Assembly: GCA_964555185.1 (NCBI GenBank)
Contig: CAZKRD010000001.1
Span: 124,265 to 188,264, forward strand
Length of the DNA: 64,000 nt
Direction: 5' to 3'
Source: an uncultured Candidatus Saccharibacteria bacterium
Lineage (GTDB): Bacteria; Patescibacteriota; JAQUNI01
The number at the start of each line of letters is the position of its first letter. Positions within the stretch are counted from its first letter, which is position 1. The position numbers and the translations under genes are program-made. The notes below the pieces were generated by a model. That model saw nothing but the letters and a program-made list of their open reading frames with translations. It had not been told where the DNA came from and made no database searches. Shown one piece after another: positions 1-64,000 of this stretch.

Positions 1-313
1 TAGTCACCTCATAGATATCCATATAGAAAGCATCAAGATAGACTGTGTGCACAGGCAGTTCATCAGGATCTCCTCCTGAGAATGCATCGCCCAATGCATT
101 GCCCATCTCGAATTCACCCTGTGGGATTAACACCATTCCTTTCTGGCTACCGATATCTACCCCTTCTACCAATTCATCTTTTGGGTCCATGCCGCTCTGT
201 TTCTGTATATCAACGTTGCTGGTATTGCCGCCCGGCGTGGTTGGGTTGTCACTGCCACAGCTGATTATTAAAAAAGCCAACAACATAGTCAAAACTACTA
301 TTATCCTTTTCAT
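1..313 (-). CDS. N-terminal part (gene runs off the window start) of a lipoprotein with an FGE-sulfatase/SUMF1-type domain
   Basis: Reverse-strand translation from ATG at 313: MKRIIVVLTMLLAFLIISCGSDNPTT... (signal peptide plus lipobox ISCG), then LIPQGEFEMGN...DPDELPVHTVYLDAFYMDIYEVT. This matches the start of the formylglycine-generating-enzyme fold consensus (IP.G.F.MG...E.P.H.V.L..F.I...EVT). Confidence 0.6.
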   Translation of the reverse strand, partial: MKRIIVVLTMLLAFLIISCGSDNPTTPGGNTSNVDIQKQSGMDPKDELVEGVDIGSQKGMVLIPQGEFEMGNALGDAFSGGDPDELPVHTVYLDAFYMDIYEVT

Positions 314-407
314 CCAGATCACTCCTTTTCATTGCTATCAACTAGATTTTGCCATTCTGGAAACTCTTTTTCACTCTACAAGATAAACATTCAAAAGTCA
401 AGTAATG

Positions 408-565
408 TCATTGCGAGGAGCGACCAGAGGGAGCGACGCGGCAATCTCCAAACAGCAAGAATGAACCATTTTACTGGACAGAGATTGTCGCCAATACCGG
501 GTGACCACCCAAAGGGTGGCTTCGGTCATCTCTCGTCAAGCTCGGGTTTCCCTCGCAATCACAGA
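408..565. repeat. Family-A inverted-repeat miniature element (GTCATTGCGAGG...GCAATCTC / GAGATTG...CCTCGCAATCAC)
   Basis: Left arm 'gtcattgcgaggagcgaccagagggagcgacgcggcaatctc' and inverted right arm 'gagattgtcgcc...ccctcgcaatcac'. The same family flanks the GIY-YIG gene at 61654..62090. Confidence 0.6.
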
Positions 566-584
566 AAATAAAAAGCCAAAATGC

Positions 585-662
585 CTTTATCTAATTTGTC
601 AAAAAAGAATATTTTCTACCGCTTCCGGAAATTCATTTCCGCTATTTTGAAGGTTCTTTAAA
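585..662 (+). pseudogene. Truncated duplicate of the 5' end of the giant surface-protein gene (26 codons, then stop)
   Basis: MPLSNLSKKNIFYRFRKFISAILKVL* versus MPLSDLSKKNILYRFRKFISVLLLVGVF... at 2094. Same upstream sequence. Confidence 0.6.
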
Positions 663-750
663 ACTATCAATCCTTACATTTTGAAAAGTGAGGAATAAAA
701 AAAGCCCAAGAGAGCAAAGGTTAGGAAAAAATTGCTTTTGGGCTATTGGG

Positions 751-1827
751 CTACTTAATTTCATAATCAGCCAGGAGATAGAGGCGGGTTTTCCCGTCAT
801 CATATTCAGACTTGACAAATCCCACTCCATTTCCGAGCCAGACGCAAAAGTCGTGTCTTTTGAGCTTAATACATCTAAATGTACCCGCGGGTACAGTGAT
901 TTTTTCTGTGCCCATAAATTGGAAGTCATGATAAATTGGGTGACCATCATCCGGTCCGCTGGGAATGGACGCAGCTCGAATCAGGACGCCATTCCTATAC
1001 CCATAATATCTTGGTGCGTAACTGTTGTGATCTTCCCGATCCGACTTTTTGACCACAACATAGTAATCCTGACCTCCAAAGTTTAGGATTCGGGTAATAT
1101 TTTCGATGAAGGTTTCCCAAAGCCCACCGTCAACAAAGTGTTGTGTTTTCTTCCAATTACCTACACCAAGAGGAAAATAGATTTGCCAGTCAACATCCTC
1201 CATACATGTAGGTTCGTCGCTTGCTTCACTTTCGAGTTTGGGATCTGGATCTGTATGCTCCTGTCCACTTTGTTCTGTTGCATCTGTTGCTGAAGCGGGA
1301 TCGTCCAACCAAACTGCTTGGTCAATTTTCTCCTGCACTGGAATTTTAACATCATCATAAACTAGATATAATTTCCCTTGTTGATAATCTGGATTATAGG
1401 AGGTGAACAGGCCAACAGACGCGTTTTGCCCTGGTTCCAGGATAAGTTTCGGAGGGGCGCCGCCGCGCAGACTGGGCAGGTGGTAGGCTATCTGCCCGAA
1501 AGAAAATTTGTCAACCGTCGGATCAAGCATGACCATATCATTGTCGTGATGCACAAATGATCCCTTAATGTCCTGGAACGCGAAATCTGACTCATAGATC
1601 GTGATTGTATCTGACCTTCTATTGATTATCAGGACATAGAAGCATATATCCACTACAGGTATACCCAGAAAGCTTTCGCCATGCACAGACTCAACCTTCT
1701 CGATTTTTATCTCTACGCCACTTGTACTACTGCTTGCTGTTTCTGCCGGGTTTTCCTCACCGCAGCCAATGATTGTTAAAAAAAGAACTAACAACATAGT
1801 CAAAAATATCCTTTTCATCCAGATCAC
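751..1827 (-). CDS. Hypothetical lipoprotein (358 aa)
   Basis: Long ORF. N-terminus MKRIFLTMLLVLFLTIIGCGEENP has a signal peptide plus lipobox. Its 5' end and promoter region are duplicated at 270..340 (paralogous signal peptide of the FGE-like gene). Confidence 0.6.
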   Translation of the reverse strand: MIWMKRIFLTMLLVLFLTIIGCGEENPAETASSSTSGVEIKIEKVESVHGESFLGIPVVDICFYVLIINRRSDTITIYESDFAFQDIKGSFVHHDNDMVMLDPTVDKFSFGQIAYHLPSLRGGAPPKLILEPGQNASVGLFTSYNPDYQQGKLYLVYDDVKIPVQEKIDQAVWLDDPASATDATEQSGQEHTDPDPKLESEASDEPTCMEDVDWQIYFPLGVGNWKKTQHFVDGGLWETFIENITRILNFGGQDYYVVVKKSDREDHNSYAPRYYGYRNGVLIRAASIPSGPDDGHPIYHDFQFMGTEKITVPAGTFRCIKLKRHDFCVWLGNGVGFVKSEYDDGKTRLYLLADYEIK

Positions 1828-2172
1828 TCCTTTTCATTATTATCATTAGATTCAACAGATTCAACCTATCTATAAACTCATTTTCACTCTACAAGATAAA
1901 CATTCAAAAGTCAAGTAATGTCATTGCGAGGAGCGACCAGAGGGAGCGACGCGGCAATCTCCAAACAGCAAGAATGAACCATTTTACTGGACAGAGATTG
2001 TCGCCAATACCGGGTGACCACCCAAAGGGTGGCTTCGGTCATCTCTCGTCAAGCTCGGGTTTCCCTCGCAATCACAGAAAATAAAAAGCCAAAATGCCTT
2101 TATCTGATTTGTCAAAAAAGAATATTCTCTATCGCTTCCGGAAATTCATTTCCGTTCTTTTGTTAGTAGGTG
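1782..2172. repeat. Copy 2 of the tandem-duplicated cassette; contains the intact start of the giant gene
   Basis: See 270..662. Confidence 0.85.
1917..2074. repeat. Family-A IR miniature element (second copy)
   Basis: Identical to 408..565. Confidence 0.6.
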
Positions 2173-5100
2173 TTTTTGCTCTTTCTATTGGTTTTCATCC
2201 CTTGCAGGTTAGCGCAGATAGTGATGACGCAATAAATAAGCGCATTGAAGAGGGCGGGTCTATAGGGACTTCTAGTTTATTTCAAGATTTAGTTGTGGGT
2301 CCGATTAGTTCGTTCGGCTCTATGCTTCAGAATTTCAAATACGGCGATGTGATTAACCTTATTCTAAAAAACACCCTAAACAAGATTATTGATCGTTTCT
2401 ATGATAAGGTGATTAAAGAATTTGAGGATAAATATCGGGTTAAAGACACTCTAACCCAATGGTGGCTGCCTTATGTTAATGCTCGGTTTGATAAGTTTCA
2501 CGGCTGGGTAGGCGAGCAAGTGGGAGGCGGGATGGAAGGGCCTCTCTTAGAGGTGTTTTTAGCTTTAGAGAATACAGTCTATAAAGGGGTGGTGGATACG
2601 GGCCATTATTTAGAAAACAGGCTTTTTAAGACATTAGAGCTTCTTTTAAAAGGAACCGGCGCGATTGTCGCCAAGGAAGTCGGTATGCAGGTGGGTACTT
2701 CTAATTATTTTAATTATGGATTCAGGTCTTTGGGCACGGATGCTTTAACCATGTTTTGGAAGGGAGAGGCAAAGGTCTTAGAGATGACGCAAGAGGCAGA
2801 AAGAGACGCTTCTCTTGATTACCTTACTTCTGATGCTTTAACCAGAGGCGATCAGGTGATGAACCAGCCAGAGGGCGGATTAAATCTGGCTAAAGAGCGT
2901 GAGATCAGGAAAAATTCAAAATATAATTTTAAGGAAATAGAAGATCAGATGAGCGAATGGGCGTATGAAAACGCTGGCGTTGGCAACGATCCAGCGCGTA
3001 AATGCGCGTATGCTTTTGAGGACGGATCTGTTTATAGAGTTACTGTGGGTTCAGATAAGCTTGATGGCGGAGATTTTGGATACAGCCATGTTCCTAATGT
3101 TCAAGGACCGGGGCAATGGGACATATTTCCCTATTCAGAAAAATCAAACTGGAATGTTTTGCGAATTTGGTCTTTATTTGATGATGGTTTAGCTGATCTT
3201 GTTTATGATGAAAGCGGAAAATTCCAAAAGATATTTTATTATGGCAGTACTGGTGCCCCCCAAGAGGTTCAAAGTTATGCTATCTATAATAAAGCAGGTT
3301 TAATCAAAATCTGGTCTTGTCGTCTTAGCGGCCCAGCGCATATTAAATACAAAGATGCTGGCTTGATTGAGAATATTAATTATTACGCGGACCCTAAAGC
3401 TACCCCGCGTTCAATCACGACATTCTCTTTTTCTTCCCGTTCTGGCTCGGTAACGGGCTGGACTGGCCTGATCGAGCGTCCTGGCCAGGCAGTGAAAAAT
3501 TATTTACAGGAATTAATTAACAGTCGTTTTGAGCGGGCAAATGATGAGAGCTCTAGTTTAACCGGTTTGGGCAAGGTGATGTATGATTTGATGGACGGGT
3601 TCACGGACGCGATTCAATTTGAAACAATCATTGAAGAAAGAGAGGGCCACCCAATGTATGGCTGTCCGGTTGGTTTTGATACGAATATTGACGATCTCTG
3701 GCAGGAGATGCGGCCTTTTGGCGACAAAGAGAATCCTTCGAGTTTTGACTGTTTGATGCGGGCGGTTGGCCAGATTGGCTGGGACATCTTTCCGACTATT
3801 GCCAAATACATTGGCTGTTTAGCGGAAAAATTGCTTTGCTGGATTTTCAATATAGATTCCAAGAGCGCGGAATCGCAGACTGTTCAATATGATTATGAGA
3901 CAGAGGTTAAGGAAGAAGGAGAGTGGGGCGAGAACCGCGCTGTCGCTCTTGATGAAGCGGGAGAGCCAATCAAAAAGAGAAATACTGGCCGCTTTACGAC
4001 AGAGAGTTTTTTAAGGTTTGCTGCCCAATATTTGATTTATGTTAAGTTGATTAAGCCCCACATGCCGGATGTGAGCGGGCTCGCGGGTAGTTTTTGGGAG
4101 TGGGTTAAAAATCAAGATTGGTTCCCTGAGTGGGGTAAAAGTCTTGGTGATGCCTTAAGCACCATTCTTGAACTTGCTGATGATTTTCTTGAATCCTGGG
4201 CCTGGGGAAAGGTGATAGCCTTTGCTTTGAAATTGCTGGGATTTTGCGATGATCGGTGCGAGGACAGGGAAAGTACGCCTGTGCCCAAAAAGCCAAAGCT
4301 TAGTTGTGAAGAGATATGCCAGGAATATCCTGATTCGGTTGTTTATACGGGCAACCATTCTATTTGGCACGAAGATCCTAATAAATCCGGCACTTTTTTA
4401 CGAGACGCGATTGGCGCGGACGGAAAGGAACTGGGCCTCGAGGAAAACAAGAATGGCGCTTTAATGGCCGGGACAGATAACTATTTAGGTATTGAGATGT
4501 GTAATTGTACAGAGGATACAGCGGCTTTAGGCTGGAAGTTTTCTCTCCAGTCTGATCAGAAGGATTTTGAAAATAGTTTGGATCCTGAATACAGAGTAAC
4601 ATCTGACCCTAAAAATGAGGTCCTATTAGAAAATAGTACAATGATGGATGGGAGTACTTCTTCCTGCCAGCGGAACAATCACTGTTTGATTCCCCGTGTT
4701 GTTTCCGCGGATTCGAAAAAGGGCTGGCGAAAATTCAAAATTGAGGTGGGCGAAAAGGCAAGAACCCGCGAGGTTATTTTTTCTTTGGTTACGCATCAGA
4801 TGGCGAATTTACATGATGATCAGGGAATTTTTGAGAATATTTATTATCAAACCGTAAAAACAGACGATGAAGGAAGGGTTATTTTCAATACAAACACTAA
4901 ACTTCCTGAAATAGACTTCAAAAAGCTTGATGATCAAGAAATCAGCTTCACTCTTCCAGTTAGAACAGAGACCCTTTTCGATATTATGGCTCCGCTATAT
5001 GACAGCGATGATGAGAACAAAGGAGACCTGCCTCTTCAGAAAATTTACAGAACTGATTTAGATGAACCGCCAGTCCTTGTCTCTTATGGGCCTGATACTG

Positions 5101-8024
5101 ACTTTTACCGGCCAGGCGCGGATTATACCTGGCAGTTATATTTGCGTAATAAAATCCAAGGCGCGGCTTGGGGCAATTTACCATCGCCGCAGGCAGAGGT
5201 TGATTCTGCCTCTCAAAGGGTTTTGCAGTCTAGTCCGAGTCCGAGTCCGACTCCTACTCCTGATACCCTCCCCAGCTGTACACTTTCTGCTAATCCTTCA
5301 AGACCAGAACCTGATCATATTGTGAATTTTTCAGCTAGAGTGACGGATGAAAACAATCATATCACTGATTGGATATTTGATTATGACGATGGCGCGTGGA
5401 CAAGTGGCGAGGGCAGTCCCGGGGCCGAGGCATCCTTTAGCCATACTTACACTGTGCCGGGAGGCAGTTATACTCCTGCCTTAATACTCAATCTTGATAC
5501 TGGTCCGGGTACGGTTGGTTGTATTACAGCAGTTGATGTTATTGGCCATGGCGCCGAATACGATAGCTTATATGGCAAATTAGAAGCAGTGCCCTACGGT
5601 ACAGAGAGTCAGGAAATGATTGATCGCTGTGTTCAGGGGATTAGCGTGGAGGATGCTCCTTTTCCAGATGATTATCCTGACAGGATTATGTTTATGCATA
5701 TGGGCAGGTATCAGCCTTCCGGCGCCGCTAATGCTATGATGCATGAAATCAGAGCTTATCAAGAAGAATGGCTAGAGAATTATAGGTATGAACATCCGCC
5801 AACAATGGCGCAGTATATGTTTAAGGCTAATTTAAAACTCAACGCGTTAGGACCGAATGTTGCTTTCCCGGGTATGCGCGATGAAATTTTTGAGGAGCTT
5901 GACACCGAATTTGGATATGGACCCACAGAAAATGTAATGAAGACCCAAGAATGGAAAGACTCTGTATATCAAGCATGGGAAGAAACCCTTACGGTTTATA
6001 GGATAACAGCAGGCGGCAGTCTGACCCCGATTACCAGGGACGAATTTGACTATATTCTTTCGATGATGACTGGCGATGTGGCTATGGGAGTGGTAACGGG
6101 CATTGGCCTTTTTCGCCCCAACATTGGTCAGGCCCTAGGGGCGATTCAGCTGCTTGGAAGGGGCTTAAAGTGGGTAATAAATAAGGTTGGAGGGGATTCT
6201 ACGAGCAGGCTTAGTTCGGAAATAGGAAAGGCCGGCCCTAGACAGCAAGTTTTAGATTTTGATCACAGTCAAAACCTTAATATTAACACGCATCGGGGCA
6301 AGTTTAAGATTGAGCTTAAGAACGATGACGATGAATTCTGCAACGGTAAGGTTATTCCTTTTATGCTTTATTTGTATAAAAATAAAGAGAAACGCCCGAT
6401 CAGCGCTCTTCCCTATAACTGGCTAATCGGCGAGCCGGAAGAGCCGACCCCAACTCCGACCCCATCCCCATCCCCAACTCCATCCCCATCCCCAACTCCG
6501 ACCCCATCCCCAACCCCTCCAAGCAATCCACTTGAGTTTGTGAAGTGTGAGGTTTATAAGGACGAGTGCCATCCTGACCGTGCATTAGAAGGTATTTGCA
6601 CAAATAATAATGGCATGATTGAGCCGGCAGAGACAGTTACTCTCAAGGTATATCTTAAAAATAAAACTGGAGGGTTTATAGAAAGCGAGGTGACTTTTAC
6701 TTCTATGAATCTCCCTAGTGAAGTTTGCGTGGGCATTTCACCTGGTGATGGCTCTTGTCCTGGCTTTTTGAACCAAACTTATTATCTTGACGGCGGCGCG
6801 ATTTTTGGTCATCGCTATCCATTTGCTGTTTCGAAATATTATAGCAAATCCTACTTGACTTTTCGTTTGCTCGGTGATATTGAAGGCAGCGGCGGCCAGC
6901 GCGCGATTGATGAGCAATTTATTGTAAATTTATATAGATCAGACAATGTCTGTGTATGGGGCCCTGATCCATCGCCAACACCGACGCCAACACCGACGCC
7001 AACCCCTCCTTCAGGGTACCCTGATTTAGTCGTGAAGCCTGGCGAGGAGTTTGGGTATAGGATGAAAAATGACAAAGATGGCAGTGGCGGAGTAACTGTT
7101 GGCGACGAAGTTGAGGTGTGGTTTAGGGTTACAAATCAAGGAACAGAGGATATGGACTCAGGAGATAAATGGGATATAAAACTGTATTCGCGTTATGGCA
7201 GTGGTAATTTTGATCATTTTAGGACATATACGGACCAGAGTCCGCTTGATGCTCCTAGCGGGAGCAGCTGGGATACTGTAGTAGTTTATTACTTCCCTAT
7301 TTTCGAGATCAGAGAGTCAAAAGATGTTTGTTTTGCCTTAAAAATAGATTCTGGTGATGATGTTGACGAGGGTTCTAGTGGAGAGAGAAATAATGAACCT
7401 GGCTTTAGCTCGCCTTATTACTGCATTCCGGTAGGCAGTACTCCGACTCCGACTCCTCCGGAGGTGAAGAAGGATGCTAAGATGAAAGAGGTGAACCTTG
7501 ATTCCGTAAAGGAGTCATCTCAAGGGGGTTCCTACACCTTTGATGCCGACTATACAATTGTCAATAATAGCCAGCCTCCGGATACGGCGATCGGCGGCGG
7601 AAGTGATGACTTTTACCGCAAGCCTACTTTAATGAAAGTGGATATTGGTAGAAAAGCCAGTGATTATAGTAAGACTGGGTGCTTCAAAGAGCTTGAGAAG
7701 CTTACTAATTATTCGAATAATAATAGAATAACGCGTTTGGATGAAAACGGCGATACCCAGTTTGTAAACTTTAATGATCAAGTTTATGGGCCTTGGGAAA
7801 GTGCTAGTTACCAAGTGAAGGCCGAGGTGTGGCACAAGTATGATGGAGATGATGATACCAGTAATAATATTTTATGTTCTGATCCGTTGAATATTTATAT
7901 AGGACCGTTACCGGCAGCCAATCCAGACAGTGAGCAGTCTATTGCCGGCGTAGCTCAAGAATTAACTTTAAGACAAAGAATCAAGCGGGTGTGGGATTAT
8001 GTTATAGACAAAGTCAAAAGATAA
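2094..8024 (+). CDS. Giant secreted or surface protein (1976 aa) with Pro-Thr/Pro-Ser linkers and PKD-like/CARDB-like segments
   Basis: Uninterrupted 5.9 kb ORF with an N-terminal hydrophobic anchor (ISVLLLVGVFALSIGF). Low-complexity linkers PSPSPTPTP, PTPTPSPSPTPSPSPTPTPSPTP, PSPTPTPTPTP. A PKD-like stretch (VNFSARVTDENNHITDWIFDYDDGAWTSGEG...SFSHTYTVPGGSYTPALILN) and a CARDB-like stretch (PDLVVKPGE...GDEVEVWFRVTNQGTEDM). Confidence 0.8.
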   Translation: MPLSDLSKKNILYRFRKFISVLLLVGVFALSIGFHPLQVSADSDDAINKRIEEGGSIGTSSLFQDLVVGPISSFGSMLQNFKYGDVINLILKNTLNKIIDRFYDKVIKEFEDKYRVKDTLTQWWLPYVNARFDKFHGWVGEQVGGGMEGPLLEVFLALENTVYKGVVDTGHYLENRLFKTLELLLKGTGAIVAKEVGMQVGTSNYFNYGFRSLGTDALTMFWKGEAKVLEMTQEAERDASLDYLTSDALTRGDQVMNQPEGGLNLAKEREIRKNSKYNFKEIEDQMSEWAYENAGVGNDPARKCAYAFEDGSVYRVTVGSDKLDGGDFGYSHVPNVQGPGQWDIFPYSEKSNWNVLRIWSLFDDGLADLVYDESGKFQKIFYYGSTGAPQEVQSYAIYNKAGLIKIWSCRLSGPAHIKYKDAGLIENINYYADPKATPRSITTFSFSSRSGSVTGWTGLIERPGQAVKNYLQELINSRFERANDESSSLTGLGKVMYDLMDGFTDAIQFETIIEEREGHPMYGCPVGFDTNIDDLWQEMRPFGDKENPSSFDCLMRAVGQIGWDIFPTIAKYIGCLAEKLLCWIFNIDSKSAESQTVQYDYETEVKEEGEWGENRAVALDEAGEPIKKRNTGRFTTESFLRFAAQYLIYVKLIKPHMPDVSGLAGSFWEWVKNQDWFPEWGKSLGDALSTILELADDFLESWAWGKVIAFALKLLGFCDDRCEDRESTPVPKKPKLSCEEICQEYPDSVVYTGNHSIWHEDPNKSGTFLRDAIGADGKELGLEENKNGALMAGTDNYLGIEMCNCTEDTAALGWKFSLQSDQKDFENSLDPEYRVTSDPKNEVLLENSTMMDGSTSSCQRNNHCLIPRVVSADSKKGWRKFKIEVGEKARTREVIFSLVTHQMANLHDDQGIFENIYYQTVKTDDEGRVIFNTNTKLPEIDFKKLDDQEISFTLPVRTETLFDIMAPLYDSDDENKGDLPLQKIYRTDLDEPPVLVSYGPDTDFYRPGADYTWQLYLRNKIQGAAWGNLPSPQAEVDSASQRVLQSSPSPSPTPTPDTLPSCTLSANPSRPEPDHIVNFSARVTDENNHITDWIFDYDDGAWTSGEGSPGAEASFSHTYTVPGGSYTPALILNLDTGPGTVGCITAVDVIGHGAEYDSLYGKLEAVPYGTESQEMIDRCVQGISVEDAPFPDDYPDRIMFMHMGRYQPSGAANAMMHEIRAYQEEWLENYRYEHPPTMAQYMFKANLKLNALGPNVAFPGMRDEIFEELDTEFGYGPTENVMKTQEWKDSVYQAWEETLTVYRITAGGSLTPITRDEFDYILSMMTGDVAMGVVTGIGLFRPNIGQALGAIQLLGRGLKWVINKVGGDSTSRLSSEIGKAGPRQQVLDFDHSQNLNINTHRGKFKIELKNDDDEFCNGKVIPFMLYLYKNKEKRPISALPYNWLIGEPEEPTPTPTPSPSPTPSPSPTPTPSPTPPSNPLEFVKCEVYKDECHPDRALEGICTNNNGMIEPAETVTLKVYLKNKTGGFIESEVTFTSMNLPSEVCVGISPGDGSCPGFLNQTYYLDGGAIFGHRYPFAVSKYYSKSYLTFRLLGDIEGSGGQRAIDEQFIVNLYRSDNVCVWGPDPSPTPTPTPTPTPPSGYPDLVVKPGEEFGYRMKNDKDGSGGVTVGDEVEVWFRVTNQGTEDMDSGDKWDIKLYSRYGSGNFDHFRTYTDQSPLDAPSGSSWDTVVVYYFPIFEIRESKDVCFALKIDSGDDVDEGSSGERNNEPGFSSPYYCIPVGSTPTPTPPEVKKDAKMKEVNLDSVKESSQGGSYTFDADYTIVNNSQPPDTAIGGGSDDFYRKPTLMKVDIGRKASDYSKTGCFKELEKLTNYSNNNRITRLDENGDTQFVNFNDQVYGPWESASYQVKAEVWHKYDGDDDTSNNILCSDPLNIYIGPLPAANPDSEQSIAGVAQELTLRQRIKRVWDYVIDKVKR

Positions 8025-8258
8025 ATATCAAAGCAGATTTACTTTTTTTCTTTTGCGATTTGATTTTAATTGACTTTGTGGATAAATTAAGCAACTCTTC
8101 TTGGCAGGGGTTGTTTTTTTATGGTATAGTAAATATGAGATTGTGATCCATTTCGGAGTGAAAATAAACAAGAATTAAAAAAAGGAAAAGAAATACCCCT
8201 TTTGCTTTTGGATTAGAAAAGCAGGGAGGGAAATTTTGGGTATTCAAGATAATTCTGT

Positions 8259-8806
8259 ATGCAAGGAAAGTTATGTCGTCGTCGTTCCATTAGATTGCCA
8301 GCATATAATTATTCTCAAGCCGGATATTATTTTGTGACGATTTGCACCCAGAATTTTTGGTGTTGTTTGGGAGAAGTTATTGCTGGGGAGATGAAACTAT
8401 CCGAAGCAGGGCATATGATTGATCAGAAATGGCAGGGATTAAAGAATAAATTTAAAAACATCAGGTTAGATCGATATCAGATTATGCCAAATCATTTCCA
8501 TGGGATTATTGTCATTACCCGTACAAAAATCGTCCCAGACTAGGTGATATTATTGGTGCATTTAAATCGATAACAACCTATAGATATATCCAAAATGTCA
8601 AAAGTAAAAACTGGCCTCGGTTTCACAAGCGTTTCTGGCAGCGCAACTATTACGAACACATCATCAAAACCGAAGAGTCCCTAAACCAATTCCGTGAATA
8701 TATTAAGAAGAACCCAGTACATTGGGAGAGTGACAGGAATAATCCTGATAATGTTAAGGTGAAATATTCCGCAAAAATTAAAACACAATGCGTAAAAATA
8801 AGTTAA
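8259..8806 (+). pseudogene. REP-associated tyrosine transposase (RAYT / IS200-IS605 TnpA family), frameshifted
   Basis: Part 1 (8259..8543): RRRSIRLPAYNYSQAGYYFVTICT...QIMPNHFHGIIVI (HxH motif). Part 2 is in another frame to 8806: RLGDIIGAFKSITTYRYIQ...RFWQRNYYEHIIKTEESL..YIKKNPVHWESD (catalytic Tyr region). The frames switch at the A5 run 8525-8529; six A's would restore one ORF of about 185 aa. Confidence 0.7.
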
Positions 8807-11800
8807 AAATATTTGCTCTGCTCGCTTTTATCCTGATCGGCGTGTTTTGGGGTGTGGGAAGGGTCGCGAAGGTTCAGGCGGAGAATCTGGTGGAGTGCAA
8901 ACGGAAAGCCTCTGTAGCAGCAACAGCATCATATTGGACAAAGGGTGATGTAAAGTGTGATTTAGATCAGAATCAGATTTGTGCCTACTATTCGGAATGG
9001 GGTAGCTTGGGATGGTATCCTAAAGAGATATGTAAAAAATTAGTTGAGGCCCGACATTGCTTAGGAGAAGACCCTGACTGTAATACAGATTTTGAAGGCG
9101 CTTTATTTGGAGGCGATGTAGAGAATGTTAAAATGAGAGAAGGGATTGAAACTGTGCCAGCTTATTATATGAGTGATAAGGATTATAAAATTGGCTGTCA
9201 GCAAGGGTTTTCGCCTGCTTCAACTGGCGATCATGAGAGGGCAATAGGTGTTGGTTTGGGGAGGAGGTCTGCTGAAATCTATCAATGCTTAGAGGAAACC
9301 GACCCCGGGGTTTATCAGGATGCTTGCGGCGATGGCAGAGGCGTACATAAAGAAGGGGATCAAATCATACCCACGGCTTGTGTAAGCTCTGATAAGCAAT
9401 GCGTGCCTCAGACCAAAGACGGACAATATGTATTCTTCGCGATTGCTAATAGAACGCTAACGCGCGAACAGGAATGGGTTGATGTTGGTAATCCATCGAG
9501 AGTCGTTATAAAACCAGGAAGCAAGGCTTATTGTTATGATACTTATCAAGAGATAGATTCTGCTAATTGTTATTTAGAAGCAGATAAAGACTTAATAGAT
9601 AAAGATTCTCCTGGCAGAAAGATTACCCCTAGCATAAACGCTGTTTATGGCGCAATAGTTGGTCAGAACGTTAAAGAATATTTTAGGCCGCATTATGAAT
9701 GTGAAGAAGGGGGCAGTGCATTTTGGCAGATATTCAACAGCACAATCGGCGTAGCATTGACCACGATTTTTGGCCTTATTGCCTCGGTTATTATTTTTAT
9801 TCTTGGCGCTGTGTTTTGGCTCGTTACCGCTTTTTTGGAATGGGTAATGGGGATTAGTAAGATAGAGGTAGGGATTATTGATATTGTTTGGGAGTTTTTG
9901 CGTGATTTTTCCAATATGTTCTTTATTATCATCCTGCTCTATATTGCTTTCTGTACGGTTTTGCGCATCCAGAGCCAGAATATTAAAAAAGCCCTGCCCT
10001 GGTTTATGTTTTCTGTCATCCTGATCAATTTTTCTCAAGTGATTTGTCAGATAGTGCTTGATTTTTCCCAGATTTTGATTGACGGCATTTATTACTTAAT
10101 GCCCGGGAACTGGTGGGGGCGGGTAAATTTTGTTTTGCATGCCGGGGGCATGGATGAATGGATGAATGTCAGGACTGTTTTTGGCAGTAGAAAGTTAAAT
10201 GATTTTGTCGGCGTAATCGGGGCGCAGGGTTTGAGTATTCTTTATATGGTGGCGTCCGTGATTGTTTTTGGCGCGACTGCTTTTCTTTTGGCAATCCGGA
10301 TTGTGGTTTTGTGGATTATGACCGCGATTTCGCCGCTTATTTATGTCGCGATGGCTGTTGGCAACAAGGGCATTGTCAAAAAGTACTGGATCAGTTTCTT
10401 GCGCACAGCCTTTTTCGCGCCAGTAATGATTTTTTGTATTGTCATCTCCATTGTTATTTTAAGCTATGATTTGGATGATTATTTAAAGTCAGAAGTGGGT
10501 ACAGTAGAACAGGTTTTAAGTGAAGAAGCAACTCAAGGAAATATTGTCACCGAAGCCGGCTCATTCCAGAATTTTATCCAACTGATTTTCGCCCTTGCTT
10601 TTATGTGTACTGGGCTTGTTGTCGCGCGCAAAGGCAGTGTGATCGGCGCTGACGGGGTAGTTAAAGGGGCGATGAAGCTTGGCAAGATGACTGCGCCCTG
10701 GATCACGGGTGTTAAACCGGCTGGCCATGGCGTGAAAGCGCTGGCTGGCTATGGCTGGCGTCAGGCCTTGAAGAGCCGGGCCGGGAAATATTTGAAGGTT
10801 GTCAGTCCCACGGTTTGGAAAAGAGCAACCAAGGCGCGCCGCGAGCGCGTGATGGAAGAAACTTTTGTCCCGCGCGCTGCCGAACTACAGCCAAGGCTCG
10901 CCGGCTGGCATGCTTTTTGGCACGGCGGCGGTCCTGCCTATGAGATGGAGAAGAAGAGAGCGGATAGTGCTAAAAGGAAATTAGCCAAAGATGAAGGCGA
11001 TAGGTTGACTCAGACTGATGAGCCATCAGAGTCTTTTATTGGCGTAATGAAAGTAGCCTTAGATCAAGCTAAGGAGCGGGGTGATCTTGGTTCGATTCGT
11101 GCGCTAACCCCTCTTGTTGAAGGAGCGCTCCGCACGGCGGGAATAGCGCGCGGCGACTGGAATGATGTCTTAAAGAGTAAATTTCTTAAAGAATCGGGAT
11201 ATGGCATTCAAAGAGCGACAACCGGCGCTGATGTTAGGATGTTTAAACAGCTTTTCGGCGATGACCCAGAGGCAATTCAAGTTTTAAACAGTTTGGCCGA
11301 GTCTTCCAAATCCAAATACACCCACCTTGCTTACGCTACCTATTTTGATGAAGAACAAGGCAAGCTGATCTATGGTATTGATAGAAAGGCGACAAGGTCG
11401 GAGATGAAAAGTGAGTTAGAAAAGTTAAATAAAAGAAGATTGAAAGCAGGCGAACAGGAGATGGAATTTGATGATTTCTATGAAGAGATTATTGAAAACT
11501 TAGGACAGGTTGACTCAACTGTTCGAGAAAATAAGCGGCTTCAGCAATTAGGTATGGCCGATGAGGTAGCCAATATAATCAAATTCTATAATAATGACCG
11601 CTCTAAAACAATTCTGGGTGAATTGGCGAAGAAAAGCCCTAAGGATAAATGGACAGTTAATCCAGGCGCGTTTGCCGCGGAAATCGGTGGGGGCTACACA
11701 GACCCTGAGACTGGTGAGTGGCATAAATATTATGGCGAGACAGCTTCAACAGAAGCCTATGTTGAAAGTGCAACCATGGCCGACGCAACAAGAATCGACA

Positions 11801-12159
11801 GCTGGGCTCCTCCGCGCATGCGCAAGGCCATTCTTGGTAATGAAAAAATGGTGAATAAAGTTCTTGAAGGGATAGAAACAAAGAGAAGAAAGGAGAAAAA
11901 AGATGAACTTGAGCAAGCAAAGGCTGTAGGTAACAGAGAAGAAGTAGAGAGAATTGAAAATTATATTACGGAACAAAGAGTAGTTTGGAACGCATTGTAT
12001 AGGAAGCTTAAGATAAAAGAGAAAACTGTTGTTGATGGAACCAAAAAGCAAACTGTTGTTGATGGAACCGAGGACGAGACAACAAGAACAGAGGAAGACG
12101 AAGCAGATGCTGCTGAAGATGCAGCTGCAGCTGCTGAAGAGGAAACAGAAGGAACTTAA
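8788..12159 (+). CDS. VirB6/TrbL-like polytopic membrane protein with Cys-rich N-terminal ectodomain and a ~400-aa C-terminal module (1123 aa)
   Basis: Signal/TM (IFALLAFILIGVFWGV), a Cys-rich region, then 6-8 predicted TM helices at aa 300-620 (IGVALTTIFGLIASVIIFILGAVFWLV..., ILYMVASVIVFGATAFLLAIRIVVLWIMTAISPLIYVAMAV...). It lies immediately upstream of the VirB3-like/VirB4 genes. The C-terminal part (nt ~10944..12156) is paralogous to 13434..14618. Confidence 0.5.
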   Translation: MRKNKLKIFALLAFILIGVFWGVGRVAKVQAENLVECKRKASVAATASYWTKGDVKCDLDQNQICAYYSEWGSLGWYPKEICKKLVEARHCLGEDPDCNTDFEGALFGGDVENVKMREGIETVPAYYMSDKDYKIGCQQGFSPASTGDHERAIGVGLGRRSAEIYQCLEETDPGVYQDACGDGRGVHKEGDQIIPTACVSSDKQCVPQTKDGQYVFFAIANRTLTREQEWVDVGNPSRVVIKPGSKAYCYDTYQEIDSANCYLEADKDLIDKDSPGRKITPSINAVYGAIVGQNVKEYFRPHYECEEGGSAFWQIFNSTIGVALTTIFGLIASVIIFILGAVFWLVTAFLEWVMGISKIEVGIIDIVWEFLRDFSNMFFIIILLYIAFCTVLRIQSQNIKKALPWFMFSVILINFSQVICQIVLDFSQILIDGIYYLMPGNWWGRVNFVLHAGGMDEWMNVRTVFGSRKLNDFVGVIGAQGLSILYMVASVIVFGATAFLLAIRIVVLWIMTAISPLIYVAMAVGNKGIVKKYWISFLRTAFFAPVMIFCIVISIVILSYDLDDYLKSEVGTVEQVLSEEATQGNIVTEAGSFQNFIQLIFALAFMCTGLVVARKGSVIGADGVVKGAMKLGKMTAPWITGVKPAGHGVKALAGYGWRQALKSRAGKYLKVVSPTVWKRATKARRERVMEETFVPRAAELQPRLAGWHAFWHGGGPAYEMEKKRADSAKRKLAKDEGDRLTQTDEPSESFIGVMKVALDQAKERGDLGSIRALTPLVEGALRTAGIARGDWNDVLKSKFLKESGYGIQRATTGADVRMFKQLFGDDPEAIQVLNSLAESSKSKYTHLAYATYFDEEQGKLIYGIDRKATRSEMKSELEKLNKRRLKAGEQEMEFDDFYEEIIENLGQVDSTVRENKRLQQLGMADEVANIIKFYNNDRSKTILGELAKKSPKDKWTVNPGAFAAEIGGGYTDPETGEWHKYYGETASTEAYVESATMADATRIDSWAPPRMRKAILGNEKMVNKVLEGIETKRRKEKKDELEQAKAVGNREEVERIENYITEQRVVWNALYRKLKIKEKTVVDGTKKQTVVDGTEDETTRTEEDEADAAEDAAAAAEEETEGT

Positions 12160-12186
12160 AAATTTAAGACAAATATAATTTGATCC

Positions 12187-13374
12187 ATGGATCAGGATTT
12201 AAATAATTTAAAAGTACAAGATTTAAGCCGGCAAGAGGTAGTGAACAAGATTCAAGCCAAGGTTAGTTTTATTATCCGCTTTGCTGACGATGATCAGGCT
12301 TGGCCTCTTTCTTTGGCTTTAAGGAGGATTCGCAAACAGAAGGATAAGGCCTTAACCCCCGAGCTTTTAGAGCGGCTAAAGCTGTGGTCAGTTTTAGTGG
12401 ATTATGTTTGTTTTCCGGCGCAAACCGAAGAGAGGACAATCGAAATCTTCCGAGATCATATGAAGGAAGTGTTGAGTTTGGAGCGGGACACGGTTATGGG
12501 CGGTTTGGAAAGCAAGCTGTGGGCTGATCCTGCCGGCCCTCGCGAGGAGCTGGGCGTCAAGCTGATTGGGGCTTTGAAGGCAAACAGGCAAAAGCTTGGA
12601 GATTTGACCTTGGGCGAATGGATTGCCACTTTTATCCATAGTTACCCCAATGTTCCTAATCTGGCTGATTTTGAAGAACGGAATTTTTTGAACAAAAACA
12701 AACAAGCGCGCGCTCTTGACCCCAAAGGCAGAGAGATTCTAGCTAAGCTTTTAAAGGTTTATGATCTCTTGCGTCCTTTAGAGGCGGGCAATTATTATTT
12801 CCAAGCGCTGGCGCAAGGCAAAGACTTGTTCGTCGAAGAAGAAAAGCAGGTAAGACTGGGTCGGGCCTTAGGCAGGACAGCGCGGCTCCAAGACGGTAGA
12901 GCTGGAGTGCGGAGTTTTCAGGATATTCGGACCCAGGGCAAGAGTCCGCGCGTTCCTCCCAGGGCGCCGCGGGGAGTGGGACAAGGAAGCAGGCCCGTTC
13001 CGCTCGGGCAAGGCCAAGGCCAAGTCTCCCCAAGGGCGGCGACTACCCAAGGGATTAATCCGCCGCCAAGGGTTCCAGTTTTGCCCCCTGATTTTAAGAT
13101 TAAGCCCCGGCTGGAAATCGAAAAACCAACCAAGCCTTCTTTTCAAAATCAAATATCTCCTAAATCCGAGCAGGTTCCGAGTCCTTCAAGCCAAGTTGAA
13201 CCAGAAACCCCTCGGGAAGCGGGCGCTTTGACTGTTGGCGAGCTGGAGAGAGCGGCCCAGAGAGGCGATCCGGTCGAAGAAGAGAGGCTGCGGAAAATGA
13301 TCCGTCAGGGTTTTAACAAGCTCTCGCCAGAAGCGCGCCAATATGTTAGCAACAGTCCCTTTTGGGCAGAGTAG
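12187..13374 (+). CDS. Hypothetical protein with Pro/Gly/Gln-rich low-complexity region
   Basis: 395-aa ORF, no recognisable motif. Contains PRVPPRAPRGVGQGSRPVPLGQGQGQVSPR. Confidence 0.55.
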   Translation: MDQDLNNLKVQDLSRQEVVNKIQAKVSFIIRFADDDQAWPLSLALRRIRKQKDKALTPELLERLKLWSVLVDYVCFPAQTEERTIEIFRDHMKEVLSLERDTVMGGLESKLWADPAGPREELGVKLIGALKANRQKLGDLTLGEWIATFIHSYPNVPNLADFEERNFLNKNKQARALDPKGREILAKLLKVYDLLRPLEAGNYYFQALAQGKDLFVEEEKQVRLGRALGRTARLQDGRAGVRSFQDIRTQGKSPRVPPRAPRGVGQGSRPVPLGQGQGQVSPRAATTQGINPPPRVPVLPPDFKIKPRLEIEKPTKPSFQNQISPKSEQVPSPSSQVEPETPREAGALTVGELERAAQRGDPVEEERLRKMIRQGFNKLSPEARQYVSNSPFWAE

Positions 13375-14621
13375 TATTTATTTTAAAATTTCAAATGAGA
13401 AGAGAAAATTCAGGAAAAAATTTTGCTTATGGAATGGAACGGAAAAGAGCAGATGTTTCTAAAAGGCAGTTAGCAAAAAATGAAGCCAAAACACTGCTAG
13501 AATCAGATGAACCAACCGAGTCTATTGTTTATATTTTAAAACAGGAATTAGAACGGCTTGAAAAGAAAGGGCTTCTTGGCACAGACCAAGCTTTAACCCC
13601 TTTAGCAGAGGGAGCAATGCGTGCAGCGGCTTCCCGCGGGGATTGGAATAATGTTTTGAGAAGCGATCTTCTAAAAAGATACGACTATGGTACTCAAAAG
13701 GCAAGTACGGGCGCTGATGTTAGGATGTTTAAGAAACTTTTTGGCGATAGTTCAGAAGCAATTCAGGTTTTAAACAGTTTAGCTGAATCCTCTAAAGCCG
13801 AGTACACCCATTTGGCTTATGCCACTTATTATGATGGAGAAGAGAGTAGGTTAAAATACAGCATAGATAGAAAAGAATACTTAGATTCAATGGAAGAGCA
13901 AAGGGTGAAAATGAATAAAAAGAGAAGAAAAGCTGGACAAGAGGAGATTTCAAGGGATGATTTTTATAATCTAGTTATTGATAATTTAGGAGAAGTGGAC
14001 GCGGAGATTAGACAGAAGAATGAGTTAAAGAAGGAAAATGTTGCTGAAGGAATAGCTGAAGTGATTAAGCTTTATAATAAAGATCGGGGTGATGCGATTA
14101 TGGCTGAATTGGCAAAAAAGGATCCTAAAGCTAAATGGAAGGTTAACCCGGGCGTATTTGCCGCGGAAATTGGCGGCGGTTATTGGGAGTTGAATCCCGA
14201 AACAGGCAAAGAGGAATATGTTGCTAAATACTATGGCGAAACAGCATCATCTCGGGCTTATATTGAGAGCGCGACCACGGCGGACGCGGAAAGAATAGAC
14301 AGTTGGGCTTCTCCGCGCATGCGCAGAGCTATTCTTGATAATAGGAAAATGGTGAATAACATCCTTGAAAGAATAGAAAACGAGAAAAGAGAGGAAGCTA
14401 AGAAAGCAAGGATTTCGGGAAATGCAGAAGAAGTAAGGAGACTTGAAGACTATGCTAACAAAAAGAGGGTAATTTGGAATCGTATATATGAAAAACTTGA
14501 GATATCACAAAGCAAGGACGGTAATGCTGGTACTGGTTTCATCGATAGAGAGGGAAAAGCTCAAGTTGTGGCTGAAGATGATGAGGCCGCAGTAGCCAAA
14601 GAAGAAACAGGGGGGACTTAA
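13362..14621 (+). CDS. Stand-alone paralog of the C-terminal module of the VirB6-like protein
   Basis: MERKRADVSKRQLAKNE...STGADVRMFKKLFGDSSEAIQVLNSLAESSKAEYTHLAYATYYD...KWKVNPGVFAAEIGGGY...DSWASPRMRRAIL...EETGGT versus MEKKRADSAKRKLAKDE...TGADVRMFKQLFGDDPEAIQVLNSLAESSKSKYTHLAYATYFD...DSWAPPRMRKAIL...EETEGT. Nucleotide identity is high in blocks. The true start may be ATG 13434. Confidence 0.7.
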   Translation: MGRVVFILKFQMRRENSGKNFAYGMERKRADVSKRQLAKNEAKTLLESDEPTESIVYILKQELERLEKKGLLGTDQALTPLAEGAMRAAASRGDWNNVLRSDLLKRYDYGTQKASTGADVRMFKKLFGDSSEAIQVLNSLAESSKAEYTHLAYATYYDGEESRLKYSIDRKEYLDSMEEQRVKMNKKRRKAGQEEISRDDFYNLVIDNLGEVDAEIRQKNELKKENVAEGIAEVIKLYNKDRGDAIMAELAKKDPKAKWKVNPGVFAAEIGGGYWELNPETGKEEYVAKYYGETASSRAYIESATTADAERIDSWASPRMRRAILDNRKMVNNILERIENEKREEAKKARISGNAEEVRRLEDYANKKRVIWNRIYEKLEISQSKDGNAGTGFIDREGKAQVVAEDDEAAVAKEETGGT

Positions 14622-14632
14622 AAAATAATGGT

Positions 14633-15772
14633 ATGACTAATTTTTCTAAGAAAATTCTTCCAATTGCCGCTTCTCAAGAAACAGCGTCAAAGTTAGCTCA
14701 GATTGCTGAACGTTTTTCATTATCCCGCGAACAGCGGAATCTTCAGGCGCGGATTTTGAGTAAGCTTTTGACCGCGGAAATCGGCCCGGAAGACTTGGCG
14801 CGCGTTTTAAGGATTAATCTTAATTTGAATGAGCAAAAAGCCAATACTCTTGCGCGCGCCATCCAGAAAGAGGTATTGGCGGGTTTAGATACCGGCGGCG
14901 GTTCTAAAAGGAGAAAGAAAATAAGAAAAAATAGGCAAAGACCGAAAAAGACAAGACCGGAGAAAAAGGGAAAATCAGAGCAGGCAAAGTTTAGCGCTCA
15001 AGAATTAAGAGCATGGTTTGATCGTCTTGTCAGGGATTTCAATTTGAATTTATCAGAGCTTCAGACCTCTCGTTTAGAGAGCGCGGCTTTGACCTATCTC
15101 AAAGATGTCCGTGATGAGATCGAAACCGAAAATGTTTTGTACCGCTCCCAGAACGAAGGAGGAGTTGGTTTGGCTGTTCCAGAGGCCGTAAAGATTACCC
15201 GCCGTCTAATAGAAGACTTCCCGGAAGAGGAGAAAAACGGGATCCGCAAGTCTTTCCATCCCAGAAGATCCGCAAGAGAAAGGGAAAAGCCGCCAGAGAA
15301 GCCCTTCCCGCCAGAAAGTCTCCGAGCAACTCAACCAATCGAGAGACCAAAAGCTATCGCGCCAGAGGGAGCCCGCCTAATCTCTGATGTGATTGGAGCG
15401 CCGCCTCGCCTTTCCCAGAGACCAAAACAGAAAAAGAGGGGCTTGTCTATTTCTGATTTAAGCCAGATTGCTCAACTAAAAGATTTGAGCATTGAGGCCT
15501 TTAAGAGAAAGCGGGCCGCGCAAGTCGTCAGCGAATTTCAGAATAAAATTAACGCCCTGGTGGGCAAAGATGAAGCGAAAAGAATGCAGAGCATTGAGGC
15601 TTGGCGCCAGTGCGAACCTTATCAGCTATACATTATGATCGGCGAAGAAAGCATTGGCCAGGGCAAGACCGTAGCCGAAGTAGCCCGCGAGAGAGCAAGA
15701 CAGAACAAGCCTTATTTAACCGAGGAGGAATTCAATGCGGTCGCGGATGTGAGCCGCGAGTTTCAATACTAA
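14633..15772 (+). CDS. Hypothetical soluble basic protein (379 aa)
   Basis: ORF tightly packed after 13362..14621 (11-bp gap). Lys/Arg-rich tract GGGSKRRKKIRKNRQRPKKTRPEKKGK. No TM. Confidence 0.55.
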   Translation: MTNFSKKILPIAASQETASKLAQIAERFSLSREQRNLQARILSKLLTAEIGPEDLARVLRINLNLNEQKANTLARAIQKEVLAGLDTGGGSKRRKKIRKNRQRPKKTRPEKKGKSEQAKFSAQELRAWFDRLVRDFNLNLSELQTSRLESAALTYLKDVRDEIETENVLYRSQNEGGVGLAVPEAVKITRRLIEDFPEEEKNGIRKSFHPRRSAREREKPPEKPFPPESLRATQPIERPKAIAPEGARLISDVIGAPPRLSQRPKQKKRGLSISDLSQIAQLKDLSIEAFKRKRAAQVVSEFQNKINALVGKDEAKRMQSIEAWRQCEPYQLYIMIGEESIGQGKTVAEVARERARQNKPYLTEEEFNAVADVSREFQY

Positions 15773-15788
15773 TTTTGATACTAAAATT

Positions 15789-16205
15789 ATGCAAGCAGTC
15801 GTACCCCAATTTATTGAAGTTGAAGACAGAATCATTGGCCCTTTAACCTTAAAACAGTTTCTTTATTTTTTAGCAGCCGGCGGCATAGAGCTTGTCTATT
15901 GGTTTTTCTTTGATTTTTCTTTATTTATTTTAATCAGTATTCCGACCGTAGCGATCGCCTTCGCCTTCGCCTTCTTTAAGATTAACGATCGGCCTTTTAT
16001 CTATTTTGTTTTAGCGGTCATTGGGTTTTATCTAAAACCAGTGGTCAGGGTTTGGCATCGCCGCGGCAGTAAATTAACGGCGCGGGATATTATTGCTGTT
16101 TCTTTCCTTGAAGAAACTGAAGGTGTGGGGCACAAGGATTTGCTTAAAGCGCATATGAAGCGGGGACGGCTAGCCCACATCGAGAAAGCGCTTGAAACAG
16201 CGTAG
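15789..16205 (+). CDS. Small two-TM membrane protein, VirB3/PrgI-like by position and topology
   Basis: 138 aa with a hydrophobic hairpin (FLYFLAAGGIELVYWFFF...ILISIPTVAIAFAFAFF...FVLAVIGFYL). It lies directly upstream of the VirB4 N-domain ORF, as virB3 does in T4SS loci. Confidence 0.4.
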   Translation: MQAVVPQFIEVEDRIIGPLTLKQFLYFLAAGGIELVYWFFFDFSLFILISIPTVAIAFAFAFFKINDRPFIYFVLAVIGFYLKPVVRVWHRRGSKLTARDIIAVSFLEETEGVGHKDLLKAHMKRGRLAHIEKALETA

Positions 16206-16334
16206 AGTTTAGTTTAAAATTCAAAATGCAAAGTTAAAAGTTGCAATTAGAAGTTTAAAGTTATGGAAAATAAGGAGTTGAAAGGACAGCTAGTTAGGTT
16301 CCTATATCTATCGCTACTTTAATAAATTTGATAA

Positions 16335-16395
16335 AGAAAAGAAAACTTTAAATTTTGGATTCAATTTTGAACTTTGAACTTTGAACTTTTAACTA
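16335..16395. repeat. Family-B 8-bp periodic repeat upstream of the VirB4 N-domain ORF
   Basis: 'ttcaattttgaactttgaactttgaacttttaact'. Confidence 0.65.
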
Positions 16396-16402
16396 TATAC
16401 CT

Positions 16403-17155
16403 ATGCCCCCCAAACAAAAACCTAAAAATAAAACTAATCCCAAGGAGAATAAGAAGTCCAAAGGCCGTTTTTTCAGTCTCCATTCCAAAAAGCTGACCGC
16501 GGGCAAGCCCAAGAAAACCACCCAGCAATTTTTGGATATTGTTGGGATCAGGGATAATACAGTGGTGCTTCGCGACGGCACTCTGCGCGCGATTATCATG
16601 GTTTCCAGTATGAATTTTTCTTTGAAGGGCCAAGAAGAGCAGAACTCCATTATCTATAGTTATCAAAGTCTTTTGAATGCTCTGAATTTTCCTATCCAGT
16701 TTGTGATTCAGTCTCGAGAATTGAATATTGAGTCCTATCTTAAAAATTTGGAAGAGCTAGAAGCAAAGCAAACGAATGAGCTTTTAAGGATTCAGACCAT
16801 AGAATACCGCGAGTACGTGAGCGAACTTGTTGAGTGGGGCCAGATTATGCGCAAACGTTTTTACATAGTCGTATCCTATGCTTTGGTGGAAGCCAAGGAA
16901 GAAAGTATGCTGTCCAAATTCAGAGCGATTGTGCGGCCGGCGGAGATTGTGCGGCAAAAGGAAAAAGACTTCTTAAGATACAAAAGTCTTTTGGATCAGA
17001 GAGTGGCGCGTATGGACGGTCTCCTAAATTCAATCGGCTTAAAGAGCGTACGTTTGAATACACAGGAATTAATTGAGCTGTTCTATAACGTCTACAATCC
17101 GTTTGTTTCTAGAACTCAGCCCTTAGCTGATGTTAAGAAACTTAATATTGTCTAG
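16403..17155 (+). CDS. VirB4/TraE-family N-terminal domain encoded as a separate ORF
   Basis: QFLDIVGIRDNTVVLRDGTLRAIIMVSSMNFSLKGQEEQNSIIYSYQSLLNALNFPIQFVIQS...RFYIVVSY matches the pattern of the extreme N-terminus of Gram-positive-type VirB4 proteins. Same frame as 17177..19117, separated by TAG (17153-5) and TAA (17159-61). Confidence 0.5.
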   Translation: MPPKQKPKNKTNPKENKKSKGRFFSLHSKKLTAGKPKKTTQQFLDIVGIRDNTVVLRDGTLRAIIMVSSMNFSLKGQEEQNSIIYSYQSLLNALNFPIQFVIQSRELNIESYLKNLEELEAKQTNELLRIQTIEYREYVSELVEWGQIMRKRFYIVVSYALVEAKEESMLSKFRAIVRPAEIVRQKEKDFLRYKSLLDQRVARMDGLLNSIGLKSVRLNTQELIELFYNVYNPFVSRTQPLADVKKLNIV

Positions 17156-17176
17156 CCCTAAATCAGAAATAAATCA

Positions 17177-19117
17177 ATGCCTAATCCAAAAAACAACAAA
17201 GCCAAAAAAGAGTCAAGGGGTAAGCCCATTTTAGAAATTGTTGGTCCTGGCGCGTCCTCCAGGCTGGGTTTAACCCAAGAAGAGAAGGTAAGAGTTCTTG
17301 AGGCGCAGAAAGATTATTTAGAAGGCATCGCCACAATCAGAGACTTAATCGCGCCAGCGGCGATGAAGATTGACTCCCGTTATGTGCAGATTGGAGACTA
17401 TTTTGCGCGCACTCTTTTTATCTTCACTTATCCGCGTTATCTGCATACCGATTGGTTCTCGCCCGTGATTAATATGGACGCGGTTTTTGATGTAGCGATG
17501 TTTGTTTATCCTCAAAGTTCAGCTTCAGTTTTAAAGCGCCTGACTAAAAGCGCGGCCCAAATTTCTTCCTCTATTTCAATGGAGCGGGAAAAAGGCAAGG
17601 TCAGAAGCCCGATGCTTGAGACCGCGCATAGGGATGTTGAGTCATTACGAGATGCCTTGCAGCAGGGTACAGAGCGATTATTTAAATTCGCTCTCTATAT
17701 AACCATTTATGGGACTTCCTTAAAACATCTCGACAAAAATACAAAAAGGGTGGAAGTCTTGCTGGGCACTCGCTTGATCTATGCTAAGCATGCTATTTTC
17801 CAAAGCGAGCAGGGATTTAACTCTACTCTGCCGCTTGCCAATGACGAGCTTTTTATTGTTAACAATTTGAATACTTCGCCTTTGTCCACCAGCTTCCCTT
17901 TTGTTTCTTATGAGCTTTCTTCTAATGAAGGAATTCTTTACGGTGTTAATCGCCATAATAACAGCTTGATTCTTTTTGACCGTTTTTCTTTGGAAAATGC
18001 TAATAGCGTGGTTTTTGGCAAATCAGGCGCGGGTAAGAGCTATGCGATTAAGCTTGAAATTTTGCGGAGCTTAATGTTGGGAACCGATGTTTTGGTGATT
18101 GATCCGGAGAATGAGTATAAGCACCTGGCCAGCGCGGTAGGGGGGGCCTTTTTGCAGATTTCTCTGTCCTCACCCCATCGGATTAATCCTTTTGATTTGA
18201 CCTTGGTCTCGCGCGCATCCAAGCCCGAGGACATTTTAAGAGAGGCAGTGATAAGTCTAAAGGGGCTTTTGAGATTAATTTTAAGCGGAGTTAGTCCAGA
18301 GGAAGACGCACTTTTAGATGAAGCGGTGATGCAGACCTATGCTTCCAAAGGGATTACCCCTGAAACTTCCTGGGAGGGCCGGGCAATGCCCACGATGGAT
18401 GACTTTGAACGGATCCTGCAGAGTATGGAAGGGACCGACAGTATGGTCCAGATTTTAAGCAAGTTTACCAAAGGAACCTTTGCCGGCATCTTTAATCAGC
18501 CGACTAATCTTACTATGGATAGGCAGTTCGTGGTTTTCAGTATTCGTGATTTGGAGGATGAGCTCCGGCCGATCGGGATGTATGTGGTTTTAAATTACAT
18601 TTGGAATATCGTTCGCGCGGAATTAAAGAGAAGGGTTTTGGTGGTGGACGAGGCCTGGTGGATGATGGAGCACGAGGACTCGGCCCAGTTCCTGTTTTCA
18701 ATCGCGAAAAGGGCGCGCAAGTATTATTTAGGATTGACTACGATCAGCCAGGATGTTAATGACTTCTTGGCTTCTCGCCACGGCCAGGCGATCGTGACCA
18801 ACTCTTCAATTCAGCTCCTTCTGCGCCAGTCTCCGGCCTCGATTGATCTAGTCGCTTCCGTTTTTCACCTCACCCAGGAGGAAAAGTATCTGCTTTTGGC
18901 TTCGGACGTGGGAGAGGGAATTTTCTTCGCCGGCAATAAGCACGTGGCGATCAAGATTGTCGCTTCTTATTCTGAAGACCAGATCATTACCTCTGATCCC
19001 AAGCAGCTGATTGAGATCGCGAAAGCGAAAGAGGAGTTTGCGAGAGTGAACAATCAAGAAAACGAGGCAGCGGAAGAGAGAGACGATTCAGAGCAAGGGG
19101 CAAGTAACACTATTTGA
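17177..19117 (+). CDS. virB4: VirB4/TraC/CagE-family T4SS ATPase (646 aa)
   Basis: LIAPAAMKIDSRYVQIGDYFARTLFIFTYPRY... then YGVNRHNNSLILFDRFSLENANSVVFGKSGAGKSYAIK (Walker A), VLVIDPENEYKHLASAVGG, and VLVVDEAWWMM (Walker B, DEAW). Confidence 0.85.
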   Translation: MPNPKNNKAKKESRGKPILEIVGPGASSRLGLTQEEKVRVLEAQKDYLEGIATIRDLIAPAAMKIDSRYVQIGDYFARTLFIFTYPRYLHTDWFSPVINMDAVFDVAMFVYPQSSASVLKRLTKSAAQISSSISMEREKGKVRSPMLETAHRDVESLRDALQQGTERLFKFALYITIYGTSLKHLDKNTKRVEVLLGTRLIYAKHAIFQSEQGFNSTLPLANDELFIVNNLNTSPLSTSFPFVSYELSSNEGILYGVNRHNNSLILFDRFSLENANSVVFGKSGAGKSYAIKLEILRSLMLGTDVLVIDPENEYKHLASAVGGAFLQISLSSPHRINPFDLTLVSRASKPEDILREAVISLKGLLRLILSGVSPEEDALLDEAVMQTYASKGITPETSWEGRAMPTMDDFERILQSMEGTDSMVQILSKFTKGTFAGIFNQPTNLTMDRQFVVFSIRDLEDELRPIGMYVVLNYIWNIVRAELKRRVLVVDEAWWMMEHEDSAQFLFSIAKRARKYYLGLTTISQDVNDFLASRHGQAIVTNSSIQLLLRQSPASIDLVASVFHLTQEEKYLLLASDVGEGIFFAGNKHVAIKIVASYSEDQIITSDPKQLIEIAKAKEEFARVNNQENEAAEERDDSEQGASNTI

Positions 19118-19173
19118 TTAAAAGTAAAACCGTTGCCAAGGTAGGGTAGAAGTGGACTAATTCTACACTTACC

Positions 19174-19788
19174 TTGCCGGTGGTTAATAAAATTATGTTT
19201 TACAGCAATAAAAAAACAATCGTGATTTCCCTGATCCTTTGTTTGGGTCTAATCGTGATGACGGGCTTGGGCTGTAAGAGAAGCGGAGAAAAGGAAGATC
19301 TAGAGATCCTCGAACCTGAACTTGAAACTCCCTCTCTTGAAGCTCCGGTCCCGGGAACGCCTTCCCTGCCTACATCCGAGGTTCCAGGTTCAGAGAAAAC
19401 AAGCATCACCGAAAGAAAACTAAAGTCTTTGGCCGAGGATTTTGCCGCGGTTTGGGGCACTTATTCTTCGGAAAGCAATTGTCAGAATATTAGGGAGCTT
19501 CTGGATTATATGACCGCGGATTTTCGCGAGAATATGGAGGACTATCTTGAATATGAATGCACGGGAGAGATAGGAGGCGCTGACTTCACATGGGAGACAG
19601 AAGTTTTAGATAGTGTAATTTTAAATAACGACGTTACAGAGGCTGATATCCTGGTGGTGACCAGGCGCTGGAGAGATGGTGACTATGTGATAAGTTCTTA
19701 TTCTAATCTAATTCTGGATTTGAGAGTGGAAACAAACGCTCAAGGCGAGGATGAATGGAAGATTGATTATGCCTATTGGGCAGAGTGA
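19174..19788 (+). CDS. Hypothetical lipoprotein
   Basis: LILCLGLIVMTGLGCKRSGEKE (signal plus lipobox), followed by an acidic secreted domain. Confidence 0.55.
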   Translation: MPVVNKIMFYSNKKTIVISLILCLGLIVMTGLGCKRSGEKEDLEILEPELETPSLEAPVPGTPSLPTSEVPGSEKTSITERKLKSLAEDFAAVWGTYSSESNCQNIRELLDYMTADFRENMEDYLEYECTGEIGGADFTWETEVLDSVILNNDVTEADILVVTRRWRDGDYVISSYSNLILDLRVETNAQGEDEWKIDYAYWAE

Positions 19789-19794
19789 CTGATA

Positions 19795-19862
19795 ATTTAA
19801 AGTTCAAAGTTCAAAGTGACACTTCAAGTGTCATCCTGAAGGCGCTTTAGCGCCGAAGGATC
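19795..19862. terminator. Paired hairpins after the lipoprotein gene (family-B variant)
   Basis: 'aagttcaaagttcaaagtgacacttcaagtgtcat' + 'ggcgctttagcgcc'. Confidence 0.4.
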
Positions 19863-19910
19863 CCGTGAATATTCCTTGGGGCTCTTCATTATTCGTTTCA
19901 GGACAGAAGA

Positions 19911-20825
19911 TTGAATTTTGACTTTCGAAATATGGCCGCAAAACAAAGCAAAAAAGTAAAACCAGGAGATGAGGCTTCTTTCGATGTTAGACCTGGCCGT
20001 AAGAGTAAAAAGCCCGAGGAAGAGCTAGAGGCAATAGAGGGGGCGATAGAACTGACTCCATATGAAACCAAAACGGCAACTTTCAAGAAAGATAATATTA
20101 GAAGAAAAGGCAAAGCAAGACAGGAACAGGATTTTCAAGAACAATGGGAACAGCTGAAAGCGCAAAGGAGGATGATCCGGCCCCGAAGAACAGTCTCCAG
20201 AGGAGCAACAGAGTATGCTCGCCGTAAAAGAGAAAGAGAAGAAAGGACCAGGTTGAGAGAGAGAGGATACAAACCTTCTTTGGGACGGGAGATAGGGAAG
20301 GCGGGAGGAGAGAGACTTGGACAAACCGTTCCAGATGAAGAGGAAGAAAGGGAGGCGCCGCAAGAGCAAGAGGCGCAGAGAGAGCCGCAAAGAGAGGAAG
20401 AAAGGGAGACAAGAGAGGATCGTTTCCAAAAAGAGCTGCGTAAAAGAATGGGAGAGAGAGCAAAGGAGAAGGTCAAACAGAAGGTCAAACAGAAAGTGAA
20501 AGGACGGGCTAAACAGGAAGTAAAGAAAGTAGCGAAGAAAGCGGCCAAAGAAACAGCAAAGAAAGCAGCAAAAGCAGCAAGTAAGGCGCTTAAAAAGGCT
20601 GCCGCAGCAGCAATCAAAAAATTGGTTTCTCAAGTGATTGCTGGGATAGTTGCCCTTATTGGTGCGATCGGCTGGGTTGGCGTTCTCATTATTTTGGCTA
20701 TCTTAGTGATTATTATGGTTTTGGCCTATATCTATAGTTTTTGTAATGATAGCGCTCTAAATCATATTTTATGCAAGGTTTTGGGGTTTGGCGATGAACT
20801 CGATCAAATTATTCCCGCTAAATAA
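19911..20825 (+). CDS. Highly charged (K/E/R-rich) protein with C-terminal transmembrane anchor
   Basis: 304 aa. Repetitive charged region (KEKVKQKVKQKVKGRAKQEVKKVAKKAAKETAKKAAKAASKALKK), then IAGIVALIGAIGWVGVLIILAILVIIMVLAYIY. The overlapping minus-strand ORFs are low-complexity artefacts. Confidence 0.5.
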   Translation: MNFDFRNMAAKQSKKVKPGDEASFDVRPGRKSKKPEEELEAIEGAIELTPYETKTATFKKDNIRRKGKARQEQDFQEQWEQLKAQRRMIRPRRTVSRGATEYARRKREREERTRLRERGYKPSLGREIGKAGGERLGQTVPDEEEEREAPQEQEAQREPQREEERETREDRFQKELRKRMGERAKEKVKQKVKQKVKGRAKQEVKKVAKKAAKETAKKAAKAASKALKKAAAAAIKKLVSQVIAGIVALIGAIGWVGVLIILAILVIIMVLAYIYSFCNDSALNHILCKVLGFGDELDQIIPAK

Positions 20826-20837
20826 AGGAAGAGTATT

Positions 20838-22076
20838 ATGAAAAAAACTTTTTTTTTGATAGTTTGTTTAGCGCTTTTATTAGCCCCTGGAATTATTAGA
20901 GCAAGTGAGAATGATTGCCAGGGGACCTGGGTTAAGGTGCCAATCCCAATTGTTTTTGACCCAGAGATTAGAAGTCCAGGTGGTGGCGATGAAAAATTGA
21001 GCGTAATTACGCAAAATGGCCGCTGTATCCCCAACCCGGCGATTTTGATGTTTATGCTTTTTTACCTTGCTTTGGTTTTCATGGCTTTGGTCGCGATTTT
21101 TATGATCACGCTCGGCGGGTATAATTATCTTACTGCCTTTGGCAATGCCGAACGCGCCAAAGGGGGCAAGTCAATGATACTCGCCGCGATCGGCGGCTTG
21201 GTCGTAGGGCTTTTATCTTATGTGCTTTTGAATTTTATCAATCCGGATTTAACCAGTTTTGATTGGAGCACTAATAAGCTTAGTCAGGAAATAGGGAAAT
21301 CAATGGAAAAGATCGCGGAAGAAGAGAAGAAAGAGGAAAATTTATGCCCTAATAAAGCAGGGCCTTGTTATAAGAAGCCGATAGACGAAACTTGTGAAGT
21401 CAGTGGTGAAATTGGTTATTGTCGGATGAATGTTAATGTCAAAATGTGTACATGTGATGCTGATGAATGCGCTGATAACTGCGCTGGTGGTGATCTTAAG
21501 TGCGTAGGCAAGAAGTGTAAGGATGAGGATGAGGATGCTCAGATTTCTGATGGTCAGTGCCTGCTTAGTTCTGGATCTGCAATCTGCATGGACATTGAAG
21601 GTGCCTGTGGGAATGATTGCGGCGAAACCGGTAGCGCGTACTGGCAAGGTGATCTTAATTGTTGGGGAGGTTATGACTGCGATGTTGACGGGGTTTCCGG
21701 TCTTTGTTTAGGAGGCGATAGTTACAGCGGAGCAGGGAAGGAGTTATGTTTGTCTTGGGAAGATGTATGTGAGCAGGGTGAGTGTGGTGATAGTTATTCA
21801 GGCGAGACCGCCCAGAAAGTGGAAGATGAGTGTCATACGAATTATACATGTGATAATGAAAATGGAGCTTGTTTTAATGGCAGCTGTTGGCCGGGCTCTC
21901 CGTATGGGCTTGAGCCTTGCAGTAATGCTTGTGATGCTTGCCTCTATGACAGGGCAGGGAGTGGCCAGAAATTCGGGATATGTAAAGAGATTTATTCTGA
22001 TACCTTCCAATGCACATCTTACGAAGACGCTTTTCCATGTAGTGGTCTTCCTGATATTTCAGATCCAATAGATTAG
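20838..22076 (+). CDS. VirB2/TrbC-like double-TM N-terminal region fused to a ~240-aa domain with 37 cysteines
   Basis: Signal peptide (FFLIVCLALLLAPGIIRA). Two hydrophobic helices separated by a short polar loop (ILMFMLFYLALVFMALVAIFMITLGG-YNYLTAFGNAERAKGGKSM-ILAAIGGLVVGLLSYVLLNFINP), which is pilin-like topology. The C-terminal region has 37 Cys (CTCDADECADNCAGGDLKCVGKKCKDEDED...). Confidence 0.45.
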   Translation: MKKTFFLIVCLALLLAPGIIRASENDCQGTWVKVPIPIVFDPEIRSPGGGDEKLSVITQNGRCIPNPAILMFMLFYLALVFMALVAIFMITLGGYNYLTAFGNAERAKGGKSMILAAIGGLVVGLLSYVLLNFINPDLTSFDWSTNKLSQEIGKSMEKIAEEEKKEENLCPNKAGPCYKKPIDETCEVSGEIGYCRMNVNVKMCTCDADECADNCAGGDLKCVGKKCKDEDEDAQISDGQCLLSSGSAICMDIEGACGNDCGETGSAYWQGDLNCWGGYDCDVDGVSGLCLGGDSYSGAGKELCLSWEDVCEQGECGDSYSGETAQKVEDECHTNYTCDNENGACFNGSCWPGSPYGLEPCSNACDACLYDRAGSGQKFGICKEIYSDTFQCTSYEDAFPCSGLPDISDPID

Positions 22077-22084
22077 TTCTTATT

Positions 22085-22215
22085 TTGTACTTCAACTTTT
22101 AACTTGTATTTTTGCCTGCCCGCCGAAGCCTTGGCGTAGACGGGCCTGCCCACAACGCTTCACTTGCGAGGCGGGTGGGAGATTTAACTTTTAACTTTGC
22201 ACTTTTAACTTTTAA
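22085..22215. repeat. Family-B repeat (GC hairpin plus AACTTTTAACTTT periodic tract) between the Cys-rich pilin-like gene and the PD40 gene
   Basis: 'acttcaacttttaacttg...gcctgcccgccgaagccttggcgtagacgggcctgccc...gcgaggcgggtgggagatttaacttttaactttgcacttttaacttttaacttttc'. Confidence 0.7.
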
Positions 22216-22224
22216 CTTTTCTCC

Positions 22225-23349
22225 GTGTCCCGCAAAATTTTTTTTATCATTGTTATTATTTTGATTCTAATCATTGCAGGCGCTCTGCTCTATCTTTTTA
22301 TTTTCTCTGAAAAAACGCCAGAACCGCCCCCGAGCTCTCCTCCTTCCCTCCCTATTTCTGACACAACGCCCAGTACGACCAATGTGCCGGTTGCCGTGCC
22401 GGAGGTAGCAAAAGTTACGCAAGTGATTGAAAATCGGGTTTTAAGCTTTGCCTTAAAGGGTAATGAAATGATCTATTATGATCAGGATCTAGGCGCTTTT
22501 TTTAAGATGGGTCAAAGAGGATTAACCCCTGAAAGCTACAGCGCCTCTCGCTTTAGCAATGTAGAGGAAGTGATTTGGTCGCCGGATAAAAGCGAGGCGA
22601 TTATGGTTTTTACAGACGGTGATTATTATCATTTTGATATTGCATCCAATCAGTCAGAGAAGTTAATGCCGAATATTGATCAGCTTTCTTGGCTCCCTGA
22701 TGGAAAAAAGATTGTTTTCGAGTGGCGTGAGAGAGAGAATGAGCCGCGGTTGATTATTAGCGAACCCAACGGTGATGACTGGGAAAAGATTAAGGATTTG
22801 GGTTATGCCAAGATCCTTTTAACAGCCTCTCCAGAGTTTGGCGGCCCGGTTGTTTATCTGCAGAATTATTCTTACGGCGCGGGCCGCAATATCTATCCGG
22901 TTTATGAGGATGGTTCAGCCGGAGAGGTCAATCAGATTGAAGGTTACGGCGAGAAAGCAAAATGGAGTCGAGACGGCCGCCGGATTCTTTTTGAGGCTGT
23001 AGATTCAGAGGATTTTGAACAGTATCTCTGGGTGGTTGATGTTACGGGCACAAATCAGTATAATTTAGGGGTCAAGGGTTTTATTGAGAAATGCGTTTGG
23101 AATAAGACCAATAAGAAACTCTTCTGTGCCGTGCCTTCTGAAGCGTTAGAATTCGGGACTTTGGTTACGGATGAAAGCATTGATAATTTTTGGGAGATTA
23201 ATACCAAAACCGGAGAAAAGAGCAAGCTCTATGACGAATCAGAATCAGACACCAAATTTGACGCTGATAACCTTTGGCTCAATGGCAATGAAGACAGGCT
23301 CTATTTTACGGATGAGAATGGAGGGGTTTATGTATTAAGGTTAGATTGA
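22225..23349 (+). CDS. Membrane-anchored TolB-like (PD40) beta-propeller repeat protein
   Basis: GTG start. N-terminal TM (IFFIIVIILILIIAGALLYLFIF), a Pro-rich linker, then repeats WSPDKSEAIMVF / WLPDGKKIVFEW / WSRDGRRILFEA typical of PD40 blades. Confidence 0.6.
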   Translation: MSRKIFFIIVIILILIIAGALLYLFIFSEKTPEPPPSSPPSLPISDTTPSTTNVPVAVPEVAKVTQVIENRVLSFALKGNEMIYYDQDLGAFFKMGQRGLTPESYSASRFSNVEEVIWSPDKSEAIMVFTDGDYYHFDIASNQSEKLMPNIDQLSWLPDGKKIVFEWRERENEPRLIISEPNGDDWEKIKDLGYAKILLTASPEFGGPVVYLQNYSYGAGRNIYPVYEDGSAGEVNQIEGYGEKAKWSRDGRRILFEAVDSEDFEQYLWVVDVTGTNQYNLGVKGFIEKCVWNKTNKKLFCAVPSEALEFGTLVTDESIDNFWEINTKTGEKSKLYDESESDTKFDADNLWLNGNEDRLYFTDENGGVYVLRLD

Positions 23350-23429
23350 GAAATTGGGGGTAGATAATTTCCAATTTCCAATTATTTAGGTCGCGTTAAG
23401 AGGTCGAACAAGATTCATTTAATACAGCC

Positions 23430-24272
23430 ATGGAAAAACTCGGTCGTTTTGAAAAAATAATTATTCTAATCCTTATCCTGATCGCGATTTCAGGTGTTTT
23501 GATTTTTTTTCGGAAAACAAGAGATCGTGAGCTTGCTTTTTTGAAAATAGAGGCACAAAGCAAAGACGCTTCCTTTAGAGAAGAGAGTAATCCTGTTGGT
23601 GGTAATGTAGAAGAAGGAATCTTTGCTTATGACGAGATGGGGCTTAAGAGCCAATCAAGAGAAGGTGATTATCTTGCAAAGGAAAAGGACTCCTCTCTGG
23701 AAGAAGAGTTTGGAACAGAAAATCCACAATCAATGGTCGCGAGCACTCATTCCTTGAGTTTGGCAACAGAGGATGATCCTGCTTGGGGCCCGGAGAACGC
23801 CCAAGTCGTGATTGTCGAGTTTTCTGATTTTTTGTGTCCGTATTGCGCTGAATTTTCTTTAAAGATTTTGCCTCAAATAAGATCTCAATACGGCAGTAGA
23901 GTAAGATTTGTTTTTAAAGATTTGCCGGTTGAGTCCCTGCATCCTGGCTCGGGCAAGGTGCACGAAGCAGGGGAATGCGCGCATGAGCAGGGCCGCTTCT
24001 GGCAGATGCACGATTTGATTTTTGCTAATAATGCCGCTTTATCTGAAAGCAAACTCGCGGCTTTGGCCGAGGCGGCTGGCTTGGATACAGATGCCTTTAA
24101 TCTTTGTTTAGAAAGTGGTCAGAAGATGGTGGAAGTTGCAGGCGACCTAGAGAGCGGTTTCAGCGCGGGCATCCAAGTAACACCGACTTTGTTTATTAAT
24201 GACCGCAAAATTGAGGGAGCGGTTTCGTTTGTAGAGATCAGCAGAGTTATTGAGGAGGAATTGGCTTACTAG
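23430..24272 (+). CDS. dsbA: Thiol:disulfide oxidoreductase, DsbA family (membrane-anchored)
   Basis: N-terminal TM, then VIVEFSDFLCPYCAEF (CPYC active site) in a thioredoxin fold (...IQVTPTLFINDRKIEG). Confidence 0.8.
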   Translation: MEKLGRFEKIIILILILIAISGVLIFFRKTRDRELAFLKIEAQSKDASFREESNPVGGNVEEGIFAYDEMGLKSQSREGDYLAKEKDSSLEEEFGTENPQSMVASTHSLSLATEDDPAWGPENAQVVIVEFSDFLCPYCAEFSLKILPQIRSQYGSRVRFVFKDLPVESLHPGSGKVHEAGECAHEQGRFWQMHDLIFANNAALSESKLAALAEAAGLDTDAFNLCLESGQKMVEVAGDLESGFSAGIQVTPTLFINDRKIEGAVSFVEISRVIEEELAY

Positions 24273-24277
24273 TGTAA

Positions 24278-25639
24278 TTGATAATTTTTTTACGATCAAT
24301 GTCAAAATTAAAAACTGTTTATATCTGCAGCAAGTGCGGCTCTGACTTTCCTGCCTGGCAGGGCAAGTGCGGTATGTGCGGAGAGTGGAATAGTTTGGTT
24401 GCCGAGGTAACAGCGGGCAAGAAGGAGACTAAATCCGCGGTAGCAGCAGGGGAGATTGAAAGCTTGAGCGATATCCAGGGCACGGATTTTTCCCGGATCT
24501 CAACCGGAATTTCAGAGTTTAATCGCGTTCTAGGCGGAGGGATCGTTTCAGGATCCCTTGTTTTATTAGGCGGCGAACCCGGGATCGGCAAGTCCACTTT
24601 AGTTTTGCAGACAGCGGATAATTTGAGTCGGGGAAAGATAAGGGTCTTGTATGTTTCCGGCGAAGAATCAGCTTCTCAAATCAAACTGCGCGCCGAGCGG
24701 CTTAATTTGAGTTTGCAAAATTTGGATTTTTTGAGTGAACGGAATATTGACGTGGTCGTCGCGACGATCGAGAAGTTAAAGCCAAAGCTTGTGATTATTG
24801 ATTCGATTCAGACCGTTTTTTCAGATGAGTTTCCTTCCGAAGCCGGGAGCGTGACCCAGGTCCGTTTATGCACCCAAAAACTTCAGGAGACAGCCAAGAG
24901 CATGGATATTTCTATTTTTTTGATCGGTCATGTGACTAAAGAAGGGAATGTGGCCGGCCCGAAAACTTTAGAACACCTGGTTGATACCGTGCTCTATTTA
25001 GAAGGAGAACGTTATCACACTTTCCGTCTTTTGCGCGGAATCAAGAACCGTTTTGGCGCGACCGACGAAACCGGTGTTTTAGAGATGACTCAAAAAGGAC
25101 TTTTAGAAGTCAAGAATCCCTCCGAGCTTTTCTTGGAAGAGCGCAAATTAAATCTCCCGGGTTCCTGCGTCACCGCGACAATCGAAGGGATGCGCGCTTT
25201 TTTGGTGGAAGTGCAGGCCTTGTGTTCAACCACGGTTTTTGGCTATCCCAAAAGGACTGCTTCGGGTTTGAGCTTGAACCGGCTGCAGTTGATCGTCGCG
25301 GTTTTAAAAAAGAGAGCGCGCCTGCGTCTTGCTAATCAAGATATTTATGTCAGCGTAGCGGGCGGCTTTCGGGTGGCAGAACCAGCAATTGATTTAGTTT
25401 TGGCCCTGGCTATTTTTTCGGCATTTTCTGATAAACCCCTAGACCCTAGCTTAGTTGCTTTGGGCGAGATTGGTCTCTCTGGTGAATTGCGCCGGGTTAG
25501 TCAAATTGAGAAGAGAGTGAGAGAGGCAAAGAATTTAGGGTTTAAAAAAATAATCCTGCCCGAAGGAAGCAAGATTAAAGAAACAGGTTTAGAAATAATC
25601 AGAGCGAGCACAATCAAAGAGGCGATTGCAAAAGTTTAA
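24278..25639 (+). CDS. radA: DNA repair protein RadA/Sms
   Basis: Zinc finger CSKCGSDFPAWQGKCGMCGEWNS, Walker A GGEPGIGKSTL, the KNRFG motif, and a Lon-like C-terminal domain. The likely true start is the internal ATG at MSKLKT. Confidence 0.95.
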   Translation: MIIFLRSMSKLKTVYICSKCGSDFPAWQGKCGMCGEWNSLVAEVTAGKKETKSAVAAGEIESLSDIQGTDFSRISTGISEFNRVLGGGIVSGSLVLLGGEPGIGKSTLVLQTADNLSRGKIRVLYVSGEESASQIKLRAERLNLSLQNLDFLSERNIDVVVATIEKLKPKLVIIDSIQTVFSDEFPSEAGSVTQVRLCTQKLQETAKSMDISIFLIGHVTKEGNVAGPKTLEHLVDTVLYLEGERYHTFRLLRGIKNRFGATDETGVLEMTQKGLLEVKNPSELFLEERKLNLPGSCVTATIEGMRAFLVEVQALCSTTVFGYPKRTASGLSLNRLQLIVAVLKKRARLRLANQDIYVSVAGGFRVAEPAIDLVLALAIFSAFSDKPLDPSLVALGEIGLSGELRRVSQIEKRVREAKNLGFKKIILPEGSKIKETGLEIIRASTIKEAIAKV

Positions 25640-25641
25640 CT

Positions 25642-25764
25642 GTCATTGCGAGGGAGCCCGCCCTTCAGGGCGAGGCGACCGAAGCAATCTCGTGAAACTA
25701 GATATTACTGCTTGACTTGACGAGATTGCTTCGTCATTCGCTTCACTCATTCCTCGCAATGACA
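25642..25764. repeat. Family-A IR miniature element without cargo
   Basis: 'gtcattgcgagggagcccgcccttcagggcgaggcgaccgaagcaatctc' ... inverted 'gagattgcttcgtcattcgcttcactcattcctcgcaatgacat'. Confidence 0.6.
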
Positions 25765-26120
25765 TTTTATTTTTTTAGAATAAAAAATGCCATACTCTTA
25801 GTGTATCTTCTGTTATCGAGTATGGCATATGGCAGGGAGCTGGGAGTTACTTCTCAAATTCCATCGAGTTTAGCCGGACACAGTAACTCTCTGCCTCACT
25901 ATGGCCAACTCTTGCAATAGAAGGACAAGACCCGTAGCTTCTGTCGATGTCTGTCTCCCTAAGATCGTTCCAGGTGATATCACCCCCGTTTCCGTCGGTG
26001 ATTTTCGATTTTTTCGTCACTCCCTCTAGGGGAATCACTTGCCACGTATTAACCATTTTACATTCTCCTCAATATTTAATAAATCTTTAAAATCCAGTGA
26101 TTTAGAGAACATTAAATGGC

Positions 26121-26495
26121 TTAGGGAGGTTTTTGTTGACGTCTAGCGTCTTGGCAAGGGTCACAGAAGAAAGAGTGAAAATCCACAATTCTTCTTAAGG
26201 GTAATCCATTTTGACACATCAAACATCTACCGGCCTCAAAAGTTTCTTGACAGTCTGCACACAAAAGAGGATTGTGTTCTAGTCTGTTGGTAGATATCTC
26301 TCTATTACAGTGAGCACACATTTCAGAACTTTGCTTCATATTAGCCAACCAACTCATAACATATTGATCATGATGAATATTGGCCATGGAAACGGTGACT
26401 TCTATAGAAACAGGGATGTTACCGTGTATCTCTCCTTCAAGTTGTATATGCCTTGCGGCTTGTCTGCCTCCACTTATATGTATTCCTCGCCCCAT
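26121..26495 (-). CDS. Hypothetical Cys-rich (zinc-ribbon-like) small protein
   Basis: 124-aa ORF with CAHCNREI...CADCQE...CLMCQNG...CDPCQD. It sits in a low-coding-density segment and has no homology anchor. Confidence 0.3.
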   Translation of the reverse strand: MGRGIHISGGRQAARHIQLEGEIHGNIPVSIEVTVSMANIHHDQYVMSWLANMKQSSEMCAHCNREISTNRLEHNPLLCADCQETFEAGRCLMCQNGLPLRRIVDFHSFFCDPCQDARRQQKPP

Positions 26496-26903
26496 TTTTT
26501 ATACTTCCTTTTCTAGAGTTTGCTTTGTTTTATTGCCCCAGATTATCTAGAAAGGAAGTGTACTACGGGGGGTGTTTAGTACGACAGCATCTATATTTTT
26601 TTAGCATTTTAGATACCTCCTTTATCTGATGCTGAATTGAAAAGAACCTCTTCTGAAATCTTTACTACCCCCTTAATTACTCACCACTAATATTTTTCTG
26701 TTACTTATATTATAATGGATTATCGTATTTTAAGTCAAGGTCTTGACATTTATAATGTATATGATATGTTATGTTTGCATGAGGAGATGATTGTCCTATG
26801 TTTCTGTTCGGCGCGCGCTCACTTGGCTGTCCCAGAAAGTAGCCCCAGACTGCTTTGTTGCCAAGAGTATTTTTTAGGACTTTCTTCCTCCTCATGCACT
26901 TTT

Positions 26904-28907
26904 TTACTCCAAACTGATTTTGTTAAGTTTGGTCTGAATTTTCCGCTTAAGTAAGGGATATTGAGAAAGATTTTTAACTATAGCTTCCGCTTCTGTGCGG
27001 GCTTTTTTGATTAAGGCATAGTCTAAAAGCGAGCCGATTTTAAGGTCTAAATATCCTGATTGCTTAGTGCCATAAATTTCTCCTGGACCGCGTGATTTGA
27101 GATCATATTCAGCCAATTCAAACCCATTCTCTGAAGAAACAAGGGCGCGCAATCTTCGTAATGTATTAGAACTTTTAGAATCAGTAAAAAGGAAACAATA
27201 AGACTGCTTTTTTTCTCTTCCCACCCGGCCCCGGAACTGATGGAGGGAAGCGAGGCCAAAACGTTCCGTTCCCTCAATCATCATTATTGTCGCGTTCGGG
27301 ATGTCAATTCCGACTTCCACGACTGCGGTTGAAACCAGGATTTGAATCTTATTTTTTTTGAAAGCGGCCATTACTCTGTCTTTTTCATTTGTTTTCAGTC
27401 GGCCGTGGAGAAGGCCGATTTCGTATTGTGGGAATACTTTTGTTTTTAGTTTTTCGTATTCTTTGGTCGCGGCGGCAACTCCAAGCTTGTCAGATTCTTC
27501 AATTAAAGGGCAGATCACAAAGACCTGTTCTTTTTTTTCGATTCTTTGTTGGATGAATTCGTAGGCCTTTGCTCTTTTTTGGGGCGGGACAACCCGGGTA
27601 ATGATTTTTTTTCGGCCTGGCGGCATTTGGCGGATCAGAGAGATATCAAGGTCGCCATAAAGAGTCAAAGCCAGAGAGCGGGGGATTGGCGTGGCGGTCA
27701 TTGAAAGGAAGTGCGGTGAGAGCTTGCCGCTTTTAGATTTTAGCTGGGTCCTCTGTCTGACCCCGAAACGGTGCTGTTCATCGACGACCACCAGACCAAG
27801 CTTAGGAAATTTAATTTTGTCTTGAATTAAGGCGTGGGTGCCGATCAAAATTTGGCCTTGAGGATTAATTTGTTTGGAGCGGGTTATAAGGCCTGCTTTT
27901 GTTTTAAAGCCCTTTAATAATTCAGATATTTTTTTGAAATGCTGTTGGGCTAAAATTTCGGTAGGCGCCATTAAAACCGCCTGATAGCCCGCATCTGCTG
28001 TTTCCAACATAGCCAGAGTTGCTACCACGGTTTTACCTGATCCGACATCGCCTTCTAAAAGCCGATTTGCCGGCTTGTCTTTTGCCAGATCTTTTAATAT
28101 TTCCCAGGCAGTAACTCGCTGATCGCCAGTGAGTTTAAAGGGAAGGCTTTTTGTAAACCTTTGCGCCAATTTAACATTGAGAGGAATTAGAGGCGCTTTT
28201 TCGCTTTGGATTTTTCTTTTGATTTGCAGAGCGGCAAGCTGCAATAGAAAAAATTCATCGAAAGCAAGCCGCTTCCGCGCTTTTTTCATTCTGTTAAGAC
28301 TTGTAGGGAAGTGGATTTCTTCCAAGGCTTGGTTTAAAGGGAGAAGATGATGTTTTTGTCTGATTGCAATTGGGAGATAATCATTTATTTTTTTGCTTGC
28401 GGGGAGCGCGGAGGAAACAAGGTAGCGCAACCATTTAGGCGTTAGGCCAGCAGTTGTGTTATAGACAGGGATAATCCTGGCTGTATGCGTGGTTTGCGGT
28501 TTATAGATTTCGTATTCAGGACTGCGCATAAGGTGATAAGGTGAACCAGAATCAACCCGGCCGCTTAGGTAGATATTCTGTCCTTTTTTCAAAGTATTTC
28601 TTAGATAGGGCTGGTTAAACCAGACACTTTCTAAGGTGCCTGTCTTATCCGAGACTTCTGCTCGGGTTAATATCATTCTTCTGCGCGGAGTGCGGATTGT
28701 TTTGATTCTTTTGATTTCCCCTAAGATTGTAAGAGTTTGACCGGGTTCTATTTTGTCAATTGGAACGATTTTGCTGAAGTCATTGTAGCGAAAAGGGAAA
28801 TAAAAAATCAGGTCACGGATCGTCTTGAGACCTAATTTTTTTAACGCTTTTTGTTTGGTCGGCCCTACGCCATAGAGCTTGCTAAGAGGAGTTTTAAGGG
28901 AGAGCAT
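26904..28907 (-). CDS. recG: ATP-dependent DNA helicase RecG
   Basis: Wedge/OB N-terminus. Helicase motifs GDVGSGKT, DEQHRFGV, MTATPIPRSL. 667 aa. Confidence 0.95.
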   Translation of the reverse strand: MLSLKTPLSKLYGVGPTKQKALKKLGLKTIRDLIFYFPFRYNDFSKIVPIDKIEPGQTLTILGEIKRIKTIRTPRRRMILTRAEVSDKTGTLESVWFNQPYLRNTLKKGQNIYLSGRVDSGSPYHLMRSPEYEIYKPQTTHTARIIPVYNTTAGLTPKWLRYLVSSALPASKKINDYLPIAIRQKHHLLPLNQALEEIHFPTSLNRMKKARKRLAFDEFFLLQLAALQIKRKIQSEKAPLIPLNVKLAQRFTKSLPFKLTGDQRVTAWEILKDLAKDKPANRLLEGDVGSGKTVVATLAMLETADAGYQAVLMAPTEILAQQHFKKISELLKGFKTKAGLITRSKQINPQGQILIGTHALIQDKIKFPKLGLVVVDEQHRFGVRQRTQLKSKSGKLSPHFLSMTATPIPRSLALTLYGDLDISLIRQMPPGRKKIITRVVPPQKRAKAYEFIQQRIEKKEQVFVICPLIEESDKLGVAAATKEYEKLKTKVFPQYEIGLLHGRLKTNEKDRVMAAFKKNKIQILVSTAVVEVGIDIPNATIMMIEGTERFGLASLHQFRGRVGREKKQSYCFLFTDSKSSNTLRRLRALVSSENGFELAEYDLKSRGPGEIYGTKQSGYLDLKIGSLLDYALIKKARTEAEAIVKNLSQYPLLKRKIQTKLNKISLE

Positions 28908-29012
28908 ATCAGTTTAAAGTTCAAAGTTTAAAGTTCAAGATTGAATTTAAAGTTAAAAGTTGCAGATTTTGAGTTATAACTTTGAATTTTGAACTTTGAA
29001 TTTTTAACTGTC
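28908..29012. repeat. Family-B promoter-proximal 8-bp periodic AT-rich tandem repeats (AAGTTCAAAGTT / AACTTTGAA)
   Basis: 'cagtttaaagttcaaagtttaaagttcaagattgaatttaaagttaaaagttgcag...aactttgaattttgaactttgaatttttaactg', directly upstream of recG (minus strand). Confidence 0.7.
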
Positions 29013-29017
29013 TAAAG

Positions 29018-29091
29018 CGCCCTTGGCAGGATTTGAACCTGCGACCTTGAGCTCCGCAAGCTCACGCTCTATCCAACTGAGCTACAAGGGC
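29018..29091 (-). tRNA. tRNA-Arg (anticodon GCG)
   Basis: RC reads GCCCTTGTAGCTCAGTTGGATAGAGCGTGAGCTTGCGGAGCTCAAGGTCGCAGGTTCAAATCCTGCCAAGGGCG. 7-bp acceptor, D/anticodon/T arms fold, loop TTGCGGA. No encoded CCA. Confidence 0.75.
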
Positions 29092-29156
29092 AGATGTTTA
29101 ATGCAAATTCCAATTATATCAATGAATGACCAATAATCAATTCATTATTAGTAATT

Positions 29157-29678
29157 CTATATTTTCAATCTTCTTGCCAATCTCTCTCCATTTGTTTCCT
29201 CGGTTTTTTCTCCGTCTTCCTCGATGTAATCTAAAAGGAGATCGCGGATCCTCAAGGGGTCTTGGTCTTGGATTTGAAGAGAGACCTGGGGGAACAGGGT
29301 GCTTGTGGTTTTGAGATTTAAGGTCTTTGCCGGGGGGTCGTAGATAATCCAGAAATTCTCTATGTTTTTATAGGGATAGAATTTTTTTCCAAATCTGATT
29401 CCTTTTTCCGTGAGCTTGATTTTTAAAACCAAGGGCTCTTTCTTGTGGAGAGTGTAGATCACAATAGCAAAGAGGACAACAATAATGATTAAAAGATAAT
29501 TGCGCATCCAGATACTCGCTCCAATCAAGAGAGCGGCGATGATCCCAGCGCCAATAAACCAGCCGCGGCTTTTCTCCTGTTGTTCGTATTCCGGCGCTCG
29601 CCAGGACATTAAGGCTTTGCCGTCGTCTGTTTGGGAAGGATTTTGGTTTAAGGGTTCAAAGTTTTGTTTCTGATCCAT
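29157..29678 (-). CDS. Hypothetical membrane protein (two TM, PH-like C-terminal region)
   Basis: 173 aa. GWFIGAGIIAALLIGASIWMRNYLLIIIVVLFAIVIY. Confidence 0.5.
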   Translation of the reverse strand: MDQKQNFEPLNQNPSQTDDGKALMSWRAPEYEQQEKSRGWFIGAGIIAALLIGASIWMRNYLLIIIVVLFAIVIYTLHKKEPLVLKIKLTEKGIRFGKKFYPYKNIENFWIIYDPPAKTLNLKTTSTLFPQVSLQIQDQDPLRIRDLLLDYIEEDGEKTEETNGERLARRLKI

Positions 29679-29704
29679 AATTTTGTTGGTTTTTAGAGCT
29701 AATT

Positions 29705-30013
29705 TTAGATAAAAAACAATAAGCTGATTATTGCTGTTATTAGATTGGCAATAAAGGATAGAAGCAGCGCTTTTCTGTATTTTATTCCTAAAAGCAGCAT
29801 TAGCAAAATACTTTCAACAAGGAAGATAATAAGTTCAATCGCGATAAGGTTGGGCCAGAGATTCTGATAGAGATAAAGAGCAGGGGGGTGGGTCGCGAGA
29901 TTAATCAGGAAAGTATAAAGGAGGAGTTTCTGTGGTTTTTGGCGGACAAAGATCCAGAGGATAGCAAATTCCAAGATCACAGTGAGGATAAAGGCAATAA
30001 GATAAGAAGACAC
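29705..30013 (-). CDS. Small integral membrane protein
   Basis: 102 aa, three hydrophobic segments, 4 bp from the next ORF. Confidence 0.4.
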   Translation of the reverse strand: MSSYLIAFILTVILEFAILWIFVRQKPQKLLLYTFLINLATHPPALYLYQNLWPNLIAIELIIFLVESILLMLLLGIKYRKALLLSFIANLITAIISLLFFI

Positions 30014-30017
30014 GGAA

Positions 30018-30638
30018 TTATTTTTTTCTCTTTTTTAAGACAATAATCACGATGATGATTACGGCAATAAGCGGGAGGCCAAAAATCAGAATAAAGGAGA
30101 GCCATGATTTTGTTTTTTTCTGAGAGGGAGGAGGCAGATTGCCGTCTGCGTCAGCTTGTTTTTCTTCGGTCGTACCGTCTTTGTAGGTATAGATTACTTT
30201 AGTTTTTCTAATTTCCAGCTGTTCGTTATTGACTCCCTTGATTTCCCAGACAATCTCGACTTCTGTTAATGAGCTTCCAGAAGAGATTGGGCTGTAAGGG
30301 TTCAGTTCGGCGCCAGATGGGATCAGTTTGGGATTTTCTTGGAAATAGAGGTCTGCTTCTGTTTCTAATTCGCTTTGATCAAAATCTTCTTTTGCTACCG
30401 CGTAAACCGTGTTTTGGCTTAGCTTATAGAAGCTTAAGCAATCATCAGGTTTTAAGATGCCAAAACCAGTAACCGGCCGGCCATAGAAAAGAAAGACATA
30501 GTCTGGATAGTCGTTGAGATTGGCAACGCGGTGGCAGGAGCTGACGCTTTTTTGTCCCGGCACCATAACATCAGCAAGGACCAGGGAGGGGACGAAAATC
30601 GCGGTCAAAACAGCGAGGATGATAATTTTGTTTTTCAT
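30018..30638 (-). CDS. Secreted protein with C-terminal membrane anchor
   Basis: Signal peptide MKNKIIILAVLTAIFVPSLVLA. C-terminal LSFILIFGLPLIAVIIIVIIVLKKRKK. Confidence 0.55.
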   Translation of the reverse strand: MKNKIIILAVLTAIFVPSLVLADVMVPGQKSVSSCHRVANLNDYPDYVFLFYGRPVTGFGILKPDDCLSFYKLSQNTVYAVAKEDFDQSELETEADLYFQENPKLIPSGAELNPYSPISSGSSLTEVEIVWEIKGVNNEQLEIRKTKVIYTYKDGTTEEKQADADGNLPPPSQKKTKSWLSFILIFGLPLIAVIIIVIIVLKKRKK

Positions 30639-30657
30639 AAATTTTTGTTTTAGTGTA

Positions 30658-30751
30658 TGGCGAAGAGGGAGGGATTCGAACCCTCGAAAGGACTATTAAG
30701 CCCTTTAACGGCTTAGCAAGCCGCCGCTTTCAGCCACTCAGCCACCTCTTC
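30658..30751 (-). tRNA. tRNA-Ser (anticodon GCT), with encoded CCA
   Basis: RC reads GAAGAGGTGGCTGAGTGGCTGAAAGCGGCGGCTTGCTAAGCCGTTAAAGGGCTTAATAGTCCTTTCGAGGGTTCGAATCCCTCCCTCTTCGCCA. Long variable arm, anticodon loop TTGCTAA. Confidence 0.85.
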
Positions 30752-30772
30752 TTCTAAGGTATTGAGATCAAA

Positions 30773-31795
30773 TTAAGCATACTTTGTTTTGCCGGTGTTG
30801 ACAATGAGTATTTTTTTGTCACGGGGGAGTTTGTTTTTTAATTGCAGCAGGAGAGCAAGGCCGGCAATGCCTGATGGTTCACATTCTATTTTTTGTGAAT
30901 TAGCGAATTTTATTGCCTGATCTAGGTATTTTTCTTTGACAATCTGGACATTAGATTCCGGGCCGCAGAAGGAAGCTTGGCGGTAGAATCTGATCCATTG
31001 CTCGTCAAAATGGACAAAAGGGAGGTGAGGCGAATAGAGCTTGTCTGCTTTGGATTTGGGGTCGTTTGTTGTAGCACCAATAAAATTACATTTCCTTAGA
31101 ATTCCGATATCGCCTTGAAACCGTGGATCGTGTTTTTCACTAACAACTTCTTTTTTATTGATGTTCAGAATATTTTCATAAAGATTGCCCGTGCCAAAAG
31201 GGATAAAACAGTATTCCGGAGAATTGTTAATGATTTCATAGCTTAACCAGTCATAAAAGCGGGTAGCAGGATCCAAAGCCATATTTGAGGTGATGTCATA
31301 GCCGTTTGGATTTTTGGTTAGCTTTAAAATTTTTTTCCAGTTTAATGCTTTTTTGCTTAAATCAGTTTTGTAAATTTCACAGTCGATTTTTTTTAGATAG
31401 GTTAAAATTTTTGGATTCAAATTAAAATCAACCAAAACCTTTAGGGCGGGGAGTTGGTATTTTGTAAGTTGAGTTTGAATCGCGATTGCGGCTGAACCAG
31501 AGGAGATTAAAGACATTGGAGGCAGGGGATCATCCACTAGCCCCTTCTTTTTTGCGAGCAAGAAATCGCGGTAAGTAACAACTATTTCCCAAGCCATCCG
31601 GTCTTTGTGCGTGCCGGTCGGATTTTTACTTTCATCTTTTAGCCAAACATTAGAAAAACCAGCGACTTTGATTTCGTAAGTAGGGGTAGCAGGGAATTTT
31701 GGATTGTCTGCAGGAAACTCGGGTTTTTCCGGATCATTCTCCGAGGCAACTTTAATTGATTCTAAGATTTTTTGTTCTTTGGAAGATAGAAGCAT
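30773..31795 (-). CDS. PLP-dependent fold-type II enzyme (threonine synthase / cysteine synthase superfamily)
   Basis: KDESKNPTGTHKDR matches the PLP-lysine motif of the Trp-synthase-beta superfamily. C-terminal Gly-rich region NTGKTKYA. Confidence 0.65.
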   Translation of the reverse strand: MLLSSKEQKILESIKVASENDPEKPEFPADNPKFPATPTYEIKVAGFSNVWLKDESKNPTGTHKDRMAWEIVVTYRDFLLAKKKGLVDDPLPPMSLISSGSAAIAIQTQLTKYQLPALKVLVDFNLNPKILTYLKKIDCEIYKTDLSKKALNWKKILKLTKNPNGYDITSNMALDPATRFYDWLSYEIINNSPEYCFIPFGTGNLYENILNINKKEVVSEKHDPRFQGDIGILRKCNFIGATTNDPKSKADKLYSPHLPFVHFDEQWIRFYRQASFCGPESNVQIVKEKYLDQAIKFANSQKIECEPSGIAGLALLLQLKNKLPRDKKILIVNTGKTKYA

Positions 31796-31852
31796 TTATC
31801 GTTGATCTATAATTTTAATATTATTGACCGTGAATCCGGAAATACTCTCTGT

Positions 31853-32011
31853 CTATTAGCGAGGAGCGACCAGAGGGAGCGACAAAGCAATCTCATAAAC
31901 AGCAAAAATAAGCCATTTTTATTTCTTGGAGATTGCCTGCCTGCCGCCTGCCTGCCGGTAGGCAGGGTGGGCAGGCTTCGGTCGAGCAGTAGCCCTCTCT
32001 CGCAATGACAT
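31853..32011. repeat. Family-A IR miniature element without cargo (degenerate left end)
   Basis: 'tattagcgaggagcgaccagagggagcgacaaagcaatctc ... gagattgcctgcctgccgcctgcctgccggtaggcagggtgggcaggcttcggtcgagcagtagccctctctcgcaatgacat'. Confidence 0.55.
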
Positions 32012-32150
32012 TTTGCGAATTTTCGAATTCACGATATTGAGGCTTGCTTTTTTGAATCAGTTTAGTATAATACAGAGAAGTTCTTTTTGACAAAATATGT
32101 TTAGATTTTTAATTATCTTTGTAGTGGTTCTTCTACAAAAGGAGGTTGTG

Positions 32151-32474
32151 ATGCCAAAAGCATTAGCGCGATATCAACCTGGCTTAGAGGTTGAGATGAG
32201 TTGCTATCAATCTGGATGTGAAGATGTGTCGATTCCTGTGACTCTGGGCGGCGAATTCCCAGTTCATCCAGATTTTGTAGTCACATATAGCCTTGGAAGC
32301 ATGCATCGGGATGAGGGGACGGCAGCGAAGGGTTTCTCACTGAGTGAGCGTTTTGGCGGTTCGGGCTACTGCAAGTGCCCAGGATGTAATACTTTGTTTG
32401 GAGCAGTCGTGATCATTTCCAATGGGAGCGGCAAACCGGCTTCAATCTTTGGTTATAGTCCGGAGCCCGCATAA
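32151..32474 (+). CDS. Hypothetical small protein (107 aa)
   Basis: Strong RBS 'aaaggagg' 7 nt before ATG 32151: MPKALARYQPGLEVEMSCYQSGCEDV...CKCPGCNTLFG. No known motif. Confidence 0.4.
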   Translation: MPKALARYQPGLEVEMSCYQSGCEDVSIPVTLGGEFPVHPDFVVTYSLGSMHRDEGTAAKGFSLSERFGGSGYCKCPGCNTLFGAVVIISNGSGKPASIFGYSPEPA

Positions 32475-32690
32475 TGAACATTCCGCGAGATTGTTCACCA
32501 GTGGATTTATTGTAATATCACTGGTTTTTTTATTCGAGCAAAAAGCATTTTAAAAGTATAATAACTGACGAAGGCGGTGGGTGCAGGATTCCCACCCTAC
32601 AGGTGGTCATCCAGAAAGGGTGAGAATCTGTTGTGTGTTGCGGCGCCTTTTGGTTAAAATTCGAACCTATTTTCAGGAAAATTCCGATAC

Positions 32691-32731
32691 CGATTTTTAA
32701 TCTACCCGCCCGCCTTCGGCGGGCGGGTAGA
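32691..32731. terminator. Strong GC hairpin (13-bp perfect stem), terminator-like
   Basis: 'ctacccgcccgcc ttc ggcgggcgggtag' lies just downstream (minus-strand sense) of serS and inside the island's left end. Confidence 0.4.
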
Positions 32732-32881
32732 AAATCCGTTTCAAAAATTCGCTTCGCGGATTTCCGTCTCGGCAAAAAATTTTGTTAAGATAAAATTGTT
32801 TAAAAGCAATTTTGGAAATTTCAAAAATCTTTTGATATTTCTTTCCAAATTTCATTTTTCGTAAACAAAAATATCACCACT

Positions 32882-34177
32882 TCAAAAATTGACTTTTGGG
32901 GGATTGCTCAAAATGATTTTGGGTAAACTCGGCATATATTTTCGTAAAACCTCTGGAACTTTTACGCTTCCATCCTCCTGTTGGTTATTTTCAATTATTG
33001 AAATTAAAAGTCTAGGTACGGCAAAAGCTGTTCCGTTTACAGTATGAACAAAGTTTAATTTACCCAATCTGTTTCTACAGCGAATATTTAATCTTCTTGC
33101 TTGAAAATCAGTACAATTTGAAGTTGAATGGGTCTCACGATATCTATTTTGAGATGGTATCCATGTTTCGATATCATATTGGCTAGCCGTAGGCAATGCC
33201 ATATCTCCACTACATATTTTAATTACACGATAAGGAAGTTTTAATGCTTCCATTAACTTTTCTTCTATTTCTAGAAATAACCAGTGCTCTTTTTTTGAAT
33301 CCTCCGGTTTGCAAAAGCTAAACATCTCAATTTTATCAAATTGGTGAACCCTAAAAATCCCTCTTGTATCTTTTCCATAAGAGCCACTTTCTCTGCGAAA
33401 ACAAGTGGAAAAACCTAAATATCTCTTAGGAAGTTCTTCATTATCAAAAACCTCGTTGGAGTGCATTGCACCTATAGAATGTTCTGCTGTGGCCACTAAA
33501 TATAAATCATCTTGAGGTAGATAATATGCCTCCTCTTTACCAGAATGTTCTAAATATCCCATTCCTCTTTCCATTTCTGATTTTAACATTGCCGGTGGAA
33601 TAATTGGAATAAATTTAAATTCTTTAATTAAAATATCATAAGCCAATTTTATTAAAGCAAATTCCAATAAAACTGCTTCCTTCTTCAAAAAACTAAATCT
33701 TGTCCCAGAAATCTTTGCTGCTCTTTTAACATCAATTATGTCTAATTTTTCACCAATCTCTAAATGGTCTTTTGGTTTGAAATCAAATTTTGGCCTCTCT
33801 CCCACCTCTCTTAAAACTACATTCTCTCTCTCATTTTTTCCTATTGGAACATCCTCTTGAGGTAAATTTGGGACTTGAAGTATTAAGTTATTAATTTTTT
33901 TTTCAAGAATTTTTAGAGTTTTATTTAATCTATCACTGTTTTTATCTAATTCTCTCATTTCTAAGATTATTTTTTGTTTTTCTTTCTCATCTTTTATTTC
34001 GGAAATTTTTTTTGAAGCTTTATTTTTTTGAGCCCGCGTGTCTTCCAAGGTTGGAATTATTTTCCGTCTTTTTTTATCAAATTCTAAAAGTTGATCAATA
34101 TCAACCATAACCTGCTTCTGTTGACAAGCACTTTTTACTTTATCGAGATTCTGACAAATAAATCTAATATCTAACAT
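32882..34177 (-). CDS. serS: Seryl-tRNA synthetase (bacterial type, class II)
   Basis: N-terminal coiled coil. Class II motifs FRRESGSYGKDTRGIFRVHQFDKIE, TSNCTDFQARRL, GTAFAVPRLLISIIENNQ. 431 aa. Confidence 0.9.
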   Translation of the reverse strand: MLDIRFICQNLDKVKSACQQKQVMVDIDQLLEFDKKRRKIIPTLEDTRAQKNKASKKISEIKDEKEKQKIILEMRELDKNSDRLNKTLKILEKKINNLILQVPNLPQEDVPIGKNERENVVLREVGERPKFDFKPKDHLEIGEKLDIIDVKRAAKISGTRFSFLKKEAVLLEFALIKLAYDILIKEFKFIPIIPPAMLKSEMERGMGYLEHSGKEEAYYLPQDDLYLVATAEHSIGAMHSNEVFDNEELPKRYLGFSTCFRRESGSYGKDTRGIFRVHQFDKIEMFSFCKPEDSKKEHWLFLEIEEKLMEALKLPYRVIKICSGDMALPTASQYDIETWIPSQNRYRETHSTSNCTDFQARRLNIRCRNRLGKLNFVHTVNGTAFAVPRLLISIIENNQQEDGSVKVPEVLRKYMPSLPKIILSNPPKVNF

Positions 34178-34243
34178 AAATTAATAATAACAAAAATAAT
34201 GAAATAAGAGTAGTCCCCTTAATTATTTGTCATTGTTGTATTT

Positions 34244-35248
34244 TTAGGAATAAAATTTTTCTTTTATATACTTAGGTAGTATTCCAAATCTCCAAAAATC
34301 ATAATATTTTTGCTTATGACAAAAACCGGTATAATTTCTGTTTAATTTTTCTAAAACTATTTCTTTCATTAATTTCTTTCTTTCTTTTAGGGTTTTATTC
34401 CTAAAATCCCTCACGTATTCTAATCTAATAGCACAATTAGACACAAGTCCTTCTGGGTTCACACGAATTTTTGTACATTTTTCTCGGTCACAACGATAAT
34501 TTGCAGAATAATTTGGGTTAACTCCGTATATTCCTTTTAATCCAGAAATTCGAAAATATAAGGATTTAGGGACATTTCCTTTATTCTCAAGGGGAATTAA
34601 ATCTCCGTATTTTTTAAGACAGTTTAATATTTCATATATCGAAACAAAATTTTTCTCAAAAATTGTAATATCTTCATCATATATCTGACCACAAGGAACA
34701 AGTTCTAAAAATCTAACTGTTAATTTTCCCTGAAATTCTTCAGTAAATTTAACAAAATCATCAATCGTACTAAAATTATTTTTAGTTATAACACAATTAA
34801 TTTTAGTATTACTGTATAATTCTGTGGCTTTTTTTATAGAGTCTATAACATAGTTGAATCCGTCAACGCCACAAATATTTTTATATTGATTTCTATCTAA
34901 AATATCTAAACTCAAATTCACCCTTGTAATGCCAGCTTCTTTTAATTTATCAGCCATTTTATAATATAAGATTCCATTTGTCGTTAGGTGCTGTTGTCTA
35001 ACGCCTAAAGCTTTCACATTTTTAACAAGGTTTATAAATCCTTCTCTAACCGTCGGTTCCCCACCAGTCCATATTACTCTTTTAATTTCTGTCGAAGCCC
35101 CCGCTTCTACAATTTTTAATAGATCTTTATCAGATAATATATTGGGGTTAGGATTCCTTTTGGGGTTACAATAATTACAATTTAGATTGCAAGCGCTAGT
35201 CGCAGAAATCCTTAACGTATAGTTATTCTGTAGTTTAGTTTTATTCAC
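34244..35248 (-). CDS. Radical SAM enzyme, MoaA-like (GTP 3',8-cyclase family fold)
   Basis: LRISATSACNLNCNYC (CxxxCxxC), WTGGEPTVR, HLTTNGILY, RVNLSLDILD, FLELVPCG. The collinear MoaA signature. Confidence 0.8.
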   Translation of the reverse strand: MNKTKLQNNYTLRISATSACNLNCNYCNPKRNPNPNILSDKDLLKIVEAGASTEIKRVIWTGGEPTVREGFINLVKNVKALGVRQQHLTTNGILYYKMADKLKEAGITRVNLSLDILDRNQYKNICGVDGFNYVIDSIKKATELYSNTKINCVITKNNFSTIDDFVKFTEEFQGKLTVRFLELVPCGQIYDEDITIFEKNFVSIYEILNCLKKYGDLIPLENKGNVPKSLYFRISGLKGIYGVNPNYSANYRCDREKCTKIRVNPEGLVSNCAIRLEYVRDFRNKTLKERKKLMKEIVLEKLNRNYTGFCHKQKYYDFWRFGILPKYIKEKFYS

Positions 35249-35264
35249 AAATAGTCTTAAGTGA

Positions 35265-36470
35265 TCAAAATTTATTATTAAGAATCATATTAGTGAATTT
35301 TGTATAATTTGAATCCGGCACCATCCAAAAAAGATTCTCAAATTCCTTTAAAATAATTAATCGAATGGTTTCTTTGTTTTCTTCGTTCATTTCCTTACAA
35401 GTATTAATGCTCACGATTTCCGGCATACTGATTGGATTACCCAGTCGGCTTAATATACTAACTTCTACTGATAATTTATTATTAAATCTCTTAGCTATCT
35501 TTTTAGCTAAATAAAAGGCTAACAAATTATATAATTTCCCAGTATTATAGACTGGATTTTTTCCATAAATCACCTCAAAACTTGTTGGCCTGTAAAAACT
35601 AATTAGCCCCGACACTCTATTTCCTCGGCCGACAGAACCTTTATCATGCTCTGCTGCTGTTCCTGTTAATGTTAAATAAACTTTTTTTTCTTTTTTATTG
35701 TCTGCAGCGTTAATAACTAGTTCAACTTGCTGCTTAATTTTCTTTCTAACTAAAGCTAATAGTTTTTCTTTAATTTTTTCTTTCAGTAAAAAATATTCAT
35801 TTATATTCTTTATTTTCTCCCCTAAAAAAGCGATGCTGATAATAATCTGAATTTTCCTTTCGCTATCTTTTTTTACTACCATCACCTTTGTATCTTTACC
35901 GATTGGAAATTCTTTTATTAATTTTTGGGAAAGATTTTTCTCAATATCTAATGTTAAATTTTCTACTAATGTATATGGATAAAAACCAATTCCAATAGCA
36001 GTGTCTTCGGAGATTGGTAACTCTCTGCTTTCAAAAAACTTCTTATTTCTTATAGAATATATTCCAATATTAGATTTTATCTTAAAGACCCTTAAAATTT
36101 TATTGTTAAAAATACTAGTAAGTAATTTTTTAGTTGAGCTAACAGCTATTTTATTGATTTTTTTACATTCTTCTTGTGAAATACAAGAGGCTTTTCCGGA
36201 TATTGTAATCTCTCCTGGCTTTATAATTTGACCTTTGCCAAAATTAATTTTGATTTCTCCACCATTTATTTCAACTTGGTCAACATTGAAACGATATATA
36301 GCTCTATATTTATTCTTGTAATAATTACAAATATTTCGGCAGGTGAATTCGGCAATTTGGTCCGCCAAAGAATCAGGGTGACCTATTCCTTTCTTTTCTA
36401 CAATCTCGATTTTCTTTTGAGATAAAGATGAACTTACGGTATTTATAATAATATCAAATGGATACTCCAT
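35265..36470 (-). CDS. S-adenosylmethionine synthetase, archaeal type (MAT)
   Basis: VEKKGIGHPDSLADQIAE...RFNVDQVEINGG resembles the archaeal MAT N-terminus (ERKG-GHPDS-CD-IAE...NTDQVEL-GG). ~400 aa. Confidence 0.75.
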   Translation of the reverse strand: MEYPFDIIINTVSSSLSQKKIEIVEKKGIGHPDSLADQIAEFTCRNICNYYKNKYRAIYRFNVDQVEINGGEIKINFGKGQIIKPGEITISGKASCISQEECKKINKIAVSSTKKLLTSIFNNKILRVFKIKSNIGIYSIRNKKFFESRELPISEDTAIGIGFYPYTLVENLTLDIEKNLSQKLIKEFPIGKDTKVMVVKKDSERKIQIIISIAFLGEKIKNINEYFLLKEKIKEKLLALVRKKIKQQVELVINAADNKKEKKVYLTLTGTAAEHDKGSVGRGNRVSGLISFYRPTSFEVIYGKNPVYNTGKLYNLLAFYLAKKIAKRFNNKLSVEVSILSRLGNPISMPEIVSINTCKEMNEENKETIRLIILKEFENLFWMVPDSNYTKFTNMILNNKF

Positions 36471-36475
36471 AAAAT

Positions 36476-37351
36476 TTAACCTAAAAACTCATTATAAATT
36501 CTCTCGAAGTCCTGAATTAAATAGGCTGATTTTTTTAATCTTGATATACTATGAGCATCACTACCAATTGAAATTTTATTTCCGCCCATTTTTATATACT
36601 CATTAATTATACCCACAGAAGGATAAGTTTCACCCGTATCTTTAATCCCAGATAGATTAATCTCTAAACCAATGTTATTTTTTATTAACTCTCTCAAAAT
36701 AGGTCGTATATATATTATAGCTTTATCAAAATGATAATTCTTAAATTTTTTCTTTAAAAAGTCTAGGTGAGCAATATAATTAAACATCCCCGATTTTATT
36801 GCGGATAAAATATTTTCAAAATATGCCGAATATAATTTTTGCTCGCCATATTTATTAATGAATGGCTGTAATTGATTTATAAAACCTACGTGTATATATC
36901 TGTTTGATTCTGGTAATGCCGAACCGCAAACATAGTGACAACTTCCTAAAATAATATCTATTTTATATTTTGTAATACACTCTTTGATTTCATCTTCGTA
37001 TTCTGTAAAATAATCTACTTCTAATCCCTTTAATATTCTTACTCGAAATTTTTCTTGCAATACCTCTATATGTTTAAAATAAGTTTTTAAATCTATTGTT
37101 TTCCTACCATCTTTAGGGATTAAACTTTCTTCGGGAAATAAGGTATCATGATCTTTCTCACTAATTGGTTTAGGATACTTTATTAATGGCCAAATAAAGT
37201 GTTCAGTAATTGCTATTTCCTTAAATCCAATATTCTCAGCCGCAGCTATTATTGATTCCAAATCATCTTTTGTATGATCCAGAAATCCAGAATGTATATG
37301 ATAATCCTTCTTCATGGATTTTATTATAAATAATAATCTCCCAAAAGTCAA
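36476..37351 (-). CDS. PHP-family metal-dependent phosphoesterase (histidinol-phosphatase-like)
   Basis: DYHIHSGF (start), ITEHF, ...SDAHS. The likely true start is ATG at MKKDYHIHS (~37315). Confidence 0.7.
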   Translation of the reverse strand: MTFGRLLFIIKSMKKDYHIHSGFLDHTKDDLESIIAAAENIGFKEIAITEHFIWPLIKYPKPISEKDHDTLFPEESLIPKDGRKTIDLKTYFKHIEVLQEKFRVRILKGLEVDYFTEYEDEIKECITKYKIDIILGSCHYVCGSALPESNRYIHVGFINQLQPFINKYGEQKLYSAYFENILSAIKSGMFNYIAHLDFLKKKFKNYHFDKAIIYIRPILRELIKNNIGLEINLSGIKDTGETYPSVGIINEYIKMGGNKISIGSDAHSISRLKKSAYLIQDFERIYNEFLG

Positions 37352-37384
37352 TTTTTGAAGTGGTGATATTTTTGTTTACGAAAA

Positions 37385-38650
37385 ATGAAATTTGGAAAGA
37401 AATATCAAAAGTTTTTTCTCTATGCGAGAAAATCAACGGACACGGAAGAAAGGCAAATTCGAAGTCTTGACGACCAAATAGCTGAATTGAAAGAACTTGC
37501 GAAAAAGGAAAATATAGAAATCGTGAAAATTTTCATTGAAAAACAAACTGCCAAAGAGCCGGGCAGACCAATTTTTAACGAAATGTTATCTCGTATAGAG
37601 AAGAATGAAGCTGAAGGAATTTTAACGTGGCATCCAGATCGCCTTGCCAGAAATTCTGTTGACGGCGGAAAAATAATTTGGCTTTTGGATATTGAAAAAC
37701 TAAAAGAGCTAAAATTCCCGACTTTTTGGTTTGAAAATACGCCGCCGGGAAAATTTATGCTTCAGATTGCCTTCGGCCAGTCAAAATACTATATTGATAA
37801 TCTTTCGGAAAATATCAAAAGAGGAATAAGGCAGAAATTAAAAAACGGGCTTTGGCCGCAAATGGCCCCGCTTGGATATTTGAACGACAAAAACACAAAA
37901 TCAATCGTTGTTGATCAAAATAAAACCCGCTTCATCAAAAAATCTTTTGAATTGTATTCAACCGGAAAATTTTCCCTGCGGCGCTTGTGCGAGACAATCA
38001 ATAATCTGGGATTGATCGGAAGAAAAAATAAAATGTTGAGTATCTCAAATTACCAATATTTTCTCAAAAACCCGTTTTATTGCGGACTAATCAGATATAA
38101 CGGGGAATTATACGAAGGAAAACACGAACCAATTATTGCAAAGAAACTTTTTGATAAAACGCAGGAAATAATGAAAGGGAAAAGCAAACCGAACAAGAAG
38201 AAGTTAAAGTATTTTGTTTTTCGCGGGTTTATCCGTTGCGGGGAGTGTGGTTGTTTAATTACCGCCGAGAATCAAAAAGGGCATAATTATTACCATTGCA
38301 CCAAACGAAAAACAAAATGCTTTCAAAAATATGTCCGCGAGGAAAATTTAACAAAACAAATAAACGAGCATATTCAAAAAGTTTCTTTGCCTGATGACTG
38401 GGCAAACAATATACTTGCCGAGATAGACAAAGAAAAAGAGCAAGCGAGAGAAGAAACGAAAGTTTTTATTCAAAATCTCCAAACTCAAAAAGTGGAAATT
38501 GAAAGCAAGGCCGAGAACCTGCTTGATTTGTTTATCGGTGGCAAAGGCATTGAGCCAGAAGAATACCAAGCAAAAAAACAAAAACTGCTTAACAAGAAGC
38601 AGGATATTTTAGGAAAAATAAAAATGATTGAAAAAAAAGGCAATACTTAG
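37385..38650 (+). CDS. Large serine recombinase / integrase
   Basis: Resolvase catalytic domain (FFLYARKSTD..QIRSLDDQ...HPDRLARN), recombinase domain, and Zn ribbon (FIRCGECGCLITAENQKGHNYYHCTKRKTKC). 421 aa. Confidence 0.85.
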   Translation: MKFGKKYQKFFLYARKSTDTEERQIRSLDDQIAELKELAKKENIEIVKIFIEKQTAKEPGRPIFNEMLSRIEKNEAEGILTWHPDRLARNSVDGGKIIWLLDIEKLKELKFPTFWFENTPPGKFMLQIAFGQSKYYIDNLSENIKRGIRQKLKNGLWPQMAPLGYLNDKNTKSIVVDQNKTRFIKKSFELYSTGKFSLRRLCETINNLGLIGRKNKMLSISNYQYFLKNPFYCGLIRYNGELYEGKHEPIIAKKLFDKTQEIMKGKSKPNKKKLKYFVFRGFIRCGECGCLITAENQKGHNYYHCTKRKTKCFQKYVREENLTKQINEHIQKVSLPDDWANNILAEIDKEKEQAREETKVFIQNLQTQKVEIESKAENLLDLFIGGKGIEPEEYQAKKQKLLNKKQDILGKIKMIEKKGNT

Positions 38651-38848
38651 CTTGAACAGATGAAAGACATGATTTTAGCCAGTAGCCAAGCCAAAATTCT
38701 TTTGTCGCAGAGCGACAATCAAAAAATCCGAGCATTCCTAAAAAATATCGGCTCGAACTTCATTTTGAAAGATAAAAAATTCCAATTTGCGCTTAAAATT
38801 GGCTGGCGAGCGCTCGCAGAAGGCGAGCTAACAAAAACATTTCCCGAT

Positions 38849-38939
38849 TGGCGGTGGGTGCAGGATTCGAACCTGCGGTCCCCAAAAAGGAGACTCTGGT
38901 TTTCAAAACCAGTGCATTCGACCACTCTGCCAACCCACC
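38849..38939 (-). tRNA. tRNA-Ser (anticodon TGA), with encoded CCA
   Basis: RC reads GGTGGGTTGGCAGAGTGGTCGAATGCACTGGTTTTGAAAACCAGAGTCTCCTTTTTGGGGACCGCAGGTTCGAATCCTGCACCCACCGCCA. Long variable arm, anticodon loop TTTGAAA. Confidence 0.85.
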
Positions 38940-38950
38940 ATTTGAGTAAT

Positions 38951-39625
38951 TCATCCTTTCGCTACCACCAAGCCCCAGATTTCCCGCGGTTTGTTGCGGG
39001 CAAGGATCGCCTGGGCTGCTGCTTCCAAGGTAGCGCCGCTGGTTGTGACATCATCAACTAAGATGATTGTTTTGCTCTTTAAAGATAAGTCTTTTTTTGC
39101 CCGGAAGGCGGATTTGATATTCTTCTTGCGCTCTGTGAGAGCGACTTTGACTTGAGGCGGGGTGTGGCGGCAACGGACCAGGAGATCATTTCTCAATTTG
39201 ACTTTAAGCTTCTGACTCAAGTTTCGCGCGAGGAGCTCTGCTTGATTAAAGCCGCGGAAGCGCAATCTTTTCTTGTGTAAAGGCATGGGGATTAAGACAA
39301 ATTTTTTAAGATCAGTATCTCCAAGATAAGGAGAAAGTTTCTTTAACAAAAAGTCAGCCAGTGTCTTGCTGATCTCACTGACAAAATGATATTTATAAAC
39401 AGAAATTAATTTTTTGATCAGGGGATGGTGATAATCAAAAACCGCAATCAGACGGTCAAGGTTTTTGGATTCTAACTTTGCTTTTGGCGAGGGCAGGGAT
39501 TCTGTTTTAACAAAACACTTTTTGCAAAGCCACTGACCTTCTTTTCTACAAGATAAGCATTTAATTGGGAAGATCAGATCAAGGAGAAATGTTAGCGGTT
39601 TAAAATTTTTGATTTCAAATCGCAA
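38951..39625 (-). CDS. comFC: ComFC-family phosphoribosyltransferase-domain competence protein
   Basis: N-terminal Cys pairs (CLSCRKEGQWLCKKC) and the PRTase motif IILVDDVTTSGATL. Confidence 0.8.
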   Translation of the reverse strand: MRFEIKNFKPLTFLLDLIFPIKCLSCRKEGQWLCKKCFVKTESLPSPKAKLESKNLDRLIAVFDYHHPLIKKLISVYKYHFVSEISKTLADFLLKKLSPYLGDTDLKKFVLIPMPLHKKRLRFRGFNQAELLARNLSQKLKVKLRNDLLVRCRHTPPQVKVALTERKKNIKSAFRAKKDLSLKSKTIILVDDVTTSGATLEAAAQAILARNKPREIWGLVVAKG

Positions 39626-39636
39626 ATTTTGGTTTT

Positions 39637-42156
39637 TTAGTTTGTTTTGGCCAGTTTAATTTTTCCTTTGTCCATACCGATCCTGACGCGGTCGCCAGCC
39701 TTTATTTTCTCGGCAAGCACCAGAGAAGCCAGGGGGTCTTCCACGAGTTCGGTTGTTAATCGTCTTAAGGGCCGAGCGCCTCTTAAGGGGTTCCAAGCCT
39801 TCTCGGCCAAAAAGCGGGCCGCTTCGGATTGGAGCGTGAACGAGAGGTCTTGTTCTTTTAGTCTTGTTTGCAGCTCCTGGATATTTAATTTAACGATTTG
39901 GGTGAGTTCTTTGACACCCAAGGATTTGAAGACAATGACTTTATCAACGCGATTTAGAAGTTCAGGTCTGAAATTCTTTTCAAGTTCGGCTAAAACTTCT
40001 TTCTTAATCTCTTTATACTGCAAGGCCGAATTTTCTGCTTTTGGGGAGCTTTTTTCTCTAGGACCGTTCTTTTTGAATCCCCAGGTTTCCATACTCGCGA
40101 CAAGCTTTTCCGAACCGATATTAGAGGTCATTACAATAATCGTGTTTTTGAAATTCACCTCCCGGCCTTGGGCGTCGGTTAAGATCCCGTTTTCCAGAAT
40201 TTGCAGGAGGAGGTTTAAAGCTTCTGGATGAGCTTTTTCAATTTCGTCAAAGAGGACGACCGAGTAAGGCTGGTGGCGGATTTTCTCAGTCAGTTTTCCT
40301 CCTTCTTCATAGCCGACATAGCCTGCCGGGGCGCCCACTAGCCTTGCGACATTAAAACTCTGATGGAATTCAGACATATCTAGATTGACCAGGTTCTTTT
40401 CACTGCCGAACACTTCCAGGGCTAGGTTTTTTGCTAAATAAGTTTTGCCCACGCCAGAGGGGCCCAGGAAAATAAAGGAGCCCAGAGGGCGATTAGGGTC
40501 AGAAAGGCCTGCCCGGGCGCGGCGGATGCACTGGGCAATCTTTTGAATCGCCTCTGATTGTCCGATCACCTTGCTTGCCAGAGACTTCTCCAGATTCTGA
40601 AGTTTGGTTTTTTCAGAAGTAGTTAAAGATTCTAGAGGGACGGCCGTAATTTCACTGACAATTTTTTTGATCTCTCGGGCAGTGATTTTACCCCTTAATC
40701 TGCGCGGCAGTTTCTCAACTTTTTTTCTTAAACCTACTATTTCCTGGGAGAGTTTCATCTCTTTTCTTTTAAACCGGCTTGCTTCTTGATAGTTTTCATT
40801 TTTTACCGCGTCCACTTTGGCTTGTTTGATTTCGCGGATTTTGACTTCCGCGTTTTGGAGCGCGGTGACTATTTTAGGTTCACAGAGCCCGACTTTTTCA
40901 CGGGAGGCCGCTTCGTCAATGAGGTCGATTGCCTTGTCTGGCAAGAGGCGGTCGGGGATAAAGCGGGCGGAAAGGTAGGTGGCGCTTTCAATTGCTTGAT
41001 CCGTGATTTCGATTTGGTGATATTTCTCGTAATTCTCTTTGATCCCTTTTAGGATCTGGATCGTTTCTTGGGCTGTCGCTTCTTTGATCATCACTGGTTG
41101 GAACCGGCGTTCCAGGGCGCGGTCTTTTTCGATATGTTTTTGGTATTCAGAGAGCGTGGTTGCGCCGATACAGCGCAAAAGCCCGCGGGCCAAAGCAGGC
41201 TTTAAGATATTAGCGGTGTCTAGGCTTCCGGCGGCAGAGCCAGTACCAATTATGGTATGAAGTTCATCAATAAAGAGAATCAGGTTGGGGTCAGACTCAA
41301 TCTTTTTCAAGATTTTTTTAAGCCGCGCTTCAAATTCGCCTCGAAACATCGTCCCGGCGACAAGAGAGGTGAGGTCTAAAAGGAGGATTTTTTTATTTTG
41401 GAGCATGGGAGGCACTTCTCCTTTGACGATTTTGTAAGCCAGGCCTTCTGCGATCGCTGTTTTGCCCACGCCGGCGTCACCGATTAAAATCGGGTTATTT
41501 TTCGCGCGGCGGCCCAAGATGTTAATGATTCTTTGGATTTCTTTTTCGCGGCCAATTACCGGATCAACTCCGCCCGATCGCGCTTTTTCGTTCAAATCAA
41601 CGCTGAAGTAGCCCAAAAAGGAGTTTGGTTTTTGACCACTATTTTTTTTGGGTCTTTGCTTGAAAGGACGAGTGAGATGAGAGAATTTAGACGCGTTATC
41701 AAGGAGCATATTCAGGTGTTTTTCCAGGTCATTAAAATTAAACCCTTTTTCTTTTAAGTAGATTTGGGCTTGGTTTTTTCTGGTTTTGATCAAGGCGGCA
41801 AGCAGGTGTTCTGTGCCCACAAAACAGTGTTGCTTTCGAAAAGCGAGAGCTGTTGCTTTTTCAATAACTTTTTGGGCTTTTTTCGAAAATTTGTAATCGG
41901 TTAGTTTGAAGTTTATTGTTCGTTTACTCAAAGCGGACGTTAAAACGTGATTCTGGTTAAAATATCTTGGCCGAGGAGATTTTTTCCTGTCAAATATTTC
42001 ATAATTCAAAACCTTCCAGGCCAGGCTGCCCTTTTGGGCAAGGAGTGAGAAGAGAAGATTTGAAGTTGTAATCCGTTTGTTTTTGCGTTTTAACGCATTC
42101 ACTCCTGCTAGGATTAGGGCTTCTTTGAAGTTTTTAGTGAATTTATTGTTGATCAT
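39637..42156 (-). CDS. clpC: ClpC/ClpB-type AAA+ chaperone ATPase (two AAA modules, Clp_N domain)
   Basis: Clp_N repeats. GDAGVGKTAIAEGLA (Walker A, D1). GPSGVGKTYLAKNLA (Walker A, D2). Sensor motifs. The ORF track begins at a TTG at 42213, but ATG 42156 (MINNKF) is preceded by a TATTATACAAT -10-like box. Confidence 0.9.
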   Translation of the reverse strand: MINNKFTKNFKEALILAGVNALKRKNKRITTSNLLFSLLAQKGSLAWKVLNYEIFDRKKSPRPRYFNQNHVLTSALSKRTINFKLTDYKFSKKAQKVIEKATALAFRKQHCFVGTEHLLAALIKTRKNQAQIYLKEKGFNFNDLEKHLNMLLDNASKFSHLTRPFKQRPKKNSGQKPNSFLGYFSVDLNEKARSGGVDPVIGREKEIQRIINILGRRAKNNPILIGDAGVGKTAIAEGLAYKIVKGEVPPMLQNKKILLLDLTSLVAGTMFRGEFEARLKKILKKIESDPNLILFIDELHTIIGTGSAAGSLDTANILKPALARGLLRCIGATTLSEYQKHIEKDRALERRFQPVMIKEATAQETIQILKGIKENYEKYHQIEITDQAIESATYLSARFIPDRLLPDKAIDLIDEAASREKVGLCEPKIVTALQNAEVKIREIKQAKVDAVKNENYQEASRFKRKEMKLSQEIVGLRKKVEKLPRRLRGKITAREIKKIVSEITAVPLESLTTSEKTKLQNLEKSLASKVIGQSEAIQKIAQCIRRARAGLSDPNRPLGSFIFLGPSGVGKTYLAKNLALEVFGSEKNLVNLDMSEFHQSFNVARLVGAPAGYVGYEEGGKLTEKIRHQPYSVVLFDEIEKAHPEALNLLLQILENGILTDAQGREVNFKNTIIVMTSNIGSEKLVASMETWGFKKNGPREKSSPKAENSALQYKEIKKEVLAELEKNFRPELLNRVDKVIVFKSLGVKELTQIVKLNIQELQTRLKEQDLSFTLQSEAARFLAEKAWNPLRGARPLRRLTTELVEDPLASLVLAEKIKAGDRVRIGMDKGKIKLAKTN

Positions 42157-42491
42157 AGTTTTAATTTGGACAATCGGTAGATTTATTGTATAATAAAGTT
42201 GTGTTTTTAGCAACAGAGTGCGATTGAGATCTTCGACTTTTTAATTGTTTTGGATTTTGGCTTGCTGTTTTAGGTTTTTCAGGTGTCCACACACTAATGT
42301 TGTCAAGATATTGCTGTTTGTGTTAAAATTAAGTCAGATCTTGAGCTTATTATTTCAGGGATTTGTTAAATAAATACAAACACTGATTTTAAATTTAAAA
42401 CTCTAATCTCTAGCTTTGCTGGTGTTATTTGAGATTTGGGATTTTTTGCGACTTATCTAAAATACAAACCAAACAGCAAGGGAGTATAAAT

Positions 42492-42570
42492 TGGGGTCCC
42501 CGCAAAATCGAAGTTTTTGTGGGGTATAATATAAACTGAGGTCCCCGCAAAATCGAAGTTTTTGTGGGGT
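42492..42570. promoter_or_regulatory. Two tandem copies of a ~33-bp imperfect palindrome, overlapping a TATAAT box, upstream of pilM
   Basis: 'ggtccccgcaaaatcgaagtttttgtggggtaTAATataaactgag' + 'gtccccgcaaaatcgaagtttttgtggggtaaaaaaatgg'. Each unit is ccccgcaaaa...tttttgtgggg. Confidence 0.35.
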
Positions 42571-43662
42571 AAAAAAATGGGATCATTCGGCAAAAAGTTT
42601 AAAGGAAGATGTCTTGGCGTAGATATTGGCACCTCCAACTTAAAGGTGATTGAATTGAACAGTCTGGCCGGCCAGCCGAATTTGGCAACTTATGGATCAA
42701 TCGGTGTAGGATATGATCTGATCAGGAGTGAGTCAAAGGAAGTGCAGGAAAAGATATTTAAAAGTTTAAAAAAAATCATTAAGGAAAGCGGAGTGAAAAG
42801 TGTCCGTGCGATTGCTTCCTTGCCGGGCTTCTCGGTTTTTACTACGGTTTTGAATTTGCCGAAGATGAAGGAGAAAGAGCTGGCGTCAGCGATTAAATGG
42901 GAGGCGAAACGTTATATTCCTTTTCCAATTGAGGAGATAATTTTAGACTGGGAAATTTTGGGGAGCAAGAATGTGCCGATAGACCTTGCTGACGGGCAGA
43001 TAGCAGAGAGCAAGGAGGAATTAGAAGTGTTTTTGACGGCCGTGCCTAAAAATATTGTCGGGAGGTACAGTGACATTTTTAAAAGTGCTGATTTGAAATT
43101 GATCGGCCTTGAGCCTGAAGCAATGGCGCTGAGCCGCGCTTTGGTCGGAAGAGCAAAGGGGCGGGCAATGATTGTGGATCTTGGCGCCACGGCTACAGAG
43201 ATTTGTATTGTTGAGGATGGGCACCCTAAACTTAATTTGAGTGTGGACACAGGGGGCAACGCTTTAACCAAAGCGATCGCCCAGAGTCTCCAGGTTTCTT
43301 TTAACCGCGCAGAGCAGTTTAAAAGAGACTTCGGTGTTTCCAGAAGAAAGTTGGGCGGCGAGATACCTCGAGCGATCAGGCCAGTGATCGACATTATTGT
43401 CGAGAAGATCCAACATTGTTTAGGTCTTTTTTACAACCGCGGGGGAGGAAAAATTTCTAGGATCATTCTTTCGGGAGGTTCGGCCAGACTGCCGGAATTT
43501 GTCAGCTATTTATCTTTATTTCTAAAAGAGGAGAAGATAGAGATTTCTAATCCTTGGCAGTATGTTCTTTACCCCAAGGAATTGGATCGGGTCTTGCAGG
43601 AATTGGGTCCTGGTTTTGATGTGGCTGTTGGTTTAGCCTTGAGTGAGTTTATAGTCAGATGA
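42562..43662 (+). CDS. pilM: Type IV pilus assembly protein PilM (actin-like ATPase)
   Basis: CLGVDIGTSNLKVIEL..., ...ILSGGSARLPEF. Conserved position upstream of pilB. Confidence 0.85.
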   Translation: MWGKKMGSFGKKFKGRCLGVDIGTSNLKVIELNSLAGQPNLATYGSIGVGYDLIRSESKEVQEKIFKSLKKIIKESGVKSVRAIASLPGFSVFTTVLNLPKMKEKELASAIKWEAKRYIPFPIEEIILDWEILGSKNVPIDLADGQIAESKEELEVFLTAVPKNIVGRYSDIFKSADLKLIGLEPEAMALSRALVGRAKGRAMIVDLGATATEICIVEDGHPKLNLSVDTGGNALTKAIAQSLQVSFNRAEQFKRDFGVSRRKLGGEIPRAIRPVIDIIVEKIQHCLGLFYNRGGGKISRIILSGGSARLPEFVSYLSLFLKEEKIEISNPWQYVLYPKELDRVLQELGPGFDVAVGLALSEFIVR

Positions 43663-43687
43663 TTTTAAATACCTTCTCTTTATTTAT

Positions 43688-45505
43688 ATGAATATGAACG
43701 AAAAACAGAAGTTGAAAAACAAGTCAGAAACTCCCACCCAGAAAGTCCTTCAGAAAATAAAGAAGATTAAAGGGAAGAAGAACTTGCTCGATCTTTTGGA
43801 GGAGAAGGACTTGATTGATCAGGAGGGGAGAAAGTTAGTTGAAGAGGAGGTCAAAAAGACTAATTTAAGTGTCGAGAGAGTTATTAAAGAGAAGGGGTTG
43901 GTGACGGAAAGGGCTCTGGCCCAGGCCTTGGGTGAATTTTTGGGGGTGGAATATATTGAATTAGAGTCGCGGGCAATCTATCCCAATATTTTGAGGTTGA
44001 TCCCCCATGAGGTTGCTGTTTATTACCAGATGATCGCTTTTGACCGCGAGGGGAGTAAGCTTAGGGTAGCAATGGTTGACCCTGAAAATTTTAAAGCCCT
44101 GGAGGCCTTAGAGTTTGCAACAGCGCGTCAGGGTTTGAATACAGAGATTTATATTGTCACTGAACCTGGTTTAGAACAGGCTTTGCGCCAATACGACAAG
44201 AGCTTAAAGGAGGAAGTAAGCAAAGCTTTGGAAAGAGTGGCCAAGGTTCCGCCCAAGGAAAAGAAAGTGCTTGAAGAGAGGGAGAAAGAGATCCGCAAGC
44301 TTGTGGAAGCGGCCCCGATTTCTAAAATCGTACAGGTGATTATTAGGCACGCCGTGGAAGGAGGGGCTTCTGACATCCATATTGAGCCCAGGGAGGATAT
44401 GGTGCGGGTCCGTTATCGGATTGACGGTATTCTACGCACAATCTTAAGTTTACCGGCCAAAATTAAAGAGAGCATCGTTTCGCGGGTCAAGATAATGTCT
44501 GATTTGCAGATAGACGAAACCCGGATTCCCCAGGACGGCCGGATCCGGCTTGAGATCAAGGGGCAGCCAATTGATTTTCGGGTTTCCACCCTGCCGACGG
44601 TTAATGGCGAAAAGGTCGTGATGAGGATTTTGAAGACGGGGACTAAGATTTTCAGCCTGGAGGAGCTTGGTTTGTCTGGATTGCGATTACAGCACGTTCA
44701 AGAGGAGATAAAAAAATCCAACGGTATGCTCTTGGTTACTGGCCCGACCGGCAGTGGTAAGTCCACCACGCTTTATTCAATTTTAGGAATCTTAAATCAG
44801 GAAGGTGTGAATATTGTTACCCTAGAAGACCCTGTTGAATATTTCATTCCCGGCGTTGCCCAGTCCCAGGTTCATCCAAAAGTGGGCTTGACTTTTGCCA
44901 CGGGCTTGCGTTCGATCTTACGGCAAGACCCGGACATTATTATGGTCGGCGAGATCAGAGACGAGGAAACAGCAGAGATGGCCGTCCACGCTTCTTTGAC
45001 CGGGCATGTGGTTTTATCCACCCTGCATACTAACAGCGCTGTCGGCGCTGTGCCTCGTTTGATAGATATGGGTGTCCAGCCTTTCTTAATCACGGCTTCG
45101 GTCAATATTGTGATTGCCCAGAGACTGGTGCGTAAGATTTGCGAGCGCTGCCGGGAAGCAATCGAGGTCTCTCCAGAGACCAAAAAGCTTATCTTAGAAG
45201 AGTGGCAGAAAATTCCTGATTCTGAAAAGAAGGGGATTGATCTTTTAGAAGAGAAGATTTTAATTTACCGAGGCAAGGGCTGTAAGCATTGCAGCGGCGA
45301 GGGCTACAAAGGGAGAATAGGCATTTTTGAGGCCGTGCCGGTTAGCGCTGACTTTCAGGAGATGATTTTATCAAAACCTTCAGAGTCCAAAATCAGAACT
45401 TTTGTTAGGGAGCAAGGGTTTATTAATATGAAACAGGACGGCGTTCTTAAAGCATTGCAGGGCATGACTACTTTAGAAGAAGTGTTCCGGGTGACCAAGA
45501 ATTAG
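43688..45505 (+). CDS. pilB: Type IV pilus assembly ATPase PilB (GspE family)
   Basis: N-terminal GSPII_E_N domain, Walker A GPTGSGKSTTLYS, Asp box, His box, and tetracysteine CKHCSGEGY. Confidence 0.95.
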   Translation: MNMNEKQKLKNKSETPTQKVLQKIKKIKGKKNLLDLLEEKDLIDQEGRKLVEEEVKKTNLSVERVIKEKGLVTERALAQALGEFLGVEYIELESRAIYPNILRLIPHEVAVYYQMIAFDREGSKLRVAMVDPENFKALEALEFATARQGLNTEIYIVTEPGLEQALRQYDKSLKEEVSKALERVAKVPPKEKKVLEEREKEIRKLVEAAPISKIVQVIIRHAVEGGASDIHIEPREDMVRVRYRIDGILRTILSLPAKIKESIVSRVKIMSDLQIDETRIPQDGRIRLEIKGQPIDFRVSTLPTVNGEKVVMRILKTGTKIFSLEELGLSGLRLQHVQEEIKKSNGMLLVTGPTGSGKSTTLYSILGILNQEGVNIVTLEDPVEYFIPGVAQSQVHPKVGLTFATGLRSILRQDPDIIMVGEIRDEETAEMAVHASLTGHVVLSTLHTNSAVGAVPRLIDMGVQPFLITASVNIVIAQRLVRKICERCREAIEVSPETKKLILEEWQKIPDSEKKGIDLLEEKILIYRGKGCKHCSGEGYKGRIGIFEAVPVSADFQEMILSKPSESKIRTFVREQGFINMKQDGVLKALQGMTTLEEVFRVTKN

Positions 45506-45529
45506 TTTTAATATTTATTTTTTACTTTT

Positions 45530-46606
45530 ATGGCCGCGTACGATAGTACCCAACTGGCGATCAATCGTCTGCTTTTGGCAACAGCGGAGAGGGGAGCTTC
45601 TGATTTGCATATTTCGGTCGGTCGTTATCCGACATTGAGGATTGACGGTGATCTCGTGCTTATGAAGGAGGAGAAAGTTTTGACACCCGCTGTCTGCGAG
45701 AGGCTTTGTTTGGGACTTTTGACCGAAGAGCAGGCGAAACGTCTGAAGGCGGAGAAATCAATAGATTTGCGTTATGAGTTTCAGGATAAAGCGCGCTTCC
45801 GGGTGAATGTTTTCCACCAGCGGGGTTTTTTAAGCGCTGCCCTCCGTTTAATTCCGACAAAAATTCGGACGTTGGAAGAGTTGAACCTGCCGCCAGTTTT
45901 GAGAAACTTTGCTGAATTAGCTCAAGGCCTGGTGCTTTTTGTCGGGCCGTCAGGCCATGGCAAATCTACAACCTTGGCCGCGCTTTTGAATATTATTAAC
46001 CACGAGAGAACAGAGCATATCATCACGATTGAAGATCCGATTGAATACCTCTTTACCCAGGATAAGTGCATCATTGATCAAAGAGAGTTGTATCGCGATA
46101 CCAATTCTTTTCCCAGAGCTCTCCGCTCTACTTTGCGTGAGGATCCGAATGTGGTGATGGTGGGAGAGATGCGTGATTTGGATACGATTGCCACGGCCGT
46201 GACCGTGGCGGAAACCGGCCATCTGGTTTTTTCCACTGTCCATACCAATAATGCCGCCCAGACCGTGGACAGGGTTATTGATGTCTTTCCCGCTCATCAG
46301 CAGAATCAGATCCGCTATCAGCTGGCCAATATTCTGATGGGGATTGTTTCTCAAAGATTGCTTCCCCGGATCGGAGGAGGAAGGGTAGCTGCTTGTGAGA
46401 TCATGATAGTTACGCCGGCGGTGCGAAACATTATCCGTGAGAAGAAGACGCACCAACTGCCGAGTGTTATCCAAACCGGGGCAGGGGAGGGAATGATTCC
46501 CCTAGATAAAGCTTTGGGTACGCTTGCCAAGGGCGGCCAGATTGAGCTGGCTCAAGCCCTGATATATGCCGAGGATCAGAAGGCTCTCCAGGCATTTGTC
46601 CGTTAG
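45530..46606 (+). CDS. pilT: Type IV pilus retraction ATPase PilT
   Basis: GASDLHI, GPSGHGKSTTLAALLN, IEDPIEY, AETGHLVFSTVHTNNAAQTVDR. 358 aa. Confidence 0.9.
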   Translation: MAAYDSTQLAINRLLLATAERGASDLHISVGRYPTLRIDGDLVLMKEEKVLTPAVCERLCLGLLTEEQAKRLKAEKSIDLRYEFQDKARFRVNVFHQRGFLSAALRLIPTKIRTLEELNLPPVLRNFAELAQGLVLFVGPSGHGKSTTLAALLNIINHERTEHIITIEDPIEYLFTQDKCIIDQRELYRDTNSFPRALRSTLREDPNVVMVGEMRDLDTIATAVTVAETGHLVFSTVHTNNAAQTVDRVIDVFPAHQQNQIRYQLANILMGIVSQRLLPRIGGGRVAACEIMIVTPAVRNIIREKKTHQLPSVIQTGAGEGMIPLDKALGTLAKGGQIELAQALIYAEDQKALQAFVR

Positions 46607-46672
46607 TTTGAAATTTACTCAAGAGCCCTTTTTGCATTTTGAATTGTATTTTTAACTTTTGAGATTTGATTT

Positions 46673-47896
46673 TTGATTTTTAAAAATATGCCCATATTTG
46701 CCTATAAAGCGCGCACAGACCAAGGTGAGTTACAGAGAGGGACGGTTGAAGCTTCAAACAAAACTCTTGCCGAACAGACTCTCCACCAGCAGGGCTTGAT
46801 CGTGGTTTCCTTGGAACCCGAGGAAAAACCCGCTTTATTTGAGAGTCCTTTGGATTTTTTCAATCCAATCAGAGCCAAAAATAAAGTCCTTTTCTTTCGT
46901 CAGCTGGCGACGATGATTGAAGCTACCTTGCCGATTGTTCAGGCCCTGAAGATTTTGGCCAAACAGGCCAAGAACAAGAAATTTCAAAGAGCTATCAATA
47001 ATATCGTCAGAGAGGTTGAAGGCGGCTCTTCTTTGTCCGCGGCTTTTTCCCAGCACTCTAATATCTTTTCAGAATTCAAGATTGGTATGATTAGATCAGG
47101 CGAGATGAGCGGCAACCTAGACAAGACCTTGATCTATTTAGCCGATCAGATGGAGAAGGATTATGATTTGACTTCTAAAGTAAAGGGGGCAATGATTTAT
47201 CCTGCTTTTATCGTGGTTGGGATCATTGTTGTCGGTTTCTTGATGATGGTCTATGTCATTCCCCAGTTAACCAGTGTTTTAGAGGAATCAGGCCAAGAAC
47301 TGCCGATAACGACCCGGATTTTGATTGCGACCAGCAAGGCAATGAAGAATTATTGGTGGGCGGTTATAGGCGGAGCAGTGGCTTTCGCGGTGGGTCTCCG
47401 TTTTTTTGGAAAGCGGCCTAGAGGCAAATATTTGTTTGATCTATTGAAGATCAAGGTGCCGGTTGTAAGCATACTTTATAAAAAGCTGTATCTGGTGCGG
47501 CTTACCCGCAATTTAGGCACTCTTCTAGCCGGCGGACTGCCGATTGGCGAGGCCTTGCGGATTGTGAGCGGCGTTATGGATAACGGGATTTATCAAGAGG
47601 CCTGTTTGAGAGTCAAGCAGGGCGTGGAGAGTGGAGAGTCTCTAACTCGTATTTTCAGGCGAGAGACTATTTTTCCTACGATTATTTCCCAGATGGTGCA
47701 TGTAGGAGAACGTACCGGCAGGTTAGTGGACGTGCTGCAAAAATTGGCCCAGTTTTATGATCGGGAAGTGACCATCGCGATGAAGAGCTTGGTTTCTCTA
47801 ATCGAGCCAACAATTATGGTCATAATGGGCATCGCGGTCGCGATTATGGTTTCCGCTATCTTGATGCCGATTTACAATATGGCGAATGCGGTTTAA
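46673..47896 (+). CDS. pilC: Type IV pilus inner-membrane platform protein PilC (two T2SS-F domains)
   Basis: Duplicated GspF-like domains, 3 TM. 407 aa. Confidence 0.9.
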   Translation: MIFKNMPIFAYKARTDQGELQRGTVEASNKTLAEQTLHQQGLIVVSLEPEEKPALFESPLDFFNPIRAKNKVLFFRQLATMIEATLPIVQALKILAKQAKNKKFQRAINNIVREVEGGSSLSAAFSQHSNIFSEFKIGMIRSGEMSGNLDKTLIYLADQMEKDYDLTSKVKGAMIYPAFIVVGIIVVGFLMMVYVIPQLTSVLEESGQELPITTRILIATSKAMKNYWWAVIGGAVAFAVGLRFFGKRPRGKYLFDLLKIKVPVVSILYKKLYLVRLTRNLGTLLAGGLPIGEALRIVSGVMDNGIYQEACLRVKQGVESGESLTRIFRRETIFPTIISQMVHVGERTGRLVDVLQKLAQFYDREVTIAMKSLVSLIEPTIMVIMGIAVAIMVSAILMPIYNMANAV

Positions 47897-47967
47897 TCGA
47901 TTAACGGATTGCGGGTTGTTAGCTATTTTTCATTTACTCGTTTAAGTTCATTAACCTATCAAAAACA

Positions 47968-48405
47968 ATGTTCAAAAAAGGGGATAGAGGCTTTACTCTG
48001 GTTGAACTTTTGGTTGTGATTGCGATTATTGGTTTGTTAGCGGTAATTGTTTTGGTCAGCTTTAATCTCACCCGGGCTAAATCGAGGGACGCGCAGAGAG
48101 TGGCGGAGATTAAAAATCTCAAATTGGCTTTGGGGCTTTATGATAATGATTATGGGCAATATGTTGTTGCCGGAGACTGCGACGCTGATTCTTGGATTGT
48201 AATTAATGGTGCCAGTGATGCGGTTTCAACTGCCTTAATCGGGATGGGTCTTTTTTCGGCAGGATCAGCCCCGCGTGATCCAATGTCTCCTAGCCAGGAA
48301 TATGAATATTGTTATTTGGCGAGCACAGACAGCTATCAGTTCAGGTATGTTTTGGAAGTTAATTCCAGCGCTGGTTTGGAAGGCGTGCATGTGATAGGAC
48401 CATGA
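47968..48405 (+). CDS. Type IV pilin (prepilin with class III signal)
   Basis: MFKKGDRG-FTLVELLVVIAIIGLLAVIVLVS. G/F cleavage site, E+5. Confidence 0.85.
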   Translation: MFKKGDRGFTLVELLVVIAIIGLLAVIVLVSFNLTRAKSRDAQRVAEIKNLKLALGLYDNDYGQYVVAGDCDADSWIVINGASDAVSTALIGMGLFSAGSAPRDPMSPSQEYEYCYLASTDSYQFRYVLEVNSSAGLEGVHVIGP

Positions 48406-48490
48406 ATTTCCAATTTCCAATTTTTAATTTTCAATTTTCAATTTTCCCGCCTGCGCCAAGGCTTCGGCGGGCAGGCAATTTCCAAATAAT
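48406..48490. repeat. Family-B repeat: 8-bp periodic ATTTTCAA tandem repeats plus GC hairpin
   Basis: 'ttccaatttccaatttttaattttcaattttcaattttcccgcctgcgccaaggcttcggcgggcaggc'. Confidence 0.7.
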
Positions 48491-48555
48491 TTTCAATGAA
48501 GAGTTTGCTATTTTGAAATTAGAAATAAAAATCTAACAGAAAGGAGGTGAATTAA

Positions 48556-48918
48556 ATGCGAAAGCTTTTAGGCAAAAGAGGTTTTACTTTGATTGAGCTT
48601 TTGGTCGTGATTGCGATTATCGGTATCTTGGCAGCCGTGGTTTTGGTTTCCCTAAATTCGGCTCGGGGCAAAGCGCGTAACGCGCAGAGACAGAGCGACA
48701 TCGTCAACATAAGTTTAGCTCTTGAGATGTATTATGATGATCAGGATCCGCCAGCTTATCCTGCCACGTTGGCTTCGTTAGCCGCGCAGTATTTCCCTTC
48801 TGGTATTCCGACCGATCCGACTGGCACCGCTTACACCTATACGCCGGCCGGTACTCCGTTAAGCTCTTACACGGCTTGCGCCACTCTAGAGGATTCTAGC
48901 ACTTTCTGTAAACCTTAA
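48556..48918 (+). CDS. Type IV pilin (second major-pilin-like gene)
   Basis: RBS aaaggaggtga. MRKLLGKRG-FTLIELLVVIAIIGILAAVVLVSL. Confidence 0.85.
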   Translation: MRKLLGKRGFTLIELLVVIAIIGILAAVVLVSLNSARGKARNAQRQSDIVNISLALEMYYDDQDPPAYPATLASLAAQYFPSGIPTDPTGTAYTYTPAGTPLSSYTACATLEDSSTFCKP

Positions 48919-49084
48919 GCCTAACACTGAATTGGTGGGGTGGTTTTCAAGTCCTGAATCAGTTTCTTTATTTCTCAAAGAGACTCATAAAGCTCGGGAT
49001 CCCGGTTGGGTCTTGCTACCCCACCAGGGATTTGGATTTCAAATTTTTTTGAGATCCAGATCTTTGGTTAATACTAAATATTGT

Positions 49085-49325
49085 CACAGGGTCTGCGTTT
49101 TAATTTTCAATTTTTAAATCCCAATGTTCAATCAAATCATAATTTTCAATGATTTAATTTTCAAACCTGCGAAAATGGTTTTGTTTGAAAATTTATTCAT
49201 TGGTTATTGAAAATTGATTAGTAAACCCTTCGGCAAGCTCAAGGTGGTGAGTATAGTCGAACCATTGAAAATTAAAACATTGAGAATTCATTGAAAATTG
49301 GTACTTGAAAATTGAAAATTAACCT
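49085..49325. repeat. Family-B-like AT-rich periodic repeats (TTGAAAATT / ATTTTCAA) upstream of pilD
   Basis: 'ttttcaatttttaaat...attttcaatgatttaattttcaaacc...ttgaaaattgattag...cattgaaaattaaaacattgagaattcattgaaaattggtacttgaaaattgaaaatt'. Confidence 0.6.
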
Positions 49326-49326
49326 C

Positions 49327-50082
49327 ATGCTTCCTTTGGCTATTTTTCTCCTCCTCGGCCTGTTCGTTGGCAGTTTTCTTAATGTTGTCATTTACAGATT
49401 TAAAATTGGAAGGTCAATTTTAAAGCCCAGATCGTTTTGTCCTAATTGTAAGCATATTCTGGCTTGGTATGATTTAATTCCTGTTTTGAGTTTTGTTTTG
49501 CTTTGCGGTAAATGCCGCTACTGCCGTAAGCGAATAAGCTGGCAATACCCTTTGGTTGAATTATCTGCGGGACTTTTGTTTATTCTCTTTTATTTGAAAT
49601 CTGGCAGTCTGGATTGGAGATTATTATTCAATTTGTTGTTTGTTAGTATCTTAGTTGTTGTTTTTGTTTATGACTTAAAGCATTATTTGATTTTGGATAA
49701 AGTGATTGTGTCAGGCGCGGTTTTGGCCGTGATTGCCAGCATTTTTTTGAGCAAACCAGAGTTTCTTTACGCGCTTTTAGGCAGTGCTGCGGCCGGAGGG
49801 TTCTTCGCTTTGCTTGTTCTGGTCTCTCGCGGCAAATGGATGGGTGGAGGCGATGTCAAACTTGGTTTCTTAATCGGTTTGATTGTTGGCTGGCCCTCTG
49901 TTTTGGTTTCTTTGTTTCTAGCTTTTGTCTTGGGGAGTATTGTTGGTGTTCTCTTGATCGTTTTTCACAAGAAAACCCTAAAGAGCGCGGTTCCTTTTGG
50001 CACCTTTTTAGCAGTGGCGACAGTTACGGTTATGCTTTATGGCGAGAAAATGTTGGATTGGTACTTGAGTCTCTTAGCTTGA
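49327..50082 (+). CDS. pilD: Prepilin peptidase PilD (A24 family)
   Basis: N-terminal Zn-binding CPNCKHILAWYDLIPVLSFVLLCGKCRYCRKRIS, multiple TM, and catalytic-Asp regions. The ORF track begins at a TTG at 49312. Confidence 0.85.
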   Translation: MLPLAIFLLLGLFVGSFLNVVIYRFKIGRSILKPRSFCPNCKHILAWYDLIPVLSFVLLCGKCRYCRKRISWQYPLVELSAGLLFILFYLKSGSLDWRLLFNLLFVSILVVVFVYDLKHYLILDKVIVSGAVLAVIASIFLSKPEFLYALLGSAAAGGFFALLVLVSRGKWMGGGDVKLGFLIGLIVGWPSVLVSLFLAFVLGSIVGVLLIVFHKKTLKSAVPFGTFLAVATVTVMLYGEKMLDWYLSLLA

Positions 50083-50143
50083 GGTGGTATAATTTAAAAA
50101 GAGAATTAGTCCTTTTTCTAAATTTTAATTTTAATCTATTTTT

Positions 50144-50773
50144 ATGAACAGAAAAAAGCAAAACAAAGCAGAACGTAAAACTATTCTAATCATTGATGAT
50201 GCCGAAGATTTGAGATTAATCTATGTCAAGAAGTTTCGTCAAGAAGGGTTCGAGGTTTTAGAGGGCAGGGATGGTTTGGATGGTTTAAATATTGCTTTTG
50301 ACAAAAAACCTGATTTGATTATCACCGGAATTATGATGCCCCGGGTTGACGGCTTTGAAGTGATCAACACCTTGAAAAAAGACGCCCAGACAAAGAAGAT
50401 TCCTGTACTGGTCTTTTCTCATTTAGGCCGGCAGGAGGATATTGACAAGGCGCTGTCTTTGGGGGCTGACGATTTTTTGATCCAGGCCACTTTTTCCCCT
50501 GATGATGTGGTGGAAAAGGTAAGAGCGCATCTTGGCCGACCCAGGTCCGTTGCGCCAGGAAGAGGAGAGGCTTTGGCCGGCCATTTTAATTTGAGACTAG
50601 ATTTGGACAAGGGCGATGCTGTGCGTTTGGCGAAGAGCATTGGTTTTGACCCCAAGTTTATTTGCCGACATTGTGGCGACATTTTAGTTCTAGATCTGGT
50701 CTCTGATCCAAAAAGAGAAGGAAAGTGGGTTACTGGTTTTTTCAAGTGCTTAAGATGCGGCAAAAAAGCCTGA
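50144..50773 (+). CDS. Receiver-domain protein (CheY-like) with C-terminal Cys4 zinc-ribbon; the phospho-acceptor Asp appears to be replaced
   Basis: ILIIDDAEDLRLIY...KPDLIITGIMMPRVDGFEV...KIPVLVFSH. By eye-alignment the residue 4 before the MP motif is Gly rather than Asp. C-terminus CRHCGD...CLRCGKK. Confidence 0.65.
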   Translation: MNRKKQNKAERKTILIIDDAEDLRLIYVKKFRQEGFEVLEGRDGLDGLNIAFDKKPDLIITGIMMPRVDGFEVINTLKKDAQTKKIPVLVFSHLGRQEDIDKALSLGADDFLIQATFSPDDVVEKVRAHLGRPRSVAPGRGEALAGHFNLRLDLDKGDAVRLAKSIGFDPKFICRHCGDILVLDLVSDPKREGKWVTGFFKCLRCGKKA

Positions 50774-50782
50774 ACATAGAGA

Positions 50783-51379
50783 TTGACGGTCAAAATACAA
50801 ATTAAGACAAAAACAAAAAATATTATGTTGAAGATGGATATGCTGCCGAAAGACCTAGAGCAAAGGCGGAAAGCGCGTTTCCGCAACATCAGTATTATTG
50901 TGCTGGTTTTGTTAATAATTTTGGTTGGCGGCGCCTACTGGGCGCTTTCTTATTACGGCGGAAATTTGGATTCAGAGCTTCAGAATATTGAACAGCAGTC
51001 CACGCGGATAGACGAGGAGACTGAACAGTACGAGGCGGATTTAGAGCAGGCTTTAATCGCCCAAAAGCGGCTTGATAATTTAGACCGTCTTTTAAACGAG
51101 AGGTTGTATTGGACCAATCTTTTTGGAGAGTTGGGACGGGTTACGATCCCAGATGTTTTTTATACTGGTTTTTCTTCTGATCTTGATACCCGCGGGATGA
51201 CTCTCCCGGCCAAGGCGCGTGATTATCAGTCTTTGGCGCGGCAATTAAAAGCCTGGGAAGGAGAGGGGATGTTAGAGTCGATTGAAGTCAGTTCAGCCAA
51301 CCTCGAGACGGACGAAGGCCAGGCCTTTATTTCCTTTACGAGCAACTTGTTTTTCAAAAAAGAAGCATGGCAGGATTAG
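50783..51379 (+). CDS. PilN-like bitopic pilus-assembly protein
   Basis: Short cytoplasmic N-terminus, one TM (ISIIVLVLLIILVGGAYWAL), a coiled-coil periplasmic part. Conserved position. Alternative start at MLKMDML (50825). Confidence 0.5.
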   Translation: MTVKIQIKTKTKNIMLKMDMLPKDLEQRRKARFRNISIIVLVLLIILVGGAYWALSYYGGNLDSELQNIEQQSTRIDEETEQYEADLEQALIAQKRLDNLDRLLNERLYWTNLFGELGRVTIPDVFYTGFSSDLDTRGMTLPAKARDYQSLARQLKAWEGEGMLESIEVSSANLETDEGQAFISFTSNLFFKKEAWQD

Positions 51380-51403
51380 TGTTCTAAAATTTTTTAATTT
51401 TTT

Positions 51404-52114
51404 ATGCATTTTAACATCAAGTCTATTCAAAAAAATCTCACCCTGATTATCAGCCTGCTCGTCCTAGTGGTTGCCAGCCTTGCTTTTTATATTTTAAAAC
51501 CCCAATATAACAAGATTAAACGGATTAAAGCGGAGATTTCGATAGCACAGTCCAATTTAACAACCCGCGAGCAGAAACTTCAGAACATCAAGATGCTGCT
51601 TAATAATTATAAAGGGGTAGAAGAACAGCTATATAACTTAAGCCTTTCTTTGCCTTTGAAAAAGGACATCCCCAATCTCTTGGTTCAGCTGGAAGCCCTG
51701 GCCGCCAAAAATGGGGTTCTGATGGAATCCGTAAGCTATGAAGAAGAAGGCGAAAAAGACGAGAAAAAAAAGGTCGCCAAAGAAGAGACCCCTCCAGATT
51801 TGAGCAGCCCAGAGGCGGTGGCAGAAGAAGGGGCCTTGACCTTCACAACAGGGACAGAGGAACCTGAAGGATCAAAGACAGATTATTCCATCTTGAATGT
51901 TGAATTAAGTCTCGCTGCTCATTATCACTCTTTTATGAAATACCTCGAGGATGTCCAGCGAAGCTTTCGTTTCTTGGACGTTACCGCTATTGATTTTACG
52001 ATCACAGATGCGAGTGATTCAGGCGGAAGCAGCGGGGAAGAGAAAGAGCCGGTTGATTTTCATGATCAAACCTTTGAATTTTTGATTAAATTAAAGACTT
52101 ATTATTTGGAATAG
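51404..52114 (+). CDS. PilO-like bitopic pilus-assembly protein
   Basis: TM (LTLIISLLVLVVASLAFYIL) followed by coiled coil. It follows the PilN-like gene. Confidence 0.5.
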   Translation: MHFNIKSIQKNLTLIISLLVLVVASLAFYILKPQYNKIKRIKAEISIAQSNLTTREQKLQNIKMLLNNYKGVEEQLYNLSLSLPLKKDIPNLLVQLEALAAKNGVLMESVSYEEEGEKDEKKKVAKEETPPDLSSPEAVAEEGALTFTTGTEEPEGSKTDYSILNVELSLAAHYHSFMKYLEDVQRSFRFLDVTAIDFTITDASDSGGSSGEEKEPVDFHDQTFEFLIKLKTYYLE

Positions 52115-52133
52115 AGAGGAATAAAGAGATTTT

Positions 52134-52571
52134 ATGACCAAAGAAAAAAGGAAAAAGACGATGTTGGCAGTAGCCTTGGTACTGATTCTTTTAGCAATCG
52201 CTTATTTAGTTTATACCAGTTTTTTGAGCAAGCCGGAGCTAGATGCCAGTTTAGATATTGTACCAGCGGAAGAGGATTCAGAGGTGCCAGGAGGTCCAGA
52301 GATAGAGCCGGGCATTCCTGTCGAGATTTCATCCCCCAAACTTAAGACCGATTTATTGACTGATCCTCGTTTCACAGACTTGGTGATTTTTGGTGATTTG
52401 CCCGTAGAGGTAGGAGAGGTAGGCCGGGAAAATCCTTTTATTCCTTTTGAAGGTTATGGCACCGGAGGCGGAGAAGAGGAAGAGGAAGGAGAAGGTGAGA
52501 GTGAAGAAGAGGGTGAAGGCGAGGAAGAAGAGGAAGAAGGAGCGGAGCCGCCAGAAATGACTGATCAATAG
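52134..52571 (+). CDS. Bitopic protein with Glu/Gly-rich acidic tail (PilP-position protein)
   Basis: TM (MLAVALVLILLAIAYLVY), then GTGGGEEEEEGEGESEEEGEGEEEEEEG. Confidence 0.35.
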   Translation: MTKEKRKKTMLAVALVLILLAIAYLVYTSFLSKPELDASLDIVPAEEDSEVPGGPEIEPGIPVEISSPKLKTDLLTDPRFTDLVIFGDLPVEVGEVGRENPFIPFEGYGTGGGEEEEEGEGESEEEGEGEEEEEEGAEPPEMTDQ

Positions 52572-52622
52572 TGAATTGCGGTAAATTTTTCACAGGCGCT
52601 ACACAAGTTGTACTTAATTTTT

Positions 52623-53156
52623 ATGTTCCAAAACAGAAACAAGGGTTTCACTCTTGTTGAACTATTGATCGTGATTGCGATTATCGGTATCCTGTCCGCT
52701 TTGGTGATTGCTGGTTTCAGAGCGGGTAACCGAGCATCCAATCTACGTTTTGCGAGCCAGAACTTAGTTAGCGTTTTCAAGCAGGCGCAAATCATGGCCT
52801 CTTCAGGCAAGATTCCAGCAGGCGAGAGTGATCCGCCCCCTGGAGGTTATGGTGTTTATGTTGATTCTTTAACCTCCTATATTCTTTTTGCGGACAATAA
52901 CGATTCTGGTGATTATGATGGAGGGGAAGAGGTGGAAAACATTAGCCTGCCGGAGAACGTTGAGTTTTTTGAAGGAGGCGCCCCCCCAAATCCTGTGATT
53001 GGCCTCAATGTTGTCTTTGATTCTCCTGACGGCAAGATGTCTATTTACCTTGGTTCAGAATTAACAGATAAGACCATTGTTTTAAGAGTAGGTTCATCTG
53101 ATTCGATAGAGGTATATCTCAATAGCACGTCTGGCTTAATTGAGGCCAGTGAATAA
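52623..53156 (+). CDS. Minor type IV pilin / pseudopilin
   Basis: MFQNRNKG-FTLVELLIVIAIIGILSALVIAGF. Confidence 0.75.
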   Translation: MFQNRNKGFTLVELLIVIAIIGILSALVIAGFRAGNRASNLRFASQNLVSVFKQAQIMASSGKIPAGESDPPPGGYGVYVDSLTSYILFADNNDSGDYDGGEEVENISLPENVEFFEGGAPPNPVIGLNVVFDSPDGKMSIYLGSELTDKTIVLRVGSSDSIEVYLNSTSGLIEASE

Positions 53157-53165
53157 GTTTCCATT

Positions 53166-53193
53166 GTCATTGCGAGCGAAGCGAAGCAATCTC
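53166..53193. repeat. Family-A solo repeat arm
   Basis: 'gtcattgcgagcgaagcgaagcaatctc'. Confidence 0.6.
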
Positions 53194-53242
53194 ATTTGCA
53201 AGTAGAATTCTAATTTTGATTGATTATTATGGTTTTACAAAA

Positions 53243-53740
53243 ATGCGGTTTAAACCACCCTCATTAATTTTCCAAAAAGGCTTTGGCCTCATCGAGACCG
53301 TGGTTGCAATTTTTATTATCACAGTTGGCTTAATTGGCGGGCTTTCTTTAGCTATATCTTCCACTACTGCTGCGAGAAACGTGAGAGAGAGGTTTGTCGC
53401 TTATGCTTTAGCACAAGAAGGTTTAGAATTAGTGCGTAATTACAGAGACAGCGTATGGCTTTTGGAACAAGACGGCTTTGCGCCTGGTCAAACAATGGAA
53501 AATGATGGCGACTATGCCCTAGATTACACGGGTTTCATTGAAGAGCGGGGCGCTTTAGGAGACTATGAGCTTCATTATGAGAACGGCCTTTATCGTCATG
53601 ACAGCGGTGCTGCCACTAAATATTCTCGTTTGATTACCCTGCAGACCCAAGGGAACAGCAAGGTAGTCATCAGTCAGGTTTCATGGGCTGATCATGAATT
53701 AAAGCTTGAAGTACATTTGTACAATTGGAGAGACTTTTAA
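53243..53740 (+). CDS. Minor pilin (prepilin-type N-terminus)
   Basis: MRFKPPSLIFQKG-FGLIETVVAIFIITVGLIGGLSLAI. Confidence 0.65.
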   Translation: MRFKPPSLIFQKGFGLIETVVAIFIITVGLIGGLSLAISSTTAARNVRERFVAYALAQEGLELVRNYRDSVWLLEQDGFAPGQTMENDGDYALDYTGFIEERGALGDYELHYENGLYRHDSGAATKYSRLITLQTQGNSKVVISQVSWADHELKLEVHLYNWRDF

Positions 53741-53790
53741 CCCCCCGCCAACATATTTTTTATTTGAACAGAGATTTATCTCAAGAGCCT

Positions 53791-54333
53791 ATGCTCTACA
53801 AAAAACAGAATCAATTAAATATTCGCGGTTTTACCTTAGTAGAGCTTTTGGTCGCAATGGCTGTTTTTGCTCTTGCGATCGTTGCGATCGCGGGGATATT
53901 TATTTCTATCACAAAAACACAGCGCAAATCCAGGATAGAGCAGAGGGTCCAGGCAGAAGCGCGTTATGCCTTAGATATGATCAGCCAAGAGATTCGAGAC
54001 GGCTATATTGATTACACCCAGCCGCTTAGCACAAGCGTTTTGTATCTTGAGCGGCCTGGCGGCCAAAAGGTTGCTTTTAATATAGTCGGCGGTACCCTCC
54101 AGATGACTGTTGACAGCGGCACGCCCACGGCAATCTCAAGCAGTAACGTGAAGATTGCGGACTTAAGATTTTATGTTACGCCGGGGACAGACCCTTTTAT
54201 CGAGGGCGGTCCCAACGAACAGCCCCGGGTTACTGTTTCTCTGACCATAGAAGATAAAGACGCGGCCAAAGCAGAGGAGCAAGCAGAGATAGAAGCCCAG
54301 ACCACGATTTCAAGCAGGCAGTATCGAAGATAG
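53791..54333 (+). CDS. Minor pilin (prepilin-type N-terminus)
   Basis: MLYKKQNQLNIRG-FTLVELLVAMAVFALAIVAIAGIFI. Overlaps the 3' end of the preceding ORF. Confidence 0.7.
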   Translation: MLYKKQNQLNIRGFTLVELLVAMAVFALAIVAIAGIFISITKTQRKSRIEQRVQAEARYALDMISQEIRDGYIDYTQPLSTSVLYLERPGGQKVAFNIVGGTLQMTVDSGTPTAISSSNVKIADLRFYVTPGTDPFIEGGPNEQPRVTVSLTIEDKDAAKAEEQAEIEAQTTISSRQYRR

Positions 54334-54337
54334 CAGG

Positions 54338-54392
54338 GTCATTGCGAGGAGCCCGCACCTTTTAGAAAAGGTGCGGGGGACGCGGCAATCTC
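54338..54392. repeat. Family-A solo repeat arm with internal hairpin
   Basis: 'gtcattgcgaggagcccgcaccttttagaaaaggtgcgggggacgcggcaatctc'. Confidence 0.6.
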
Positions 54393-54407
54393 ATAAAGCA
54401 AGTAATA

Positions 54408-55175
54408 TTGTTAAGTGTAATGATTAAAAATTTAGAATTAAAAATTAGAAATTATTCAAAGGGTGCTTCCTTGCTCTACGCGATTCTTGTTTTAGGCACG
54501 ATCGCTTTAATTAGTATAGCTGTTGCTGGCTTGATGATTAGGGGCTTAAAAACTAGCCGTGCAATTGGCAGGGGGATGGCCGCCTATTACGCGGCAGAAT
54601 CAGGAATGGAGGAGGCGCTCTACAAGGTCCGCGTTCTTGATGATAAAAGTGATGGCGCGGGCACTTTCTTAGAGATTAAAGGGAGCTGGGATTATGAGAT
54701 TGAGGATGTTTTTGATCCCGGGAATCCATATGCCCAGGGTTTACTGCGTAAGGACGAAACAATCGAATTTGATGATGTTAATGGCTCTAATCAGATGCGA
54801 ATAACTTGGTCACAGGATGATGATGGTGTGGATGCGTTTTTAGAAGTAACCTATATTGGCTGGGAAGCGGATTTTAGTAATTTTTTAGATTCTACTCGAG
54901 ATGTTGAAAAAGAGCTCCTAAGCTCTAACGCTAATATCGCTTTGGACCCAGGGCGAACATATTTAGTGCGCCTAAAACCGTTAAAAAGCGCTGTTGTCGA
55001 CCTTGAAGTTTCTTTTGCTGGTTTTACGATTGGCGATCATATCCGGATTGCCTCTGACGGCTTTCATGTTGGTCATAAAAAAGCCCTAGAATCGAATTAC
55101 AGTACTGATGATACAGGCGTGGTTAGTGGATTCTTTGACTATGTCATTTTTTCAGAAGAAGCTTTAGTTAAATAA
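54408..55175 (+). CDS. PilX-like minor pilin / pilus tip-associated protein
   Basis: KGASLLYAILVLGTIALISIAVAGLMIRG resembles the PilX N-terminal segment. Last gene of the pilin run. Confidence 0.5.
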   Translation: MLSVMIKNLELKIRNYSKGASLLYAILVLGTIALISIAVAGLMIRGLKTSRAIGRGMAAYYAAESGMEEALYKVRVLDDKSDGAGTFLEIKGSWDYEIEDVFDPGNPYAQGLLRKDETIEFDDVNGSNQMRITWSQDDDGVDAFLEVTYIGWEADFSNFLDSTRDVEKELLSSNANIALDPGRTYLVRLKPLKSAVVDLEVSFAGFTIGDHIRIASDGFHVGHKKALESNYSTDDTGVVSGFFDYVIFSEEALVK

Positions 55176-55184
55176 AAAACGTCT

Positions 55185-55220
55185 GTCATTGCGAGGGAGC
55201 GGAGCGACCGAAGCAATCTC
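55185..55220. repeat. Family-A solo repeat arm
   Basis: 'gtcattgcgagggagcggagcgaccgaagcaatctc'. Confidence 0.6.
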
Positions 55221-55297
55221 ATAGAGCAGCAGCAACTATTACTTAGATTCGTATTTCCTAGATTTATTAAGTTTTCATTATCATTAACCAGATACTT

Positions 55298-56095
55298 ATG
55301 AAATTAAAAAATAAAGAGAGCTGTTCTTCAAAAAAAAGCAGACTTTACGGCGCGGTGCCCTGGATTGTTTTACTTATCATCGCTCTAATTGTTGTCGGCG
55401 GCTTGGTGGCAGTTTATTACCTTTGGCCAAAAGAAGCCCCAGAAGCCGTTCCAGGCGAACAGGAAGTTAAGTCTTATGTCGGCACGATAACAGAGTTAGG
55501 CAAAGACAGCTTTAAACTTCAAGTAAAAGCAGAGAGGAATTATCTTAATGAAGACAGCGAGTTTATGGTCGAAGTTGATAAAGACACGCAGTATTCCAAA
55601 ACAGTAATGCCTGTGTCTGTTCCGGAAGAGGATACGGGAAGTTCGGTCCAGATTACACCTGCCGTGTTCTCTGATCTTAAAGTAGGTGATGAGGTTGTGG
55701 TTGCGAGCAATTCTGATATTGCCGGCAAGAGCAAATTCACGGCCGTCAGAGTTGAAATTCTGGATGTAACAGAGATCAAGTCTTATACGGGAAAAGTTAA
55801 ATCCATAGGCAATGAACAGATGGAGATTACTGCAGGAGCGCAACAAAACTATTTTAATGTGGATACGGTTTTGATTGTAAAAACAGACCCCAAAACAGAG
55901 TATTTCCAGATTTATTTTTCTAAAAATGTTTCTACTTCTGAAAACCTTGAGGGACAATTGGAAAGAGAGAAGATTAGTTTTGAAGATATAAAAGTAGGGG
56001 ATGATGTAGTTGTCGCAAGCAACCAGGACCTCAAAGGCCAAACCACCTTCTTCGCCCGAGAGATTTCAATCTTACCCAAATCAATTCAAGAATAG
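55298..56095 (+). CDS. Membrane-anchored protein with three internal ~70-aa repeats
   Basis: TM (IVLLIIALIVVGGLVAVYYLW). Repeats KSYVGTITELGKDSFKLQV.../KSYTGKVKSIGNEQMEITA.../IKVGDDVVVAS. Confidence 0.5.
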   Translation: MKLKNKESCSSKKSRLYGAVPWIVLLIIALIVVGGLVAVYYLWPKEAPEAVPGEQEVKSYVGTITELGKDSFKLQVKAERNYLNEDSEFMVEVDKDTQYSKTVMPVSVPEEDTGSSVQITPAVFSDLKVGDEVVVASNSDIAGKSKFTAVRVEILDVTEIKSYTGKVKSIGNEQMEITAGAQQNYFNVDTVLIVKTDPKTEYFQIYFSKNVSTSENLEGQLEREKISFEDIKVGDDVVVASNQDLKGQTTFFAREISILPKSIQE

Positions 56096-56258
56096 ATTTG
56101 TAGGGCCTGTCCGCCGAAGCTCGTGAGCGAAGGCGGAGCGACTCCATGCCCGCGAACCTTAAAAAACAAATAATAAAAAAAGACCACAGCAGTAAAGACA
56201 AATTGTTTCAAGTCTCTTGTGTGGTCGTGGTAAAAGAGCTGAAAGAACTATTAGGAGG

Positions 56259-56990
56259 CTATAGGAGACCCGCCCTTCTCTTTATTCCTCCCCATACAAC
56301 CGCTTTCTTGAGAGGCCGCGGTGGTGCAAGTCGGCTTTTTATTACTAAATCTAGAATATCCACGCGCCCGTCACCATTCAGGTCATCATCTTCTTCTTTT
56401 TGGTCCTGATGGCCGTTTAGAGTGATGACAATATCTCTAATATCTATTATCCCGTCATCATTAACATCTTCTAGAACATCTTCTAGTGTGGGTTTGTCGC
56501 CGACCCTTAGTTGCTTTCTGGTTTTCGCAGGAATGGTGCTTGACGGTTGTGTGGATACAGCATCTTCACAATTACCCGATCGTAGTTCACCGCAAAGGCG
56601 GTATATCGGGTATTCTGTACCGTTGATTTCAGTAGTTCCACAGTCAGTATCTTCTATCCAGAATGGTCCTAGACATACGGGTATTTCTACAGGTTCACCA
56701 TTACAAAAGAATATCATGCTGTTGTTAGACTGCTCATTAAAGCGTTCTTCTGTCCACCAAGCTTCTACTTCTTCTGTCCATGTAATTCGTAGACACGCCC
56801 TTGCACCTGACCACTCACAATTAAGAATATCGTCTTCTGTTAAGCAGTCGCCACATTGACTTCTGATAACATCAGCAGTGGTGATCAGGTCATCGCAGAT
56901 TTCTTGTCCGTCTTCAGCGGAGCTTAGGGTTAGAGGGTAAACCAAGATCATGATTGATATCATCATCAGGACATAACTTTTTTCTTTCAT
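56259..56990 (-). CDS. Secreted Cys-rich protein with C-terminal dockerin-like calcium-binding repeats
   Basis: Signal peptide. The N-terminal domain is shared with 57340..59457. DVNDDGIIDIRDIV...DLNGDGRVDILDLV matches the dockerin type-I repeat pattern. Confidence 0.6.
   Translation of the reverse strand: MKEKSYVLMMISIMILVYPLTLSSAEDGQEICDDLITTADVIRSQCGDCLTEDDILNCEWSGARACLRITWTEEVEAWWTEERFNEQSNNSMIFFCNGEPVEIPVCLGPFWIEDTDCGTTEINGTEYPIYRLCGELRSGNCEDAVSTQPSSTIPAKTRKQLRVGDKPTLEDVLEDVNDDGIIDIRDIVITLNGHQDQKEEDDDLNGDGRVDILDLVIKSRLAPPRPLKKAVVWGGIKRRAGLL
56545..56850. repeat. Left arm of an inverted duplication (core 195 bp, 100% identical to the reverse complement of 57537..57732)
   Basis: The RC of 56605..56800 equals 'cgaattacatggacagaagaagtagaagcttggtggacagaagaacgctttaatgagcag...aatacccgatata' in gene 57340..59457. 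Confidence 0.85.
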
Positions 56991-57339
56991 TTTTTATACC
57001 TCCTCAGATTAGAAAGGAACTGATTTTCATAACAGCTTTCAATAATCAAATCTCCATTTTGATATATTAACATATTAAGAAAATGATGTCAAATTTTTTT
57101 AAGTATATCAATTGTTGAGAACTTTGATTTGGCATGAAGATAAAATATAGTTAGTCTCATTGGGTTATTTTAGAAAAGATGTGTTCTGAAAATTAAATTT
57201 TGGAGCACTAGTTGTACTCAAAGAAAAGAGCGTAAGATTTTAATACAAGGGAGGTAAGTATGACTTTTTAAAACTATTGAAACTGAAATTCATTTGTTGT
57301 TTGTAGAATATATTTATATAAAATAAAACAAAAAAGTAT

Positions 57340-59457
57340 ATGTTAGCAAAAAAAAATTTATTTTGGATTTCTATTTTAATGCTGAATTTATGGTTAATTG
57401 GTGGTTTTTCAGTGAGAGAGGCGCAGGGAGTTTGTGATGATCCAGTCACTACTACCGAGGGAATCATAAGTCAATGTGGCGAATGCTCATCAGAAGGGGA
57501 TATTCTTAATTGTGAGTGGTCAGGCGAAAGAACATGTCTACGAATTACATGGACAGAAGAAGTAGAAGCTTGGTGGACAGAAGAACGCTTTAATGAGCAG
57601 TCTAACAACAGCATGATATTCTTTTGTAATGGTGAACCTGTAGAAATACCCGTATGTCTAGGACCATTCTGGATAGAAGATACTGACTGTGGAACTACTG
57701 AAATCAACGGTACAGAATACCCGATATACCACCTTTGCGGTGAACTACAATCGGGTAGTTGTGATGAAGGGGAACCTGGATCCACCTCCTGTTCCGTAGG
57801 ATATTGCCAAGAATTATGGCCGGGGACAGAGTATGCTGCTTGCAGTGAGACCACTGGGTGGGGTGATTATAGCTGTGGTCCGGACCGAGAGTATTATGGC
57901 GCGCGTGATACGGATGATTGTAACACAGATCCTGACAACTATTGCGTCTGTTGCGGAGATCCAGGCAGTAAATCACCCTCTTGTGATCTATCAGCCAATC
58001 CTGATAATGGTTTTGATCCTTTAAGTACTAATCTTAGCATGTCAGCTGAAGGGTCTAGTCTTGACAGCTGGCAATTAACTTATGGGGATGGAGCACAGGA
58101 ATGCAATCCTGGCCCTTGTTCTGGCAACCCTGATGGATTAACCCGCAATCATATTTACAATACAGGGGATTATACTGCAACAATGACCCTTTGGAATCAA
58201 GCAGGGGAGAGCGCTACTTGTGTTGATGATATTGAGGTTGGTATTGGAATACCCCAAAATCTGCACCACACAGCCAATACTCCTTATACTCTTGGTTGGG
58301 CTTGGGATCCTGTGGGTGGAGCGACTTCTTACAAGGCTTATGTTTATGATGGTATTGGTATCGGCGGTGCTTACTGGCTGCTTGGTACTGTTACAGAAAC
58401 CGAGTTTAGCCATTCTCAATATCCAGTATTTTTATTCTTTTTTCTTCTTTGGCTTCCAATTGGCGGTAATGGCATACCCTGGAATTGGCCTTATACGGTT
58501 GGCGTGTTAGCTTGTAATGGCGCTGTCTGTTCTCCGCCCGCTACTGCGACAGCAGCTACCTCAATCGAGTCCCCAACATTGATTACTAAAGTCGGCGAAA
58601 CTTTAAACGGTACGAACAGCAGTTTTACAATCAGAGTAGATTCTAATGAACGCTGGGGACTTGGTTTTTCCGCGTTAAATCAGGGTAATTCAGCTGTCAG
58701 AACAAGAATTAGAAGACTGCCTAGCGGCTTTCCAGAACAGACCATTGATTGGCGCAGTGGTCCTGGCCTTTATGGCCGGCCAGCAGACTTTGTTTTCTCC
58801 GGCCTCCTAGAAGGCAGTGAATATGAGGTCTGCGCTCAATCGAGGAATCGTGACGGGATTGCTGATGGTGTTGGCGATTATCGGCCCGGCCCGACTGCTT
58901 CAGATTGGAACTGTGAGAACATCTCTGTTGGTACTCTAGTTGTTTCTTGCACGCCAGACACAGATCAAGCCTGCTGTGAGAATCCACTGGCAAATGTAGA
59001 TTTAACAGCGACTAAGGGATTAGCTCCTGGCCTAATCTGTACAGGCGCGACTGGCAATACCTGCTGGGCTCCTGCGGGCGGGTTTGTTTTTCCTCCTGGT
59101 ATTCCTCAAGGTGGAGAGATGTATCAGTCTAACTGCTGTGGCGATGATTTAGGCGAGGCTTTTGACGGTGGCAATGTATCATGCGACGGCACCCATGCCT
59201 GTTGTCCTTTTGGTCTTTATGTTGAAGGCGGGAATTGTGTTAGTGATTGTTCTGTGAATCAACCTCCAGATCCGCCGATTATAGAGCCGCCGATTTCTTT
59301 TGAGGGCAGTATTGCTCCGAGTAAGACAGGCATTCATACAGCAAGCCAGTACGGCTCAAAGAAAGACACGGCTTTGAGTAAAAAGAAGACAAACTTTCTC
59401 GCCAAGCTTTCGGCTAATTTGTTTGATTTGATTATTCATAATATTTTTAAGAAGTAG
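57340..59457 (+). CDS. Large secreted Cys-rich protein (705 aa) with Ig/PKD/Fn3-like segments
   Basis: Signal peptide (LFWISILMLNLWLIGGFSV), shared N-terminal domain, many Cys, a PKD-like stretch (LSANPDNGFDPLSTNLSMSAEGS...YGDGA). Confidence 0.65.
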   Translation: MLAKKNLFWISILMLNLWLIGGFSVREAQGVCDDPVTTTEGIISQCGECSSEGDILNCEWSGERTCLRITWTEEVEAWWTEERFNEQSNNSMIFFCNGEPVEIPVCLGPFWIEDTDCGTTEINGTEYPIYHLCGELQSGSCDEGEPGSTSCSVGYCQELWPGTEYAACSETTGWGDYSCGPDREYYGARDTDDCNTDPDNYCVCCGDPGSKSPSCDLSANPDNGFDPLSTNLSMSAEGSSLDSWQLTYGDGAQECNPGPCSGNPDGLTRNHIYNTGDYTATMTLWNQAGESATCVDDIEVGIGIPQNLHHTANTPYTLGWAWDPVGGATSYKAYVYDGIGIGGAYWLLGTVTETEFSHSQYPVFLFFFLLWLPIGGNGIPWNWPYTVGVLACNGAVCSPPATATAATSIESPTLITKVGETLNGTNSSFTIRVDSNERWGLGFSALNQGNSAVRTRIRRLPSGFPEQTIDWRSGPGLYGRPADFVFSGLLEGSEYEVCAQSRNRDGIADGVGDYRPGPTASDWNCENISVGTLVVSCTPDTDQACCENPLANVDLTATKGLAPGLICTGATGNTCWAPAGGFVFPPGIPQGGEMYQSNCCGDDLGEAFDGGNVSCDGTHACCPFGLYVEGGNCVSDCSVNQPPDPPIIEPPISFEGSIAPSKTGIHTASQYGSKKDTALSKKKTNFLAKLSANLFDLIIHNIFKK
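57480..57790. repeat. Right arm of the inverted duplication
   Basis: See 56545..56850. Confidence 0.85.
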
Positions 59458-59469
59458 AAATTCAGAGTG

Positions 59470-59548
59470 CTCGGTTAAAATTTCAACTTTTAACTTTAAA
59501 CTTTGCCTGCCTGCCGGAGCCTTGGCGTAGGTAGGAATTTTGAACTTG
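59470..59548. repeat. Family-B repeat (AACTTTTAACTTTAAACTTT plus GC hairpin)
   Basis: 'aaatttcaacttttaactttaaactttgcctgcctgccggagccttggcgtaggtagg'. Confidence 0.65.
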
Positions 59549-59549
59549 A

Positions 59550-60086
59550 TTGATGTCTTCAAAAATCCTTTGGCTAGTTTTAATCGTTGCTGTTATTATT
59601 CTCGGAATCACGATCTACTTTGCCCACTTTTTTGAGATAGAAATAGAAAATACAGAGTTGCCAAAAAGAGGGGATCTTGATTTGTCGAGTGACACTTTGC
59701 CTGTACCGGACAATATCATTCCTCCTTCCCCTGATTATAATCCAGGGGGAGATGATAGTCCGGATGATCCTGGAGATGATCCTGGAGTAGAAAATCTTAA
59801 GATGAAGATAGTAAGTTATCGCGGCTTTATTACTAAGATAGGATCTTCTTCAATTGAGTTTGAACCAAGAGTAGAGGGAGGGTCGGAAAAGCTGGTTACT
59901 GCTTTTGTTGATGCTAATACTGAAATCACACAAGTGTTTCTTTCCGAAGAGACAGTAGAGGAATCAATTGAACTTTCCGATTTAAGGGTTGGCGATGAAG
60001 TAAGAGTGAATGGGTTAGCCCAAAATTATTTTGAGCCGATCCCGCATACTATTCAAATAGAAAGATTTTATTTAAGAAAAAAATGA
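59550..60086 (+). CDS. Membrane-anchored protein with Pro/Asp-rich linker
   Basis: TM (ILWLVLIVAVIILGITIYFAHFF). PPSPDYNPGGDDSPDDPGDDPG. Confidence 0.5.
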   Translation: MMSSKILWLVLIVAVIILGITIYFAHFFEIEIENTELPKRGDLDLSSDTLPVPDNIIPPSPDYNPGGDDSPDDPGDDPGVENLKMKIVSYRGFITKIGSSSIEFEPRVEGGSEKLVTAFVDANTEITQVFLSEETVEESIELSDLRVGDEVRVNGLAQNYFEPIPHTIQIERFYLRKK

Positions 60087-61639
60087 AAACAATTTATTCA
60101 ACAATCAAACATTGCCTTTTCCTTGCTGCCTTTTTGCTTGTTTGTCTTTATCCTATGGAGATAGAGGCGGCGCTAAGAACTGCTGGTGATTTTGAGTGTG
60201 ATGATTCCGGAGGAAGTTGGGCTTGTTTTAGTCGGCCGGGAGATACAATAGAGTTTCAGGTAAGGGCGCGTGATCCGGATAGCCAAGTCTATTTTTGGCT
60301 TTATTGGAATGATGTTCTACCAGACCCAGGAGAAAGGCAGCCTGCTGCCCCAGGATATGTAAATTCAGACACCTGGTTGCCGGTTTCCCATACATATTCT
60401 AATTCAGGTATCTATAATGTCTATGCTGAAGCTTGTGATGATCAGGATGTATGCCCTGGAGATCCATCAAACATTATTGATATATTTATTTCCAGGATCA
60501 CTAATTTTACAAAGAGTGTTGATAAAGCAACAGCGAGTGTGGGCGAACAGATTAATTATACTTTTAGTTTTGATCTTGTGGACGCACCAGCTAGGCGCCT
60601 AGGCATGACTGATCCAATTCCAGCTAACTCTAGTTATGTTAATGGTTCTGCTTCATATAATTGTCCTTCTGGTGCGGGAGCAGGAGCAAGAGTGGGGTCG
60701 GAAATAGTGTGGGATATGGGAGATCAAGCTATAGGCACTTGCGATCTGGGGATGGCGGTTATTGCCCAAGGCGGCGCTATTTTAAATAGCGCCGAAGCCT
60801 TTGCCAGGAACGCGGACCCGGTTCTTTCAAATGTGGTAGCCACCTCTGTTACCGAGGCTTGGCTTCAGACTGAATGGGGAGACGTACATAGCGACGTGGT
60901 GATTGCTAACAGTGATCAGGCAAGCGGAGAGGATAGTGCTACATATGTGGTGAGCGCGGATGGGAGTATTAGTGATTTTTACAGTGCACAAGGTTCTTCT
61001 TGGGTTTTTGAAGATTATGATAATTTACAAACCGTTTTTACGGCGATTGATATCCAAGGTTTGATTGACGGGGATTATGGTGAGCGGCAGAATACTAATC
61101 CCGCGGATTGGATGGGCAGTGATGATCCATTAATCACTGTGCCTTTATGGCGAGGTGATGATCCGACTAAAAATGTCTGGTATCGAGGTGTTAATTTGAA
61201 CATTGCGAATAATAATCAGGATTTGTATTTAGAGCGCGGCGGTACGATTGTCGTGGAGGGAGATTTGAGAATCAAGGGCAATGTCTATTACGACCCGAAT
61301 TTCAACTGCGCTGCTTTGCCCGGTGGGGTTGATTGCCGGGATGCCTTGCCCACGGTCGGCTTTGTAGTGATGGGCGATGTGATTATTGATCCTGATGTAA
61401 CTTATATTGCCGGCAATTTCTATGTCTTAGGCACGTTTTACACAGGAGATTCAAACAGTGATCAGCTGGTGATCGAGGGTTCGGTTGTTGCTAATGAGTT
61501 TGATCTAGAGAGAGAATATTCGGCTAGCGGAGATCCAGGAGAGATTTTTCGCTATGACGGCCGGGTTTTGGTCAACCCGCCGCCAGGATTTTCAGATCCG
61601 GCTGCTAAACTGCCGGGCGGGAGTCAGATAAGCCCGTGA
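60083..61639 (+). CDS. Secreted protein (518 aa), translationally coupled (ATGA overlap) to the upstream gene
   Basis: Signal peptide (LFLAAFLLVCLYPMEIEA). PKD-like and DUF11-like beta-rich segments. Confidence 0.6.
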   Translation: MKTIYSTIKHCLFLAAFLLVCLYPMEIEAALRTAGDFECDDSGGSWACFSRPGDTIEFQVRARDPDSQVYFWLYWNDVLPDPGERQPAAPGYVNSDTWLPVSHTYSNSGIYNVYAEACDDQDVCPGDPSNIIDIFISRITNFTKSVDKATASVGEQINYTFSFDLVDAPARRLGMTDPIPANSSYVNGSASYNCPSGAGAGARVGSEIVWDMGDQAIGTCDLGMAVIAQGGAILNSAEAFARNADPVLSNVVATSVTEAWLQTEWGDVHSDVVIANSDQASGEDSATYVVSADGSISDFYSAQGSSWVFEDYDNLQTVFTAIDIQGLIDGDYGERQNTNPADWMGSDDPLITVPLWRGDDPTKNVWYRGVNLNIANNNQDLYLERGGTIVVEGDLRIKGNVYYDPNFNCAALPGGVDCRDALPTVGFVVMGDVIIDPDVTYIAGNFYVLGTFYTGDSNSDQLVIEGSVVANEFDLEREYSASGDPGEIFRYDGRVLVNPPPGFSDPAAKLPGGSQISP

Positions 61640-61653
61640 GTGTATTTTTTATT

Positions 61654-62090
61654 GTCATTGCGAGGAAGGATCCTGAGCTTGCCGAAGGAGACTGACGAAG
61701 CAATCTCCAAGGAGCACCTGCCTATGCCATTTACTGAAAGGCAATATTATGTTTATATAATGACCAACAAATGGAACAATGTTTTGTATATTGGTGTCAC
61801 TAATAATTTAGAAAGAAGAGTATATGAGCACAAGAAGTATGTAAGTAAAGGATTTACGAGTAAGTATCACTTACATAAATTAGTCTACTATGAAACTTAC
61901 GGTAATATAGAGGAAGCTATCTTAAGAGAAAAACAGCTTAAAGGAGGCTCCAGGCAGAAGAAAATAGATTTAATTCAGGAAGATAACCCTGATTTTAAAG
62001 ATTTGACAGAAGGTTGGTATGAATAAACCTCCTTGCTTTATGGAGATTGCTTCGTCGTCCCGCCCTTCGGGCGGACTCCTCGCAATGACA
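61654..62090. mobile_element. Family-A inverted-repeat element carrying a GIY-YIG nuclease gene
   Basis: Left arm 'gtcattgcgaggaaggatcctgagcttgccgaaggagactgacgaagcaatctcc', inverted right arm 'ggagattgcttcgtcgtcccgcccttcgggcggactcctcgcaatgacat'. The same termini occur without cargo elsewhere in the window. Confidence 0.5.
61724..62026 (+). CDS. GIY-YIG domain nuclease (small, COG2827-like)
   Basis: YYVYIMTNKWNNVLYIGVTNNLERRVYEHK...LVYYE...REKQLKGGSRQKKIDLI. Classic GIY-YIG motifs. Confidence 0.8.
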   Translation: MPFTERQYYVYIMTNKWNNVLYIGVTNNLERRVYEHKKYVSKGFTSKYHLHKLVYYETYGNIEEAILREKQLKGGSRQKKIDLIQEDNPDFKDLTEGWYE

Positions 62091-62157
62091 TTCGGGTTTC
62101 GGTCGCCTTTTCAGGCGATTTTTTTAATGTTACAATAAAGGTAATAATTATTTCAAA

Positions 62158-64000
62158 ATGACCAAAATCGAGGCCAAAAAACGGATCGAGAAGTTAAAAA
62201 AAGAGATCAATCACCATCGTTACCTTTATCATGTTTTGGATAAATCCGAGATTTCAGATGCTGCTTCGGATTCGCTAAAACATGAGCTTTTTGAATTGGA
62301 GAAAAAATACCCGGAGTTTGTCACTCCGGATTCGTCAACACAAAGAGTTTCGGGCAAGGCCTTGGATAAATTTATCAAAGCGCGGCATCAGGCGAGACAG
62401 TGGTCGTTTAACGATGCTTTTTCGGAAAAAGAGATGCGAGAATGGGAGGAGCGGCTTCAAAAAATATTAAAAAGCAAGGATATGCCAGCGCGTTTAGATT
62501 ATGTTTGCGAACTTAAGATTGATGGGTTGCATATTGTTTTAACTTACAAAAAGGGAATCTTGGAGAGAGCGGCGACCCGGGGTGATGGAACCATTGGCGA
62601 GAATGTAACTCAGAATATTAAGACAATCGAGGCTGTGCCGTTAAAACTTCAAAAGGATGTAGATATTGTCTGCCAGGGAGAGGTCTGGATGGGAAAAAAA
62701 ATTTTAGCTTCCTTGAATCGCAAATTAGCAAGACAGAAAAAGCCCTTGCTTGCCAATCCCCGCAATGCGGCAGCCGGCGCGATCCGCCAGCTTGATCCCG
62801 AGATCGCTCGTTCGCGCAGGCTTGATGTTTATAATTACAAAATTGACCAGGCCTCTTTTTCTTTGCCCAAGACCCATCTTAAGGTTTTGGAAAAGCTGCG
62901 GGTTTTGGGCTTTAAAGTGAATCGTAATTATGCCCACTGCAAAAATTTAGAAGCAGTATTTGTTTATTACAAAAAATGGGAGGCGCGTCGAGACAAAGAA
63001 GATTTTTGGTTTGATGGTATTGTGGTTAAGGTCAACGATTATAATCAGCAAAAAGCCTTAGGCTATATTGGTAAAGGCCCGCGTTTTTTGATCGCCTATA
63101 AGTTTGCTGCCGAGGAAGCGACCACCAAGGTGTTAGAGATCCAAGTCCAGGTTGGCCGCACCGGCGCTTTGACGCCGGTTGCTGTTCTTTCGCCAGTACG
63201 ATTAGGCGGTTCCACTGTTTCCCGCGCCAGCCTGCATAATCAGGATGAAATTAGGAGGCTTCACCTTAAAGTCGGGGATACGGTGATTGTGCGCAAGGCA
63301 GGCGACATTATTCCCGAGGTGGTCAAGGTCTTGCCTAAACTGCGGACCGGCAAGGAAAAGGATTTCAAGATGCCCCGAAAATGTCCGATCTGCGGTACAA
63401 AAGTGATTAAGCCGAAAGGCGAGGTTGCTCTGCGCTGTCCCAATAAAACCTGCTGGGCCCAGGAACGGGAGCAATTAGTTCATTTTGTCGGTAAAAAAGG
63501 ATTGGATATTGAAGGTCTGGGTGAGAAGATTATAACCCAGCTGATGGACGAGGGTTTAGTCAGTACTCCTTCTGATATTTTTGAATTAAAAAAGGGTGAT
63601 CTAGAGCCCTTAGAGCGTTTTGCCGAAAAATCAGCGGATAATCTAGTTGCCGCAATTTCCCAAGCAAAAGAGGTAGATTTTCGTCGCTTTTTGTTCGCGC
63701 TTGGGATTCGTTATGTTGGAGAGGAAACAGCGGGTTTGGTGGCAAAATATTTGGCTTCCAAGATGAAGAAACTAGATATCAAAAACCTTTTATCTGTTAC
63801 TGTTCGGATGAATGTGGGGGAATGGCAGAAGATAGAAGGAGTGGGGGACAAGGTCGCTTTGAGTGTTGATCGTTATTTTCATACAAAGAGAAATATTAAG
63901 CTGTTGCGGGAATTGGCAGATTTAGGTCTTACGATTCGATATGAAAGGATCAAAAAACCGCAAAAGTTCGAGGGTTTGAATTTTGTTTTAACCGGAAGCT
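62158..64000 (+). CDS. ligA: NAD-dependent DNA ligase LigA (5' ~614 codons; continues past window end)
   Basis: Adenylation motif CELKIDGL. NPRNAAAGAIRQLDP. OB fold. Zn finger CPICGTKVIKPKGEVALRCPNKTC. HhH region. Open frame to position 64000. Confidence 0.9.
   Translation, partial: MTKIEAKKRIEKLKKEINHHRYLYHVLDKSEISDAASDSLKHELFELEKKYPEFVTPDSSTQRVSGKALDKFIKARHQARQWSFNDAFSEKEMREWEERLQKILKSKDMPARLDYVCELKIDGLHIVLTYKKGILERAATRGDGTIGENVTQNIKTIEAVPLKLQKDVDIVCQGEVWMGKKILASLNRKLARQKKPLLANPRNAAAGAIRQLDPEIARSRRLDVYNYKIDQASFSLPKTHLKVLEKLRVLGFKVNRNYAHCKNLEAVFVYYKKWEARRDKEDFWFDGIVVKVNDYNQQKALGYIGKGPRFLIAYKFAAEEATTKVLEIQVQVGRTGALTPVAVLSPVRLGGSTVSRASLHNQDEIRRLHLKVGDTVIVRKAGDIIPEVVKVLPKLRTGKEKDFKMPRKCPICGTKVIKPKGEVALRCPNKTCWAQEREQLVHFVGKKGLDIEGLGEKIITQLMDEGLVSTPSDIFELKKGDLEPLERFAEKSADNLVAAISQAKEVDFRRFLFALGIRYVGEETAGLVAKYLASKMKKLDIKNLLSVTVRMNVGEWQKIEGVGDKVALSVDRYFHTKRNIKLLRELADLGLTIRYERIKKPQKFEGLNFVLTGS

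Follow-up and report, generated by a model that had tools for sequence, protein, structure and literature searches.

Throughout, the window denotes the whole 64-kb stretch of DNA that was analysed. It opens with two lipoprotein genes on the minus strand, followed by a giant gene on the plus strand (Table 1). The first lipoprotein gene (unit B) is of the FGE-sulfatase type, and only its 5' part lies in the window, where the fragment matched Pfam PF03781 with E=3.6e-7. The full gene, of 318 aa, runs on upstream and was followed in an independent same-strain assembly, a 707-kb ENA scaffold (L001) that extends 9.2 kb upstream of the window and carries the gene at 11506–12462. The full protein gave NCBIfam GldK/EgtB-like matches. 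The second gene (unit A) encodes a DUF3108-like lipoprotein, a weak assignment made at the C-terminus. When the mature parts of the two lipoproteins were compared, no similarity was found, and neither body contained internal repeats. Beyond the giant gene follow large unknown proteins, a PrgI-like protein and a VirB4/TraG-type ATPase. Because the giant gene precedes the PrgI-like and VirB4/TraG-type genes, the lipoprotein genes border on a T4SS-like surface cluster. The sample comes from deep-sea sediment of Loki's Castle, and published work on this site mentions the SDBT01 accession.

Table 1. Features of the duplicated locus (positions in the window).
Feature	Position	Strand	Details
FGE-sulfatase-type lipoprotein gene (unit B), 5' 104 codons	1..313	-	translation; Pfam PF03781
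5' module, unit B	254..335	-	Shine-Dalgarno (SD) GGAG 322-325, ATG 311-313, signal peptide MKRIIVVLTMLLAFLIISCG
Diverged 5'-UTR spacer, unit B	336..367	-	~74% identical to unit A, with indel
225-nt identical core	368..592	.	covers promoter, IR element, giant-gene 5' UTR and first 4 codons
Promoter, unit B, sigma-70-like	373..401	-	TTGACT, 17 nt, TAGAGT; same promoter kept in L003
IR element, copy B	406..563	.	MITE/REP-like; box1 GTCATTGCGAGG, box2 GCAATCTC and complements
Truncated giant-gene start stub, 26-aa ORF	581..661	+	homology to giant gene stops at ~644
Tandem-duplication joint	645..682	.	terminator-downstream sequence fused to giant-gene codon ~22
3' module, unit A	683..766	-	last 6 codons (DYEIK*), terminator-like hairpin 703-744, T-run (T7) 696-702
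DUF3108-like lipoprotein gene (unit A), 355 aa	751..1818	-	ortholog of the relative's single gene
5' module, unit A	1765..1840	-	SD, ATG 1816-1818, signal peptide MKRIFLTMLLVLFLTIIGCG
Promoter, unit A, sigma-70-like	1886..1914	-	TTGACT-17-TAGAGT
IR element, copy A	1919..2076	.	same core as copy B
Giant gene, 1976 aa	2094..8024	+	signal-anchor N-terminus; T4SS-like cluster next

Extent and identity profile of the repeat

Analysis of the window with find_repeats and MAFFT yielded two direct copies of ~390 bp each, copy B at 254–644 and copy A at 1765–2157, with a start-to-start spacing of 1505–1513 bp. The first-pass annotation had reported a near-identical pair at 270–662 and 1782–2172; the repeat itself was recovered, and only its exact ends had to be refined. 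The longest exact match between the copies was 225 nt (368–592 and 1881–2105). The giant-gene 5' UTR, the IR element and the promoter were identical at 207/207 positions. Across giant-gene codons 1–21 the copies agreed at 58 of 63. On the lipoprotein side, the 5'-UTR spacer matched at 25/34 positions plus indels, the stretch from the RBS to codon 4 at 30/32, and the N-terminal half of the signal peptide at 18/19 plus a 6-nt indel. In the C-terminal half (the hydrophobic region) similarity was weak but significant, being reached by 2 of 2000 shuffles. No significant similarity between the two DNA sequences was found in the mature N-terminal linker (372/2000 shuffles) or beyond it (1944/2000).

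A 27-nt leader motif, AAAGGAGTGATCYGGATGAAAAG, which comprises the Shine-Dalgarno sequence and the start codon, occurred exactly twice in the 64-kb window, compared with 0 occurrences expected. The only tandem repeat in the 5' region was a 9-nt unit, present in two copies in the unit A spacer.

Expression modules common to both genes

Both genes also have a common 3' module, which the first-pass annotation had missed. Its unit A copy (window 683–766) has a twin 3' of the FGE-type gene, just upstream of the window (L001 12467–12548), and the two are 93–100% identical, the identical part of the terminator amounting to only ~56 nt. The 5' and 3' modules recur in the same order, head to tail, with a period of 1413–1513 bp. 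The earlier claim that two unrelated lipoprotein bodies carry a common promoter and signal-peptide module was borne out by these comparisons, and the RBS and the terminator module were found to be common to both as well. Since each gene has the same promoter, Shine-Dalgarno sequence, signal peptide and terminator, the two lipoproteins are presumably co-regulated, each under its own copy of the same expression module.

Read in frame past the stop codon of the FGE-type gene, unit B continues as '...CAKDTKP* S TDYEIK*'. The C-terminal codons of the DUF3108-like gene read ADYEIK* in unit A and VDYDVK* in a related species (L003, described below). Judged by this match, the TDYEIK* behind the FGE stop is an unused remnant of the C-terminus of the DUF3108-like gene and, because it matches the last codons of that gene, the flanks of unit B derive from it.

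Duplication joint and ancestral state

The upstream giant-gene start had been annotated at first pass as a truncated stub (585..662), and it is indeed one, a dead ORF with the ends given in Table 1. The adjoining joint includes ~20–35 nt without confident assignment to either parental sequence, and no clean microhomology was found there. The motif 'AAAAGAAC' was considered as the crossover point and rejected: it is present in both parental sequences, yet both copies persist at the joint. The first-pass claim of a genuine tandem duplication holds, as the two units have the same order and orientation, the joint between them is novel and a relative has a single copy.

That relative was reached through the DUF3108-like lipoprotein, whose only homolog in a search of 5.8 billion proteins was P0002, with 47% identity. 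P0002 is encoded on contigs from two JGI samples (L003 and L004) that belong to a related species. The gene order there matches that of the present locus: giant gene, lipoprotein, 485-aa TSP3-repeat gene, PMT, Ham1, HhH-GPD, methyltransferase, radical SAM and RrnaAD. The giant gene is 60% identical to that of the window, and a single lipoprotein gene, DUF3108-like, lies between it and the next gene. L003 keeps the promoter, the RBS, the signal-peptide start and the giant-gene start, and an IR element of the same family occupies the same position, with a different interior that is unalignable between the species. Alignment pairs the L003 flank with the sequence 3' of unit B; the unit A terminator runs into the joint and then into the stub. 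Because the related species has the same gene order with one lipoprotein gene, the single DUF3108-like gene appears to represent the ancestral state. As only one outgroup lineage (L003/L004) was recovered, the duplication may instead be older than the species split and have been lost later in L003.

A scan of 185,579 genomes, one for each GTDB species, did not recover the leader motif. No relatives of the giant protein were found in the GTDB species genomes or in the scanned JGI metagenome contigs, and neither collection contains the lineage of the window; because the giant-protein scans found no relatives, the comparative evidence comes from the one lineage of L003 and L004. A protein search with the giant N-terminus returned no match, which probably reflects a limit of the candidate selection, as the protein itself is on record.

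Probable replacement of the lipoprotein body

In three-way site counts, units A and B shared four states against L003 in the N-terminal half of the signal peptide. From ~codon 13 on, unit A agreed with L003 at 43/48 sites and unit B at 26/48. FGE homologs of similar length are lipoproteins themselves, their linkers being short and their native C-termini similar (GFRC...P), which makes a complete lipoprotein gene a plausible donor; it probably recombined within or just after the signal-peptide region. The donor FGE gene was not found, the best homolog being at most 63% identical, and there was no FGE paralog in the window or in L003. A foreign composition of the FGE body was considered and rejected, its GC content being 0.44–0.48 compared with 0.42–0.48 for the neighbouring gene.

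IR element

The IR element is 158 nt long and has a strong predicted fold (-67 kcal/mol, z=-4.67). It belongs to a family with inverted-repeat ends, of which several dispersed copies lie elsewhere in the window. One full-length family copy encloses a 101-aa GIY-YIG nuclease ORF, and in 2/3 metagenomic cases the GIY-YIG ORF was likewise nested in an IR-type element. The box1-box2 end motif is widespread in metagenomes. We know of no transposition activity for the GIY-YIG ORF, and a literature search found nothing on the IR/GIY-YIG element. No Rfam match to the IR was obtained, whether the whole window was scanned at gathering thresholds or positions 330–700 at relaxed ones. The flanks of the family copies showed no target-site duplication when inspected, and a 43-aa ORF within the IR, looked up as an exact protein to reach Logan unitigs that would phase the IR variants, had no match. 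An invertible promoter was also considered and rejected, as the only strong inverted repeats are the IR arms, which do not flank the promoter. This IR/GIY-YIG repeat family is the more unusual object of the locus.

Identity of the core and agreement between assemblies

Both long assemblies carry the duplication, and over 11.8 kb L001 and the window are 99.9% identical. All 10 differences between them fall in the IR interior, at 455–489 and 1968–2002, and consist of the same five changes in both IR copies. At assembly level, the lipoprotein bodies and their order are the same in the two assemblies and in Logan/NCBI contigs. The short contigs among the latter (L002, L006, L007 and L009) end where the repeats become identical and carry copy-specific bases.

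Copies A and B themselves differ at 0/225 positions of the core, at ~26% of sites in the spacer next to it and at 8% in the giant-start segment. Such uneven identity is not accounted for by a single recent duplication without gene conversion or an assembly effect. Selection explains part of the high identity, given that L003 likewise conserves the promoter, RBS and giant start, but it does not explain the identity of the IR interior, because that interior is unalignable between the two species. Gene conversion may keep both copies identical within each strain. Alternatively, the copies may truly differ at the five sites, each assembler having popped the bubble and used one variant twice. The NCBI metagenome contig L006, in which the FGE unit is linked with the variant of the L001 type and which stops right at the variable stretch, fits this second reading without proving it. 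If bubble collapse did occur, core identity would be ~98% and no very recent conversion would be needed. Where a metagenome assembly shows a repeat core of perfect identity, recent conversion is hence not to be concluded without the reads.

Discussion

We consider it likely that the locus arose when a segment was duplicated in tandem and the gene body of one copy was then replaced, and not by a dedicated exchange system. In the order of events that we infer, the ancestral layout would have consisted of an IR element and promoter between the divergent giant gene and one DUF3108-like lipoprotein gene, the latter followed by its terminator and flank. In this lineage a segment of ~1.51 kb, which begins shortly beyond the terminator and reaches codon ~22 of the giant gene, was duplicated head to tail, and a dead giant-gene stub of 26 codons was left where the two units meet. 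The copy farther from the giant gene would then have lost everything between roughly the signal-peptide end and the sixth-last codon and received in its place the coding sequence, stop codon included, of an FGE-sulfatase-type lipoprotein, probably through illegitimate or short-homology recombination in the region of the lipoprotein signal peptide. Unit B would thus be the copy that retained the old flank and afterwards lost its body.

Two units could also appear through an assembly artefact, either by traversing one unit twice or by joining two distant loci via the common repeat. The 225-nt identical core exceeds typical k-mers in length and interrupts short-read assemblies, and every difference between the two long assemblies falls in the IR and recurs in both copies, as in bubble collapse. 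However, the copies differ in the spacer, the signal peptide, the stub (5/63) and the 3' edges, so that two distinct sequences exist. Moreover, the ~56-nt identical terminator is short enough for single ordinary reads to link the DUF3108-like gene to the joint and the FGE-type gene to the ancestral flank, which fixes the order giant - A - B - flank. As the two long assemblies also agree on the arrangement, we regard an artefact as very improbable. The IR element could have caused the event, through transposition, recombination at its ends, or independent insertion upstream of two lipoprotein genes; it belongs to a multi-copy family in the genome, one copy of which encloses the GIY-YIG nuclease ORF, and it lies inside the perfectly identical core. 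Yet identity runs past the IR, for 38 nt towards the promoter and for 29 nt towards the giant gene, and then passes into diverged homologous sequence, and neither duplication breakpoint is at an IR end. The breakpoints lie ~82 nt past the IR (giant codon ~22, 644/2157) and just past the lipoprotein terminator (~645–682), which contradicts both this explanation and the first-pass view of recombination at the IR element. In addition, an IR of the same family occupies the same site in the single-copy L003, so that the element predates the duplication. An event driven by the IR is, on these grounds, quite improbable. With breakpoints away from its ends, homology passing both of them and an IR already present in the single-copy relative, the element is instead a passenger in the duplicated unit and not the recombination site.

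The remaining alternative is a programmed cassette-exchange or surface-variation locus, whose 5' and 3' homology blocks would let bodies swap by gene conversion. Unrelated bodies do lie between near-identical 5' and 3' modules, the body was replaced in frame, and the five changes mirrored in both IR copies could reflect ongoing conversion. The first-pass annotation had gone in this direction, proposing arrays of lipoprotein genes and a possible mechanism of surface variation. Further copies of the leader, IR and terminator were sought in the 9.2 kb upstream of the window (L001) and none was found, and the other 62 kb of the window contain no further leader or terminator copy, which leaves only two units. 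Each gene has its own promoter and there is thus no silent archive, no recombinase was called within ~10 kb, the same two bodies in the same arrangement occur in the two same-strain assemblies and the short contigs, and the leader motif is missing from the GTDB species genomes scanned. We therefore think an exchange locus unlikely, and of the earlier interpretation retain the duplication and the common modules while setting aside IR-mediated recombination, arrays and surface variation. It is similarly doubtful that the 5' block (RBS and signal peptide) and the 3' block (last codons and terminator) might act as recombination handles by which this uncultured sediment bacterium swaps or adds lipoprotein bodies, through gene conversion, beside its giant surface-protein/T4SS-like cluster. 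If they did, a Borrelia-like UHS/DHS logic would operate in a distant lineage, and the mirrored IR changes would point to conversion still in progress.

Comparison with known systems

The IR element resembles REP/BIME- or MITE-like families in being short, strongly folded, multi-copy and intergenic, with conserved terminal inverted boxes, a variable interior and rare longer copies that contain a nuclease ORF. It differs from them in that the enclosed ORF is of the GIY-YIG type and not a RAYT/HUH or DDE transposase, and its mobility is putative.

Antigenic variation of the vsp/vlp genes in Borrelia hermsii uses upstream and downstream homology sequences (UHS/DHS). The present locus is similar in that a conserved stretch with RBS, start codon and signal peptide and a conserved 3' stretch flank different lipoprotein bodies. 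In contrast to the Borrelia system, it has no single expression site with a promoterless archive, as there are two genes and both have promoters; the bodies come from unrelated families, and no variation was seen between assemblies. Variable lipoprotein clusters are also known from Mycoplasma, namely vsp in M. bovis, vlp in M. hyorhinis and vsa in M. pulmonis. Common to these and to our locus are neighbouring lipoprotein genes with near-identical 5' UTR and signal-peptide sequences and divergent mature parts. Unlike the Mycoplasma clusters, the locus has only two genes and lacks a site-specific recombinase or its recombination sites, a promoter homopolymer and tandem repeats in the bodies. An integron gene-cassette array differs from it as well, since no integrase is present in the neighbourhood and the unit boundaries lie inside coding sequences.

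Tandem segmental duplication with conversion and gene-body replacement is part of general bacterial genome evolution. The locus agrees with such ordinary duplication, including promoter or leader capture, in its head-to-tail units, the joint, the truncated neighbouring gene, the single-copy state in the relative and the patchy identity along the repeat. It departs from the ordinary case by being unusually tidy, the promoter, RBS, signal peptide and terminator having been kept around an unrelated body in frame. Without revealing a new mechanism, duplication of a resident gene unit followed by a swap of its body would make the locus a clean and datable case in which a bacterium supplies a coding body it has newly acquired with a ready-made promoter, RBS, lipoprotein signal peptide and terminator.

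A family of inverted-repeat elements with an apparent GIY-YIG partner

The family A inverted-repeat (IR) elements share a constant order of parts: box1 (GTCATTGCGAGG) and box2 (GCAATCTC) with a variable GC hairpin between them, then an interior, the box2 complement and the box1 complement. The copy at 61654-62089 encloses a 101-aa GIY-YIG nuclease ORF (61721-62026; PF01541, E=2e-14), and the copy starting at 406 retains a short leftover that resembles the start of this ORF. The shorter copies appear to be derivatives that lack this cargo, and family A as a whole resembles REP/MITE-like families and seems to have a GIY-YIG partner. A search of the window found no Rfam family for the element, and a literature search did not find a paper describing an IR/GIY-YIG element.

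Coordinates of IR copies, cluster genes and metagenome loci
Feature	Sequence	Coordinates	Remark
IR family A copy	window	406-563	
IR family A copy	window	1919-2076	
IR family A copy	window	25642-25775	
IR family A copy	window	31855-32010	
IR family A copy	window	54338-54385	
IR family A copy	window	61654-62089	encloses GIY-YIG ORF
PrgI-family protein	window	15789-16205	follows the internal DNA repeats
VirB4/TraG-type ATPase	window	17177-19117	
Metagenome locus	L033	2955-3413	box1-box2 end motif
Metagenome locus	L034	6499-6929	box1-box2 end motif

Variation and repeats in the duplicated units

Over the 11.8 kb compared, the window differed from L001, an independently assembled scaffold of the same strain, at 10 positions in total, all of them inside the IR interior. 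Five changes were mirrored in both copies (455-489 and 1968-2002 in the window, 11330-11364 and 9817-9851 in L001); one of these converts a G-C pair of the stem to G-U, and at three of the five sites the L001 variant matches the related copy starting at 31855. The mirrored changes reflect either concerted evolution or the collapse of an assembler bubble.

We also observed an imperfect inverted repeat (1777-1794 / 2154-2176; 12 nt at 92% and 17 nt at 76%), which links the signal-peptide codons of two divergent genes, that for the DUF3108-like lipoprotein and the giant gene, and lies close to the two edges of the 5' module in the duplication. This repeat has probably arisen incidentally from T-rich Leu/Val codons lying on opposite strands.

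Genes and repeats elsewhere in the window

The region 3' of the giant gene (8788-19117) encodes a 1123-aa protein and several proteins of 380-420 aa without a Pfam family, then a PrgI-family protein and a VirB4/TraG-type ATPase, and together its genes are a T4SS-like cluster adjoining the giant surface protein. Internal DNA repeats with 73-78% identity (11149-11387 versus 13635-13873, and 11724-11894 versus 14225-14395) suggest that neighbouring genes there are paralogous.

A prepilin-type N-terminal methylation motif (GFTLVELLVVIAIIG), at 47968-48033, 48559-48624 and 52623-52688, opens three genes in a run of small ORFs, which probably represent a type IV pilus or pseudopilin cluster. Separately, a further family of short repeats (TTCAACTTTTAACTT...GCCTGCCCGCCGAAGCCTTGGCGTAG) was present in two copies with 88% identity (22091-22139 and 59482-59530), and a 45-nt tandem pair with a hairpin (GGGGTCCCCGCAAAATCGAAGTTTTTGTGGGG; 42485-42574) was located upstream of the gene at 42562.

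Occurrence of the IR end motif in metagenomes

The end motif formed by box1 and box2 has a very wide distribution in environmental metagenomes, with at least 120 loci (L010-L129). Among the matches listed, 3 of 120 loci encode a protein with approximately 55% identity to the GIY-YIG protein of the window, and in two of these three the ORF is again nested between inverted boxes. On the metagenome contig L034, the box1 copies are clustered and alternate, as in BIME arrays.

Follow-up and report, generated by a model that had tools for sequence, protein, structure and literature searches.

A chromosomal T4SS locus of the known relaxase-free Patescibacteria kind, with probable ancestry in monoderm conjugation systems

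Overview of the locus

The stretch of DNA analysed here, a 64-kb window, holds a single block of genes (8788-25639), all on the + strand and separated by intergenic gaps of at most 197 bp, which is a good example of the known CPR/Patescibacteria kind of relaxase-free T4SS and not a novel type of machine. Our best explanation, which taken as a whole we give a somewhat better than even chance of being right, is that the locus is a Patescibacteria-clade T4SS, chromosomal and vertically inherited, which descends from MPF-FATA (monoderm conjugation) systems and is missing the DNA-processing parts. Judged from its sequence, the block encodes a putatively full cytoplasmic-membrane translocon, consisting of VirB4, TrsD, PrgI, an extended VirB6-like and a VirB8-like protein, together with a predicted VirB2-like pilin-domain protein, a beta-propeller anchored in the membrane and an oxidoreductase of the DsbA type. 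T4SSs of this kind, with TrsD, PrgI, VirB6 and VirB2-like pilins and without relaxase, have already been described in Patescibacteria as derivatives of MPF-FATA conjugation systems (Quinonero-Coronel et al. 2025, PMC12102498), and our synteny comparison of 80 genomes agrees with that survey and with Wang et al. 2023 (PMC10633639). Our additions are modest: a VirB8 fold for the gene directly 3' of virB4, a conserved cytoplasmic family 5' of prgI, and a stand-alone paralog of the VirB6-like C-terminal domain.

The ORFs named in an initial annotation were all present on the + strand where it had placed them. Its description of the module as minimal did not hold, since a VirB8-like protein also belongs to the locus, along with three or more other conserved accessory families. 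The features are:

8259..8761, + strand: Y1 transposase pseudogene (RAYT-like), frameshifted; Pfam Y1_Tnp
8788..12159, + strand: extended VirB6-like protein, 1123 aa; polytopic topology
12187..13374, + strand: 395-aa cytoplasmic protein with Pro-rich region; lineage-specific, without Pfam or NCBIfam match
13395..14621, + strand: paralog of the VirB6-like C-terminal domain; by BLASTP
14633..15772, + strand: conserved cytoplasmic family; by iterated HMM search
15789..16205, + strand: PrgI / VirB3-like two-TM protein; Pfam PrgI
16403..17155, + strand: TrsD-like protein (VirB4 N-domain homolog); NCBIfam TrsD, VirB4_plasma
17177..19117, + strand: VirB4 ATPase, short CPR form; NF045971
19195..19788, + strand: probable VirB8-like bitopic protein; AF2 model and Foldseek
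19911..20825, + strand: 304-aa charged protein with C-terminal two-TM hairpin; TM prediction
20838..22076, + strand: putative VirB2-like T4SS_pilin-domain protein with Cys-rich tail; PF18895 via homologs
22225..23349, + strand: beta-propeller-like protein (PD40/TolB-like), membrane-anchored; weak PD40 and DPPIV_N
23430..24272, + strand: DsbA-like thiol-disulfide oxidoreductase, CPYC; Thioredoxin_4, DSBA
24299..25639, + strand: RadA/Sms recombination helicase; Zn ribbon, AAA_25, ChlI/Lon_C

The putative translocon

The 646-aa VirB4 carries the Walker A motif GKSGAGKS, VLVIDPENEY and the Walker B motif DEAW that had been read in it earlier, and we located them at aa 281, 305 and 491. It scored 361 bits on NF045971, the CD1110-family VirB4 model (cut-off 325), over model positions 185-734 of 752, and matched P-loop_TraG with an E-value of 2.9e-26 and CagE_TrbE_VirB with 1e-5. 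Assignment to the VirB4_CagE class (135 bits against a cut-off of 643) and identification as CedB (37 bits against 700) were both rejected. The protein is thus the short CPR form of the CD1110/MPF-FATA type. Its homologs at E<1e-10 number over 8000, and the 120 listed are ~590-700 aa long and 59-97% identical to it, those with names belonging almost all to Patescibacteria/CPR lineages; the best plasmid match, from Bacillota, is only 37% identical.

The TrsD-like protein matched NCBIfam TrsD (E 3.5e-7) and has a precomputed assignment to PF26593, TraC-like. It covers positions 88-235 of the full-length VirB4_plasma model (E 1.5e-11), the 646-aa VirB4 covers positions 292-893 of the same model, and the two are colinear; their ORFs share a frame and are separated by two stops (TAG..TAA). 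Because a TrsD-like gene lies 5' of virB4 in 80 of 80 loci, and because CPR VirB4 proteins are ~600-690 aa long, separate TrsD and VirB4 genes represent the ancestral arrangement and the CPR norm rather than a break. The two genes are directly adjacent in almost all of these loci, and in the close relative L088 an extra gene lies between them. The earlier recognition of a VirB4 N-domain in a separate ORF was correct, whereas its reading as a split VirB4 was not. The two-TM protein previously called VirB3-like proved to match Pfam PrgI (E 3.7e-8; 34.2 bits, gathering score 27), with TM helices at 45-63 and 70-88, and PrgI was found in 76 of the 80 loci.

The gene directly 3' of virB4, first taken for a lipoprotein, has a VirB8-like fold according to structure prediction. 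At its N-terminus the product has a TM helix or a possible lipobox (TGLGC), which a linker rich in Pro and Glu connects to an NTF2-like domain. In an AF2 model built on a 3-sequence alignment, residues 70-197 form three helices and a four-stranded sheet with pLDDT ~80-90. The best Foldseek match in the PDB was the IcmL-like structure 5cnl (E 1.4e-5, TM 0.70, probability 1.00), followed among the top matches by CagV, Rickettsia and Agrobacterium VirB8, DotI, TrwG and TraE, all with probability 1.00, and VirB8-family proteins made up most of the top 50. In a sequence-profile search with the globular domain, the T4SS match was PrgL and was not significant (E 2.6). The family occupies the position directly 3' of virB4 in 58 of the 80 loci.

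For 8788..12159, the polytopic topology noted initially was upheld, and we found neither a Pfam match nor a significant match by Foldseek; the name VirB6-like is a remote assignment. Behind a signal peptide, ~300 aa with 14 Cys are predicted to lie outside the cell; at least six TM helices (327-613) follow, and the C-terminal ~410 aa form a helical domain in the cytoplasm. This last domain, residues 713-1123, is 54% identical to residues 18-419 of 13395..14621 (E 8e-142; 66% identity at the DNA level), and a paralog of this domain also occurs in the close relative L087 (408 aa) and was not found in the 80 distant loci. The protein encoded between the two paralogs has no TM helix; it has a counterpart in L087 (399 aa) and was matched in one of the 80 distant loci. 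Directly 5' of prgI lies the 14633..15772 family, which an iterated HMM search recovered in 57 of the 80 loci and in 32 of the 44 with enough upstream DNA (median -2.6 kb, same strand), and which holds this position in many Patescibacteria T4SS loci. Neither this protein nor three of its homologs matched Pfam, and it has no PDB sequence relative and no TM helix. A giant 1976-aa surface protein is encoded directly 5' of the block.

Pilin-domain protein and surface accessories

In the product of 20838-22076, a signal peptide precedes a two-TM hairpin (~69-133) and a tail of ~270 aa that is predicted to be extracellular and contains 30 Cys (11%). Its own PF18895 (T4SS_pilin) score falls below the gathering score (E 0.0015; 19 bits against 26.6), so the VirB2-like reading made earlier is sustained through topology and relatives: 55 of 58 homologs match PF18895, the best at 1.2e-21, and 5 match TrbC/VirB2. 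Conservation among 4722 representative homologs falls on residues ~70-145. Long Cys-rich pilin-domain proteins are common beside virB4 in other loci; in the 64-kb window this is the only pilin-domain ORF, and a canonical VirB2 pilus may not accommodate such a tail.

Upstream of it lies 19911..20825, whose product is highly charged in its N-terminal part, which is rich in Lys, Glu and Arg, and has TM helices spanning residues 235-253 and 256-274. Its Pfam matches were weak and sub-threshold; L087 (293 aa) and L088 (508 aa) have counterparts in this position, and the 80 distant loci yielded no homolog. Downstream, the beta-propeller protein has an N-terminal TM helix and weak PD40 and DPPIV_N matches, and its L088 homolog a faint Tricorn_2nd match. 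It is a conserved accessory of these T4SS loci, present in 32 of 80 and in 27 of the 51 with enough downstream DNA. The DsbA-like protein (Thioredoxin_4 4.4e-29, DSBA 2.5e-15; CPYC at aa 136; N-terminal TM helix) has a counterpart at this place in both L087 and L088 and is encoded within 10 kb 3' of virB4 in 15 of the 80 loci. We infer a link between DsbA and the Cys-rich components, for which the correlation with Cys content was weak (p=0.06).

Genomic context and missing conjugation genes

The neighbours reported at the outset (dsbA, radA, recG, comF and the genes of a type IV pilus operon) were confirmed, and the setting is chromosomal. The radA gene is co-directional and starts less than 30 bp after dsbA ends, and is a conserved neighbour rather than a T4SS component. 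Within 10 kb 3' of virB4 we found radA in 23, recG in 23 and comF in 25 of the 80 loci, with the order VirB4-VirB8like-ComF in 20, and comF/recG/radA neighbours have been reported for T4SSs of class ABY1 (PMC12102498). This linkage could be plain gene-order conservation. In the window itself recG and comF lie on the strand opposite to the block, and the type IV pilus operon is 17 kb from it.

The initial annotation had listed no relaxase, VirD4-type protein, VirB11 or VirB9/B10 in the window and had pointed to the DNA immediately outside as the place where a relaxase with T4CP might lie. None of relaxase, T4CP, VirB9/10 and VirB11 was found among the window ORFs scanned (nearly all of those of at least 100 aa) or in the ~8-10 kb flanking each end, a search that covers the 64-kb window plus these flanks of a scaffold with ~620 kb outside them. 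The same pattern of no relaxase or T4CP has been reported for ~2400 genomes (PMC12102498), and T4CP homologs occur elsewhere in most Patescibacteria genomes (literature). Neither VirB7/9/10 nor a VirB1-like hydrolase is present at the locus, and the 82 kb of window and flanks contain no recognisable effector gene.

The annotated RAYT is indeed frameshifted: merged over a -1 frameshift at ~8529, its reading matches Pfam Y1_Tnp (33.5 bits, gathering score 23), an IS200-like family. In L087, the closest relative, window positions 8263-8762 are replaced by 119 bp between conserved flanks (83-93% identical), and neither the window nor any related locus has a second copy. The gene is a local, strain-specific insertion of 500 bp and not part of the machine. 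Since the insertion is local, the block shows no compositional anomaly (its GC content is normal) and gene order is kept in L087, L088 (VirB4 identity among relatives with this order, 79-97%) and the 80 genomes, the suggestion of past block mobility fell away; the comparative synteny proposed initially showed a conserved order. A serine recombinase 13 kb away sits in a separate low-GC block beside tRNA-Ser.

Possible functions

A non-conjugative role, as first proposed, is the most reasonable reading of the locus, in agreement with conclusions published for Patescibacteria in PMC12102498, PMC10633639 and PMC11665869, the last of which cites ComB as a precedent. We favour a host-contact import conduit over both conjugation and effector export. 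VirB4, TrsD and PrgI would power assembly of a VirB6/VirB8 channel and would pull the pilin-domain protein from the membrane into a surface or pilus-like structure, while DsbA would oxidise the Cys-rich ectodomains. The structure would touch the bacterial host cell on which the ultrasmall organism depends, and the contact-dependent conduit would bring in host macromolecules, nucleic acids above all. Import is preferred to export because no coupling protein lies nearby, because comF/radA/recG linkage recurs at the operon level, and because published evidence indicates that bacteria of this group must obtain nucleotides from hosts. In Southlakia, the sole genetic system available, growth as an epibiont requires the T4SS together with its pilins (Wang et al. 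2023, PMC10633639), and comEC, with ComEC-dependent competence, is dispensable (PMC12857230); in a cultivated patescibacterium, host-RNA uptake and tubular structures, perhaps T4SS pili, have been described (2026 preprint).

The strongest competitor, to which we give about one chance in four, is that the machine delivers proteins to the interior or surface of the host bacterium, so as to manipulate it or make it permeable, and that nutrients enter by other routes. T4SSs usually export. Some relatives of the pilin-domain protein carry SLT, VanY or M15 peptidoglycan hydrolase domains, which suggests outward-acting cargo, and T4CP-less exporters such as Ptl and Brucella VirB exist (literature). 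Wang et al. incline towards export of proteins or "an alternative capacity" (PMC10633639), and a PNAS perspective mentions speculation on effector delivery. Against this, the 82 kb yielded neither a coupling protein nor a recognisable effector gene, the locus has no VirB1-like hydrolase, and its conserved neighbours are DNA-processing genes, not toxin/immunity pairs.

VirB4 acts as a pilin dislocase in canonical systems, and VirB4, TrsD and PrgI might here do no more than dislocate the Cys-rich pilin-domain protein into an adhesive fibre or coat, with nothing translocated. The predicted large disulfide-rich ectodomain of the sole pilin-domain protein, the co-located DsbA and beta-propeller genes and the giant surface protein directly upstream would fit such a display role; we nevertheless think it improbable, as the protein is accompanied by conserved channel components, VirB6-like and VirB8-like, and type IV pili already serve adhesion and motility in these bacteria. 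That the block is a conjugative element (ICE), ordinary or in decay, with relaxase and coupling protein elsewhere or recently lost, is largely refuted and very improbable: the VirB4, PrgI and TrsD families do stem from monoderm conjugative plasmids and ICEs, and the window does hold a transposase pseudogene and a serine recombinase, but the pseudogene is a local insertion, the recombinase belongs to a separate low-GC block, and the T4SS block has housekeeping genes on both flanks, neither relaxase nor T4CP in window or flanks, normal GC, a conserved gene order and a VirB4 that is monophyletic within the phylum, with 99% intraclass nearest neighbours (literature).

Comparison with known systems

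The best non-CPR VirB4 match (37%) lies on the Pontibacillus sp. ALD_SL1 megaplasmid (NZ_CP062975, 351-361 kb), typed non-mobilizable, where two pilin-like genes, a large membrane protein, PrgI-like, TrsD-like and VirB4 follow in the same order. That locus differs in being on a Bacillota megaplasmid, with an M23 peptidase after it; its 780-aa protein in the VirB6 position has no detectable similarity to ours, and no VirB8-like, beta-propeller or DsbA protein was detected there. The crenarchaeal Ced system (CedA/A1/A2/CedB) likewise pairs a VirB4/HerA-like ATPase with membrane proteins, both polytopic and small, in a single-membrane cell and lacks a relaxase. It is a proven importer working with Ups type IV pili, and here a type IV pilus operon is 17 kb away; however, our locus has no CedA homologs, and its PrgI, TrsD, VirB8-like protein and pilin domain are of bacterial MPF-FATA types.

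With Helicobacter pylori ComB the locus has in common T4SS derivation, B2-, B3-, B4-, B6- and B8-like parts and the absence of relaxase and coupling protein, DNA import being shared only as a possible, speculative role. ComB is a diderm MPF-T-type system in which ComB7/9/10 span the outer membrane and which feeds ComEC, whereas this organism is monoderm, has no B7/9/10 and has a VirB4 of a different class, and in the sole genetically tested patescibacterium ComEC is dispensable and the T4SS essential. The original ComB-like label gives way to MPF-FATA ancestry and composition, as indicated by the CD1110-family VirB4, PrgI and TrsD and by the low VirB4_CagE score. MPF-FATA systems (pGO1/pSK41 Trs, pCF10 Prg, C. 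difficile CTn2 CD1110 family) have in common with our locus the VirB4 family, PrgI, a separate TrsD (as in pGO1) and a polytopic VirB6-like protein; they too have a protein of VirB8 fold (PrgL/TraM) and no outer-membrane core. Unlike them, our locus has no relaxase, VirD4/TcpA coupling protein, VirB1-like hydrolase or PrgB-type adhesin and does encode a VirB2-like pilin-domain protein; it lies in the chromosome among housekeeping genes, and its VirB4 shares no more than 37% identity with homologs from plasmids.

The closest likeness is to the Patescibacteria T4SSs (PMC12102498), including that of Ca. Southlakia epibionticum ML1 (PMC10633639): a short MPF-FATA VirB4 with adjacent TrsD and PrgI/VirB3, VirB6-like and VirB2-like (PF18895) genes nearby, a chromosomal location with no relaxase or T4CP nearby, and the comF/recG/radA neighbourhood seen in class ABY1. 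Where those systems have an array of short pilins, this locus has one pilin-domain gene with a ~270-aa Cys-rich tail; it has no adjacent VirB1-like hydrolase, its VirB6-like ectodomain is unusually Cys-rich, and the VirB6-like C-terminal domain is duplicated as a separate gene. It also carries a gene with a predicted VirB8 fold, whereas VirB8 homologs were rarely found in the 2025 survey (PMC12102498).

Organization and conservation of the T4SS block

The window, whose proteins have their best-named relatives in Candidatus Doudnabacteria and other Patescibacteria, is part of a 706,972-bp metagenomic scaffold (ENA ERZ23486238, BAEC19-1 scaffold_1). [quoted passage not shown] The ORFs named in the initial annotation were confirmed at their coordinates, and their conservation was analyzed in a sample of 80 Patescibacteria genomes that were retrieved with the VirB4 alignment. 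The features are:

8259-8761, RAYT-like pseudogene
8788-12159, +, VirB6-like protein
12187-13374, +, 395-aa protein
13395-14621, +, paralog of the VirB6-like C-terminal domain
14633-15772, +, 379-aa cytoplasmic protein; family upstream of prgI in 57/80 loci
15789-16205, +, PrgI-family protein
16403-17155, +, TrsD-like protein
17177-19117, +, VirB4
19195-19788, +, VirB8-like protein (by predicted fold)
19911-20825, +, 304-aa protein
20838-22076, +, pilin-domain protein, the sole such ORF of the window
22225-23349, +, membrane-anchored beta-propeller-like protein; 32/80 loci
23430-24272, +, membrane-anchored DsbA-like protein with a CPYC motif; 15/80 loci
24299-25639, +, RadA

In relatives with 97% and 79% VirB4 identity, gene order is unchanged all the way from the VirB6-like gene to RadA and RecG. 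The downstream order VirB4, VirB8-like, pilin, propeller, DsbA, RadA and RecG (the last on the opposite strand) was also found in other genomes, and the order VirB4, VirB8-like, ComF in another 20 loci of the 80-genome set. Searches of Pfam and PDB returned no relatives of the 379-aa family, and comparison of the 395-, 379- and 304-aa proteins revealed no paralogy among them. The longest internal gap of the block is the 197-bp spacer between prgI and the trsD-like gene (16206-16402). A sigma-70-like match (16192-16220) lies at this spacer; promoter-like matches in the region occur at chance frequency. As both the promoter scan (27 found vs 27.1 expected) and the terminator scan (23 found vs 21.3 expected) were at chance level, no operon boundaries could be called.

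Immediately upstream of the block, 2094-8024 encodes a secreted or anchored giant protein of 1976 aa with a weak PKD match, Pro/Thr-rich linkers and 28 Cys. Its counterpart in the closest relative is 1895 aa long, it is missing at the same position in the Doudnabacteria relative, and no homologs were found in the 80 other loci. The protein probably serves as an adhesin specific to the lineage.

The T4SS lies in a chromosomal housekeeping context with no relaxase near virB4

The initial annotation had described the window as lacking a relaxase, a VirD4-type coupling protein (T4CP), VirB9 and VirB10. This was borne out when nearly all ORFs of 100 aa or more in the window were scanned with Pfam: no relaxase, VirD4/TcpA coupling protein, VirB9/VirB10 or VirB1-like hydrolase was detected. 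Relaxase and T4CP families, which immediately outside the window would have pointed to an ordinary conjugative element, were likewise not found in ~82 kb, comprising the window and, by precomputed Pfam matches, 8-10 kb beyond either end. The two ATPases of the T2SSE family are encoded in a PilM-PilB-PilT-PilC-pilin-PilD-PilO operon and were rejected as VirB11 candidates, being pilus motors. Beyond the window, the left flank encodes a radical SAM enzyme, a methyltransferase, HhH-GPD, Ham1, PMT and FGE-sulfatase proteins, and the right flank LigA (truncated at the window end), GatC, GatA and RmuC. Thus, the T4SS resides among chromosomal housekeeping genes, and these flanks, the gene order kept in relatives and the normal GC content argue against location on a mobile element. 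Most Patescibacteria carry a T4CP far from virB4 (PMC12102498), and this genome may do so as well.

A frameshifted RAYT next to the block had been taken as a sign of its past mobility. Read across a -1 frameshift near 8529, this gene matches Y1_Tnp above the gathering score. The segment that carries it (8263-8762, 500 bp) is replaced by 119 bp in the closest relative, the flanks being 83-93% identical, and no counterpart was found in any other locus. The RAYT-like gene inserted locally, into the promoter-proximal spacer, and the proposed mobility of the block was not borne out.

The only recombinase in the window is part of a distinct block of low GC content (32-38.6 kb). This region (32000-38950; GC 29-36% vs ~43% elsewhere), possibly an integrated island, contains serS and genes for a radical-SAM enzyme, a PHP-domain protein and an AdoMet synthetase of archaeal type (PF01941), and at its end a large serine recombinase (37385-38650) adjoining tRNA-Ser(tga) (38849-38939). 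Another serine tRNA, tRNA-Ser(gct), is located at 30658-30751, and Rfam searches of the window returned three tRNAs only. LigA (NAD-dependent DNA ligase), which the ORF listing misses, starts at ~62158, runs past the right end of the window and is immediately preceded by a GIY-YIG nuclease gene (61640-62026).

VirB4 and TrsD are encoded by two separate genes

VirB4 (17177-19117) matched the NCBIfam model NF045971 (CD1110-family VirB4-like conjugal transfer ATPase) with 361 bits (cut-off 325) as well as Pfam P-loop_TraG (2.9e-26) and CagE_TrbE_VirB (1e-5), and the motifs GKSGAGKS, VLVIDPENEY and DEAW, quoted in the initial annotation, were located at aa 281, 305 and 491. More than 8000 homologs were found at E<1e-10. 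The top ones listed are 59-97% identical, and those with names are almost all labelled as Patescibacteria/CPR lineages; the best plasmid homolog reached 37% identity. These matches point to a VirB4 of the MPF-FATA / CD1110 type with patescibacterial nearest relatives.

The upstream TrsD-like protein (16403-17155) matched the TrsD/TraD family (3.5e-7); it also aligned with a full-length mycoplasma VirB4 model at positions 88-235 (1.5e-11), and the 646-aa VirB4 matched positions 292-893 of the same model. The two ORFs, which share a reading frame but have two stop codons between them, therefore add up to one long VirB4. In the locus of the Doudnabacteria relative (L088), a 70-aa 23S_rRNA_IVP-family gene (9736-9948) is situated between the TrsD-like gene and virB4. 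The "split VirB4" of the initial annotation is thus real in that there are two ORFs, but it is not a lesion: the TrsD-like gene lies upstream of virB4 in 80/80 Patescibacteria genomes, and the CPR proteins among the VirB4 matches listed are all ~590-700 aa long. A split by a single mutation and stop-codon readthrough were both rejected, given the two stops, the universal arrangement and the intervening gene in L088. A separate TrsD protein is also present in the staphylococcal pGO1 subclass, and TrsD is the most abundant T4SS component of Patescibacteria (PMC12102498). The product of 15789-16205 has two transmembrane (TM) helices and belongs to the PrgI family (VirB3-like; Pfam PrgI 34.2 bits vs a gathering score of 27).

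A predicted VirB8-like protein is encoded directly downstream of virB4

The product of 19195-19788 had been read as a lipoprotein. An N-terminal TM helix (residues 7-22), where TGLGC may be a lipobox, is followed by a linker rich in Pro and Glu and by a domain of 130 residues. An AlphaFold2 (AF2) model of this domain, built from a 3-sequence alignment (the word-indexed homolog search returned 3 proteins only), placed three helices on a four-stranded sheet with a pLDDT of ~80-90. When the model was compared to the PDB with Foldseek, the top matches were mostly VirB8-family proteins, interspersed with PARC6 and a few further NTF2-like proteins. The best match was the IcmL-like lpg0120 (E 1.4e-5, TM 0.70); this protein, CagV, Rickettsia and Agrobacterium VirB8, DotI, TrwG, R388 TrwG and pKM101 TraE were matched with a probability of 1.00, and matches to VirB8, CagV, DotI, TrwG, TraE and IcmL-like proteins ranged from E 1.4e-5 to 7e-3 and from TM 0.55 to 0.71. 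At the sequence level there was no Pfam match, and a profile search against PDB sequences returned PrgL as the one T4SS protein among the globular-domain matches, at a non-significant E of 2.6. Furthermore, the family lies directly downstream of virB4 in 58/80 loci. As modelled, the protein would fit the description of the VirB8 family, i.e. a bitopic protein of a T4SS locus whose TM helix is N-terminal and whose NTF2-like domain is extracytoplasmic; by this predicted fold, the "lipoprotein" is VirB8-like. VirB8 homologs were found rarely in a survey of Patescibacteria, and extreme divergence was suspected (PMC12102498); judged from its modelled fold, the family described here is a good candidate for the missing VirB8 subunit.

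Remote evidence points to an extended VirB6

The VirB6-like protein (8788-12159) has a signal peptide, an ectodomain of ~300 aa that contains 14 Cys, six or more TM helices at residues 327-613 and a ~500-aa hydrophilic tail. It gave no direct Pfam or NCBIfam match, but Pfam TrbL matched 4 of 43 homologs, and the homolog P0036 (BLASTP E 2e-20 to the query) passed the TrbL gathering score (27.3 vs 25.9 bits) over a region that aligns to query residues 403-605. In the AF2 model the TM bundle had a pLDDT of 80-93; Foldseek against the PDB gave nothing significant, the highest-probability matches being TrwI/VirB6 chains of the R388 machine. The family profile retrieved coiled-coil or low-complexity noise only from PDB sequences, and tblastn of the TM region against 72,556 plasmids gave no match at E<=1. 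Of the 44 loci with enough upstream DNA, 38 encode a homolog upstream of virB4 and on the virB4 strand. On this remote evidence we accept 8788-12159 as an "extended VirB6"; the earlier VirB6/TrbL assignment stands through its homologs, though not through a match of its own.

The C-terminal 410 residues of this protein (cytoplasmic domain, 10924-12159) are 54% identical (E 8e-142; 66% at the nucleotide level) to the product of 13395-14621, two genes downstream. This duplication is common to the closest relative and was not seen in distant loci.

The pilin-domain protein carries a Cys-rich region

The VirB2-like assignment of 20838-22076 fared similarly. The protein, which has a signal peptide and a two-TM hairpin, scored 19 bits against T4SS_pilin (PF18895), below the gathering score of 26.6; however, an exhaustive search returned 4722 representative homologs with conservation over residues ~70-145, and of 58 homologs sampled, 55 belong to PF18895 (best 1.2e-21), and five also match TrbC/VirB2. 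Family membership of these homologs points to a VirB2-like pilin (PF18895 / TrbC) encoded near virB4. The remaining ~270 residues, which by topology would lie outside the cell, contain 30 Cys (11% vs 0.6% in the window's cytoplasmic proteins). Long Cys-rich pilin-domain proteins (130-555 aa, up to 27 Cys) are common beside virB4 in other genomes, so the Cys-rich tail is typical rather than unique. The co-located DsbA fits disulfide-rich surface domains; across loci, a DsbA neighbour was weakly associated with Cys-rich pilins (p=0.06) and showed no association with Cys-rich VirB6-like proteins.

Many T4SS_pilin-domain representatives (P0169-P0222) contain 3-8 tandem pilin-hairpin stretches per polypeptide, as in P0179 (820 aa, 8 stretches); they correspond, in fused form, to the pilin gene arrays known from the literature. 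Some pilin-domain homologs carry peptidoglycan-hydrolase domains (SLT in 4, VanY in 3, Peptidase_M15 in 3), which suggests that the pilin hairpin can anchor or deliver extracellular enzymes, VirB1-like or others.

Proposed mechanism and direction of transport

From established T4SS biology, VirB4, TrsD and PrgI would dock on a VirB6/VirB8 membrane channel, and VirB4, with TrsD and PrgI, would dislocate the pilin-domain protein into an extracellular structure. DsbA would oxidise the Cys-rich ectodomains, and the assembly would contact the host cell. Reviews call the function of these T4SSs "completely unknown" and have speculated on effector delivery or uptake, with ComB as a precedent (PMC11665869, PMC12857230). 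In Southlakia, epibiotic growth requires the T4SS and its pilins, and the lack of a coupling protein and relaxase was noted (Wang et al., 2023, PMC10633639); comEC is required for competence and dispensable for viability (PMC12857230). A 2026 preprint on a cultivated patescibacterium describes uptake of host RNA as well as tubular structures, possibly T4SS pili.

Effector export, one of the two roles raised in the reviews, is a serious rival. We favour over it a conduit that acquires host macromolecules, especially nucleic acids, because the linkage to comF, radA and recG recurs at the operon level, because no substrate receptor is encoded nearby and because the phylum depends on host nucleotides. 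A more specific version of the acquisition conduit, a Ced-/ComB-like importer in which a VirB4/TrsD-powered VirB6/VirB8 channel and a disulfide-rich pilin-domain fibre tap the host cell and take its nucleic acid to ComF, RadA and RecG, whose genes lie within or next to the operon, seems to us rather unlikely. If true, it would be a reverse-direction T4SS in a monoderm bacterium, serving both nutrition and recombination.

Comparison with known systems

VirB4 is present in 2,417 of 3,035 Patescibacteria genomes and relaxases in 103 only (Quinonero-Coronel et al., 2025, PMC12102498). The Patescibacteria VirB4 is monophyletic and nested in MPF-FATA, with TrsD, PrgI, VirB6 and VirB2-like pilins nearby, and T4SS loci of class ABY1 commonly include comF, recG and radA (PMC12102498). 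The present locus has the features of this clade: VirB4, TrsD, PrgI, VirB6-like and VirB2-like proteins, and no nearby relaxase. The initial annotation was a real and broadly correct reading that rediscovers from sequence what these papers describe; composition, missing relaxase and comF/recG/radA neighbourhood are already published, and the window adds no new principle. For one lineage it does give a cleaner parts list, with a predicted VirB8-fold subunit directly after virB4, found in most of the 80 genomes though reported as rare, two conserved accessory families, one cytoplasmic and one beta-propeller, and a co-located DsbA. The Patescibacteria T4SS is found in ~80% of the genomes of this very large radiation and is essential in the one species tested, and the added parts are targets for complex structure prediction and for genetics in cultivable relatives.

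The likeness to ComB proposed in the initial annotation holds as a functional analogy but not as ancestry, which lies with monoderm conjugation systems. Helicobacter ComB has a ComB7/ComB9/ComB10 outer-membrane core, whereas no VirB9 or VirB10 family matches were found here, and its VirB4 is of the MPF-T type, for which the present VirB4 scored far too low (VirB4_CagE, TIGR00929, 135 vs 643 bits; PRK13898, 22.7 vs 1050). The Ced system of Crenarchaeota is an analog at least as apt as ComB. It too differs from the present locus, which gave 37 bits for CedB (NF041017; cut-off 700), 21.7 for CedD (cut-off 600) and no CedA-like match.

The best non-CPR VirB4 match (37%) is encoded on a Bacillota megaplasmid typed as non-mobilizable (L089; Pontibacillus sp. 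ALD_SL1 plasmid NZ_CP062975, 351-361 kb). There, two pilin-like genes, which match the CPR pilin HMM at E ~1e-17, accompany genes for a 780-aa protein, PrgI-like and TrsD-like proteins, VirB4 and an M23 peptidase. The arrangement of pilin, PrgI, TrsD and VirB4 is therefore not exclusive to Patescibacteria, and it bears on whether the ancestral monoderm system had a pilin.

Follow-up and report, generated by a model that had tools for sequence, protein, structure and literature searches.

The question raised by positions 8259 to 8806 of the DNA analyzed here is whether a transposase gene that appears split between two reading frames is a working gene that has been misread, a gene whose product depends on a slip during its expression, or the remains of a gene that no longer works. 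The window, by which we mean the whole 64-kb stretch that was analyzed, is part of ENA ERZ23486238 scaffold_1 (706,972 bp). An earlier note, made from the sequence alone, had proposed that the locus is a RAYT (REP-associated Y1 transposase) inactivated by loss of a single base. RAYTs copy short hairpin repeats known as REPs. In agreement with that pseudogene reading, we found the frameshift in at least three assemblies and found that the second half of the gene lacks a start codon. We consider it quite probable that the locus is a genuine, non-functional and REP-less RAYT relic that lies in the leader of a T4SS-like operon in a Patescibacteria (CPR) genome of approximately 0.7 Mb. The coordinates of the locus and of its surroundings are given in Table 1.

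Table 1 Features of the RAYT locus and its neighborhood, in window positions
Feature	Position	Strand	Evidence or remark
Conserved non-coding leader, RAYT insertion target	8025..8258	+	Alignment with relatives; free of REPs and repeats
Terminator-like hairpin in leader	8089-8116		
Promoter-like site TTGGCA-18-TATAGT	8101-8130		
Stem-loop in leader	near 8196-8230		
RAYT N-terminal half, frame 0	8259..8543	+	beta1-beta3 and HUH; ORF listing, tblastn (residues 1-93), alignment, AF2
Interval holding the frameshift	8520..8539	+	Homolog matches of both frames; beta3-alphaC surface loop, A5 run included
RAYT C-terminal half, frame +2 (= -1)	8528..8743	+	Residues N91-N162; tblastn, profiles, alignment
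Tail of the RAYT frame (PDNVKVKYSAKIKTQCVKIS*)	8744..8806	+	Host leader, not RAYT; three-way alignment, tblastn to L087 and L089
Downstream 1123-aa gene	8788..12159	+	First gene of T4SS-like cluster; no Pfam match
PrgI gene	15789-16205		T4SS-like cluster
VirB4-like gene	17177-19117		T4SS-like cluster

The two halves of one gene lie in different reading frames

Frame 0 opens with the ATG at 8259 and closes with the TAG at 8541-8543, specifying a product of 94 aa that ends in ...MPNHFHGIIVITRTKIVPD* and carries the HUH motif N78-H79-F80-H81 (H79 is encoded by 8493-8495 and H81 by 8499-8501). The remainder of the protein is found in frame +2, which reads ...NRPRLGDIIGAFKS / NRPRLGDIIGAFKSITT...FWQRNYYEHII...EYIKKNPVHW... 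and reaches a TAA stop at 8804-8806; this half contains alphaC (LGDIIGAFKS), the W127-Q128 motif, E133-H134, K137 and the catalytic Y148 in YIKKNP. Thus the earlier assignment of the HUH and Tyr halves to frames 0 and +2 is upheld both by the reading of the ORFs and by the alignment with homologs. The statement that both frames are open across 8500-8540, with AAAAA as the only homopolymer there, was likewise correct: the two frames are both open over 8462-8540, and the A5 run (8525-8529) is the sole run of at least 4 nt between 8459 and 8591. Within the interval to which homology assigns the frame switch, the tightest placement is 8526-8531, 23 nt past the HxH motif and 25 nt ahead of GAFK. 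The frameshift is equivalent to the loss of 1 nt between the HUH and Tyr halves, and a single A inserted into this run restores a continuous protein with the family motifs kept, as had been claimed, although the length of that protein is 182 aa and not approximately 185. (A search for further RAYT copies, which had been recommended and which was run by tblastn on the 64-kb window, recovered both halves of this gene and no second copy, for a copy number of one.)

A start codon is present in the N-terminal half only. Because the C-terminal frame has no ATG, GTG or TTG before 8759, and the ORF listing shows no ORF there, this half cannot be translated by itself. For the same reason we rejected the idea that an independently translated C-terminal fragment reassembles with the N-terminal half in trans as a split enzyme. 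Recoding of a stop codon was also rejected; the N-terminal ORF does end in TAG, yet the homology continues in another frame. The sole translatable product is the 94-aa fragment, which has the HUH motif and is devoid of alphaC, of the WQ/EH/R guide-recognition residues and of Tyr148.

The 3' end of the gene is altered as well. Its final 19-20 codons match the leader of two related loci, L087 and L089, both of which are RAYT-less (the comparison was made by tblastn with residues 164-182 against L087 and residues 165-182 against L089). The stretch 8744-8806 is therefore host leader and not RAYT sequence, and the RAYT has lost its native C-terminal tail and stop codon. The RAYT frame overlaps the next gene (ATG at 8788) by 19 nt. 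The earlier note had described an overlap with a VirB6-like gene; the overlap is there, but the name has no support from Pfam and is drawn from context, namely from the PrgI, TraC-like and VirB4-like genes located downstream.

The repaired protein resembles subclass 2.4 RAYTs

We compared the repaired protein, that is the protein with one A added to the A5 run, with profiles, homologs and structures. It scored 32.4 bits against Pfam Y1_Tnp (PF01797; cutoff 23), whereas either half alone fell below the cutoff. The best NCBIfam family was REP_Tyr_transpos (NF047646), at 58.7 bits; this is under the 80-bit equivalog cutoff of a model that appears to be centered on proteobacterial RAYTs. With the halves taken separately, the C-terminal half scored 39.1 bits against the same model and the N-terminal half gave a weak match, and the repaired protein scored 25.1 bits against transpos_IS200. 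These profile checks agree with the IS200-like/RAYT identity that had been proposed from the letters of the sequence.

Among 5.8 billion protein clusters there were 3622 homologs, the best of which (P0001) is 64% identical to the repaired protein. Among the matches listed, the homologous proteins are all single ORFs, of 165-250 aa. In the alignment the two halves match these proteins over their full length, and the window copy is unalignable only in the linker, where the frames switch. When the family profile was compared with the PDB there was a single sequence match, E. coli TnpA_REP (4ER8; E 5.5e-6), and alignment to Y115 of 4ER8 identifies the catalytic Tyr as Y148 in EYIKKNP (codon 8699-8701). 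(The catalytic residue is thus not one of the tyrosines of NYYEH.) An AF2 model of the repaired protein, with a mean pLDDT of 69, has strands at 68-75 and 79-86, a loop at 87-94 and a helix at 95-107, so that the frame switch is predicted to fall in the loop, between the HUH strand and the helix. The top 30 PDB matches of this model in Foldseek were all Y1 transposases, with 4ER8 giving the best rmsd (3.5 A).

The profile score above the Pfam cutoff, the HUH motif and the catalytic Tyr are the hallmarks of the Y1 superfamily; the Y---NP motif (YIKKNP), together with a REP_Tyr_transpos score higher than the IS200 score, is that of class 2, the RAYTs. TnpA_Y1 subclass 2.4 (Quentin, Siguier, Chandler & Fichant 2018, PMC6006769), which corresponds to RAYT group 4 (Bertels, Gallie & Rainey 2017, PMC5581495), is defined by the motifs NH[IFV]H, WQ and YIxNNP and has a median length of 194 aa (PMC6006769). 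The window copy has NHFH, FWQ and YIKKNP and belongs to the length class of about 180-195 aa; its homologs have the hypervariable, REP-bearing beta3-alphaC linker of the subclass and are similarly scattered over many phyla. We conclude from these motifs that the locus is a RAYT-type Y1 transposase of TnpA_Y1 subclass 2.4 (Bertels group 4). The window copy has the short, REP-free form of the linker. It differs from the subclass in being frameshifted in that linker, in being REP-less inside, alongside and throughout the 64 kb, in having lost its native 3' end, in having Lys in place of the conserved Arg at the position equivalent to R104, and in its Patescibacteria host. (Of the papers listed in a literature search on that group, none mentions RAYTs.)

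E. coli TnpA_REP (the RAYT YafM, PDB 4ER8, subclass 2.2) is the structural match with the best rmsd (3.5 A over 137 columns), and its HUH motif and catalytic Tyr align with those of the window protein, but it is about 18% identical to it. In contrast to the disrupted window copy, which is without REPs, the E. coli gene is intact and flanked by REPs or BIMEs (a REPtron), though it never has REPs inside. The TnpA proteins of IS200/IS605 elements (IS608, ISDra2) likewise share the Y1 HUH fold (Foldseek E ~1e-5) and the Pfam Y1_Tnp domain. The window protein differs from these in having Y---NP rather than Y---Q and in scoring 25 bits with the IS200 model against 59 bits with the RAYT model, and the window locus differs in that it lacks subterminal hairpins and tnpB, is present once in the 64 kb and has unique flanks. 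An identity as an IS200/IS605 insertion sequence was rejected on these grounds (Y---NP, no flanking hairpins, a single copy and no tnpB-like neighbor).

We also asked how far the protein has been eroded apart from the frameshift. Of 59 alignment columns with a conservation of 90% or more among 120 homologs, five differ in the window protein (D17N, R33F, N48S, G113N and R137K), compared with a homolog mean of 2.15. This mild excess is in keeping with inactivity, although 16% of the homologs reach five such deviations. The HUH histidines, the WQ/EH motif and the catalytic Y148 are all preserved. K137 occupies a position that is Arg in at least 90% of homologs and that is equivalent to R104 of E. 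coli TnpA_REP, a residue that contacts GTAG and is reported to be conserved in subclass 2.4 (PMC6006769). Such slight erosion indicates that the inactivation is recent; low-level expression through frameshifting is a remote alternative.

Neither a sequencing error nor programmed slippage accounts well for the split frame

Homopolymers are classic error sites on some sequencing platforms, and the earlier note had allowed for a sequencing error. With an artefact of sequencing or assembly, the true genome would have six A's and an intact gene. A run of five A's is, however, short for homopolymer errors. Moreover, the Logan assemblies of SRR8482191 and SRR8482194 and the ENA scaffold are 100% identical over the site, each with five A's (the SRR8482194 Logan contig has also been seen in one further sample), so the same A5 run is present in at least three independent assemblies. 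The intact allele was sought in a 15-billion-protein collection (5.8 billion clusters), where nothing exceeds 64% identity to the repaired protein, so that no intact allele has been sampled, while the truncated 94-aa product is recorded as a called gene in the database. These observations run counter to the suggestion of a sequencing error, which we regard as extremely improbable.

The transposases of some IS families, such as IS1/IS3-type elements, are regulated by frameshifting. A programmed -1 frameshift, or transcriptional slippage, on CGU ACA AAA AUC could in principle produce a low level of full-length and active RAYT. The good preservation of both halves would fit such an arrangement, and a tRNA-Lys would be able to re-pair one base back on A_AAA. 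However, there are only five A's, an in-frame X_XXY_YYZ heptamer is absent and a slip of a single tRNA on A_AAA is all that is conceivable. The RNA downstream forms no stable stimulatory structure (folding z-score of -0.92, with 39 of 200 shuffled sequences folding as well), and the frame-0 stop is four codons past the AAA codon rather than adjacent to it. If the split were a regulatory device we would expect to see it in relatives, but frameshifts were found at none of 80 homolog genome loci, and the homologous proteins among the matches listed are single ORFs. The lack of a cognate REP substrate in the 64-kb window and the loss of the native 3' end also speak against an active product. Hence the features of a programmed -1 site, which are a heptamer, a stimulator and a conserved split, were not seen here, and the slippage-dependent expression that had been put forward as a further option did not stand; we judge it very unlikely, if slightly less so than an artefact.

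The frameshift coincides with the site of in-gene REPs in homologs

In subclass 2.4 the beta3-alphaC insertion varies in length and sequence on account of REPs that lie in frame inside the gene; the REPs themselves start 5' with a GT[AG]G foot, have a stem whose lowest three pairs are G-C, and often occur as "double-foot" units, GT[AG]G...C[TC]AC (PMC6006769). A canonical REP of the subclass is GTAGGGGCGACCCTTGTGGTCGCCC, with the GT[AG]G foot and a GGG-bottomed hairpin (GTAGGGG...). Consistent with that description, the linker DNA of the homologs that we inspected holds GTAGGGGCAGGCCTTGTGCCTGCCC, GTAGGGGTGCCCCTTGTGGGTACCC, GGGCAACCACAAGGGATTGCCCCTAC and GGGCGACCACAAGGGTCGCCCCTAC, and the linker REPs are read in frame as VGAGLVPA, VGVPLVGT, GQPQGIAPT and GDHKGRPY.

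A motif and hairpin scan found REPs inside the gene at 65 of 80 homolog loci, usually as a doublet, plus then minus, whose two units lie some 250 and 300 nt from the start of the match. REPs were also present within 500 nt upstream at 41 and within 500 nt downstream at 38 of the 80, a doublet 10-60 nt downstream of the RAYT gene being common; in total, 78 of the 80 loci have REPs in or near the gene and two have none. (These loci come from Chloroflexota, Nitrospirota, Acidobacteriota, Proteobacteria, Bacteroidota, Cyanobacteria, Planctomycetota, Saccharibacteria and others.) The GTAG..CTAC span was divisible by 3 in 18 of 20 measurable cases, the first GTAG lying 12-45 nt past HxH and the last CTAC 15-39 nt ahead of GAFK, with one outlier at 82 nt. 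Note that inverted repeats flanking 67 homolog genes (longest exact match, 300-nt flanks) were in no excess over a cross-locus null. The conclusion that the family is not REP-flanked was nevertheless rejected, since such a test of flank matches is blind to differing REP sub-families and to in-gene REPs, and the hairpin scan gave the 78 of 80 loci noted above.

The frameshift of the window copy coincides with this beta3-alphaC position of in-frame REPs. It is possible, as the earlier note had proposed, that one A was lost from a run of six. Because the site of the frameshift is also the point at which the family takes up in-gene REPs, deletion of REP sequence is an equally good origin for the lesion, and an A6 slip and the loss of a REP linker (3n+1 nt) fit equally well. 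According to the latter explanation the frameshift would be the scar of a 3n+1-nt deletion that removed an in-gene REP or doublet from the linker, by recombination, by replication slippage across the hairpin or by imprecise RAYT-mediated excision, and so broke the frame at the A-rich junction. This concerns the origin of the lesion and is compatible with the reading of the locus as a RAYT relic. Several observations favor a scar of this kind. In addition to the canonical REPs found at exactly this linker site in most homologs, the REP doublet of the closest homolog, P0001 (locus L085), lies between ...SNF and NKCP..., which align with ...RTK / NRPR... of the window copy, and in comparison with P0002-type homologs (TENVDAQNIVVQNRKPRLGD) the window copy (TRTK|NRPRLGD) is without precisely the REP-derived stretch. 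The distance of the switch from HxH falls inside the range over which in-gene REPs start, and the sister locus L087 still has a REP doublet. On the other hand, some intact homologs (P0047, P0104, L031 and L078) have a linker that is just as short and free of REPs, so the short linker of the window copy may be old; a REP remnant is unrecognizable in that linker, and a plain loss of 1 nt from an A6 run is one simpler step. With these points taken together, we hold a REP-deletion scar to be a tentative explanation, somewhat short of an even chance. (REP1-arm remnants around the A-run were entertained and rejected; the likeness was one seen by eye, and local alignments were no better than those of shuffled sequences.)

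A stricter form of the same explanation is self-inactivation, in which the in-gene doublet would have been excised by the RAYT itself, or lost by hairpin slippage, leaving a 3n+1-nt footprint. We think this improbable. Were it true, in-gene REPs would amount to a built-in self-destruct or off switch, and the window locus and L087 would represent both end states of RAYT-REPIN extinction in a reduced CPR genome.

Cognate REPs are absent from the window, and its hairpin families are of another kind

A functional RAYT would be expected to have HUH and Tyr in one intact frame, which the frameshift and the start-less second half preclude here, and to have cognate REPs that flank it and are dispersed. 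We found no REP in the gene, in its linker or in its flanks. The upstream flank (8025-8258) has neither a REP nor a repeat found elsewhere in the window, and downstream there is zero intergenic space. Across the 64-kb window there were no CCACAAGGG-type cores, four GT[AG]G-foot hairpins as compared with about three in shuffled sequences, and one relaxed REP match (up to 8 mismatches, Hamming scan) as compared with 1.07 expected. These scans for REPs and RAYTs cover 64 kb of the 707-kb scaffold, elsewhere on which REPs or a second, intact RAYT may be located.

The earlier note had pointed to two abundant hairpin repeats of the window, families A and B, as candidate substrates, and a RAYT that was intact or expressed through slippage might be imagined to mobilize them. 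Both families are palindromic, occur more often than expected and lie mostly between genes. A family-A unit consists of TGTCATTGCGAGG, a variable GC hairpin and CGAAGCAATCTC (also given as TGTCATTGCGAGG…GCAATCTC); its two motifs have 12 and 9 matches in the window, compared with 1-2 expected, and its units form long inverted pairs. Family B (CCTGCCCGCCGAAGCCTTGGCG[C/T]AGGCGGG) is found at the 3' ends of three genes. However, when the hairpins were checked for REP structure, as had been advised, neither family had the GT[AG]G foot at the hairpin base or the GGG-bottomed stem that is seen in subclass REPs across phyla. Nor does either family flank the window RAYT, and across 82 homolog loci matches to their motifs were at chance level, with the exception of a single family-A unit at L038. 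A more plausible partner is the nuclease gene enclosed by one family-A inverted pair (61653-62090), the ORF of which scored 53 bits for a GIY-YIG nuclease domain. The role proposed for these families thus finds no backing in their structure or in their distribution, and we give it hardly any credence.

A related locus has a degenerate REP doublet in place of the RAYT

Two syntenic relatives of the locus, L087 and L089, were the only ones found in the 5.8-billion-cluster database. The next matches of the protein encoded downstream, at 35-37%, are from Patescibacteria and Ca. Doudnabacteria MAGs, which places the host in the CPR. L087 is on a 117.8-kb JGI contig and encodes a VirB4-like protein at least 90% identical to that of the window neighborhood. 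Its gene order is a giant surface protein, 382 nt, a 1116-aa homolog of the downstream gene, PrgI, TraC-like and VirB4-like, and its matched segments are 77-94% identical to the window in DNA. In place of the RAYT body (window 8263-~8743), and directly after a common "GTATGC", L087 has about 100 nt that read GTAA-GGGCAACC-CTTGT-GGTCGCCC, a 28-nt spacer and GGGCAAGCCATAAAGATTGCCC-CTAT, followed by about 20 nt that are unmatched. This insert is a degenerate canonical REP doublet, in which REP1 differs from GTAGGGGCGACCCTTGTGGTCGCCC at 2 positions and REP2 differs from the GQPQGIAPT type at 7. L089 has the same conserved leader with neither RAYT nor REP, that is, an empty site, and its downstream protein is 68% identical. 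(A RAYT remnant in the L087 insert, "GGGGCATTT" compared with GGTGCATTT of GAFK together with a decayed KKNPVHWESD, was considered and rejected, as the alignments gave p values of 0.2-0.7; the family HMM found no RAYT coding remnant in the L087 intergenic region.)

Drawn from these three taxa, the most economical history would be a single ancestral insertion of a RAYT with a REP doublet, followed by a deletion in each lineage. We infer that a RAYT with at least one REP doublet entered the operon leader in the common ancestor of the window lineage and L087. Decay would then have been complementary, the window lineage keeping the RAYT body and losing the REPs and the reading frame, and L087 keeping a degenerate REP doublet and losing the RAYT body. 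One deletion per lineage could have sufficed, from codon 2 to the doublet in L087 and from codon ~162 through the doublet in the window lineage, with the frameshift in the linker as a separate or related event. L089, which is more distant, would show the empty site. That L087 formerly possessed a RAYT is suggested by the "GTATGC" junction and by the common site. This history is tempered by the small number of relatives, two, and by the near-equal distances among the three lineages on the "VirB6-like" protein (73, 68 and 70% identity). The relic itself is probably still transcribed within the 5' UTR of the operon and enzymatically inert.

In E. coli, REPIN populations are significantly smaller in genomes that have no RAYT, and the co-decay of RAYT and REPs that we propose agrees with the published idea that a REPIN population is dependent on its RAYT. 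The relic would be a small natural example of such co-decay, following the entry of a RAYT into a conserved operon leader of a Patescibacteria genome of ultra-small size; what the two related lineages have kept is complementary. It opens no new mechanism or class of element. For annotation, the two ORF fragments are best treated as one pseudogene of a subclass 2.4 TnpA_REP, and the abundant hairpin repeats of the genome should not be attributed to the RAYT.

An Rfam search of the window at gathering thresholds returned three tRNAs and nothing else.

A REP doublet occupies the RAYT site in a relative

In L087, one of the two syntenic relatives of the RAYT locus, a degenerate canonical REP doublet (L087 1620-1697; GTAA-hairpin ... 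hairpin-CTAT) occupies the exact place of the RAYT body of the window, and within the 22 kb of L087 that were read no further canonical REPs were found. P0001, the closest intact RAYT homolog, is encoded in locus L085 between a 232-aa ORF upstream and a large ORF downstream, which by eye appear to encode a TatD-like hydrolase and a leucyl-tRNA synthetase, respectively. At its start and stop codons the gene overlaps the two neighboring ORFs (TAATG, ATGA), which leaves no intergenic room for flanking REPs; the doublet inside the gene provides the sole REPs of P0001.

Within the RAYT of the window, Logan contigs from several runs end (L001, L002) or begin (L004) at 8660-8665, in the WQRNYYEH-coding segment, and overlap by only 6 nt. 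Such a break implies that the assembly graph branches at this point, perhaps through k-mers common to other RAYT copies in the community.

A conserved leader precedes the T4SS-like operon

By eye, in a three-way alignment of the window, L087 and L089 (the relative without RAYT or REP), the non-coding leader 5' of the T4SS-like operon is near-identical in the three lineages, with flanking proteins only 45-73% identical. A hairpin resembling a terminator, a promoter-like sequence (TTGGCA-18-TATAGT) and a stem-loop (CCCCTTTTGCTTTT/AAAAGCAGGGAGGG) lie within it; in the stem-loop, L089 changes U.G to C-G and U.G to U-A. The leader, which has no match in Rfam, may be a cis-regulatory 5' UTR.

The gene directly upstream (2094-8024) encodes a secreted protein of 1976 aa that has Pro/Thr/Ser linkers and weakly matches a PKD domain. 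In the two relatives its C-terminal part shows only 45-59% identity, so the protein diverges faster than the downstream genes.

Features of the window and related loci
Feature	Location
Leader	window 8070-8250; L087 1430-1615; L089 2270-2440
P0001 gene	L085 699-1277
Family-A repeats	window 406-563, 1919-2076, 25641-25764, 31859-32010, 53165-53193, 54337-54392, 55184-55220, 61653-62090
Family-B imperfect hairpins, CCTGCCCGCCGAAGCCTTGGCG(C/T)AGGCGGG	window 22112-22144, 48446-48478, 59503-59535
AACTTT/AAAGTT-rich repeats	window 16211-16399, 19792-19817, 22186-22219, 28911-29014
Direct repeat, 300 nt	window 344-643, 1857-2156
Inverted repeat, 83 nt	window 32823-32905, 37335-37417
Inverted repeat, 351 nt	window 56563-56913, 57417-57767

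Other repeats in the window

Family-A units, which the earlier note had named as candidate RAYT substrates, run from TGTCATTGCGAGG through a variable GC-rich hairpin to CGAAGCAATCTC and are frequently arranged as long inverted pairs. Because one such pair, with arms at 61653-61707 and 62043-62090, brackets an ORF for a GIY-YIG nuclease (61640-62026; Pfam 53 bits), a role as RAYT substrate is disfavored, and we suggest that family A is a GIY-YIG-associated mobile or palindromic element. Each copy of the 300-nt direct repeat (96% identical; spacing 1513 nt) also holds one family-A inverted pair, and between the two copies lies an ORF of 358 aa on the minus strand (751-1827).

Family-B hairpins, with AACTTT/AAAGTT-rich repeats ahead of them, lie directly beyond the 3' ends of three genes and may be terminators or a further repeat family.

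A low-GC island (32000-38000; 29-36% vs ~43%), bordered by the 83-nt inverted repeat (98% complementary), may have been acquired recently or be invertible. The 351-nt inverted repeat (91% complementary; 503 nt between arms) overlaps ORFs of both strands.
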